A stretch of 64,000 bases of DNA from contig CAJINV010000002.1 in assembly GCA_905178155.1 (NCBI GenBank), positions 6,180,476-6,244,475 of the forward strand, given 5' to 3'. Of the stretch, positions 1 to 64,000 are shown piece by piece. The position numbers and the translations under genes are program-made. This DNA is from Amoebophrya sp. A120 (taxonomy: Eukaryota; Protista; Dinoflagellata). Every line of letters begins with the position of its first letter. The stretch's first letter is position 1. The notes below the pieces were generated by a model that saw only the letters and a list, made by a program, of their open reading frames with translations, had not been told where the DNA came from and made no database searches.

Positions 1-10899: not shown

Positions 10900-11706
10900 T
10901 TGAGTTTCTTTTGTCGTACTTCTTCTAGGACTAGGTCCGCCAGAGTTGTAACTCTACCTTCGATAAAAAGCTCATGCCCTTGAGGTAGATGCTATACTTC
11001 GACAAGACAGAAGATCGTGGTGACACAGAGAGCTCATGTATATGTTCCCCAAAATGCAGGTTATCATACTCAAGTCGCCGCTTCACTTCTTTCTGTCATT
11101 CGAATTTTTGTGTGGAATAAACTGAATGATTTCCATTGGATCGAGCCTGGTGTACCGCATGCGCTCTGCGAAGGGTTTCATGATCTGCATCTGCTGAGTC
11201 TGAAGCTGATCATGGACCGGAATGGCGTAAATTTGTGACTCGATCGTTTGTGGGCTATTTTCGAATGTGTGATCGCGACCTTTGTATCTCTTCAAGTGCC
11301 GTGGCGTGCTCCAGCAAAAAAGATAAGTTTAATGCTTGCCATGACTAGTGCACTTCTAATTTTCCTCGCGATCATTGAAGTAGTCGCTGTGATCAGAGCA
11401 AATAGAGCGAGTCTCTGCCCTCTAAAGACAAGTTCATTTTCGAAGATCAACAGCACCACACGAACACGCATCAACAGCTCGACAAAAGTAAAGTTGCTGC
11501 CACAAAGTGTCGAAGATATTTCGCTTTGCAAACACTGCAATTTTATCAGAGTGAATGATTGTAAATTCGTTGCGTAGGTGTCGTGTCGTCTGTGATTTTT
11601 TATCTCATGCGCGTATTAAACAACTGAAAGCTCCTCAGCGAAGGGCGTCAGAACGAAGAGGTGCAGAGCTGCACCTGCGACGTCATTCGCAATTTTCTGA
11701 CGGCTG

Positions 11707-14700
11707 TCACGTCTGATCCAGCACTCCCTCTCTACTAGACGGACTTGGCCCACCCGTTCTGCTACTGCTATACCGTATTCTCGGCGGCCCTATCGGGTCT
11801 TCCCCCTCCTCGCTCTCCTCCTCTTCGGTTGCAGCTTCGGCTTCCTCGTCAGATGAATTCGTTGCGTTTTGTCCCTCGTTGTCGCCCAAAAGCTCGTCGC
11901 TATCAACGTCTAAATCCTCGTCGTCGGAGGCAATCCCGTCCTCCGGAAGATCGTCGTCACTGCTTGTTCCGGCTGCGTACGACTGGCCGCCAGTTTTTGT
12001 CCCTCTATTTTTAAAGCTACGGTCATCTCCTTCCAACCGCTGCTGGTCGCTGTTGAAACGAAGGCTCGATGATGAGGAAGACGAGCCAGCAACCCCGACC
12101 GTACTACTCGTCGACGCCCAGGGCACGCCGCAAAGGGGAAGCTGCAAGTAATTGTTTCCTGATTTGTTTCTCGTCATCTCATCCTCTCCCGGCGGGCTGT
12201 CCGGATGAGCCTGTTCGTGCTGCCCTTCCTTCTGCAAAACAGGCGGGTTCTTCACGGCGGATTGGCGAACGCGCGGGTCGCCAAACTCGTTGAACTGATC
12301 GAGTCGTTTCAAAACTCGCACGCGCTTGTTGATCACGGATTTGCAGTAGTCGTGGCCCTCGCCAAACATCGTCTCCAAGATTTTCAGTGCCTTGTCGTAC
12401 TCGGTGATAGACTGTGGTAGCGGTTTTTCAAATAACATAAAACAGTAATCATACTCAAGATGTGTCCGACGCATGGAAAAAGTCGTTTTTCATCATGCAC
12501 AGCCCCATGTAACACAAGAACGTATCTTCAAACATAGTTCATCTCTCTACAACTGCTCCTGTAGCTATACCTCCCCCAGCCATCTCCTGGTCATATCCGG
12601 ATCGCCGTGAATTTCCGGGTTGTTTTTCGTGCAGCGAAACAACAGCTCCCCGAGCGTCTCCATAGTCCAGGCGTGCGCGCCGTTGATCCCCGAGGGGAAC
12701 GCGAACTGGTGGAAGTTGATCCGCAGCCGCGCGTAGTGGATCGCCCGGTCGTAGTCTTTCGACTGGTCGAAATAGTCCTGGGCGATGCCCCAAAACCTCT
12801 CCTGGAGCCAATGTTGGCTGAAAATGGAGTTCGCGCGCTCCAGCACCGTGGAGATCTTGGACTCGGACAGGGACTGAAATCATCGATTTGTTGTTTGTTG
12901 AGTGTAGTCTTGTTCACTGCATCCAAAATAAAAGCGCACCTGATGTAGAAAGTTCACAGAGAGGAACTACACGCTCGTTGTGCTACTGCTACAGTTCCAG
13001 CACTATACCTTTGCCGTCCCGTGACTTGTCCCGTAGGTCTTGTTGTTTTTCTCCACCAGCGCCGTCCAGTGGTCGTAGGTCTTCTGCATTTCCTTCTCAT
13101 ACGCCCGGAACTGCGGCCACTCCTGCTTGTACTTGAACATGTTGCACTTGTTGCAGCTGAACGGCTTGTCCGCGTTCGTGTCTTGGTCGACGTTCGGAAA
13201 AATCGTGCCGATTTTGCACCAAGGGCAGAGGAAACCGCGGGAGAAATCCTGGCCGGAGAGACACCTCGAAGGTTGAGGTCGAACACGAAATCTACAATTT
13301 GATGCATTCTTCTGACCAGAATTTGTTCAAGAGTGTCGTGCGTATCCTTCTTCATCATTGCAACTACCACTACGTGCCAAGAAAAACGGGCACAAAATAG
13401 AATCTCCCCCGTTACAACACATACCTCTCGCACGTGCACAGGAAGTGTTTCGACTCTTCCAAGCAGTGTCTTCTCGCCTGCGCTGACTCCATCAGGGCTT
13501 CTTCGGCCAAGTAGCTGCAGCAAATTTCGTCTCCCGCCTTCACCTTTCTCCGCGCCCGGAGCACGAACAAGTCGTCGTTTTTGTAGTGCCAGACCACGTT
13601 CGGGTGACAGGAGTGGGACATGAAGCTGGACATGAAGTAGGTGCTGTACCCCAGCGGGTTCTCGCTGTGCTCAAAGCAGTTCAAGATCCACACCTGGAGC
13701 AGCCGCTCGATCAGGAGACCGAGCTCTTGTTTCTGCTCCTCACTCTCGGCCTTGTCCGCCAAGTGGAGCTCGTCGATGAGCAGCATCACGTCGGAGGAGG
13801 CCTGGTTCACCTCACCTAGAAAGGTTGATGATGGCGGGAAAATTTGTATTGTGTTCCATGGTATGACTTTAACTTCACGATCAGTTTCTGATCCAAAATG
13901 TCTATGTTGTAGAAGCTTCATACTTATTCAAAACTAAAAATACGTCTCTCTGTCATCTATACCGTGATACAGCAGCAACAGTTTGTATTGCTGGTCGGCG
14001 GAGATTTGGCGCAAATATCGAAAAGCGCCGCTCTTATCAAGAGGAAAAATCCCCCCTCCCCATATCGAAAAGGTACGTCGCAGAAAATTTGCAATGCTGA
14101 TTTGCGACCACAAATGATCTCTGTCTTGCAAGAAGGCAATTCCACAGGCTCCGCCGCATTATGCAGGCGGTTTGTGATGCTGTTTGGCCTACAGCGCAGA
14201 CGTTTCTCATGCTAAGCGCCTAGGCCAAAACCTCTCTACTCAGGCTTGATGTGGGCCTGCAGTCCTCTTCAGGAAGACAAATCTGATATGTGTACTCAAA
14301 TCCAGCATCACAAATTTCGTTTTGGATATGGGGAGGGGAGGATTTTTCCTTTTGATAGCTCTTCCCCGCACTTTGCCGCCTCCGATTTGATTGCGGCTCT
14401 TCACTGTCCTCGTCCTCCATGGGGTCTTGTCCTGCGCCGCCGAGAAAAACCCCAGAATTCGCCAAGTCCTCAGCAGTCAACGAGTTCAACGCGCACCAGT
14501 ACCACAATGGCTCGTAGTCCAAGGGTTTATGCTCCTTGTAAAGCTCCTTCATCCGGATGTAATACGCGTTTTTGTCCAACCGTATCGGCTCGGCGACAAT
14601 GTGCAACGGTGGTTCCTCAAAGAGCAGGTCCCCCTCCTCATAGTCGCGGTTGGCCGTCAGAATCCGGCCCTTCTGATCATTATGGGAACAGAGGAAGCTC

Positions 14701-14996
14701 CCCCGGTGGTTCTGCCCGCAGTAGAGATTGATGTACTTACACCCGTGCGGATCGTTCGGCTGTATTGGGATCGGCGCCCGGTTGTTCGAGGATGATGTTT
14801 TCGGGCTCGAAGACTTGGAGTGGCCGCCATTTGATTTTACTTCGGAGACCTCCATGGCGTCGCTGTTTTGCTCTTCCCTGTCGCTACTATTCGACGCGGA
14901 CGAACTTGCGCTGGACTTGCTGTTGCTGAAAACTCTGCCGCCGTGGTTGTGCGTCGAGGGGTCGTCGAGGGTCATGGTGGTTGATGATGTTGCCAC
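11707..14996 (-). CDS. SMYD-like SET-domain lysine methyltransferase with TPR-like C-terminus; four GT-AG introns plus introner 14035-14357
   Basis: KGRILTANRDYEEGDLLFEEPP; SFMSHSCHPNV; ARRKVKAGDEICCSYL; post-SET FLCTCER|CL. Start uncertain (first in-frame ATG at 14975). Confidence 0.85.
14035..14357. mobile_element. Introner family B, 323 bp, TSD GCTCT
   Basis: TIR tatcaagaggaaaaatcccccctccccatatc / gatatggggaggggaggatttttccttttgata. Removal gives in-frame AGKS|GAFRYLRQ. Confidence 0.93.
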
Positions 14997-16374
14997 GGCG
15001 CCGACAGCTGGGACACTAGGCTGAGGCGGGTCTTGCTGTCGTTCGATCGACTGTCGCTCGTCCGGTCGCTAGGTAGACGAGCGGCAATTTTTGCAATACC
15101 CGAGACAACTTTTGCAGCTGCCAATCATTGCTCCATCATGATCAACTGAAATTTGAATGCGCTTGTGCTTGATATTACGGTCTACAAGAAACCAAAGTCG
15201 GAAGTTGTACTACGCCAGCTGCGGTTCTTGGATGCAGGAATCTAGAGAAGAATAACTCGTCTTACAGAGGGTGAGAAATCAGTCTTCGAATTCGAGTTGT
15301 AGAAGCGATAACGTTGCAGCAACGAGCAGCAAAAATCTTCCGAAATCGACCTGACGTAGATAGAATAGCAAAGCGATATAAAGTGGACAGCAACTACACG
15401 TTTTTATTTCACTCTCAAGCCCAACCAGAGTTTGGCTGGCCTGGCCGCCACGCCAGCACGATAAAGTATCTTGAGATCCTGTAGCCGGGAGCCCTCAACT
15501 TCGGGGCTCGTCCGAGATGCATACGAAAAGCGAATATTGATCGTCGGGATGAATAGAGATAGTTCTTCTGCGGTCCCTGCGATAGAACATTTGGGCGAAG
15601 GCTAATTGAAATCGATTCGCGCACCGCATCGGGCCAAGTACTAGTGCCACTGCTTCTCACTCCAAGTAAGAAGTAGCAGCAGCGAGCGCACCGCTGGCAC
15701 CTCTACATGATGCACAAGCAGGGCAGCGCAGTCTTAGTTTGTACAACTTCAAGATTGGAATGTGGTGGAAAAAACCAATTACAGACAGCATGTCGAGAAG
15801 AAGTTCCAAGTGTCATCTCAAATTCAAATGTTTTGCTTCATTCAAGCACTGTCCAAACGTTGAAGACGTTGGAACGAAGTATGAAAAAAGAAGCGCAACA
15901 TATCACGGAAGCTCCTGCGACAATTGTCCATAGTGGGTGAAGAAAAAAATAAAAAATGAAAAAACAAAAACAAGAAAATAAAATGTGCATTAACAACTCC
16001 TAAATTACAAAAATTTTATGTACACAAGGTGTGGTGAAAAAAAATGTGTGAATGTCGTGGCACAGCTGTGCAGAACAAGCTGCTATGTGCTTTGGCTTTT
16101 GTTGTAGTGTGTTCAAGTTGGTAATAATGGATGAAATAAATGACGGGTAGATAAAAGATTGCTATAGTAGGGGTAGGAATAATTATTGTTGTAGGTGTGG
16201 CTTGCTGGTAAAAGTGTAATAGCGTCAAGTGTAAAAGTGTGAAAAGAAGTGTAACCTAAAATGGATGAGATTAAAAAAACCGGCGGGCAATCGTCTTCTC
16301 TTGCTCTATTTACGTTTCTAGTTCGAAAATATCAACTAGGCCTCTTAGATTGCTCCTGCTCTTTCTTCTACTAG

Positions 16375-19300
16375 CTAATTGTTCATATCCTGCAGAAATT
16401 GTGCCACCTCGTCCTGTGTCGTTTGAAACGCTTTGAGCAGAAACGGGTGGGCTTGGAGTTCGAAGATGTCCAGCCGGTCCTTGGGGTCGAGCTGCAAGCA
16501 GTTTTCCACAAAGTCGCAAAGCTCAAAACTGTACTCGTACTGTTCTTTGTTTTGTCGTTTTTTCGCTTCTGATCGTTGTCCTGGATTTTTTCGTTGCACA
16601 AGATGCACACCTTTTTGATGTTCCTGTATCGGCGATACAACCATGTGTGACGAAGCTGATAGAATTCTGCTCTTACTGTCTTCTTCGCAGGAAAGGTCTG
16701 ATTTAGTGCTTTTCTCCGTGATTTCCTTGTCCTGACCGAAACTACTACTCCCAGTTTCATCGTTCTGCGAGGTCGACGAGTTATTTTCCACCGACTGTAT
16801 CCTGAGTAAAAACGTCCCCACACCAGAGTTGTAATGCAGATTTGCATAGACAGGAAGACTTGTAATGCGCATCCTCATGAGAGCCATTTCCAGTCGTGTT
16901 TTGGAATTTGTGATGCTGTGAACAGGATGAGCAGCTGGATTTGTGACGCGGCTGCACTTGCTAACCTGCACTACACTGCGGAGTGCAACTTGTCATGCGT
17001 GACTCACAAAGCTCCTAGGTTTGTGTTGCAAAATCCCCATCCTGACTCTGGTGTGGGTACGTTTTTACTCAGAATAGACTGCTTCGAATTGTTGCTAACA
17101 GCTCTGCAGCTCGCAGTAGGTGCTGCACTTCCTGCCCAAGCGGACAACTTCGACCCAGGGCGTGTTTGACAGGTCGATGTGGAGCAAGGCGTGGGCATCA
17201 CGGTGCTGCAGGTTTTGTCCAGATTCAACAAGTAGTTGTGCTTGTTGTTACCGTTGAACTGCGTCGTTGTGCAGCTTTCGGCTTGATTCACACTACTATT
17301 ATTGTCCACCCCGAGTTGTGAGGTTGTAGGAGTGGGATTTGGGAGATACAGAATCCCCCCTGCTGCATGGAAGTAGTTATTTTTCATGCAAAAATGCTCG
17401 GTCTTCACTGTTGAGCAGGCTGCAGGGGTAAAAGGCGTGTAGACACAAGTGCTCTGCTCGTTTTGCGAATTCATTTCTGTCGTTGTTCCCAGCATTTTTG
17501 TGCTTTCTTCCTCCACTGTTGGTGTGACACAAAACATCCCAGCTGAAGATCCTCGCCCACCAGCAGTGTTACAACTCATCCCGCCTATTGATGCACCACC
17601 CGCTATCCCTCCGACAAAACTGCTGTCTAGTTTCAACTTGTGCGGAAGCAAACAGCTAGCTTCGGAGCTGACCATGGAGATGCAGGAATTCAAACCGTTT
17701 AAATTTTCCTGGTTGTAAAAATCGTCCTGATCGAACAAAACTGGGGTGTCCACAGAGGAGCTCGAACTTCTCTCGATTTTTACGTTGTCCGCCGAAATTT
17801 GTTCCACCTCGGTAATTCCCTGCATGTTGAAGTTCGGCGTTTCGCAGAGTTGATTTTTTAGTATTTCCCTCTGCTGGTGTCCGCGGCACAGGGATTTTTG
17901 GGAAGGTTGTTGTTGAAAAGAATGGTCGTGCGTTTCTCGTCGCTCCTGCTGTTCTGCCTCTACTGCTCCCAAGCTCTTGCAACTGTTGCTGCTGCTGCTT
18001 CTGGAGATAGATGATGGCGGCCCTCTGTTTGATACTCTCTGGTTTGCGCTTTTCGTGCTTTCGGGTCGTGCAACATCTACTGCGAGTTTTTTGTCGAAAT
18101 CAATATTTTCAACATCTTCCTGCAACGAAAGCTCCGCAGACTGCTCAAGAACATCGGGCGTAAAGCTCTCAAGATGAAAGACTTCGTCGTTCACTAATCT
18201 CGGCGGCTGCAGTAGGTTCACGTAATCGAAGTTCACGCCCATCGCTCTGTTTCCCCCACCACCTCCCCCACCGCCGTTATGAGAGCTACACCTGCTACTG
18301 TTCCCATTGTAATTGTTTCCACCTCCGCCGCCAAACGTTTTCGGCAGTTCCCCCGCAGCCAGCTCGTAGACACAAATGCCCAGCGACCAGATGTCGCTTG
18401 GTTTCCCGTATCTCCTCCCGCCCCGCCCGAACCGCTCCGGGGCCATGCACACCTTCGTCCCGACAAAAGTGCGGCAGTGGCCGTCCGGGTTGTCGACGTT
18501 GAGCTTTTTTGACACCCCGAAATCGGTCAGTTTCACCTCCCCCCGACTGTTTACGAGGATATTTTCCAATTTTATATCGCGGTGCAGTATGTCGTTTAAG
18601 TGGAGTGTCTTCAGCGCTTCGGTCATCTGCAAGATTAAGAACGCCAGAATCGCTTCGGGGATCCGCTTTCTCCTCTTCTTCATATTCACCTTGTTTCTTT
18701 GCGAAGACGAGGATGATGAAGAAGATGAACTTGATAAAGAACCATAGTCGTTGTAGTTGTACATGTTCCTGCAGTAGTAGTCCGAGTGTCGGAACAGGTC
18801 CGCGATGCTGCCCAAATCCATGTACTCTAACACGATGTGCACCTGCTTCCTGTTTTATGCATTGCAAAAATGTCTGGGTCTGGAAGATCCTGAGACTTGT
18901 CATGCACGTTTTGCATGTGCCATGATGTCTGTAATGCATGCCGTAGCATCACAGACTTTTCGAGGGCTTCGCGATGCCTATTCCGCATGACAAATGCCTC
19001 CTCCGCGTAGCCAAAATTGCATTCCCTTTGCTGGTCATGCAGTACAGATTTTTTTGGAATCCAAATGCAGCGTCACAAGTTCGGACTCTTCCAGACCCAG
19101 ACATTTTTGCATTTGATATGTTTTTCGTTTCATCCACCAAATACGCGGCCAGCAGCTGGACCAGGAACGGGCTGTGCGCGTCGGACATGTGGAGATGTAA
19201 GTTCAAATCATTCACCAGCTGTTGTTGACTACTGTGATCCATGGCGTTGATGATCTTCACCGCCACGGGGGTCTTCGTCGGCCCGTGGATCGCCTTCATC

Positions 19301-22300
19301 ACCGACCCGCTCGCCCCGTGCCCGAGATGCGCGTTTCCGTTGGAGTTGTCATACTGAATATCCGAGGGGTGGATCACGTTCTTGTAGTCGCAATTCGGCT
19401 CGGACTCCGCGATCGTGTGGGAACAGGATTCCTCGTGCGAACTATCTTCGGCGGAGCCGGGAAGGATGTTGTTGAGACCACTTGTTCTCTGGTGCATTTC
19501 ATCTGCTTCCTCGTGAAGGAACCTCAAATCGCGGAATTCGGGCGAAGACCGGTGGTCGGTGGACAAAAGGAGCAGTTGTCCTGGGCTGCTGCTATCTGCG
19601 ACTTCATCTTCATCGTATTGTATTTGCTGTTGTTCAACATCTTCCGCGACCGCGAACTGTTGTAGATGTCTTTCTCCTTTCTTCCCTGCTGTGGATGATA
19701 AACATAAATTCGCTGTGTTGACACCTTGCCTTCTTGTCTCGACTCCGGCGTGCTCGGGTGAGATAGGCTGTCTTTCCTCTGGTCGTTCATCTCTGTGTTC
19801 CTCCACGATGTCATCTAACTCTACATTTTCAAACGGAAAGTCGATCGTGCTCTGCCTCGCAAATAAGTCCACGGTCGATTGTCTCTTCACTGGTCGCGGG
19901 TAAATGTCTATGTCGTCGCTCTGACAATTATCTTCATCATCTTCAATCTCGACTTCTATTTCGGGCGAAGCGTCGGGGGAAGGAGAGGATGCTTCCTCGA
20001 AGGCGTTTCTCCTCTTGTCCGCTCTTACTCGTTATCCAAGAAAAAAACGGTGTAAGTGTAAGTATTTTGCAGGAACAGCATTACAGATTTGTGTTGCATG
20101 ACAGAAAACTTGTCATGCGTAGCTAGTACGCTAAAACACGTAGTAAAATAGCCTCTGATGCATATCCGGCATGACAAGTGTAACTGTATTGCAACATCTG
20201 CAAGACAAAGTTACAGTTACACAGTTTTCTTCTTGCATACTCGTCGTCCCGATTGTACTACTTCGTCACCCCCAATTCTCCCGGTGTAGGCCGCAACTTC
20301 TACCTCTCGTCGCGAGGACGCCGATGATGTATTGTCCTGTTTACGACTCCCTGTGCAACTTGAAGCAACTACAGCAGGCTCAACATCGATTTTATGACCA
20401 TTCTCCCTCGTCACGGACGCACTGTTACTTCGTGACGAGCACCGCGATAAGCTCATCCTGCTGGAGCGGGCGGAGGAAGGTGGGAGGAGAAATGGTTGAT
20501 TTGTCCTGGATACCAAATGTAAAAATGTCTGGGTCTGGAAACTTGTGATGCTGGGTGGCATATCATGAGGCAGCCACAAGTGCTGGCTCAGCATGAGAAG
20601 TTTCTGAGCTTCTAGGTGTTGCCTATTCTGCATGACAAACTGCGTTTCTGCATGACAGAAAAGTGGCGCTCTTGGGTAACGTGCATGACAGACTTGAGAG
20701 TCATGCCAGACACGCATGACAAACATTGACTCTTCCAGACCCAGACACTTTTACATTTGATACTGGATCTGCGCTGTTGCGCTCCTGTATTTGGACGCTG
20801 CCCCTGCCCAGCACCGGCTGAACTAAAACCATTGGAACAATTCTTCCCTGCGCCGATATCCTCGTCGTCCTCTACCTCGTCGAAAATCCTGCTGCTCCGA
20901 CTGTTGTTCACGTCACAATAACTCGCTCTTGAGGAAGACACCACGGAAATCCGGCTCGCTGCGGACGAACTCCGCGCGGAGCTGCTTCGCCGGCTGTCGT
21001 AGGATATCAGCCGATTGTCCAGTTGATGTCTGTTCTCCTTTTTTGTAGTGGATTTCTTCGTCGAGCAGTTTGTTCTGGAAAAACTCAGCCGATCGCGGCT
21101 CCTTGTCGTGGAACTATTCCTCGACGGTGGCAAGAGGAGTTCTTCCCTGACTGGAGCCGGCGCATCTTCCAATTCGCAAGAAGAAGAGTAGCTGCTTGAT
21201 GTTCCACTACTACCAGAGCCCTCCTCCTCCTTGCTGCGGTCCGAACCCGAAGTACTAGATTCTTGCGGGACGGCGTCGAAGGAACCTCCCGCAATAGAGG
21301 CACCGTGTTGGTTCTGCACCGTATCTCGCGCAGACGAACTGGATCGCGTTAATGAATTCGGAACAATTATAGCAGGGACAACTACTCCATTCATGCCCCA
21401 ATTCGTCTTGCTGTTCCGCTCCGTTTTCCGTACCAGTGCTTCCGGCGGAGGCCCTACGTACATCGAACTCCGGCGTTGGAGTGTGGGTTTGTTCTTTCGG
21501 TGGGGATTTGTTCTAACCGGATTGCAGTAGGCCACGTCGTTCTTCATTGCACAACCAGACGGGCTTATTTGCTCGTCTACCGAGTGGAGGTAGTTGCTTG
21601 CGTTCTGGTTCTGGTTATGGTTCAAAACTATCCCCCGATTCGCAGATGATGATCCACAGCCGTGGTTGTTTCTACTCGTCGGACTGGCCGTGTTGCTGTG
21701 CAGCAGCAAGTTCCCGCCCGTCCCTGACTGATTCAAAAGCAGGGAATTTCTCCTCTGCAAAAACACCTGCTCCGAAAACCTCCGCTTCAGCTCCTTTTTC
21801 TTCTTTGGCGTGTGGAAATGCCGCACCGCTTTCTTCCACCGTAGGATGCCCTTAGTGCCTAATTTCAAGCCCGAATTGTTATCCAGAAGCTCGTCATTCG
21901 CGATTTCAACATTCGCGTTGGAGTTTTGTTTCTGCAGGTTTTTATTCTTGTGTGCGGACCTGTAGTTGGTGTGATCCACGTTCATGTTGCCGGTGTTTCC
22001 ATGATTTTCCGGCTGATTCCCACCTGCGCCTCCCGCAGTGTGAAAGTTGTCGCCGCCGATGCTGCAGCTGGTGCTGGATCTGCGGTACCGCGAGTCGTGG
22101 GAACAGCGGGAAGAGATAATGGTGTCCACAGTAAATTCCCCGTACACATAAAAATGCAAAAAAGAAAAATTGCCTTCAAGAACCTTGTGCAGCATGACAA
22201 GTGGCACTCTTCATACTTGGATGGCGAAATTCATCATGCGTTTTGTACGTGTACGGATGAAAATTTGTGTTGCATAGATTGTGTCTAGAGCGTAGTTCAT

Positions 22301-22519
22301 AGACTTGTTGTTCAAATCGTTCGGCTCATCTGGACCCGCGCCGAACATGTCGAGGTAAAGGTCCCGGTCCATGTCTTCGCTCTCATCCAGCAAGGGAACT
22401 CCACTGGTGGCGCCGATCGGCGTCAAAACGGGAGAAAGAAGTTGCGGCTGCACGGACGAGGATGGTGCGCCGTCGTTAGCCGTAGCCGTCGTCACGGTGA
22501 GTGCGGAGGTCGATGACAT
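16375..22519 (-). CDS. STE7/MAP2K-family protein kinase with long N-terminal extension and a large insert between subdomains IX and XI; interrupted by 4 introners plus one uncertain intron
   Basis: LGHGASGSV, VAVKII, VHIVLEYMDLGS, HRDIKLENILVNSRGEVKLTDFGVS, TFVGTKVCMAPER, SDIWSLG, CDFVENCLQLDPKDR...HPFL. ORFs join in frame after element removal. Confidence 0.9.
16798..17076. mobile_element. Introner family C, 279 bp, TSD GACTG
   Basis: TIR tatcctgagtaaaaacgtccccacaccagagt / actctggtgtgggtacgtttttactcagaata. Removal gives SKQS|VENNS. Confidence 0.95.
18856..19118. mobile_element. Introner family A, 263 bp, TSD TGTTT
   Basis: Family A TIRs. Removal restores kinase DETKN|RKQVHIVLEYMD. Confidence 0.95.
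20033..20239. mobile_element. Introner (single-copy family H), 207 bp, TSD CTCGT
   Basis: tatccaagaaaaaaacggtgtaagtgtaa versus reverse complement tatgcaagaagaaaactgtgtaactgtaa. In-frame join GRR|VRADK into the 18949-19890 frame. Confidence 0.88.
20511..20762. mobile_element. Introner family A (subfamily A2), 252 bp, TSD CTGGA
   Basis: Family A TIRs. In-frame join QRRS|RTNQP. Confidence 0.95.
22145..22294 (-). other. Probable non-canonical or degenerate intron (~150 bp) in the kinase 5' region
   Basis: Contains the only in-frame stop (22211-22213) and a gcatgacaag motif; flanked by a cgta direct repeat. TIRs are weak and the boundaries uncertain. Confidence 0.45.
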
Positions 22520-23419
22520 ATTTACAATTTTTACGAGGGATAAGAACGAAAAGTATTCAAGAACTGAAAAATGAAGAGTACGGCTCAAGTTTCTTGTGGA
22601 GGACGTAGCTCAGGGTCAAATTTTCAGGTTCAAAGTAGAAGACCAGGGAAAAGACAGAAGTTTCAATTTAGCAAAACGTCAAAACCTAGCAGAAGTATTC
22701 AGGAAGTTGATACAAGAGGGTTTTCGTTTTGGAGGTGCTAATAGTGCAATTATTCCATCTTTTGGATACACACGTGGTCACAATGACATCATTGTGAAAT
22801 TGTTGTGCAAGGAATCAAGAGAGAAAGCTCAGGAAGGCCGAAGTGACGGACTAGAAACGTAAATACGAGGAAGGCTTCTATACATACTTTCATTGGGAAA
22901 AAAAAAGCTATGGTTTGGCAATTGTCCACTGCGTGCTCTATGTTTTCGGTTTCGCGGTTTTCCAAGATGCCGCCACGTTCAACTTACTTCACGATCACGT
23001 TCACCGACAATGAGAATTTTTTCCAACATTCTATGACCTAACCCCTGCCTGACACTTTGGATTCACTGCCTGCGACGATGAAAAAAGCTGTCCACTTTGA
23101 TGATGCGATATCTTTTATATGCGCTATTTATCCTCGTGGATAGAAACTCCCAAAAACGTGGACTCACGCCGCACCCTATGTAGTAAGGGCGGCACGAAAC
23201 ACTGGCAGAAAACCAAAAGTCGACCGAATTATGATTGGACAAGCACCAGAGGAGAGTGAGCACGCTTGTTGGTGGGTCTAGTAGAGAACAAGAAGCATGC
23301 CCTCTATCAGTAGCGGCAGATGATCCCCAACTAAGTGCAGCAGGCGCGAGCGCGACGACACACAAACCCTATAATTACATCACGACGATCTTCATATATT
23401 CATACATAAAAGGGCAACC

Positions 23420-25280
23420 AAAACAATACGTGGGGCGCGGGCTCGCACGCTCGCGACGCTGAAGTTGGCGCGCATGTGTGCATGAATGAAGATGAACAGG
23501 TAGGGCAGGCCCACCCCCTCGCTCGCGGGAGCACGAGGGGCCCCCTCTGTTCCTCACTGCAGCAACACACAAAACATAGGGGAGCCGCCAAAGTAAGCGC
23601 ACAAGAAAGCCCGGTCGCCTGGCCCCTAAGCGCTGCCGCGGGAGGGGGGGGGCACCAGCAGGAGGAAGGCCGAAGCAGCCGGCCCGGCGGCCCTGCTCCG
23701 CGGCGGGCCCGGGCGCGGAAAGCGCGGGGAGGCGGCGCAGAAAAGGGGGCGCCGGGCCTCGGCGGGCCGCGAAAATGCAAGGAGTTGGCCGGTAGGGGTA
23801 GCGGGCCGGTTCCGGCGAGATCTTCCCGCGCAGCCAGCCGTCCGCAATTTTATCGCTCCGCCAGAAGTTCGCCATGTGCTTCTCGAGCGCTCGGAAAAAG
23901 ATCAGCCCCATGCTGCGCTCCACAGTCTCCAGCGCATCCGTGGCCATCCCTTGGATCTCTCCCACCAAGTTCAGAGCTTTCGGGTACGTCGCGCCCTTGC
24001 TGAGTAGCGTCACGAAGTCGGCCGCTTGCTGCCAACATGTTCGCTACCGCCTGCTAAGGTGTAGCGGTGTGCCTGGTCTTCCTTGGAGCTTCGGCGCGAG
24101 CTCTTTCCAGGACAGTGCTTAAGGGGCACAGCCCTTCCCCAAGTACCGCCGCAATGGCCCGGCCCCAAGCCGCGCGGCGGCGTCGCGTCGGTCGCGTCGC
24201 GCACGGCTCGCCTTTTTTTCCCTTTTTCCGCAACGCACGCTCGCGGTGTGCGAGAAGCCGCGCCCGCTGTTTCGCCGCCTTACCGCGGGCGGTCTCGGCT
24301 GTTTTGATGAAACTCGAAGCGAAAAAGCCGCCCGCAGCGCCTTTGGGCGCTCCCACCGGCGCGGCTAGCTTCCCCAGGTATCTGAAGCGCAGCCGGCACC
24401 TGCCGACCCTCCGCCGGGTGCCTGCGTCTTTCGTGGCGCGCAAAGCGATTCGCTTCCGCTGCCTCTTCGCGGCCCTGCTGCCTCCAACCCCTCCAGCTTC
24501 ATTCTTCGCCACCAATGGGCGCGAATGGCCCCCCAACTCCGTCGCGGGTATGAATGGCCCCCCAACTCGCAAGGCAACTCGGCCCCATCCGCGCCCTTCG
24601 ATTGTAGGGGCGGGGCTTCGGCCTGGTACGAAGGTACTCGGCACACGAGGCGAGAGGTCACGAGCCACCGGAAACCTCCCCACCCACTCCAAGTCGGTCT
24701 CTGGCGTCTTCCTTCGGCGGCACTGTCTTTTCTTCCGGCGGGCGTGGTGCTGAAGAGCCAAAAGACCCCGCCGGGGGGTCCCAGAAGTACCGGCAAGCCG
24801 CCGGGAAGGTGGCCGGCCAACCACGCGGGGCCACGCGGCTCGAGGGGCGGGGGAGTGCGCGGAGCGGCCGATCCGGCTGCGCTTTGCGGCCTTCCCCCCA
24901 GCCCGCGAAGGTGTTGCAAGGGAACTCCCTGGCGCCATCATGCCCCAGCTCTTCGGCCCGTTTGCAATCTCATCGCGAAGCCCGGCGCCTGCATAGTACC
25001 GCGGTCCTTACGCTTTCGCCCGGGGCCCGTTCTCGAATTTCGGCAAGCTGGCGGAGACTCGCCCCACCTTCGGGAGGCTGTTCTTGGGCGGGTCGTACCG
25101 GGGGAGGTGGCCCGCGGATGGCCCGGCACTTTTTCAGTCTGCAACTGCCAAACAGCTATTTCCGCAGCTGGGGGAATGCTCTCACAACATCCGAGATCTT
25201 CACCCGAGCGGATTTCTTTTGATCTGAAGAGAACACGATGGCTCCACCGGAGACAAAGAACCGCCGAAGCCGCGCATCTT
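23420..25280 (-). mobile_element. GC-hyper-rich degenerate element, possibly a decayed non-LTR retrotransposon
   Basis: Line 23701-23760 is 50/60 GC. Broken minus-strand frames include an FRYLG string reminiscent of the non-LTR RT YLG motif. No intact ORF. Confidence 0.35.
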
Positions 25281-25560
25281 GCTTTCAGGCGACGTTTCTG
25301 GGGCTTCAGTATCTGTTTAGATCCAAAGAAGTACAGCTGTGTTATCAACGACGTAATGCTTCGCTTTATTTCACTACATCCACTTTTCACTGACTGGAGT
25401 GTTTGTCATTCTCTAACTTCGAAACCAAAAGCTCACCTGATCTTCCTGTTCCCCCTTTTTATTCTACAAAATTTCTACGCGACAATGGCACCGATAGACA
25501 TCAGAAAAACCGGCAAATCTACTAATACCGGAGCCCTAGCCTGCCCGCCACGCCTCGCTT

Positions 25561-28526
25561 TTACAGCGAGTTGTCGCGACTGACAGGCAGGTCAGCATTT
25601 CCATCCCCCGTAGTTGTACCACCCTCCACCTCACCGGCGTCTTGCTCCGATTTATCTTCACTTTCCACCTCATTCGACTCCTCAACCTCGGACTCAGAAG
25701 TCGACGACAAAATAAACGAGTTTTCCAGCTCGTGGGGCGTCGTGAAAGCCGCATCAGGAAGTGGGGCTCTGAAGCGCTGGCTTTCATTTTGCAGAAGATT
25801 TTCCCGCGTTTGCCGCTTTTCGTTTCCGACTCCGAATCCATTTTGTTTTCTTCTCATCTCCCAACTGCTGCTCGCGCCAGAATCGTCTCGCTGCACGATG
25901 TCAGTATCAACGTCTTTGATAGTACTAACAACCCCTCGCTCATCGTCGTCCCCCTGGGTAGTTGCACCACCGCTCGCACCACGGTTCGGTGTGCTGAAAA
26001 GGAACTCCTTTCTCCTACTTCGCACTTTCTTCCTCACCAACCGCGTCACGTCATCAAATATCGTATTGATCCCGTTGTGCACCTGCACCCCATTCACGTA
26101 CAACGGCGACGCCCCGCCGTTCCGCATCATCACCGACGTCGCGTTGCGCTTTTTGGTCTTCTTCTTCTTCTTTTTTTTCTTCGCCTCAGGCGAAGTGGTC
26201 GTCGGGGTGGTCAGAAGGAGATTAGAAGTCGAGGCGGAGGAAGACGCTTTATCTTGCTGTTGCTGTTCCAGGCCGATCACATGCTCTTTCGCTGGAACAA
26301 CACCAGCATCCTGTGCTTCTCTACCGGACGCTCCTCCAAGCCGCGTGCCAATGGTACTATCGTCCTCCTCGTCGTCGTCCAACATGACTTCTGGGGGTAT
26401 TTCCTCGCAAATGAGCGGCGTGGACTCGAACTTCATCAGTTCGTTCAACTTCGAAACGTCGCACATGCGCCCCTTCCTCGCACCATTCAAAAGGCTGGTA
26501 TTTCCGCCCCCGCCGGGCGAATTCGGTCCTCCATCGGTTGTGGAGCTTCGCAGGTTGCCTGCGGATGCTGCACCATCTGTGGAATTGGTATTCGTTCCAA
26601 GCATGTTTCCCGCCGCTTTCAGCATCCCGTCCAGCCGCCGTAAATCCTTCAGCGGGTCCTTGACACCGCCCTGAATGTTCGGGTCGCGTGGACAGTCCTT
26701 CGCCTTGTGACCCATCTCCTTGCAACCGTAGCAGCGGATCTGATGGGGGATAGACGTGTTTTTTCTACTTTTCGGAAACAGAGGCAAAATGAGTGTACCA
26801 CAACTGACTCCATGCAGCCATCAGCAACATCATGCGGCTTCAATTTGAAGACGTACTTTCCACTGAATGTGCTCGATACATGACGCGCAAATTATTCGGA
26901 AAATAACGTAGAATGTCTGAATACCTTTGCGTACTTCGCTTTGTTCGCTGCCGTCGTGTTTTTGATCTCGCTATTTTCCTTCCCGTCGTCTTCGTTTTCC
27001 TTCCCGCGGTTGTTTAGCAGTTGGTCCATGTCATCCAAATCTAGATCGTCTTTGCTTTCGTGCTTCGAGAACTTGCACCCCAACGCGCTGATCCCGCTCT
27101 TCCCGCAGCACCACCACAACTCCCCGCCGAATTCCGAGGAGTGCGTCCGACAGCTCCAGTTGAAGTTCTGCGCTTCTAGATACTCCTTGGCGCAGTTTTT
27201 GCAGGTTTTCGTGTCTTGTTCGAAGAGCAAATTCCGCCGCGCCCGGTACTTCTTCCACTTCTGCTTCATTTTCTCGTAGTCCTGAGAGAGTTCTTTCAAT
27301 TTTTTCGACAATTTGTCCTTTTCCTTCACAAATTTCTCCTTGTCCTCGTTCAGTTTGTTCATTTCCATGGTCTGCTTCGAGATCAAATCGTCGATGTTCT
27401 GGTGCAACTTCGTGCAGTCCTTCTCCAAAACTTTCTTTTTCGCCTGTAATTCCGCGGCGATTTTGGACAAAAACTGCGTTTCCTTGTTCAATTTTTCCTC
27501 ATTGAACTTCAAATCCTCATAGTACCGGTGAAGCTTCAGAGTCAAGTGTTCCTCATGGAAGAGGTTCGCGAAGTAAAATTTGTCCTCGTTTTCTTTTTGT
27601 TTCAGGAGCGCTTGCTCGTTTTCGTGCAGGAGTTGTTGTTTTTCTTTTAAGTACTGTTCCCTTTCCGACTGAAGGACTTCCAGGATTTTCGCCACCTGTG
27701 TCTCGTCGATGCTAGTCAGAGACGCTATAGTCGATTGCTTGTTATTCCCACTGCTTTTACTAGTTGCAGCTACTGCTCCTTGTCCTTTCACCTTGTTTCC
27801 ATGGGCAGGCTGGCAGTCTCCTGGAAAAACCACTGCAACCGCATCCAAGTCCCTCAGCGGTTCCTCGTTGCGAAAGTCGCGCCACTTGTTCTCCAGCAAA
27901 AGGCTCTCCTGCTTTAAATTCTGAAACTTCAAGCGCAATTCTTCGTTTTCCGCGTCGAACAAGTTTAGTTCTTGTTTCAGACAGGTTTCCTTGTTCTCCA
28001 ACTTTCTTTTCTCCGCGTCCAAATCCCAGCGTTCCTGTAGCTCTTTCCTGTTCAAATCTTGTACTTTCGTCTCCTCTTTTCGTTTTAGTTCTCTATACTC
28101 GTGTAACAGCCGCTCTTTCGTCCGTGATTCCAGCCAGTGCGTTTCCCTTTTTAGGTCCGCGTGGTACCGTTCCAGGTCCCGGAGCTCGTCCCGGGAGAGA
28201 ATCACTTCCTTCAACAACTTCTCGGACAATTTCACTTCGTGCAACACCCCGTTAGGATTCGGCACGCCGTGCTTCGCAATGTCGAGCGGCTCCCCGTTCT
28301 TCTTCTCGAAAAGAGGAAGAATCACCTGTCTGCAGACTAACGCAGCCAGCTCAGGATCGACGGGCGGAAGGGCTTCATAGCGCTGGATGGTTTTTTGTGG
28401 GGAGTTGGGTGGTTGTTTCTGTTGATGATGAGCAGATGCTGTAGTTTTGTTGGGTGAGGTCGGAGGGGGTGGCTTGGCGGGTAGCGTCGCTCCAGTCGTG
28501 GTCGCGGAAAACGTCATGCTGGGCAT
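25561..28526 (-). CDS. Coiled-coil protein with a BTK-motif-like Zn finger and a CCHC zinc knuckle; GT-AG intron 26740-26924
   Basis: CKNC...NFNWSCRTH...WWCCGK...GCKFSKH; spliced KYAK|IRCYGCKEMGHKAKDC. Confidence 0.85.
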
Positions 28527-30452
28527 GCGGAGGGAATCAGGAGACTGGAAGCTGATGAATCCGTTGGAAATAAAATGAATTCACCGGGGCAAAGCAAGGC
28601 ACAGCTGCTGCGTCGACACACTGAGTTCGACTCGAAATACTTAGTGCGTAGACGTCGGACAAAAAAGGGAACAACTGGGTGAAAGCGTCTCTCTTGTTTA
28701 CTTCCTCTCTCTGCACTCGCACCTGATTAGCTTTTCAGACTCCGCATCAGACACAGGTACGGGAGGGACAACACAACAAAGGCAATGCACGCCGCATGCC
28801 TTCTTCTTTAAAGATACAAACTTTGTATCTTTCGTGTGCTTTGTCAAATGACACGAAATTCCGTAGACCCTGCTTGCCGCACGGGAATGAGGCCTGCAGG
28901 CGTGGCGCGCGGGCGCCATGAACCAAATCCAAGCAAGCTTCACACTCACTCTCGGCGTCCACATACTGGACACTCCTGTCAGCCCTGCAGTTTCCATTGA
29001 TTCGAGTAGCGCTTCGGCAACAGCTTCTGCACCGAAAATGAGCAACAACAGCAACACTGCCTGCATGGGTGCGGCGCTGTTAAAATTGCTGGCACGGCGA
29101 CGAACGGCGGGGACTTCAAGGCGCCGCCGGGGGGCGCCGCCACTTGGCCCCCAAGTTAATCAGCAGCCGCCGCAGATACGATGCCCCGCGAGCTCGCCCC
29201 CCCGTCACTCAGTCAGAAGAGAGGCGGTCGGGCAAACAGAGAGAAAACACAGCCAGAACACAGTCGCTGGGGGCCACCGGGCGGGCAGGCCGCGGGCGGG
29301 CCAAGGAAGCAAGCCGCGGGGCGGCCGGCTGGCCGCGCCCAAACCGCAGGGGCTCCGCGCGGCAGCGCCGCGGACGGGGCGGCAACCCATGGGCCGGCTT
29401 GAATGTGGCCAACCAAGAGCAGGCGGGCGGCGGGCCTCCCTTCACGGGTATGCAATCAATTGCGCAGCTTGGAATTTCTGCGCGCGTCATATCCTTCGGG
29501 GCCGGGCGACCAGGTTTCTTAAGTCGCTGATCTGCCCGTCGACCCGCGTCCATTCTGTCCGGGCGCCCCATCCGGCGGGGCCCGCGTCACGACACTGCTG
29601 GCAGCCCCGCTGTTCCCCGCAGAACAGGCACCGCGCCGACCCTTTTTTACTTAGGCGCCATCGCCGTGCTCTTACAGGCCCCACGGGTTTGGCCACGCGG
29701 CCTAATGCGCAGCGCTATCGCTCGTTGGGAAATCAACAGAGAAAGGCACAAATGCGCATCTCATCAAAAGTGCGCAACATTGCTTGGCCCGAGAACTCGT
29801 AAGCACTTCGTCGTCCCTCATCTTGCATGCGGTGTCGGTGCCGCGTACTCTCAAAAGCGTAAATGCCTCATCGTCCCTAAACTCACTCTCTGGCTTGCTC
29901 TGCACTTTCTAGATTGGAGCCCGCGCTATTAAAGATCGAACCTATCTTGTCACTCAGTTGTTCACGGCACACGCTGCAAAACAGAACAGCGCTCCAGAAT
30001 CGTTCAAGAGGCTTCACCCGTGGACGCACCAATTCAGATGGTTTCTTCCTTTCGTAACAACAAATCAAAGAAATCATACAGAAATAATCTTATTGTTTTG
30101 AATTCGTCAGGAGACACAATTATGTGCAAAACCATGTAAAGCGAAACCATGAAGCCAAGCATGAGTATGCTCTTCTTCACGTTGTGACATTCTACTAGTA
30201 AGCACTTACTTAAGTCGTGTATGATGCTGTGGAGTATCTGTTCGCTGTGCATTTTTTTCTGCTCTGACATGGATGTACCTTATGCGAAGCTTTTTATCTT
30301 GTTAATGTCGTACGGGACCAAAATCTTACTTCACAAACGCTTGCTGAAAGATCCGCGTGGATGCGGCGGAGCAATCGGACAGAATGCGTCAATATTACTC
30401 CCGCAAAGTCCATGCCCATCGACCTTGATCCCTAAAACTCGTCCGCAACATT

Positions 30453-31607
30453 TCACCCCCCGTCCTTCTGCGAAATCAGCGGCAGCTGTGCTCGTGCGTT
30501 GGTTTTGGGGTTCACGATTTCCAGATGCATGCGATTCAGGTCTATGACGCCCTTCATCAAAAAGTCCAAGCCCAGAATCCCCTCGAAAACGTTCCCGTCA
30601 TACCCGGGCAGGTCCAACACCTCCCACGCGCAGTCGAATTTCTCTTTCGCGCCGCCCCCGGCAGAGGTTGGCAGCAGTAGTCGCGTGTAGTGCAATCTCC
30701 CGTAACTTCCGTTCGTCACCGAGCCGGCGATGCCGCCCAGTGACCTCGCGAAAGACCTGTCTACGATTGGCCACAGTTTCAGCCTATCCACTACCGTTCT
30801 GGACAAGGCCGACGTTTGCGACCCGGAATCGATCAAACACCGGATTTTGTTCGGATTGTCACTTCCGGATAACCCCGACGTCAACTTCCCGCGGTTGGAG
30901 TTCGGTAGGTCGAACCATATGTCGGCCAAAAGCAGTCTCCCGTAGTCCCGGAAGAGTAGTCCGCTCTGGATCGCCCGGGCCTGCGCGTTTTTTGCGTCGT
31001 CCACCCAATTCTCGTCGTTCATGTAGTCGATGTTTCCGGTGTCAAACATGGAATTGCTGTTCGTTGCCCGTTTCTTTCGGTTCCCGATCCCGGCGGGCGG
31101 TGGTTGATTTTTCTGTTGGTACAGCTCCTGTTCCTTCTCCGACATCAGAAAAATCGGCTTGTTGCTCGCATTTTTCGGCGATGAGTCGTCGGCGAAAAAC
31201 GGGTTTCGCACGTTCGATGATGCACTAGTCCCCTTCTGCAGCGCCTCGTCGATCTGAAACAAATCCGACTCCCGCAGCTCTTCGAGGAGGGTTCGCGGCT
31301 TAATATTGGCGGCGCTTTCACTTGTTCCTCCAGATGAGCCATCTTTCCTGTCGATATTGCGGCTTCTGGGGCGCCGCTGCGAGCTGCTGCTGCTGGGATT
31401 GTTGCTGTTCAGAAAGCTCCAGTTCTGCTCCGGCGTACTGGTGGTGGAGGTGGAGAACGCCGCGGTGCTGGGAGTGGAAGATTTGTTCAGAGAAGTGCCA
31501 GCGTCCGTAGTCGTTCCTGGGCTCCGCAGAGAAAATCGCTCGCGGGCCTTGGAATTATCCAGCGTGTCGTACACATTGATCGCGCCACTGCGCCCAAGGG
31601 ATGACAT
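30453..31607 (-). CDS. Ddi1-like (retroviral-type) aspartyl protease domain protein
   Basis: CLIDSGSQTSALS...RLKLWPIVDRSF...GRLH...GILGLDFL matches the Ddi1 RVP pattern. Confidence 0.8.
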   Translation of the reverse strand: MSSLGRSGAINVYDTLDNSKARERFSLRSPGTTTDAGTSLNKSSTPSTAAFSTSTTSTPEQNWSFLNSNNPSSSSSQRRPRSRNIDRKDGSSGGTSESAANIKPRTLLEELRESDLFQIDEALQKGTSASSNVRNPFFADDSSPKNASNKPIFLMSEKEQELYQQKNQPPPAGIGNRKKRATNSNSMFDTGNIDYMNDENWVDDAKNAQARAIQSGLLFRDYGRLLLADIWFDLPNSNRGKLTSGLSGSDNPNKIRCLIDSGSQTSALSRTVVDRLKLWPIVDRSFARSLGGIAGSVTNGSYGRLHYTRLLLPTSAGGGAKEKFDCAWEVLDLPGYDGNVFEGILGLDFLMKGVIDLNRMHLEIVNPKTNARAQLPLISQKDGG

Positions 31608-33772
31608 TGTGTGTCGTGCTCGTCGGGGGGAGGTGGCGTTTGTTTCAATATGGAAACGATTAGTAGTAGTGGAAGCTCTTAATGAAAATGGAGTCAGCAG
31701 GGTGAGACTGACTCACGCGGGATATAAGGAGGTTTAAAAATATTCAGATAGTACGAAACGCCTCAAGTAGGCTTCAACGAACGAATTAAGTAAGCTTACT
31801 TGAAGGGGGTACTAGGAAGTCGAAATAGGGATAGCAAATTAGTACGACAGAAAAAGCAGAACCAGAAACTACGTATCAAATAAAGGGGGAAAGCGAACGC
31901 TACTAGCGCTTTTTGTCCATGGGGGCAACTGACTTGAGTGGGCCAAATACGATCGGTTTCTTCCGCAAGAACGAAGTAGAGTAGTGACAAAATGACCGAT
32001 GCCTTTTGAGTAGATCGACCACGGTGGAGCAGAATCAAAACTCAAGAATAAATGAACCGACTCTTCATCTTTCACGGCTCGAAGGCAGGAAGGGTAGTGC
32101 CGATTCTTCTTTATTTGAATGTAGACACTGAGACCGAGACGAGAAGAGAAGCGCTGTACAAAAAAAGAATACCGACAATGGACAATCTCTGTGTTTCCGA
32201 TTCCGAAGTTGATTCTTCTAACGTTCTTGCTTGTTTGCACTTCTTCAGGATGATGCAGCGAGTACTCTGAAGTCCACTGTGGTGCTTCTGTTTTTTTCTA
32301 CGGACAGTCCATGGTGAAATCCATGGTGGACACGTGCTGCAGAATCCCGCGTCTCAAGGCAGCTTGTTTCGCTAGAAACGAGCACGACAGCCATTGTGGC
32401 AAGGAATCATGTATCTCTGCTAGCCGCATACGGATCTACCACACGGCCCAATGAGCTGCAGCCACTGCACGGCCTGCGGGGGGGCGCTGCGCCAACAAAC
32501 ACAATTATAGTGTCGGGAAGCGGTGGGGACGGCCTGCACGACCACCAGCTTCGTTCAATAGCGGCCCCGCGGCAGGCCTACTTGCGTGCCAACGGGGCGA
32601 GGGCGCTCGTACGGGGGCGGGGGGGCAAAACAAAGCGGCGCCCCGAGCGGGGCAAGTTCGTAAGCGCAGGCAGCCACACACGACACGCCGCCGCCCGCCG
32701 GCGAACATCGGGCCGGGCGCTTCGATCGGGACCCTAGAAACGGACTCGAGAGCGGGCAGAGGCTCCAGCGCGTCGCCGTACCAGCTGCCAACACGAGAGC
32801 AGCTGCCAGCACGACAGCAGCTGCAGGAAGGTCCGCCGCCCGCCGCGCGCTGAAGGCGCCGGGGTGGGCGCCACAGGGCCCGCCGAGCCCGCCGCGCGCC
32901 CAGCGGGCCGGCAGCGGACTTGCAGGCAGCAGAGGTAGCAGGGGGGGCGCCAGCGGCGCCCTCGATGTTTGCGGCGGCAGTGTCTGCGGTGCCGGCGACC
33001 ATGTCAGCAGCGTTGCGCCCCGCTTCCTGTTGTCCTACCTGCTCCGCCGCGTGCAAGAATATCGCCTGTTTGTAAATCCTGCGTCGGCCAGTTTTCAAAA
33101 GAATCCCAAAAAAACCCAAAGCCAAGGGCGCAGCCTCCTCGCCCGCCCAACACAGTGGGCCTCTGCATTTTCCTGACTCTTTACATAAGGGGGAAACGGG
33201 CGCGGCCGCCCGGTCTTCGGCGAAGTTCTTAACTATCCCACTGATGGCCAGGGGAAGGATTTCCGTTCTTGCATCTTCATGCGCCGCGGTTCACCCTTTC
33301 CAGTCCTCTGCAACTACCTCGGGGCGAAGGAAGATGCTCTCGAAGAAAGGTCTCGCACTCTCGGACGTGCTTGCACATGGGCAATTCCACTCCGGAGGAA
33401 ACTAACTCACCACCACCAAGAGGGAGGCGCCGCGGGTTCGGCCAATGCGGGCGGACGTCCGGCACAATGACGCGGCCAGTTCGTGCCCGGGGCCACTGCA
33501 TGCAGAAGCCACGCGGGAGGTGCCGCGCAATGTTTTTCATTACGAAACCACTGCGAAAGCCATGCAAGGGCAAAGGCATGCCGCACTCTCTGCCCCGCTT
33601 CCGCCGTCGACCCAGGTCCGCGCCGCGTGGCGCCGTTTCTTGTTGAGCGGGGCCGCACGCCTCCCCCGTTGAGCAGCGCCGCCGACTCCTGCGGTGTTTG
33701 CGGCCACACCGCCTGGCACCTGCGACCAGCTCGAAGGACGCCGGGGCCAGGCGCCCTGTCTTGGGTACCCAA

Positions 33773-35263
33773 TCAATTCGACATTGATTGCCGCCTCACG
33801 CCTGGCGTGGGGTCGACCACGAAAACCACGCCGCCGCGTGCCAAACACTGCAGACAAGCAACACGCATCGCGCTAGAAAAGAACACACATACTTCGGCCT
33901 GACAGCGTGACACGTACAATGCGCGGTCACTGGCACGCTCCACACTGAATATCAATGTATCTCCATCAACCTCATACTCATCCACTCGGTCTATCGGGCT
34001 CAAATCCGGAAGATTTTGTTGCAAGACGTTGCTCGCAGATTTTGTCCAAGCATGGTGTTCTTGTTGCTCTTGGCTATTTACTACCTGCATCTGATTGCTT
34101 TCACTACCTGTAAAAGGCATCGAAGTACTCCCAGTTCCCGGAAATCCAGCAGCAGCACTCACTTTCCGCAACTTCTTTTCCAACTTCTCCTTTTGGTGCT
34201 TGTACACGCTGAAAAACTTCTGCTTTTCCGAGATCAGATTCCCCAAATTCGCCTGCTTTTCCGAATGCTGACTGGCGCAATTGTTGATATTTTGCAACCG
34301 GGAATTCGCGTCGATCCGCTGAAATTTCAGCTCGTTCTCCCGTTGCTCCCTTTGCAGCGCCTGTATCTCGAAACTCAGCTGCTTCTCCTTTTCCCCCATC
34401 TCCTCAACCAACTGCTGCAACTCCGCCAGCTTCGGGTCACGGTCAGCAGGAGGTGGGTTTGCTGTTCTTGCTGTACCAGTCACATGTTCTGACGCAGCAA
34501 CGAACGAGTTGTAGCTGGATGAAAAACTATTTGTTCCGGGTGGAAGATTTTCCGCTGCGCTGCACACAGAATTCTTCAGCGTCTCAAAGCTCGTCCCCGT
34601 GGAAAAATTTTGCGGGGACGAAATTATCGTCTGCAAATCCGAACTTTCCCCCGTTTGGCCGAACAACGACTCCACCGGGGAATGCGGGCTGTCGTTCGGC
34701 GAACGCGGCGTGCGAAACGGGTCGTCGTCGGGGAAGGAGGCCGTTGCCGGGTTTCTCGTGTCAGGCTTGGTTGTGTTTGGGGGCGGAGACGACGTGTCCA
34801 CGGTGAGGCCATTGATTGCAGAATTGCTACGCTGCTCGTAGCTCCTGCTGTCGTGACCGGGCGGAGAAAACCTGTTCGGAAAAAATCAACATAGTGCACT
34901 TACTTCGATCGTCGCAAGTGTACGCGTTCTATTTTAATATCGATGTAGTGCAAAACCAAAACCAAAAACAGCTGCTCTTTGATACAACCACAAGTAGAAA
35001 CGCCAACCACGCCTGATGTAGTACCTTTGCCCGGGGCCAGCGTAGTTCCTTCCCCCGTACAGCGCCAGTTCCTGCTCAAGCTCGGCGATTTTCTCATCAC
35101 GCAGTTTCAATTTCCGCAGCAGCTGATTGATTTTCCCTCTGGCTTTCGCCAGAACCTCATCCCGCCGCTGCACGCAGGTCTCCAGATCGGTGATGTGCGA
35201 TCGAAGGTTGGCGATGGTTTCGTCAGCTGAGAAGTTGTTTTTGTTCTCGTCCGGACGCGCCAT
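33773..35263 (-). CDS. Coiled-coil protein of unknown function; GT-AG intron 34872-35024
   Basis: MARPDENK...GPGQR|FSPPG splices in frame with ORF 33773-34801. The 3' end runs into a GC-rich island and is uncertain. Confidence 0.7.
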
Positions 35264-36307
35264 TTTTGTTTCAGGCGAGGAGAAAGACGTGACTTGTAGT
35301 TTCCGCACAATTTTTTTCGACGGTAGGAGAAAGAAAAAAACGCTGGTGCATGTCCATGTAATGCGATACTGTTGGAGGTCGCATGACGATTCATTGAAGA
35401 GATTCAAAAATCAGAACGCCCCTCTCGCCCACCTGCCTCACTCTCTTCGCCCCCATGAATAGATGCACATCGGCGAAGAGGACTGCCATTTTGGCACAAG
35501 TAGAACGTAACAATTCACTACCACTCAAGAGCCTTCAACCGCCGGCCATACAACTCATAGTCACTTTATCTCGGCGCTGACAGTAGGTATGGTCGTGCAA
35601 GAAACACTGGAGGACACGCTGTGGAACAAGAACTCCGCGAACGGATCATGTTGAAGAATGCCATGTGACGATAGTGGTCTTCGACAACACTATGTCAACA
35701 GCAAAATGAAGTGCGTGTGTGTCTGTGCGTCTGCGTGTGTTATTGCATCTTCGGGTACTTAGACAACTTGAGTTTCACATTGATGGGAAGGGTTTACCGT
35801 TTACTAGGGTCGTCCTCGTGTGTAGGGTTTGATGTTGAAGTAGCAACGCGAGATGCCATCGTACCTCGCATCAGGCGATATGATGAAGGCCATCCTTTCT
35901 CTAGTGAAGCTGCTTTTATCTTAGTACGGATGCACTTGAATCGGCAGCAAAAAAGGTGGTGTTGGGGTCATGTAGGGTTGCGGGGATACCGCAGTGCGTT
36001 TTTTTTTAGGGTAGCGAGGAAAGATGTGAAGATCATGCGATGACTAGCTATTACTCGAAAAAAACTTTCACCTCCCGGATAGTTCTAACTATCTTGGGCA
36101 AGCAACTGGAAATGAAACAGTTCGAAACAATGACATACACATACGAGAAAGGGGCGGCGCAGCATAAGCACAAAAGGCCACTGCAACCATATCCATGCGC
36201 AAACTGACTATGATGAGTTAATCTCTCCGTTACTTACTCCTTTACTGATGGTACACAAAATGAATGTCATCAGAAGTGCGCAAGAAAGAGCTCCTCAACA
36301 TCCACGT

Positions 36308-36840
36308 CTAACAGCAAGGTTCGTCGTCTGCGTCCGGCACAATCTGCGGCGCATCACCGTCCTCACCCGCGTCAGCGGCATTCTCGTTTGGGGTCGTCCC
36401 GTCCGCGCTCGCTTCCTGCATCGCGTCCGCGGATGCTTCGTCCTTGGGTGCCTGTGCCGTGTCTACTTGCGCAACAGTTTCATCTTTGGGTACAGCGAGG
36501 CTTTCGCTTTCCTGTACAGTGCCTGGTGAGGAAGAGGAGTTCTTGTCTGTTGATACTATTTCTTCTTCTTGTTTCTCAACATCAGCACCATCATCCCCAC
36601 CCTGCCCGGCAGTCGTGTCCCCGCCGGGACTCGGCTTGGTCTTCTCCTCTTTTTCATAGCAAGCCGCGTGATTCCCGTTAAAATCCGACTTCGGGACAGG
36701 ACCCTGTTTGTGGCTCGGGCAGACCTCCCTATTCGCAATTCCGGAAGTCACCACCACAGCCGGACCCTCGCCTTCACCGTCGTCGTCCTCATCTTCGCTG
36801 GTAGTAACCGGGTAGCCCCGGACAAACGGCAGATCATCCC
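36308..36840 (-). CDS. Acidic open exon without its own ATG; possible alternative terminal exon of the TSP1 gene
   Basis: Open frame DDLPFVRGYPVTTSEDEDDD...DEPCC*, with composition like the TSP1 gene tail. No junction identified. Confidence 0.45.
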
Positions 36841-36929
36841 CTCGCGCACAAGATACGCGCGCAAGATAAAAAAACCAAAATTCTTGTGCAGATCACCTTA
36901 AGAGATGTGGAACAAGTACGTCAGCCTGG

Positions 36930-39900
36930 TCAAGCTTCCGCTGCGTCCCCCGCATCCGGTTCAGCTCCATCCGCGGCCTCTGTTCCGTCCTTGTTCTCCT
37001 GGCCGGCTACGGCAGCAGCATCATTCCCATCGGATGGAGTATTTACTCCTCCTACATCTGCAGCCTCCTCTGCAGGCACCGCCTGCTGCTCGGCCGGTTC
37101 CTCCCGCAGCAGGGCGCACCACGCGGGCTCTTCTTTCCCGGCGGCCTTCCAGTCTTGGTCGCAGCACTTTCCGTTATGGAAGCGTCACCAGGTTTGAAAT
37201 CGACAAAGTTGAAATGATTTGCCATGCATAAAATGGATACCAGTTGGAAGACCAATTTCCAAGCGGTGCATGACAAATTTCCCGAGCACCGGAATCCAAT
37301 TTGTCATGCTGTTTGGGCACAGAGGCCAGCTTTTGTCATGCTACTTTAGCAGCTCTATTTCAAACCCTAAACAGGCTGACTGTCGGCCTCAATTGCCATC
37401 CCGGCAAGACAGGCACTTCATGCATTGCATTTTATGCATGACAAATCGTTTCAACTTTGACGATTTCAATCCTGACAGATCCATATCCGTGCAAGTTCTG
37501 GTAGTCGCCCCGCACTTTGGGCGCCTCCATGTACTGCGGGCACTGGGGTCCCATACCCACTACGATGCCTGTCCCGGCGCTGTCCTCTTTCAGGGCAACT
37601 TCCAGGTTGCCCAGCGCCACCTGTCGGTCTTTGAGCCGCAGCAAGGTGCAGCGGAGATCCGTTGGCTCGAAGAAAAACACGTCGCAGCCGCCGGGCGAGT
37701 ATAGTGTCTTGGTTTTCATCCCGGTTTCTTGTTCAACAGCACCGCCAGCCTCGGTCCTCTGCGCCTCAACCTTGAAGTCGAAACAGGCCTTGGCGCACCC
37801 GTGCGCGTTCCTCGGCCACCCGCTCTCCCAGGGCTGCTGGAACAGCGGATCTTGGCACACCGCATCCCCGGACCCGTGCGTGACGCGCACCACGTCGAAA
37901 TAAGTGGTAAAATCCTCTTTCGTCAACTGGTAGTCTTCGTCGAAGCAACCGATCTTCTTCGTTTTGTCCTTCTTGTCCACGCTGCACTCCACTCCCGTGT
38001 CGCACGGGCGTGAGATGACGCTGCTGCAGCTCCCGTCCCCCTCCGCGGGTTCCAAAATCTGGCGCGTGACCGTTTGCCACCCAGTGCCACACTCATTTTC
38101 CGCCTTGCACTCGCTTACGGTTGTCTCCTCGGCGAGCACACAGTCCTTGCTGACTGGGCAGGCGTGTGTGTTGCACTCTTGTGACTCGGAGAAATCCGGC
38201 ATAGCTGAGCACGGCGCGCCCGTGGCGCTAGGGGTCATGGTAATCCGCTTCGTGCGCGTCTGCGTGCCTGTGTCGCACAATTTGTCACAAGCGCTCCAAG
38301 GAAGCCACGTTTCCGAGAGTGTGCAGTTGACCGGTACGACAGGCACCGGGGTTGTGGTCGTCAGCAGCACGCAGACAACCACGCTGGCGCAGGTTATTCC
38401 AGCGTTGTCGTCGGAAAAGCCCACAAACAAATTTTGTCCGTGCACAATGCGATAGTTGCCCTCGGAATAGTCAAAGCAACTCATGTATGGCCCGGAAAAG
38501 AAAAACTGCTTCAGACTGGTGCCGTTTCTACAGCATGCCAACGTGAATTGAAAGAAACTATTTTTTGCACCAGAACATGCATCATGACAAGTTTCCATTG
38601 TCCGCGCGAAAAAAAAGAACTGCCATCCGTACTCCCTCCGTTCTTGGGGATAAACAGAAGAGATGGAAAAGCTAAAGTGCCATGATCGCTAGATTCTAAT
38701 AATTAGAATCTAGCGCGGCAGTGGCAGACACCTCCGCGACAATTACTTATTTTGCACCATCCTCTGCAATGGTATTGGTACTAGGTCGTACTTACAAAAG
38801 AATCCTCAGAGTGCAGCAGTTTTTTTGTACGATATCTCGCGTGCATCCTGGTTCCGATCGTCCAGGTCGCACCGGTTCATGCCGACCTGATCCAGTCCTT
38901 TGCTGGTGTCCCGGAAATGCAAGTCTTTACCGTCCTCCCCGCCGCCCTTGCCGTCGTCTTCAAACGCCCATACATTGTACAGGTTGGCCGGATCGCTCGG
39001 AGACAAAGCGGGGTCGCAGTTCTGATCCTGCACTTGTGCGCCTTTTGAGGTTAGCAATTCCTTTTTCCGGCAAGCGTTGTACAAGTCCGATTTGGTGTCC
39101 TACGTAAAAACATCCCCACCACATCAATCTATCATGATGAACTGATACTACGGCTAAGTTCTGTTCCAGCACAAATCATAGAGAAGTTCTGGTCCGACTG
39201 CGACTTCTTGCGCATGAAATACAATTGGGTCCTCAGAAACATCAGACTGTGCGCAGTGCATCAGTCTCGGCGAGCTAGTACAGCCTCACCTTGTTTGTCG
39301 TAAGCATCACTTCTACATATCCATATGAAAAAAGCACTACAAAATGAAAATCGACATGCCTCTCCAGCTGGAGACCGACGAGGCATATTCAGTATTAAAG
39401 TACACCTACACGTATACATAATACTGAAAAATCAATGTCTCCATGCCAACGCCGTCCGCATTTGCCTGTCGGAACAGAAGTTCACGCACGGACAAATCTG
39501 CTCGACCACACATTGGGGGTGGTAGGCACGTTTCTGCGCAGGATACTTTGGACTGTGCACCATCGGAAGCTCGTCCCAAGAATACGCGGGAGTGTAGCGC
39601 CAGCGTCCACCTCGATAGTCCCACCCATTTTCTCCTCGGACCCCGAGCATGTCCTGCAGATTCCAGCCGGACTTGACCATGCGATCCTCTTTCGCGTTGA
39701 AGGGCGCCACCGCGTTTTTCCCCTCGCCGGAGGTGATCCACGTGGAAATCTCGCCGCGGTCCGTTTCTCGTTTGTGTTCGTGACGCAGTCCCCACCGACT
39801 GTTCGCGCAGCCCCCTCCGTTTTTATTGTGACAAGAGATCCAGGAGTGTGTCGTGCCGCCCCGGTGCCGCAGCGTGATCTGCTGTATGCCGTGTCCGCCA

Positions 39901-40892
39901 ATTTTTGGCAGGTGAAAGTGCCCCGTCTGCGTGTAGTCCGCATTGCCACCGTAACAGATTCGGTGGTCGGTGTTTTTATCCCCATCTAACCATTTCTGAT
40001 CATTGGGTTGTACCATTCTGTATGAGTGCTCCTCCTCGCCCCCCAATACGGCATCGACGCCGGCCTTGTGCACGGAGGACATGCCGCTAATCACGAGTGG
40101 GGTCTCAATGTCACTGTTCTGGCACGGATTTGGTTCACCTTCTTTCAGCGGGAAAATGATCCGCCGCAGTCCCAGGCCGTCGTGATAGTCGAACCAATTT
40201 TCCTGGTTGTTGTAAAGCTCTTCCAAATACGCATCAATCTCGGTTTGAGGCATCTTGATGCGAAGGTTCTTTGCAGCTTCTTCCGCGGCGGCGTCCGCAT
40301 CGGCGAGTTGCCCTTTGGAAGTTGCACTTGCACCAACGCCCGTCCGCAGGAAAGACGAGGCAGAGTTAGCGGAGGACGACGTGCTCAACAACTCTGAGCC
40401 GGTGTAGTCGGCGTGGTCCCCGTGTTTGATATTGTCCTGAATAGCCTTATTCTTTTTGTTCATCCTCCCGCCCGGGCGGTTTTCGGTAGGAGGAGGAGAC
40501 CCTTCACTGAGATGATCACTCCGCGACAACGCGCTGCTGCTACTGGTGAACGAGGGGCCCGTCCCGGTCGCGGCAGCTAATTGTATGCGCCGCAGAGGTT
40601 GTTGAGCATGAGCACCCCGTCCCATAGTCCCCTCTTGCGTGTCTGTCCGGCGCCTCAATTCCAGCGCAGCGGCGCGAGTGAAACCAGTGTAGTTGCTGTA
40701 GAACATCAAAATTTGTTGCCGCGCGACGAGGAGAGCAGAGCCAAAGAGGCTCTTGCTACATGTTCTTCGTGTAGACGAGAGCGGCAACATGCTTGGACGC
40801 GACGCCGACAGGGGAGTGTTTCCCTCTGCCGCCAGCGACGCAGAGCCGTTTCCCGACCGCGGCCGCGCGGAGCAGAACGCGCTCGACAACAT
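36930..40892 (-). CDS. Cys-rich extracellular protein with thrombospondin type-1 repeats (adhesin/microneme-like); three introners
   Basis: WLPWSACDKLCDTGTQTRTK...ECNTHACP plus a second degenerate TSR. ORFs join after removing 39096-39545, 38486-38834 and 37175-37485, each with 5 bp of flank. Start uncertain. Confidence 0.75.
37175..37485. mobile_element. Introner family E, 311 bp, ~60-bp imperfect TIR, TSD TCCGT
   Basis: tatgga...tgaaatcgacaaagttgaaatgatttgccatgcataaaatg is mirrored at the right end. In-frame join NLHG|KCCDQDW. Confidence 0.92.
38486..38834. mobile_element. Degenerate introner, 349 bp, flanks TCATG/TCTCG
   Basis: tatgg...aaaaactgct / agcagttttttt...gata; contains catgacaa. 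Removal with 5 bp gives DARE|SCFDYSEG. Confidence 0.7.
38687..38715. repeat. Perfect palindrome with 14-bp arms and a 1-nt spacer
   Basis: cgctagattctaat-a-attagaatctagcg. Confidence 0.9.
39096..39545. mobile_element. Degenerate family-C-like introner, 450 bp
   Basis: tgtcctacgtaaaaacatcccc and reverse complement tatcctgcgcagaaacgtgcc both resemble family C ends. Removal with 5 bp gives HSPK|SDLYNAC. Flanks match 3/5. Confidence 0.55.
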
Positions 40893-41769
40893 CCCGATTG
40901 AATTTGTACGTGAGTTGCTTTTGCGGTTCACGGAATTGAAGAAAAATCTCCAACTGCTTCGCTTTGTCTTCAAAAGCAGCCGTATCAACTACGTGTTGTA
41001 CGATTCGAATTCTTGCTAATTCATCTAGTCCACAACGTCAATAAAGTCAAAACTCGCACTTGGGTTGTTGAAAAAAGGAAAAACAAAAAGACCTGTGGTG
41101 CCAGAATTCAAAAACGAAGCATTTTTACGCGTGTTCTCACACTGGAGTGCTATGCAGTCCGGGTGTTGGTGTAGCAACCACACTACGTCAACAAAACCTA
41201 GAGCTTCTACTCCGGCACCTTTCCGGAAAAAACGAACGATGAGAAAGTCAGAACGGATGGAAAAGTACGATTTAGATTTTCGTTGCTGTTTACGAAGGAT
41301 GTCGTGAACGAAGGAAGTGCCGGAATTATGGACTTCTGTACGAATTTCTCTTAAACGTCGCAAACGAGAACGAACAGTGGTTTTGGACGAGGACACGAAT
41401 TTGAATCAATTTCTACGCGCAAAACAAACCTCGTATAACCTGAAGCACCAAAGATAGTACTAGCGAAGTTGAAAGATGCGATGATCTGTTTAAGTAGTAT
41501 GGCTTTCACTTTCGACGAACGGAAGGACGACAGGCCGTGGAAATCGAACACGAGAAGCTGTGGCTCGCAGTACTTCTTTTTGGGTGGCAACCACGACCGA
41601 GACGCCTCGGGAGATGTTAGGACGTTCGGTTTGCGACCAAGCAGAAAACGTGCGTCTACAGCTAGTGAGTAGTGACTCTGATCTTCAGTAGATACCGTTC
41701 TCTATACGCAGAAGATGTCGCTGAAGAAGTACATTTATTTTCAAGCTTTATCTTGTTGTTATGCTTATG

Positions 41770-43186
41770 CTATTCCTTCGGTGGATGGCACATGTTTTCC
41801 TTTTTGTCAAACCGCATAAACTTTTTCGGCTGATTTTTTGCGAATTTTCGCAAACTCGTGTAGCCAAGAATTTCCGGCGTAAACCCCTTCACCACGCTCT
41901 CCAGAACCTGTGGAAAGTTTCGATTAGGACGTGATTTTAAAGAATTACACTCCATCTCCATGTAGATGCAAGATGAAATGCCACTGGCGCTTCCACGAAG
42001 AAGTCTATGATCTCCATGTTTTGATGCATTGCTGTATTCTCTGAGCTGTGATGAAGAGCACGTACCTACTAAAAACAGAATCACTTAAAAGAAAATATCA
42101 CCTTTGGGATTTCCTCGAGGGAGCACGGGCCCGTTTTCAGTAAGACGTGCCGCAGGGCTTTCCGCACGTGCTGCTCCCGCTTGAATTGCTTCTCAGCCTC
42201 TTCGGGACTCACGTTCAAAATTTCCTTTGCGTCCTCGTCCTCGTCGCTATCTTTTATCGAGTAAAAAAGTGTTTTAGCATTAACGGATTTGAGAAATTGC
42301 AGTCATGCATGACAAATTTCGTCTTTCATGCATGCACATGCAATACAAAAAGAAATTTGGGTATCAAGAACATTTCTCATCAAGAACATTCCTCATACAT
42401 TACTGCATTCGAAATTCCGTTTAACGGTAACACTTTTTGGTGTGATATCTTCGCTGTCCTCCTCGTCCGCGCTCTCGTTGTCGTCGCTGTCGTCCTGGTC
42501 CTGTGGCGTTTATTATTTTCGTGAACATAAAAAGAAGATGGGGCTCATACAACAAGCGTAGTAAGCCTTTTGAAAAGGTAATCTTCCTTCTTTTGTAAGG
42601 TGCACGATTATTTTCGTCTGGCGCTAATATAGGAAATTTTCTACCGTGGTAGTACTACAGCACTGCTACATCGTCACTATGGTATTATAGTACTGGTATT
42701 ATAATATAGATTTACCTTTTCTTCGTCTCTGCCTCCCTTCTTGTTGGCTTCCTCCTCCGCTATCTTCGCTAGTTCCGGGTTCGCTTCGAGTTTTTTTCTT
42801 TGCTCCTGGTGGAAAGAGATCAATTTCATGATCAACTCCTCTTTTCCCCCCTTCTTCCCCAGGCCCCGCTCCTGGCACGCCTCCGCCAGCTCGGTTTTCG
42901 AGTACGCGTCCCATTGCGCGTCCTTGAAAATCTTGAACGCCTTCTCCTTGCCTTTTTTACCACCTTGGTCGGAGGACGTGCTTGCACTATTTGAAGATGT
43001 TCCAGTAGCACCAGCTTCCAGTGCCTGCATCTCCTCGGCGTGTTTCGCCTCGAGCTGCTCCAGCTCCTTCTCAAATTTCTCCTTCATGGCCCCCTTTGCC
43101 TTCTTCAACTGCTTCTCTATCCCCGTCCGCTCCTCCTTTTGCTTGTTGAGGAGGCGGGAACGCTCTTTTTTCAAATCGTCGGACAT
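41770..43186 (-). CDS. SAP-domain plus C-terminal LOTUS (OST-HTH)-like protein; two GT-AG introns plus an introner
   Basis: SAP-like YSKTELAEACQERGLGKKGGKEELIMKL; spliced tail VRKALRHVLLKTGPCSLEEIPK|VLESVVKGFTPEILGYTSLRKF fits the LOTUS pattern. Confidence 0.75.
42255..42447. mobile_element. Introner (single-copy family I), 193 bp, flanks TCTTT/TCTTC
   Basis: tatcgagtaaaaaagtgtt versus reverse complement tatcacaccaaaaagtgtt; contains gcatgacaaa. In-frame join EDSE|DSDEDE. Confidence 0.8.
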
Positions 43187-43944
43187 GTTCGGATAAGTTC
43201 GTGAATAACAGAAAAAGAAAAAAGTTTCAATACGACAAACTACACATACACTGTGGAGTGATGAATACAATCCTAGGCAGGAGTCTACCTCGAAACCATT
43301 TGTCGCTTCTTCTAACAGAGTTTCTCCCGCTTGCCTTGCTTCTTAATCCTGTTCTTGCTGTCTTTTGATAAGTGCGACCATACATTTTCCAACATAATTT
43401 GTACCGAAGACAGAAATGGACACATCTGGTTCTGCCGCAGCTTTTATGACCCATGTTGCAAAATCATATGCAGTTCTGACCAACATCCACGATCCAGTAA
43501 GTGTCTTTTGCTATTCGGTGATAGACCATGCATACAAGCGATTTCTCCAATGTATGATCGCAGGCGTTGACATGCACTCCATTTTGACTTTCCGACTCAA
43601 GCGAGTTCTTGACAAGCATGATTTTGAAGAAAGCATCATTCTCCATGAGCTCGGTGCAAGCCACGTTTGATTTCACACCGCACTTATCTTTTGGCTAAAC
43701 GAAGCGCAAATGAGACAGAAAAAATTTCTGCTGTGGACCGAATCGGATTCGGATCAGGATCTTCAATTTTCGAAGAAAAAAACGGATGAACAACATTCAT
43801 TTTCTTCGATGTCTTTCAGATGAAGACAATTTCTGGACTGGGATTCATCATAAACGTCGAAAAACGGGATGAGTTCTTGGAAATCCTACACGCGGCCCGC
43901 TCATTGGCTTAGACGAATGATAAATATATTCCGTTAGTTATACC

Positions 43945-43977
43945 GTCGATAGTACTGAGACTCTCAGTACTATCGAC
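43945..43977. repeat. Perfect palindrome with 16-bp arms and a 1-nt spacer
   Basis: gtcgatagtactgaga-c-tctcagtactatcgac. Confidence 0.9.
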
Positions 43978-44089
43978 TGGTTCAATATTAGTGAATAAGT
44001 ATCTACAGATTGTAAATAAAATAACAGAGACTAGTCGTCTTCTGTACCTAACAAATAAGTACCATCTTCAGCATTTGCCTTTCTTTGTC

Positions 44090-45136
44090 TTATTTGCTAA
44101 TCCGTTGCTTCTTTTGGGCTGGGGTTCCTGCCTCCGGCTGGGCCTTTTTGTCTGCGGAACAAGAGGACTTAGCCGTCTTCGATCTGATGAAGAGGTAATG
44201 CAAGGCGATAGGGTCCTCGTTCTCTTCGGGCTGCACACGGGGCTGGTCGTGAAGATGATCCCGACGTGATTCATTTTCTCCCTGATTTCTATTATGTTGA
44301 CCCCGTGCCGCGACTGCGTCCGTAATAGTTCTGTTCCAGAGTGCCTTGTTGTCTGCCAGCACTTCTCGCCACCTTTCATACCTCCTCCGTTCTTGTCGCC
44401 TCACGAGCCGGTTGATTTCCCGGTCTCGCGCCCTCCCCGCCAACCCTCTGCGAGCCGCCTCGTCCTCCGCATCCCGCAGAATCCTCTGGTGCCGCCTCGT
44501 CTCTACGTCGTTCCTCGGCATAAGCTGCTCCTCTCCACTCTCGGCCCACTTGCAATCCGCCCGGGAGCCGAGAAAGCGACCGGCTAGCACACCCCAGGGC
44601 CCCTCGGAAAAGCAGTCGCCCGGCCCGAAGAACGGGCTTTGTTGTTTTTCTGCGTTCCCGGCGAACCGCTCCTGCGTGGTGATAAGCTCGACTGTTTCTT
44701 CGTCCAGGGGTAGGACTGCGCGCCACAGGAGCTCCTCGTCGGGTTTTAACCAATTCTCCTCGACCTCTTCCGGTGTCGCTTGCTGGGACGCCAGGAACTC
44801 GAGCACGCGCACGCCGAAGAGTGGCCGCGGGTTGCCTCGCCCGGACACAATGCATTGCAGCACAACTCGGTCGGCCTCGGGAAGCCGGTCTTTTATCTTG
44901 GAAAACGCGGCATCCATGCGTTGCAACCGCACGTCCCTCAAATCGGGTGGGGCTTCGTCTTCGGAAGTAGCCACTGACGTTGTCGAGGAGGCGGTGCTCT
45001 CCAGCTTTGCATTGCGCTCGCCGTCCTCGTCCTGCACACCGGTCACAAGAACTCGAGATGAGATTGCCAGAGAAACCCCGACCGCGCCGGCGGCGAATAG
45101 GAATGCCAGGAATACACGGGGAAAAACTTTCAACAT
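44090..45136 (-). CDS. Hypothetical secreted protein, 348 aa
   Basis: N-terminal hydrophobic signal-like MLKVFPRVFLAFLFAAGAVGVSLA; no recognised domain. Confidence 0.7.
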   Translation of the reverse strand: MLKVFPRVFLAFLFAAGAVGVSLAISSRVLVTGVQDEDGERNAKLESTASSTTSVATSEDEAPPDLRDVRLQRMDAAFSKIKDRLPEADRVVLQCIVSGRGNPRPLFGVRVLEFLASQQATPEEVEENWLKPDEELLWRAVLPLDEETVELITTQERFAGNAEKQQSPFFGPGDCFSEGPWGVLAGRFLGSRADCKWAESGEEQLMPRNDVETRRHQRILRDAEDEAARRGLAGRARDREINRLVRRQERRRYERWREVLADNKALWNRTITDAVAARGQHNRNQGENESRRDHLHDQPRVQPEENEDPIALHYLFIRSKTAKSSCSADKKAQPEAGTPAQKKQRISK

Positions 45137-46435
45137 TCTGTGAGAATTATGAATCGGAGGTTGTACTTGATGCCCATCAAAATGCTAATATGAGGTGTCG
45201 CGCAGCTTTCAACAAAAAAAAATAGAAACGGCCGAACCTGAATCTGAAAAAATCAAAGTGAAACACAAGCGAAGAAGGAACAACAGGAGAAGTAGTCGGG
45301 GGCAGTTTGTTATTACTTAATCAATGTTCCAAACGTTTTAATGTGAGCGTAGCGGGCCAATACTCCGCATACAGCATCCATTACATTCATTTTTTTAAAT
45401 AAGTGTCTGAAGTGTTCATCTGGTGACTGTTTTCAATCATGAGGACTCCTGTTGATTCACAAGAAAGTGCGGAAATTCGTTTCGATATAGATAGATGTCC
45501 GCATCAAACGTGACCTATTTGGATAATATGACAGAATAGTTCGTCTTCGTATTTTTTGAAGGGAGAGTAGCGCTTTACTTCTTGTCCGGGTTACAACTAA
45601 GGGTCTTCCGAGGAAGAGGGTGCGTTTCATCGTCTGTCATCCTTTCCTTGGTTAGTACAAATGCAGTTTTCATGTCCCAATTTTTACCTCTTCCAACGCT
45701 GCTTTGCTTCTCATGTCGCCGATAAGTGCGCCATGCGAAAAAAAAAAATCATTCAGATCCACCTCGTTTTATCTGAAGCCAATATCAAACAGCATTTACC
45801 TCTTTCTCCTTTCATCTTGCGAAGTTCTACAGTTGTCATCGCTTCTTTCGGAATGGAGCCTAGTAGACGCTACTGCCAACATCACTAGCTCTGACAGAAG
45901 TTCATCATCATCTTCTATGTCTCTTGTATAAAAAATTGTTCATTTGTTTTCGTGGGTACAAAAAAATCTGGGTAGTGTAAATAGGTACATACGGGGTTGC
46001 GAAAATTAGGACATTTTTTGGTCTTGGAACTCAATCCGCGAGAGTATCTGCATCTCGATCGTTTGTTTTTATACAACATACTTAATCGGATATCAAACAA
46101 TCGCGATGCATCGCTCCTCTTTGCCTGGTTAGAGGACAGCGACAAAAAAGCAAAATCTACCCATCTCCAAGAAGAGGAAAAAAAGAAAAAAGTTGTGGGC
46201 AATGAATAACAAAAAAAAACACTCCAAATTGTCCGAAATTTAGAGAGTCGAACAACTACAGAAGTGTTCGTGAAGAAACAAGCCCGCCATCGAAACCATA
46301 CATTTACAGCATTTTCGCGGTGAGTTGTTTTCTTCTTGTCGCTGCTACTTACAACAAGAAAAATCTTCAATCGAGCCCCCCTAAAACTTCTGGTACCAGA
46401 ATTTCATTGTCTGCTTGTAGTTCCACCCCGGTGGA

Positions 46436-49400
46436 TTATGTACTGCTTGCAGTAGTTCCCGCGGGTGCGGCAACTGCGGCCGGAGGAGTACTAGATTTGC
46501 CGCCTGCGGTGGTCGCTGATGTCGTCCCGGCTCCACCAATTCCAACCATCGCGCTAATCAAGTTCATGCCGGTCGGCACAGCAGCACCTCCACCTCCGCC
46601 AGAAGATAAAAACCCAGCACCTGCGGTTGCCCCACTCGAAGATGCGGTAGTGCCAGCTTGTGCACCAGTCGACGACGTTCCCCCGATGGACAGGTTGTGC
46701 ACCTCCTGCATCAACGAGTCAAAGTAATTCAGCGGGGCCTTCATGATGCACTTCAGCGGGGCGATCACTTGCTGCTCTTTTCTGCAAAAGCTCCCGTCCG
46801 GCAAGGAGCAGAGTTCGATGATCTTTTTCGGGTCGTCCCGGTCGGTCAAACTGATGCCGAACGAAACCAGCACCTCCACGCGGTAACGCTGCAGCGTGGT
46901 CGCGTCCTTCGGGACGTTTTTCAGTTCGAAACACCGGAGCACGAGGTGCGACATGTAGGACATGTCGGTTAAATCAGAAATCACGTCCCAGTCGTAGTAC
47001 ACCCCCTCGGGAAGCTGGTCATCCACATCGTACGATCCTCCGTAGTTGTTATTGTCCGAGCTGCTGTCGTTCCCGGCTGAGGACTGCCCGCTGTTGCTGT
47101 TGGAAACCATACCGTGCTGGTTTTGGTGGTTCTTCATGGGCCGGAAGTATGCCAGTATGTTCAAAAAAGTGTGCATGGTACTAGCTGACGTGACGTACAC
47201 GCGGGACCGGATCGTGTTCAGATTGTCCGTTCGGTTCGGAAACCAATCCTCGCCCTTCCACTTGTACTCGTTTTTGATCGTCTTTTGCTTCTGCTGCGCG
47301 CTGGATGCGGTGGCGGGAGCTGGTGCTCCTCCGGCAGGGTGGGTCGAGGCAGATGCTGAACCGGCGGTCGTTCCTCCTGACTGGGCACCTACTATCGCGG
47401 GGGGATTGGACAGTGACTTTTCCAGTTTTTTTGCAGTGGAAGAGCTTTTGCTTTGCTGATCTACTTCTCCGACGAGATTGGTACTATTGGTCTGCTCTTG
47501 TGGCTTGGTCGAAGTAGTAGAACCAACATTACTGTTGGAACTACCTGCTGCATTATTCCCCTGCTCCTGCGCTTGCCCAGATGATGTAGAAGCTGCAACT
47601 GCACCGGCGGTCGTGCCGATCACACTGGCACTTGCTTTTGATTTTTTCTCTACCTCCGCTTGCGCTGCAGCTGCTGCTGCCGTTCCAGTCCCAGTCGCGC
47701 GGCCGCTCATGCCGGTATTCCTGGTCAATCTCTCGACTTCACTGCCGGCTAGCAGTCGATCCTGTTCCTTACTCAAGTGCGCATTCACCGCGCGGTCGGC
47801 TTCGGAAATCTTCTTGTTTTGAAGACTACTAGCAGCAGCATCGACTGCCCCTCCATTCGAAGCGACACTGGAAACCGCGGTCCCAGCACTCCCGGCCGTA
47901 CGGTTCGCGGGCGAAACGGCGCCGGAAGACTGCTTCTGAATTTCGGGCGACGAGCTTATCAGCGGCACGATCTGATTCAAGGGTGAGTCCGTTACACTAG
48001 CGGTTTTGTTCGTTCGACTATTGTCCGATAATCCGCTATTTTGCCTCTGGTTTTTTTCCAACTTCTGATCCGGACTCTCGTTGGACATCTCGCTGTTTGC
48101 TGTCTCTGTTTTAATATCTTCATCTACTTTTGATTTTTCACCATAATTGTCCGGTATCAACATCCCACCGGATATTGACCCTGCGTATTCGGACAGAGGT
48201 GTGGTTGGCTGGAGCAAGGAACCACTAGACGTTCCCCCTTGTTGTAGCTGTCCACCGCCCGGAGCGACAGACGCCTTCTCCTTCGACGGTTTTGTTTTCT
48301 TCTTCGTCTTCCCAACAATGTCCGAAAATTCCTCCTTCTCATTCACCTGCTGCTGCACATCTGCCTCGTACGTCTCGCGCAGCTGTCGCAGCGCCTCCTC
48401 CCGGGTCGTCGTGTCGGGGTATAGCATCGACGTGGTTCGGTCGCCATTATTTGCAGTGGATCCGGTGTTTCCATTTAATATTCTCGACGCAGCAGCTCCC
48501 TGCTGATCTACTAGCAGCTTCGTACTAGTACTATTGGGGAACGTCGTATTAGTTCCAATTGCAGTTGTCCTAGGCGTCGCGTGCAGTAAACTCGGTTCCG
48601 GGCTGCCTTTTCCAGAAGAACCAGTTTCCGCGAACGCCGGGCCCGGACTCTGGGTGCTGCTGTTTGCTCCTGCTCCTGCAAGAGCCGGAACAACCGCCTC
48701 GGGGTTACTCGACGAAGTAGCGCGCGACAGCCCCGAAGCCAAGGACGGCGATAGATGCATGGGATTCTGGTTTGGATCATTTGGAAACAAATTGTTGTTT
48801 TCCATCATCTCGCTGTGTTTCTGCAGGTCAGAGGAAGAAATAAATTCTTGGTGTACTACTGCAACCGCAGGCTGCGACGTCTGAGGACCACGATGGCCCT
48901 GCTCCAGAACCTTGTCGCTGATTTGCACGCCTGATGTCACAACCCTCGTCGACTGTTTCTTCGTCGAGTCATCGCTGTACGGCTCCATCTTCATATCTTT
49001 CGTTGCGAGAGAACTGTGGAAGGAGGTGGAATCGGTTGGAGCAGCTGTCGTGCTAAGCTGGGGTGCCCCACCACGTCCTTGATTGTTATTATTTTCAGCA
49101 ACTACTATACTTCTCGCCGGTTCGGCCACGGGCGTTGGCGCGCCGCTTGTGATGTGCATCTGGCTCGACGCGGAGAGCGTGGACGGGGACGAGAGCGAGA
49201 CGTGCATAATTTGTGCATGATTCTCAGCACCAGGTAGTTGTCCCGCCGTTGAAGATGCGACAGAACTTTTTCCGCCAGCGGGGCCCGCCACGGGCGACAG
49301 GCTCGGGGAGGGAGTGCTTTGCTTTCGACCCGCAGCTTCGACGTCCCCTGCAGTTGTTTCTAGCGCCGGCGCTGGGGGTCGGGTTTTGGTACTACTATTG

Positions 49401-52400
49401 TGTGGGTTCTGCGCTCCGGCTGATGTTCCAAAATCCTCCTTTCGCTGGTCCCCTCCTGCTACCCCCGCCGCGTCACCCGAGTTGCCAATTTTGTTGCTCA
49501 CTCCCTTATTCGCCGAAGAACCTCCACCGTTGTTGTTCTCGTTCGCATTTTGCTGCTGGCTGCTGTGCCCGGTCAGCGACATCTTTTTCCCGGCCTCATC
49601 TCTGCTGTCCAGCATGAACTCCTATGGATTGTAAAAATGTCTGGGTCTGGAAGAATGGAAGGTCTGTCATGCTCTGCCAGCATGACGGCAAAGTCTGTCA
49701 TGCACGTTACCCAAGAGCCCTGTTTTTTGTCATGCATCGTATCGTATCGCTTTGACCTTTGACTCCTGTCAGGGTGGCGTTAGAACAGATTTAGCCTCTG
49801 CCAATACCGTGGCGTTAGAACAGATTTAGCCTCTGCCAATACCCCTAGGTGGACACCCGTTCCACGTCCTACAGGTACCACCCGACCGCATCCGCTGAAC
49901 CGTCATGCAGAAACGCAGTTTGTCATGCAGAATAGGCAACACCTCGAAGCTCAGAAATTTGTCATGCTGAGCCAGCACTTGTGGCCGCCTCATGATACGC
50001 CAATCAGCATCACAAGTTCCCAGACCCCGACATTTTTACATTTGATAACTCCAGATCCCCCACGATTTTCTCCGCCAGCCGCCACGACACCTCGGCGCCG
50101 TATTCTATGGAAAAACGTCCCCACTCCAGAGTCAAGATGGGGAATTGGCTAGACAAATCCACAAGCTTTGGCTGTTTTGCATGACAAATTTGGACTCGTA
50201 GTGAAGTACTGTTTGAGGTAGTTCACCAGCGTCACAGATCTAGTATATCATGCTGATTGTAGCATGACAAATTCCAAAACTCGACTAGAAAATGCGTCTT
50301 ATGGCGCTCCGCATGAGAAACATTTTCAGCATGCAGATTTGCATTACAACTATGGGGTGGGGACGTTTTTAAATACGATACGCCGATGGTTTTCTTCTCT
50401 TCAATCGAAATCCCGAATTCTGCCGTGGTGACCCAGCAGTTCAGGGGTAAAACCAAATTGAATACTTTCTCGGCCAAGTGCCGGCAGTCGATGAAGTCCA
50501 ACTCCTCCCGCCGATGGGTTAGGTCGTAGTAGATGTTGTCGTAAATCTCCGGGATCTTTGACGTGTCGAAAATGTACTTGGACTGATACGTTTTCACCTT
50601 CGAACTCGAGGGCACTAGGGGGGTCGTCGCGGACGAGCCTTGGTGCGGCAGGTGGTGGTCACCTCCAGGACCGCCAGACGTGACCACTATCCTGAGAAAA
50701 AACATTCCCAGCCCACAGTTGTAAAAATGCAAACCTGCATGCTAAAAATGTTTCTGATGCGGAGCCCCATGAGAAGCATTTTCTAGGCGCGTTTCGGGAT
50801 TTGCGATGCTCCAATCAGCTTGCTATCCTAGGTCTGTGATGCTGCTGAACTAGCTAAACAGGATTACACTACGAGGTCAAACGTGTCATGCGCAACAGCC
50901 AATGCTGGCTGATTTGTGTAGCAGGTTCCCTATCTTGACCATGGCGCGGGGACGTTTTCACTCAGGATAACCACGCCTGTCGCGCTGTGCGCGAGTTGCA
51001 CTTGTTTCGAGGTAGTCGACGCACGGGCTGTACGTATCAAATGCAAAAATGTCTGGGTCTTGAAGAGCCAAACTTGTGATGCTGCATTTGGATGCTAAAA
51101 AAACCTGCATTGCATGACCAGCAAGAGGATTAAAATTTGGCTACGCGGAGAGGGCATTTGTCATGCTGAATGCGCATAGATAAGCGCTCAAAAAATCTGT
51201 GATACTATGCCATACATCACAGACATCATGGACGATCATGGAAAATGTGCACGACAAAGTTGTGCTCTTCCAGACCCAGACATTTTTGCATTTAATAGCA
51301 CGATCACTCGGCTGAAAGGAGTTGGCGAAGGAAGTGGGGGCTGTGGTTGTCGTGTGGAGGTTTTGCTGGTTTGTTATTGTTTGCTGTTGTTTTAGTAGTC
51401 CACCTCCCGGTGGTGGTGCCATCATGCCCTGATAATTATTTCCTTGTTTGTTAATGCTTGAGGAAGAGCTGGAACTTGTAATTTGCTTCGTTGTAGCCAT
51501 TGAAGCTGCTCCACTACTAGAAGAACCGCCGGCCTTTTGTTCTACTGCCGAAGAGGGCGACTGTTGCACAGCCGTCCCCGAGTGGTCCGAGTGGTGCAGC
51601 GACGCAGCCGAGGAATGACTCCTAGGCGAAAGCAGCTTGTGGCCCTGATGTTTTTTCTTGTTCTGTGGTCCCGAAGTAGATGCTTGATCATGGTCGTCGC
51701 GTGGGCTGGTGCTCGACTGCGGACTCGCGGACTTCGTGGAGACTTTGGAAGTAGCACCGGAAGCAGCTGAGGAACTAGCCAAAGGTCTTCGCGACGATGT
51801 TGATGTTGTTCCATGATCAGCGGTTACCGGAGTGGCCAAAGTACTAGAACCTCGTGTTGATATCTGGTGCGAAGCAGTGGACGTCGATTCTGCTCCTGCG
51901 TAGTTGTCAGCAGGCGTGTGCATGCGACTGCTGTGGGCTGCAGAAGTTGATGCACCATCTCCGGTTCTTGTTGTAGAAGCACTACTACCTCCGCCCTTGT
52001 TCTTCGCACTCAGCCCAGCAGTAGAGGTCGAAACGTTATTCCCAGCTGCACCTGAAGAACTCGAGAAAGAAAGTTTCGCACCGAGATTCAAGTTTTTCAC
52101 CGCATTATTTCCGTTCCTCCCCATAATTCTATTCGTAGTTCCTGCTACTTTCGCGTCGCTGTTCGGACTCGAATCCACCCCTCGTGTGTCGTTCTCGTCG
52201 TCGGGCGAGTTGAAAGTGTAGTCACTTTCCCGGTGAAAAGAGCTCGTTTTTTCCGCGGGGCTCGACTTGTTCGTGGTCAGTTCGTTGCTGTCTGTAAAAA
52301 AATCGTCGCTGTCGATCGTCCTGCCGACGTTCGGACTGCTCCGGGCGTTCGTGCCCCGGCTTCGCAAGGGCCACGTGCGGTCGTTGGCTTCCAGTTCCTC

Positions 52401-55400
52401 CTTGTTTTCCATGTCGTCATCCTGCTGCGCCAGCTTGATCTCCCCTTGGAGTCTCTTCAAATCGGCCGGGTGCGGGCCCCGGCGGCCGAGCGCAAGTTCG
52501 ATGGTCCGGTCTCGCGGCTCGTCGTCATTTTCCCCGTCCTCAGGGTCGTCTACGTCTAGTACTTTGTCATCGAGAAAATTATTGTTGTTGTTCAAAGCAG
52601 TGGCTTTCGAACTGTTTTGTTCCTGTATCGGGTTCAAGTCCGATCTCGTTTGCAGCAGTGGCGGAACCAAACTTCCGTCCTCAGATCCGGAGTAGGTGAG
52701 TAACCCGCGAGATGAAATTTGTCCCACCGAACCACCGTCCTTGGAGGCTTTGGTCATGTCGAGGCCGCTGCCAGAGGAACTTACCCCTTTCATTACAGAT
52801 GCGTCGCTCCCTGTTGCGGAGGAGGTTGCGACGATTGACGTGTGGTCTACTCCAGCGCTTAATACTGCAGTGTTTAACATGTTATTGTCCAAATTATTGT
52901 AACCTGGTGCAGTCGTCCTAGTAGTGCCATTATTTCCCATCACACCATCGACAGGACCCACTGCACCGGAATTGCTTACAACTCCCGTGCTTAATTTCGT
53001 GCTCATAGTTGTGATGTGACCGCCTGCTCCATACTGCTCGTGCGAGCTCGTCCTCGTGTCCCGGACAAAGTTGGTCCCGCCGTCTAACGGAGTGGTCGCA
53101 GTTGTATTGTTCAACATCCCACCAGCCGCGACATTACTCGTCAACGTCGTTCCGCCGGTGGTGCTATCAACTGCAAAAACGTCTGGGTCTGGAAACTTGT
53201 AATGCTGCGTTGGGAACAGTGAATGCTCTGTAATGCACCACCAAGCATGAGAAATATCTGCGCTTCTTTGTGTTGCGTTTTTCGCATGACAAACTGCGTT
53301 TTTGCATGACAGGCAAAAGGGTCTCTTCTTGGACACGCATCACAAACTTTTTGGTCATGCCAGACAAGCATGACAAATCTCGCAATCTTCCAGACCCAGA
53401 CATTTTTGCATTTGATAGGTGCTGTGCTGGCCTCGGTTCACGTCCGACGGGGTTGCGGCGGTGGACTGAGCGGTGGATATGACCTGCTCAAACGTTACAA
53501 TCTCAAACGTTACAATAGAATCTGAATTTTATATTGCATAAAGAGCATGAGGAACGTGTAGAGAATTGAGCTTTTCGCAATACAAATTTCGCCGGATTTC
53601 AGGTAGGTTTGGGACTCCGAACCTTGTGATGCGCAATCCTATGGGAGGAGGCTAGATCATGCAGCTCTTGCATCACAGCTTTCCAGATTCTATTGTAACG
53701 TTTGAGATTGTAAAACCTGAGCGGGTTATAGTGGACTGTGCGGATTTTTTCGTCTCCGATTCCTTCACGAAGCCGAAGAGTAACTTTCGCCACCGGAACA
53801 GCAGCCTTTTCAAGATCATGTTCGATTTCCCCTTGTCGTCCAGCAGGCGGGGTAACTGCTGCGGATTCACCAAGTCCCGGTGCGGGCCGACTCCCCGCGG
53901 GGGCGGATGCTCGTTGTCGGAAGCCCCGCTGTCGTTGTCGCTGTCCTCGTTCACCTCGATGGAGCTGTGCACCCGGTCGATGAAAATCGTGATCTGCGAC
54001 ATCAGTTTTCGCAACAGCGCGTGCGGGGATTTGTACTGCTCCAGCATCACCCTCAACACGTGCGTTAAACCGGTCAACCGCGTTGCCGAGGGGACCATCC
54101 GCTCGATGAAGTCGTCGACGGAAGTGGTGAGCTCCTTCGTGTGCAACAGCGAGTCGATCTTCTTCTTCACCAGCTCCCGGCTGTGCTTCGGGATCGGCTC
54201 GTCGAGTAACTCCTGTGCCGTCCTGGATGTGGTCACCATGGAAACCAAGATCGGCGTCAAATCCCCCACGAGATCCAAAAACCCCTTGGTGAACGCGGCG
54301 GCGGTCACCTGGCACCGCCCCTCCAAGGAACTGTAGATTTTGAAGTTGTGGCGGAAGGTCGAGTGCAACGCGAGCAAGGACTCATTCGGCGGGTACAAAC
54401 ACATCCGCAATCGGCACCCCAGGTTTTCCGCCTGCTCCCGACCAACCTTCGTGATCTCGCCGCCCCACTTCGCAACCACCTGGATCTGCGTCACCCGGTT
54501 CGCGAGCCCGGGTTTGGAGCTGGGCGCGACGATGGGCTTCAATTGTACTTTCCTGTTCAGACCGGTGAATTTGTCGTGTAGGCACAAAATCTCCCGTAGC
54601 AACTCCATGTTGTGTCTTTCTCGGACCAACGTGTTCGCGTACGCGGAACTGGAGGTCGTGGAGCTCGATTTCTGCTGCTGTTGTTGTACCACCGCAACGG
54701 AAGTGGAGTTGTCTTCCTTGTCCGTCTGAGCTCGGTCTGCACCTTGATGAAAACCGCTTGATGTTCCGTATTGCAAGTTGATCGACTCGGTTAACTCCTC
54801 GATAATTCCTTCGACTTCAGCTAGCAACTTTTTCAAATCGTCCACCGACTTAATGGTGATTTCCTTTGTCTGCTCCTTCGGTAGCCAAGCTTTCTGCTGC
54901 ACGTGACTCCCGGACGAGGAAGCCGCCCCCGGGTCCTCCGGGGAGGAAGGATTCTTGTTCGTGGAGAGGGTGGACAAGTCGTTTTTGCTGGTGGAATTAA
55001 CATTCGCGTGGGCGCTCTGGCTGCTACTGCTTCCGGTCGCGCCAGAAATAACACCCACAGGAGCAGCTCCATTTGTGTGGCTGTTATTTTCCGCCCCGCT
55101 GTTGTTTCCGTTATTTATTTTCGCCCGCGCGGCGGCATTTTTGTCGTCCTCCTGTTCTTGCTTGTGCACTCGGAGAGTCCCGGAAATCAGGTTCGCGCCC
55201 GAGTTTGAGTTTTCCCGAGCGACCAAATCCGAGTCATCGTAACCCGTGTCGTTTTCTAACGATAACGAACCTTCTTCCTGCAGCTGCTGCGGAGATTTCC
55301 CGGAGCCTTTCCGCGGAACCAACTTTTCGACCGGAGATACAACGTTGTCGTTCGACGTGGTAATCTCGTCGGTGATCGTCAGCTGGCCGGGCTGTGATGT

Positions 55401-58400
55401 AAATCAAAATTTCACAAATCTAATTCCTAGATACTAGTGCGTACACTGCAGCTGCAGCTACACAGAAGTACAAAACGGTCAAGACTACAAAACAGAAAAA
55501 CCAAGTATAGTTACTCTCTTATACCCCAGCCGCCTTCTCTCCGAGTGCCAACCCGGCCTCCGCGGCAGAGGCTCGCACCGGGGTCCTGTCCACCGCGGAC
55601 GATGATGCCGTAGAGTCGTCCCTTCGCCCTGCCACAGTAGCGCTAGTACTACTGCTCGTCCCCGGCACGCCAGCTGCATTATTACTCCCCGCCGCGGCCC
55701 CGTCCTCACCCGCGGCGGCTGCCATTCTCGCGTTCCTCTTCCGCAAAATCATTTCCAAATTCCCCCCCATCCCGGCGTAAGCGTTCACCGTGCCATCTGG
55801 GTTTTCCGCGTTGGCCGCAATTGTTCCCGGTGGGGGTCCTTTGTACACGTACTGGAGAAAAATGGGGTGTTGCGTTCGGAACTTCAACTTCTCCTTCGGC
55901 TTCCGGTCTCCGTGCCGCATAATCACCAGCACCGATTTCAGCTCCCCCGTGTTCTCTTCTTCCTCCGTCGTGCCGAGAAAATTGGTCGGCTTCGCGCTCG
56001 ACATCCCATCCGCGAGCAAAGATGTGCTGTCACCGACCCCCGCTATAACGCGCTCAGCTGTTACAATCTACTCAAGCGTTACAATACAATATGGAGATCT
56101 GTGATGCAAGAGTGCATGATCTAGCCAACTCTCATAGGATTGCGCATGACAAGTTCCGGAGCTCCAAACCCGACTACAATCTGGCGAAATTTGTATTGCA
56201 GAGAGTGGAACGCTCTGCGAGTCTGTCATGCTCATCATGCAAGACAAATCTCAGACTCTACTGTAACGTTTGAGATTGTAACACCTGAGTGGGTTATACC
56301 CGCCGACGCGATATTCGGAAAGTACTCCGCGTCCGCGAACGTCTGTTGCACAATGTCCCGTGTCAACGCCGTCGCGGTTGACTGCGGCGCGGAGGCGGCG
56401 CGGTTCGGGTCGTGTTCCAAGTAGTTCAGGAGCGATAATCTTCGGTCCGCGTCCAACCCGCCGAAGACGCCGCTGGTCCGAACCGTTTGCTCTTTCAATT
56501 TGTCGTAGAAAAAACGCTATGGAATACAAAAGTATCGTACTCGTAGTAATTGCCATAAGGCATGACAAATCTTGTCCTTAAGGTAAAACAGCATGACAAA
56601 TTCCATTTGTCATGCTGAGCGACTTTGTAATGCAATTTATACTAGTACGATACTTTTGCAATGCATAAACGCTTCAGCTGCACCGCGGCGTCCGTGTAGT
56701 ACTTCTGGTTCGTCTTTCAAATGCAAATACGTCTGGGTCTGGAATAATTTCTAGGTTTGTCATGCATATTTTGCACGACCCATGATGCCTGTAGTGCATG
56801 ACTTAGCATCACAGATTTTTGGAAGGCTTCCTGATCCTGATGCCTATTCCGCATGACAAATCCCGTCTCCGCGTAGCACAATCTGGGCTCCTCTTGCTGG
56901 TCATGCAATGCAGATTTTTTTAGAATCCAAAAATAGCATGACACGTTTGGATCCTTCCAGACCCAGACATATTTGCAATGCATATCCCCTTCACGAAGCT
57001 CCACCCGTTCACGTCGCACACGACCGGGAAAAAGCCCTTCGTGCGCAGAATGTCGAACCCACACACCGCCTGACCGAACGCGTCCACGATGGTCTGCGCG
57101 ATCTGCTTCTCAATCTGGGACAGGATGATCGGGTAGCGGACCTCTTTCCCGTCCTTCGAGCGTTGCACCGCGCCGTCCACCGTCGGCGCCTTCCGCGCTT
57201 CCCCGTGACTGTAGTTGGGACCCAACGTGTAGACTTTGATGTCTGTGCCGCCCGTGGAGATGAAGGGTTCGTAGATGTAGGGCATGTTGTGCCGGACATA
57301 GTGGACGTCGGGATCGTATTCGGACGATTTGTTGTGCACTTTCCGGAACAACCTGTATAGGAGTTTGATTTATTGATCATGTCTTTATCCTGATTCGACA
57401 AGGATCGAGATACCCCGTCGAGCAGCACTGCAGCAGTTTCACGATTTCATTCGATGAGAGAAGATATGTGCATATCGAACCGGTCACCAGTTACTGCTAC
57501 CAATACCGTTTGATCCCCCCACCCGTGTTCATGGGGTAGTACACGTAGATATTGTGGTCGTCGCCGTCGATGGGCTTCTCGACAAACGGTTTGTACACCT
57601 TCTGCCCGTCCCACACAATGTAGTCCACCGTCTCCTGAAACCGGTTCGCGTCGTTGTGGTCGGTTACCAACACGTAATTCGGGGAAGGGATGGAAAACTC
57701 CCGCAATTTTTCGTAGACAAAGTGCCGATTTCTCAACAAACTCTGTTTGTTCAGCGCATTGATTTCTATCGGCTTCCGCAATTCCACGTACTGACAGGCT
57801 TTTTCCAAGGGGAAGCCGATGGAGTCAAACGAGATCAAACAGTCCACCACCGGCCACAGCTCGCATCAAGGTGAAAAATGCCCCCACCTCCGAACTTGGG
57901 AGCATTTGTATTGCAAACCTTTCCCAACGAAACACTCGCCCTCTTGCATCTATCAGCATCAGAGATTTCCAATCGTGAATCTGAATAGCAAAAATTTGTA
58001 TTGCAAAAGACCCCAGCAAGAGTGGCGCATGTCATGCAAGCGATGCGTTACACGCCTAGAATCTGCTGCATCAGAAAGATTCATACTGATACGCATAGGC
58101 AACATACTTCTTTCATGCATGACAAAAAGTTTGCATTTGGAAACTTCGCATCACAAGTTTTTGCGACTTTGGGCGTGGGGGCATTTTTCACAGTAATAGT
58201 TCGATCGGCTCGTTCAGGATGGTCTCCTCCGCGAAAATTTCCAGGCGGAAGAAGCTCTGCAACCGGCGCAAAATGTTCTGCATCGGTGTGGACGAGGCTT
58301 TGTTCGCCATGCAGCAGATTCCCAGCGACGGTAAAGATTGCTGGTCAACAACTTGGAGGTTGGTGTTGTTCGACGTCGTTGTGGTGTCACCCAAAGTATG

Positions 58401-58601
58401 ATCGCCGGTCAAGCTGGTGCTCCGGGTATTGAAAGCGCTAGTCGTGTCAAGATTGACCATTGACCCGTTACTGCCACCTCCGTTTGATGCAGTGGCCGTT
58501 GGGTTCAGAACTTGTGATGCATTCGTCGCATTGGTCGCGGAAGAGGAGCTCGCGGCGGACCGCGGCTCGGCCGAAATGTACGCGTTCGGGGGCGCGTCCA
58601 T
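46436..58601 (-). CDS. VIP1: PPIP5K/Vip1 inositol-pyrophosphate kinase-phosphatase, ~3020 aa; 10 introners plus GT-AG introns 55392-55524 and 57353-57506
   Basis: EPIE|[21 protein letters not shown]; [20 protein letters not shown]; GGGIKR|LFRK; GTDIKVYT; [10 protein letters not shown]; [10 protein letters not shown]; AKWGGE; SKIPEIYD. The spliced length is 9063 nt, which is 3021 codons. Confidence 0.95.
49623..50047. mobile_element. Introner family A2, 425 bp including a nested insertion, TSD ACTCC
   Basis: Family A TIRs. 425 - 165 - 8 = 252 bp, the length of the 20511 copy. Join GDLE|FMLDS. Confidence 0.95.
49737..49901 (-). mobile_element. 165-bp nested insertion with 8-bp TSD GTCATGCA; SINE/LINE-3'-end-like
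   Basis: Absent from sister copies. Has no TIR, a 35-bp tandem duplication, and a short (GATAC)n-type tail on the minus strand. Confidence 0.75.
50101..50380. mobile_element. Introner family C, 280 bp, TSD CGCCG
   Basis: Inverted relative to the 16798 and 50688 copies. Join KTIG|AEVSWRL. Confidence 0.92.
50688..50969. mobile_element. Introner family C, 282 bp, TSD ACCAC
   Basis: tatcctgagaaaaaac / gttttcactcaggata. Join TGVV|TSGG. Confidence 0.92.
51035..51297. mobile_element. Introner family A, 263 bp, flanks GTACG/GCACG
   Basis: Family A TIRs; in-frame join. Confidence 0.92.
53165..53417. mobile_element. Introner family A2, 253 bp, TSD GGTGC
   Basis: Family A TIRs. Join QHST|TGGTT. Confidence 0.95.
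53478..53730. mobile_element. Introner family D, 253 bp, TSD GTGGA
   Basis: TIR contains a repeated gttacaat; reverse-complement homolog of the 56044 copy; in-frame join. Confidence 0.93.
56044..56298. mobile_element. Introner family D, 255 bp, TSD CCCGC
   Basis: tataacgcgctcagctgttacaatc / gattgtaacacctgagtgggttata. Join ASAG|VGDST. Confidence 0.93.
56518..56667. mobile_element. Introner family G, 150 bp, TSD AACGC
   Basis: tatggaatacaaaagtatcgtact / agtacgatacttttgcaatgcata. Join QLKR|FFYDKL. Confidence 0.92.
56715..56984. mobile_element. Introner family A, 270 bp, flanks TCGTC/TCCCC
   Basis: Family A TIRs with the left end mutated to tttc. Join SFVKG|NQKYY restores the Vip1 kinase motif. 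Confidence 0.9.
57864..58198. mobile_element. Introner family F, 335 bp, flanks GCTCG/GTTCG
   Basis: catcaaggtgaaaaatgcccccac / gtgggggcatttttcacagtaata. Join EPIE|LWPVVD. Confidence 0.9.
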
Positions 58602-59761
58602 GGCTCGTCTCGTCGGGGGATCAGTTACAATAGGTTTGAACTATGCCATCGTGGTGGAAAGAGACTGGTTGTACATGGGTAGCACAAGTCGAGGAATTAT
58701 ACATGTTGGGGATGGGGAAGCCATGTTACTCTATTCGACGAGTTAGAAAAATTGTTTGGTAAGCCGGCGTAGTTTAACAACTACGTCATTAGATATGCGA
58801 AACAAACCCGAAATACTATACCTCCGGCAATAATCTCCCGATCTAGTACTTTTTCACAGACCTAAGAGGATATTACACCTGCCTTGTTCCAGCACTCGGA
58901 CCACCCCCTGTCGATTTGAGTAGACCAGAGCGAATTAGACTCGCAGCCGTCACAAGTCGCAAGAACAGCGAGAAGACCCAGAAGAAAAAGGACACAGTAA
59001 GAGTGAGATCACAAAAAAATCGACAGACAGGAAACAAATCACCTCCACGCACTCAAATAAACAGTTCTAGCTCTTTTAACGGCATCGCCTCGATCTCAAA
59101 AATCAGTCGTGTGCCAGTTGATCGCGTTCTCCTGCTCTCGCCACGAAGTATGCCAGCTGTAGTGGAGTAGATCTTCTCCAAGTCAATGAACTTTTAGCTT
59201 TTGCACGATGAAATTGAGAGTAGATAGTGTACGTGTACTAACAAGCGGATCCACATATAGGAAAAGAAATGCTGCCAAACGAAAAGTCACAACAGATCAT
59301 CTTCACACAGACACACACACGAAACTTTCACGATCGAACTGATTGACCACGACTTTTTGGCAAACACGACGTGCATCAGTTGCCCGTTTCTTCTCAGAGT
59401 CAGACCATGCACGCCAAAGCGAAAGCGAAGTCTCGCCGTGATGGTTGATTTAGATTTATTTGTTTTTACTATGATATGAACTCGCACAACTTCAAAACAG
59501 ACATCATAATCATTTTTGGGAGGACAAGAAATAAAAGGCTTTTTAGGCCTTACTACATCTTCATCGTCAAGAAGTTGTGGATCACGAAAAGATCCCTCCG
59601 TCGTGTCGCAACACAGGGCGCTCGTCAGTTCTTGTGCCAGAAAAAGCCATTTCTCAACGTGGTCACTGCGCCGAGCACGCGAACAATCTGTATCTGAATC
59701 ACAACACCTTTTCCAGAAGAAAGACCCCGCCAGAACTACTCTGCAGCAGCTTTCTTATCCT

Positions 59762-61560
59762 CTACTCGATGTCGAAGGCCGGTTTCCCTAGCTTCGAGGA
59801 GGCACTGGCCCCGCCGGTCAACCTCCCCGCCTCTGCCGCTTCGACGGATTTTTTCATCTTCTTCAATTTCGGCGAAGCGACGTGCTCGGGAGCCCCGCCG
59901 CCGCCGATGAAATCGCCGCCGACGCCGAAAATTCCCGGGGACAGATTTTCGTCGTCGTCCTCTTCGGAACCAGAATTGTCCAACCCCTTGTCCTATGCAT
60001 TGCAAATATGTCTGGGTCTGGAAGATGTCAAGCTGTTTTTGCATAACACAGAAGGTCTGGCATGGAAGCCCTAGCATCACAGATTTCGAGAAGGTTCTGC
60101 AATGCCTAATCCGCATGACAAATCCCCCACTATGGTGACAAGAAGTGGGCATCTTTTGCTGCCTATGCATGAGAGATTTGTGTGCGTTGTGAAATGCGCA
60201 TCACAACTTCTACTTCACATCCTTCGAGACCCAGACATATTTGCATTTGATATGTCCTCCTCCGCGAACTGGCCATCGAACCACTCAATGCAATCCCGAT
60301 TCTCGATCGGGTGCTCAAAGTCCACCCGGCGCAGCATGTCCGTCTCGAAATCGATGGCATCAAAAAGAAAAATCGCCCCTCCCCATATCGAAAACGAAAC
60401 CTGTGACGCAGTATTTGAGTACACAGATCGCATTTGTCTTGCTGGAGAGGACTGCAGACCCATGTCAAGCCTGAGTAGAGAGGCTTTGACTTAGGCGCTT
60501 AGCATGAAAAGGGTCCGTGATGTTGGCTCAACAGCATGACAGACAAACCGGCTCCATAATGGGACGGAAGCTGCTGCCCTTGTCTTCTTGCAACACAAAC
60601 GTGACTTGTGACCTCAAATCAGCAACACAAATTTTCGAAAACCTACCTCTTCATCAATATGGGGAGGGGGGATTTTTCCTTGCGATAGATGGTGGCCGGT
60701 CGCTTCATCTCCTCGTCCCAGGCCAGTTGGAGCTCATCATCCTTGAACAAATGCGTCAAGTACCAGCCGCACCGGTAAAACTGCTTTTTGTTGTACAGTG
60801 CGATCATCACGAGCGCGCCGTTGTCCAGTTTCGCGGTTTCCGGCACCAGCGTCATGTCCGGCGCAATGCCCTCCATCACAATCTTCCGCTTTCCGCACTT
60901 CGGGAACGGACCGCACTCGACCTCATCGAGTAACTGCTCCTGCTTCTGCAAGCAGGCGGAGGCGAGCAGATCCGCGATGGTCTTCTCCGTTTTGGAGAAA
61001 GGGTTTTTACTCGTCTTTTTACTCTCCGATTTGGACTTCTTCATCGACGCTTTAATATTCGCGGTAGATGTTGTTGAACTCGGCTCTTTACAAGTCGAGG
61101 TGGACTGCTGGTGCTCTGTAGTAGTGGCAGTAAAACTCGCGGCTTTTGACTGCATTTTCTTCATGGAAGTCGTACTGGAAGCTGCTGTCGTCGTTGTATC
61201 TTGTTTTTTCATCGCCGTGGTTTTTTTCGAGGTGTTTGAGGATTTGGAGCTTTTCGACCTTTTGCTGTTTTTGCTCGCGGAGGACTTGTTGTCGTCGAAG
61301 TTTTCGTCGTAATCTTCAGAATCCATGTCGTCCTCGTCCTCTCCCGAATCGTCCTGCGTGCCGTTCTCGCTGCAGGACTCGGCATCGAAAATGTCCTCCT
61401 GGACCTCCCAGGGCGGGATAAATTTCAACTGCAACTCCAGCGTTTTGGGAAGCGCCTCCATGACCTCGAACGTCACTTCGAGCTTCAGCGGCCCGGTCGC
61501 CGGCGCGTCCACCGCGGTCTCCGGGATCCAGTTCGCGCGCCGAAACTCGATGGCAGCCAT
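59762..61560 (-). CDS. ASF1: Divergent ASF1-like histone chaperone with a long loop insertion and two introners
   Basis: GPLKLEVTFEVMEALPKTLE...EQLLDEVECGP...APDMTLVP...LYNKKQFYRCGWYL...MLRRVDFEHP...IEW parallels ASF1 FEITFEC / DQVLDSVLVGP / EFIRVGYY / INW. Confidence 0.8.
59994..60252. mobile_element. Introner family A, 259 bp, TSD TGTCC
   Basis: Reverse-complement relative of the 137-388 copy. Join AEED|KGLDN. Confidence 0.95.
60358..60687. mobile_element. Introner family B, 330 bp, TSD GATGG
   Basis: Reverse-complement relative of the 14035 copy. Join PATI|DFETD. Confidence 0.93.
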
Positions 61561-62532
61561 TTTTTTGGTCTTTAATACGGTCTAATTGTCGTCTCGCTGG
61601 GGTTCTTCGTCTACGTACTGCCGGTTCGTGCCTCTCTGGTCCTCGTACTGTTTCATCACTTCTGCCAAAGAAGTGGTTTTTCTCTTATCCTATCTGAGGG
61701 CCTCACTGCTGGGTAATTTTTCATTTTGCGTGCGGATCTTCACAAGTCCTTCCTGAAAAAGTTCAGAAATTTATTCAAAAGAAACAGGAGAAAAGACACG
61801 AACATAGACATACATTGAGAGCATGATTTCCATGCTGGGGACAATTTGAACGAATGGCCTGTCGTGATCTCCACCTCCAGTGAACTTCTACGGTGCGTGC
61901 TGTAATTTGTTCGACGAGCCGGTCTTTATATTACACGAACAAATTTTGAAACGGATCTATAGCAATTTTGAACCTACTATCTCGAAGCCCAGAGAAAACT
62001 CCTCCGTTTGACATCTTGGATCATGAATAAAACGAGCTTGAGAACTTGTACTTGATCGAGCGCAGGACCAGGAGAGAATAAAATTTTCGTGAAGACCCGA
62101 AGAAGAAGTGTGCTCCTGTGCACCAGCGGCAAATTTTCACCTGGAGCTTCCAGAACATGAAAATCACCAGCCCGCTTGTGCACCAGCTGCAAGGACGTCG
62201 CCGCGCTTGTACGTCCTGGCGCCAACACGCTAGATAGGCAATTTTGAAAGATGTCGCTCGGTAGCTAGTCAGAGACAGAAATATTAAACGTCGATCCGCG
62301 GATGATAGATCATCACTGTAGATTTGCAATTAGTTGCTGAGCCAGCAGAAGTATATGCCTTCCAACCCTTTTTCGAATTATTGTGTCGCTCTTTACCATT
62401 ACGCTTACTGGTACAAATCATTTGATATTCTGGTCGTGCTTGCGCGCAAACAAACAACGCCTTTTGTGAAAGTTAGAGCTTCAACCTTTGTTCTCATATT
62501 ATCCCCTACTTCAACATTTTCCCGTCACAACA

Positions 62533-64000
62533 TCAGAATCGCCCCCTCTGTTGCGAAAAGCGTCTCTTCGCCGCCCCCATTGGCTTATTTGCCTGAAACG
62601 GATTGCCGCCGAAGCCAGCCTGTCCGCCCCCGAAGGGGTTGTTCGCGTTGCCTGCTGCATTGTTGGTGTTCGCACCGGCACCACCGCCAAAGATCCCTCC
62701 GCCACCAGTACTAGCTCCTCCGCCACCGAAGATGCCACCACCCGTGCTCGTCGCGCCACCCCCGCCGAAGGGATTCCCCCCTCCCGCCGGCGCGGCACCG
62801 CCAAAAATGCCGCTACTTGTGGTGGAGCCCCCGCCGAAGGGGTTGCCGTTGGCACTGGGTTGCGCAGAACTTGTATTGGCTCCACCGCCTCCAAAGGGGT
62901 TTTGTTGTGCGCCGTTAGCTGCTGCTGGTGCAGCACCTCCGAACAAGGAGTTTGCAGTTCCTGTGCCGTTGTTCGCTGCATTGTTTCCCGCTGCGTTCCC
63001 CCCGCCAAACGCACCCCCGAAAACACCCCCGCCGCCGCCAGCAGGATTATTAGTGTTCGCACTGCCGAAAATACCACTTGAATTGTTGTTCGGCTGCGCC
63101 GGGGCGCCGAAAACATTTGTCGCTGGTGCTGCTCCCGTCGTTGCACCACCGCCGAACGCCCCCCCTGCGCTGGTGGTCGTGGTGCCGCCGAACGGACCAG
63201 GTGCGGCTGCCGTGGCCCCGAAAATGCCACCAGTGCTCGTTGCTGCCGCGGGTGCTGCTCCACCTACTCCGCCAAAGATACTACTACCGGAAGTAGCTGC
63301 TGCGGTGGTGGTCGACGCTGGTGCAGCTGCACCCCCTCCAAAGATGCTGGCGTTGCTGCCCGCTCCTGTACTGGTTGCAGCTCCTGCGGCACCAAAAATG
63401 CCGCCAGCACTCGAGGTTGGCTGCGACGTGGTGTTTGCTCCGCCGCCAAAAATCGAGTTTCCCGCACTGGTCGAGGCGGGAGCTCCACTGCCGAAAATAC
63501 CACCGCCTGCAGCAGCGGGTGCGGCACCGGCACTACTAGCAGCGCCGAAGGCGGGGGTCGCTGTCGCAGACGCTGGTGCACCTCCGCCGCCGAAAATGCT
63601 TTGCTTCGAGTCCTGGGAGGTCGCTGCAGGAGCAGCAGCTGCTGCTGCTGCCCCAAAAATACTACCTGTCGTTTGCTTGGAGTCCGTTTGCAACCCACCA
63701 CCAAAAATACTGCTTGCCTTTGATTCCGCTGGTGGTTGCGCTGGTGCTAAACCTCCACCAAAAATACTGGATGCCTTCGCTTCTGTACCAGCAGGGGCGG
63801 TAGCTGGCGCTGAACCAAAAATGCTAGCTTGCTTCGCGTCAGCAGGTGCACCGAAGAGGCTCGTCGTATTTGAAGCGGCTGCTGGCTTAGCTGCATTCTC
63901 ACTAGCGGGAGCTGCAGCGCCAAAAATGCTGCTTCCGGTCTTAGCCTCTGGTCCAGAGGTAGAGCCGAAAATCCCCCCCGTGGGTTTAGCTTCCGCAGGA
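62533..64000 (-). CDS. FG-repeat nucleoporin, C-terminal part (Nup1/Nup153-like); 5' end outside the window
   Basis: Many SIFG/GIFG/NPFG repeats ending in a basic tail, KPMGAAKRRFSQQRGRF. Confidence 0.85.
   Translation of the reverse strand, partial: PAEAKPTGGIFGSTSGPEAKTGSSIFGAAAPASENAAKPAAASNTTSLFGAPADAKQASIFGSAPATAPAGTEAKASSIFGGGLAPAQPPAESKASSIFGGGLQTDSKQTTGSIFGAAAAAAAPAATSQDSKQSIFGGGGAPASATATPAFGAASSAGAAPAAAGGGIFGSGAPASTSAGNSIFGGGANTTSQPTSSAGGIFGAAGAATSTGAGSNASIFGGGAAAPASTTTAAATSGSSIFGGVGGAAPAAATSTGGIFGATAAAPGPFGGTTTTSAGGAFGGGATTGAAPATNVFGAPAQPNNNSSGIFGSANTNNPAGGGGGVFGGAFGGGNAAGNNAANNGTGTANSLFGGAAPAAANGAQQNPFGGGGANTSSAQPSANGNPFGGGSTTSSGIFGGAAPAGGGNPFGGGGATSTGGGIFGGGGASTGGGGIFGGGAGANTNNAAGNANNPFGGGQAGFGGNPFQANKPMGAAKRRFSQQRGRF

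Follow-up and report, generated by a model that had tools for sequence, protein, structure and literature searches.

The genes of Amoebophrya sp. A120 contain elements that act as introns in either orientation, with the same junction rule both ways, according to skips in assembled contigs, restoration of reading frames and alignment with homologues; a preliminary description of this DNA had claimed that the same element works in both directions. The window, that is to say the whole stretch analysed, comprises 64,000 nt of contig CAJINV010000002.1 (positions 6,180,476–6,244,475 of the forward strand; GCA_905178155.1) and contains 20 elements, every one inside minus-strand genes (Table 1). Their anatomy, an orientation of approximately 50:50, the loss of exactly the element plus 5 nt and a restored protein are direct observations. 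The elements are small non-coding transposon copies in exons that are probably cut from the pre-mRNA, in either orientation, at the foot of a stem predicted between their own ends. If this reading is right, it explains how these transposons can flood exons without cost of target or strand and hints that splicing may follow a non-standard route. The element class is already known; its indifference to direction appears to be unreported.

Anatomy and families of the elements

Each of the 20 elements has inverted repeats beginning with TAT, a non-coding interior and a 5-bp target duplication, and the direct repeats are exact in 16 of them. The element search returned 19 matches in the real window, against 0 and 1 in two shuffled windows. 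All 15 copies named in the preliminary description were found where it had placed them, with terminal inverted repeats (TIRs) and the 5-bp direct repeat; five others (20033, 37175, 42255, 56518 and 57864; elements are named by their first position) extend its list. Across 106 copies, A occupies repeat positions 11, 12 and 13 in 92, 95 and 100 copies, respectively. This A run is missing from the repeats of families D and G, and beyond the first three bases the repeat sequences diverge widely between families. The duplicates show no sequence preference and can be any 5 bases; the last duplicate base is G in 35, A in 28, C in 22 and T in 21 of the same 106 copies. These copies are introner elements already known from Amoebophrya, of the kind with A120-type ends (Farhat 2021).

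Multi-copy families were confirmed in the window and in a second assembly. Family A, previously taken as one family, divides into two subfamilies (Aa, 137 and 59994; Ab, 51035, 18856 and 56715), each of which nevertheless holds both orientations. The orientation between Aa and Ab is insecure (88 of 1988 edges were inconsistent, and one grouping put 137 with 18856). A search for long or autonomous copies gave two candidates of 1 kb, neither with a frame longer than 151 aa, and one of them consists of three ordinary elements; no autonomous partner with the same ends was found in the window or in loci of up to 6.4 kb, and Rfam gave no match in the window.

MITEs are non-autonomous TIR DNA transposons with a target-site duplication (TSD), no reading frame, random orientation and many copies. 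The Amoebophrya elements resemble them in having TIRs and a TSD and in being short, non-coding and multi-copy. Unlike MITEs, they are tolerated within exons, because they are removed.

Table 1. Elements, canonical introns and a host gene located in the window
Feature	Position	Strand	Remarks
Element, subfamily Aa	137..388		Direct repeat 132–136 / 389–393; opposite to 59994; frame restored on removal
Element, family B, in SET-domain gene	14035..14357		
Element, family C, in protein kinase gene	16798..17076		
Element, subfamily Ab, within kinase domain	18856..19118		
Element, family F	20033..20239		New
Element, family A2	20511..20762		
Element, family G	37175..37485		Repeat without A run; new
Canonical GT-AG intron	41908..42101	-	Branch-like motif CTAAT; shares its gene with element 42255
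Element, family J	42255..42447		Direct repeat with one mismatch; 198-nt skip in X1, X4
Canonical GT-AG intron	42501..42715	-	
PPIP5K/VIP1 inositol-pyrophosphate kinase gene	46436..58640	-	Ten elements inside; four families in both orientations
Element, family A2	49623..50047		172-nt internal insert; 430-nt skip in X1, X4
Element, family C	50101..50380		285-nt skip in X1
Element, family C, opposite to 50101	50688..50969		Removal inferred from X1 contig span and depth
Element, subfamily Ab	51035..51297		One direct-repeat mismatch; X1 contig piece starts at 51298
Element, family A2, opposite to 49623	53165..53417		X1 contig piece stops at 53159
Element, family D	53478..53730		
Element, family D, opposite to 53478	56044..56298		
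Element, family H, 150 nt	56518..56667		New
Element, subfamily Ab	56715..56984		Decayed 3′ end; two direct-repeat mismatches
Element, family I	57864..58198		New
Element, subfamily Aa, in ASF1-like gene	59994..60252		264-nt skip in X1, X4
Element, family B, opposite to 14035	60358..60687		335-nt skip in X1, X4

Equal use of the two orientations

The interiors of the window copies are asymmetric, and orientation is therefore meaningful. Alignment of these interiors, with the 45-nt ends trimmed off, bore out the claim that each multi-copy family occurs in both orientations. For the pairs proposed earlier, the scores in the same versus the opposite orientation were −3 versus 200 (137/59994), −8 versus 199 (18856/51035), 3 versus 184 (51035/56715), −86 versus 94 (20511/49623), 23 versus 254 (14035/60358), −23 versus 232 (50101/50688) and 10 versus 174 (53478/56044).

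Beyond the window, the sample consisted of at least 150 loci of one public assembly (contigs JACKZZ01), none of which overlaps any window gene, so that no empty site was seen. The 182 family-assigned copies of this second assembly stood in for a genome-wide tally: no family deviated from 50:50 (lowest p 0.39). Counter to an even split, the long-frame strand calls at family A2 loci divide 13 versus 2, though all strand calls give 17 versus 17. Once the element plus 5 nt was removed, 59 of 73 copies in one orientation and 51 of 68 in the other had an open frame of at least 120 nt to either side (Fisher p 0.42); the same test at +3, +4, +6 and +7 gave only 34–38. A DNA transposon is by default expected in random orientation; what calls for explanation is the absence of selection against either one. 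Full indifference to orientation implies that there is no signal inside the element and that the code is confined to its ends.

Exact removal in joined contigs

Removal was seen in the joints listed for contigs of runs X1 and X4, which were taken as RNA by guess, none of the listed runs being recorded as RNA; raw-read runs X7 and X8, which covered one repeat end only, were left out. Among the joints listed, at least 5 of the 13 elements in the covered stretch (42255, 49623, 50101, 59994 and 60358) are lost exactly, together with 5 nt, and no family shows both orientations. The contigs with element skips also skip two GT-AG introns. One X1 contig (depth 12.7) joins across 49616–50047 and 50095–50381, and a clean piece of the same contig (51298–53159) has the ends that exact removal of 51035 and 53165 would leave. 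Loss of 50688 is likewise consistent with the length of this contig and with the depth of bin 48804–49467 (18.5 observed, the sum of 14.2 and 4.3). Removal of the three opposite-orientation partners 50688, 51035 and 53165 is indirectly supported in this way.

Junction signals and their polarity

The elements were considered as canonical U2 introns, and this was rejected: a GT/GC-AG register is possible in 18 of 271 elements, and polar branch-point and pyrimidine signals are lacking. Any of the GT/GC/GA-AG or AT-AC registers is possible in 40 of the 271, and the other 231 have no canonical register. Branch-like CTRAY motifs number 19 in sense and 28 in antisense across 272 elements, pyrimidine runs show no polarity (43 versus 46 of 272), and tests of polar k-mers and skew were null, with no k-mer surviving correction. 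The last intron base is unconstrained.

The first base is a different matter. On the fetched second-assembly loci, where an idea taken from the window was tested, none of 204 5′ ends has lost the first base T, whereas the last base A is missing from 8 of 204 3′ ends (p 0.008). That the first T is spared at the 5′ end in the direction of the transcript argues for removal at the RNA level and not for DNA excision. The signal seems to be supplied symmetrically at both ends but read in transcript direction. As for the register, the direct-repeat mismatch of 51035 argues against a cut before position 4 of the duplicate, and the Gly conserved at 56715 against one before position 3. At the 5′ end, TATC is mildly preferred to TATG (55 versus 29, p 0.006 uncorrected, one of more than 100 contrasts). 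In 120 frame-called copies, mismatches between the duplicates fall 10 times on position 1 and 0 times on position 5 (p 0.002); a constraint on position 5 was not replicated in 104 model-called copies (5 versus 3) and is a lead only.

The terminal stem

Folding, which the preliminary description had put forward as a check, predicts an end-to-end stem of equal strength in the two orientations (−42.8 versus −43.0 kcal/mol; 272 elements), and the predicted end duplex is −18.9 kcal/mol or better in all 272. The repeats contain G-U and A-C mismatches in even numbers (194 versus 205, p 0.62), which gives no sign of selection for RNA pairing; the outer repeat positions 1–10 are poorly paired in several copies. 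In the lowest-energy fold of 50070–51000, the opposite family C copies 50101 and 50688 pair with each other (226–232 pairs) and have zero own-end pairs, and this fold is approximately 140–170 kcal/mol better than the local folds. These opposite neighbours are thus predicted to pair mutually, yet 50101 is cut at its own ends, so a simple equilibrium stem is insufficient. The symmetric removal signal suggested earlier, either a TIR stem or a DNA-level event, holds in part: both ends are offered and a stem is predicted, but a DNA-level event is not supported, the stem cannot be an equilibrium one, and the reading seems polar.

Proposed mechanism and alternatives

In the mechanism that we propose, the ends of an element would pair locally, probably during RNA synthesis. 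On the 5′ side, the RNA would be cut immediately ahead of the first U of the upstream repeat or one base ahead of it, and on the 3′ side equally many bases into the downstream duplicate; the upstream duplicate would be kept in the message and the interior left unread. A flipped element would present identical ends to the machinery, and orientation is likely irrelevant, the motif being the same at either end. As the candidate catalyst, we narrowly favour the resident U2-type spliceosome with altered 5′-site recognition, and a separate cut-and-join enzyme is a possible but slightly less favoured candidate.

Such an enzyme would be a spliceosome-independent endonuclease plus ligase guided by the element ends to the stem foot, as suspected for the nonconventional introns of euglenids. 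The scarcity of canonical registers, the free last intron base and the lack of a polar branch motif would all suit it, as would the release of similarly built euglenid introns as circles rather than lariats (PMC11282704). However, the GT-AG introns in the same genes place the spliceosome on the RNA, the repeat layout is common to 15% of canonical A120 introns (PMC7789003), and Fritillaria is described as having an adapted spliceosome for TIR introns (PMC11282704); on balance we regard removal by such an enzyme as doubtful. It is similarly doubtful, if conceivable, that a second, spliceosome-independent pathway reads only the stem foot, namely the first U together with an overhang of 5 bases that matches the end of the exon. 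Were this true, any insertion, of any direction, frame or target, would be silently repaired in the RNA.

Alternatively, proteins such as a tamed transposase or an RNA-binding factor could recognise the end motifs and bridge the nearest two ends, with pairing a by-product of the repeats. The even G-U count, the success of local ends over a far more stable inter-element duplex and the constrained first T are in keeping with bridging, which we nonetheless judge improbable, since the repeats have little in common between families past their first three bases, the A run is absent from families D and G, and all 272 elements keep the predicted end duplex.

DNA excision before expression, programmed or transcription-coupled, would work regardless of orientation and leave the target exactly restored. 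It is very unlikely, because published introns of this kind were defined by RNA reads against the genome (PMC7789003), the elements are kept in two assemblies, the joined forms occur in contigs also missing GT-AG introns, and the asymmetry of the ends (0 versus 8) tracks the transcript, whereas a double-strand event predicts symmetric ends.

A hairpin with direct repeats, the layout of these elements, is known to cause reverse-transcriptase jumps; the joined forms could be such jumps, with the cell bypassing the element at translation, and the 5-nt repeat always contains one whole in-frame codon. Against the jump, the joined contig of the low-copy element 42255 explains 28.8 of 30.3 (X1) and 17.7 of 18.9 (X4) depth units of its bin, contig depth being rough. 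Against the bypass, the in-frame codon encodes different amino acids in the two duplicates in 4 of the 9 elements listed, plus 56715, and we give this explanation scant credence. Least credible is that each orientation has internal canonical splice sites of its own, an outcome that the preliminary description had set against its claim: no such sites were found, the skips of exactly the element plus 5 nt contradict it for the five elements with listed joints, and most elements have neither a canonical register nor any polar internal motif.

Comparison with known introns

Amoebophrya introners were described as repeated non-canonical introns of approximately 240 nt in co-oriented genes, with 3–5 nt direct repeats and inverted repeats of TAT, seven variable bases and a run of three or more A (PMC7789003). 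The same source already proposed a hairpin joining the exons, left the removal route of tens of thousands of non-canonical introns an open question, and reported U2, U4 and U6 snRNAs (and U5 in A120) but no U1. The window elements share the inverted and direct repeats, the TAT/A-run layout, the families and, in likely-RNA contigs, the non-canonical borders. Several features go beyond the content of that source: the elements are oriented 50:50, their duplicate is fixed at 5 bp, restoration is exact, the cut lies no earlier than position 4, and the first T is constrained. The available text of PMC7789003 holds nothing on element orientation, and we found no report of direction-indifference for Amoebophrya.

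Two-way introners are known in other lineages, but with GT/GC/GA-AG sites. In Polarella glacialis and Aureococcus anophagefferens, TIR/TSD transposons make introns in either orientation, as the Amoebophrya elements do; the duplicate or repeat supplies their GT/GC/GA and AG sites, so that special targets are needed, and a bias to one orientation was noted in the simple two-way classes (10.1101/2020.10.14.339549). By contrast, the Amoebophrya elements use any 5 bases as target, have no canonical site and show no family bias.

The nonconventional introns of euglenids, whose mechanism is given as unknown, have non-canonical borders, an end-joining stem, direct repeats, a proposed MITE origin and five unpaired 3′ bases, with CAG/CTG at +4 to +6/−8 to −6 and a pyrimidine/purine border rule (PMC4770533; PMC11282704). 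The non-canonical borders, direct repeats, MITE-like origin and five unpaired 3′ bases are likenesses, as is the end-joining stem, which in the Amoebophrya elements is a prediction; these elements differ in their TAT/ATA ends and in lacking the CAG/CTG foot and the pyrimidine/purine borders. The word "orientation" occurs 0 times in PMC4770533. Fritillaria borealis has many TIR and TSD introns with non-canonical ends, reported as spliceosomal, and differs in its prevailing AG-AC/AG-AT ends and an exonic TAC (PMC11282704).

Host genes

Pfam matches on 9 of 16 minus-strand frames scanned, together with CT..AC skips, agree with the earlier assignment of all host genes to the minus strand. Minus-strand frames of 4812 and 7179 nt appear only once the elements are removed, the longest before being 3183 nt. 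The presence of family D in both orientations within one gene was likewise correct (53478 versus 56044), and the same holds in one gene for A, A2 and C. In the PPIP5K gene, the alignment with homologues runs unbroken through seven joined sites, which include elements of both orientations. Among the 120 matches listed, the best named protein match, which places the host to genus level, is from Amoebophrya sp. A25 (93%, versus at most 70% for the others).

Element orientation and host genes

Insertion in either orientation is well supported as a real property of a known class of elements. The window contains 20 elements of 150–425 nt, which start with TAT, finish with ATA or a one-base variant, have inverted repeats of 20–45 nt, and are bordered by a 5-bp direct repeat (the duplicate) that is exact in 16 of them. 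A self-comparison of the window combined with an unbiased repeat scan recovered all copies named in the preliminary description, with the same opposite pairs, and the interiors (45 nt removed per end) could be aligned in a single orientation only. For family A, both orientations occur within each of its two subfamilies (Aa and Ab), but the orientation of the subfamilies relative to each other is insecure. The elements at 18856 and 56715 are alike in inner orientation, but their outer 10 bases come in two variants located at swapped ends; these variants recur in different families, which suggests exchange between element ends. A short CATGACA/CATCACA-type motif, present on either strand within every family and rare outside the window elements, possibly represents transposase binding sites.

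All host genes lie on the minus strand, as had been described. Pfam matches were obtained in 9 of 16 scanned frames (SET, kinase, TSP1, SAP, histidine phosphatase, RimK, PPIP5K2_N, and ASF1), and removal of the element plus one duplicate (+5 removal) gave an open minus frame of at least 90 nt on each side for 18 of the 19 elements tested, the lone exception (42255) having a canonical intron 54 nt away. Only once elements are removed do frames of 4812 and 7179 nt appear. Within the PPIP5K/VIP1 gene, for which Amoebophrya sp. A25 supplied the best named relative among the matches listed (93% across one exon), family D does occur in two orientations, but so do Ab, A2, and C. One homologue (P0001) aligns without break over the joined sites 57864, 56715, 56518, and 56044, and two others (P0004 and P0007) over 50101 and 49623, with matches starting 90–110 nt after the 50688 site; sites 53478 to 50688 lie in unconserved sequence, where removal was judged from the reading frame alone. 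Elsewhere, short duplicated minus-strand coding stretches, 83–92% alike and without inverted ends, are small paralogous genes, and GC-rich islands (59–67%) differ from nearby genes.

Orientation tally in a second assembly

The proposed per-family tally was performed on 150 loci (406 kb) of one public assembly, fetched by a 20-base repeat motif among the matches listed. These loci hold 326 distinct elements, up to 94% identical to those of the window (289 under a stricter filter); shuffled copies of 40 loci gave 10 hits vs 159 in the real ones. The strand was called for 252 elements, 100 by a long frame and 152 by a 4-mer model that matches 93 of 99 frame calls, and the 6 conflicts and 31 uncalled elements were left out. 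Wherever a locus had several frame calls (29 loci), they agreed on a single strand. The 182 copies assignable to a window family divide into Ab 27/31, A2 17/17, H 10/12, C 6/10, Aa 8/8, G 7/4, B 4/6, F 4/4, I 2/1, D 2/1, and J 1/0, and no family deviates from even orientation when window copies are added (lowest p 0.39). As counter-evidence, A2 copies with a frame-called strand alone split 13 vs 2. Among copies with model-only strands, +5 removal opens the frame in 59/73 and 51/68 in the two orientations, and off-register controls do so in 34–38 copies; because of this high background, the test is moderate evidence.

Junctions in presumed RNA

The contigs of two runs (X1 and X4) are presumed to be RNA; the skipping of two GT-AG introns and, in X4, a depth of zero for two bins close to the gene start are consistent with this. 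Among the joints listed, at least 5 of the 13 elements in the covered stretch (42255, 49623, 50101, 59994, and 60358) show exact +5 skips, with no family represented in both orientations. The removal of three opposite-orientation partners is supported indirectly: (i) a mismatch-free contig piece (51298–53159) has the ends predicted if 51035 and 53165 are lost exactly; and (ii) loss of 50688 fits the length of the same contig and the depth of the adjoining bin (predicted 18.5, observed 18.5; 14.2 if retained).

The 49623 element holds a 172-nt insert that includes a perfect 35-nt tandem repeat and matches nothing in the 150 loci or in the rest of the window, and the enlarged element is still excised exactly. 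Raw reads of two runs with the same species label (X7 and X8) contain a family-A repeat end fused to foreign flanks and none of the window's genes, reflecting either a divergent strain sharing the ends or unspliced copies.

Probable removal mechanism

The most likely course, which we hold with good but not full confidence, is that a transposase (no partner was found in the window or the loci) would insert the element at random and leave the duplicate, and that the element would then be removed at the RNA level from the foot of an end-to-end stem, with the 5' cut placed at the first U or one base ahead of it, and the other at an equal distance into the downstream duplicate. As the catalyst, an adapted U1-less spliceosome is slightly preferred over a separate cut-and-join enzyme. 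DNA excision and artefact joints plus bypass both rank low. Internal canonical splice sites also rank low: 231 of 271 elements have no GT/GC/GA-AG or AT-AC register, and the interiors contain no polar k-mer, skew, branch-like, or pyrimidine motif. By contrast, the two canonical introns carry GT and AG, and one has CTAAT.

No sequence preference was found in the duplicate. With no target preference, no canonical register in most elements, and no polar interior motif, the information therefore sits at the element ends. The same motif is present at both ends, as expected of the symmetric signal proposed earlier, but the ends are treated unequally: TAT is intact at 20/20 5' ends in the window and the 3' ends are decayed in 4/20, and among 204 independent copies of confident orientation, loss of the first T at the 5' end occurred 0 times vs 8 times for the last A at the 3' end (p 0.008). 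Mismatches between the duplicates put the cut late, at position 4 or later for 51035 and at position 3 or later for 56715, whose upstream duplicate encodes the Gly of alveolate-type GNQKY. A position-5 mismatch deficit is present in one subset and absent from another.

Folding predicted end pairing of equal strength in both orientations (−42.8 vs −43.0 kcal/mol, 272 elements), with z of −7.9 and −5.5 for the D pair; repeat positions 11–20 are predicted to pair well in 19/20 window elements, and positions 1–10 variably. A plain stem model is weakened because G-U is not in excess over A-C mismatches on the transcribed strand and, in the 50101/50688 region, the fold of lowest energy is a 226–232 pair duplex between both elements. 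In the presumed-RNA contigs, the cuts at 50101 nonetheless fall at its own ends, and the adjoining 49-nt exon is retained. Pairing, if it is the signal, would have to be local and early, or protein-aided.

Comparison with published introners

The elements correspond to the introners of A120 type from Farhat et al. (PMC7789003), whose sections and supplement text, in the parts covered, draw the hairpin, report U1 missing, and use "orientation" of genes only. Partial texts on Polarella and Aureococcus describe introners in either orientation that use canonical-type sites, whereas the elements analysed here are mostly without a canonical register. For Gozashti 2022, the portion covered describes a method that takes opposite insertions into account; A120 families are listed in Gozashti 2025, and "orientation" is absent in 12/14 supplement files searched. 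In the largely open-access literature covered, including parts of PMC12005148, PMC12787238, and PMC11453091, no paper was found to report that Amoebophrya elements are indifferent to orientation. On present evidence this is not a new system; the absence of orientation bias and of a canonical site, the acceptance of any target, the polar first base, and the predicted local pairing are new in detail, and the indifference is useful for an open question.

Enlarged and compound elements

Locus L066 of the second assembly has a C element placed between two family-A elements; since the same 5-bp duplicate flanks each family-A element, the outer ends resemble one 1031-nt element, a natural test case for cross-joining. 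At four other loci, unrelated sequence in the interior enlarges elements to 457–972 nt, leaving the duplicate and the two ends intact.

Coordinates of features in the window and in loci of the second assembly
Feature	Coordinates	Strand	Content
PPIP5K/VIP1 gene	46436–58640	minus	ten elements
Elements with swapped outer variants	18856–19118; 56715–56984		
Insert of 49623	49728–49899		
Tandem repeat in insert	49774–49843		
X7/X8 read match	53384–53417		family-A repeat end
Paralogous stretches	819–1048; 4336–4568; 2536–2571	minus	
GC-rich islands	23400–25200; 28900–29800; 32400–33900		
L066 compound	2991–4021		
L074 enlarged element	2991–3962		
L047 enlarged element	571–1051		
L048 enlarged element	3305–3935		
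L025 enlarged element	3304–3760
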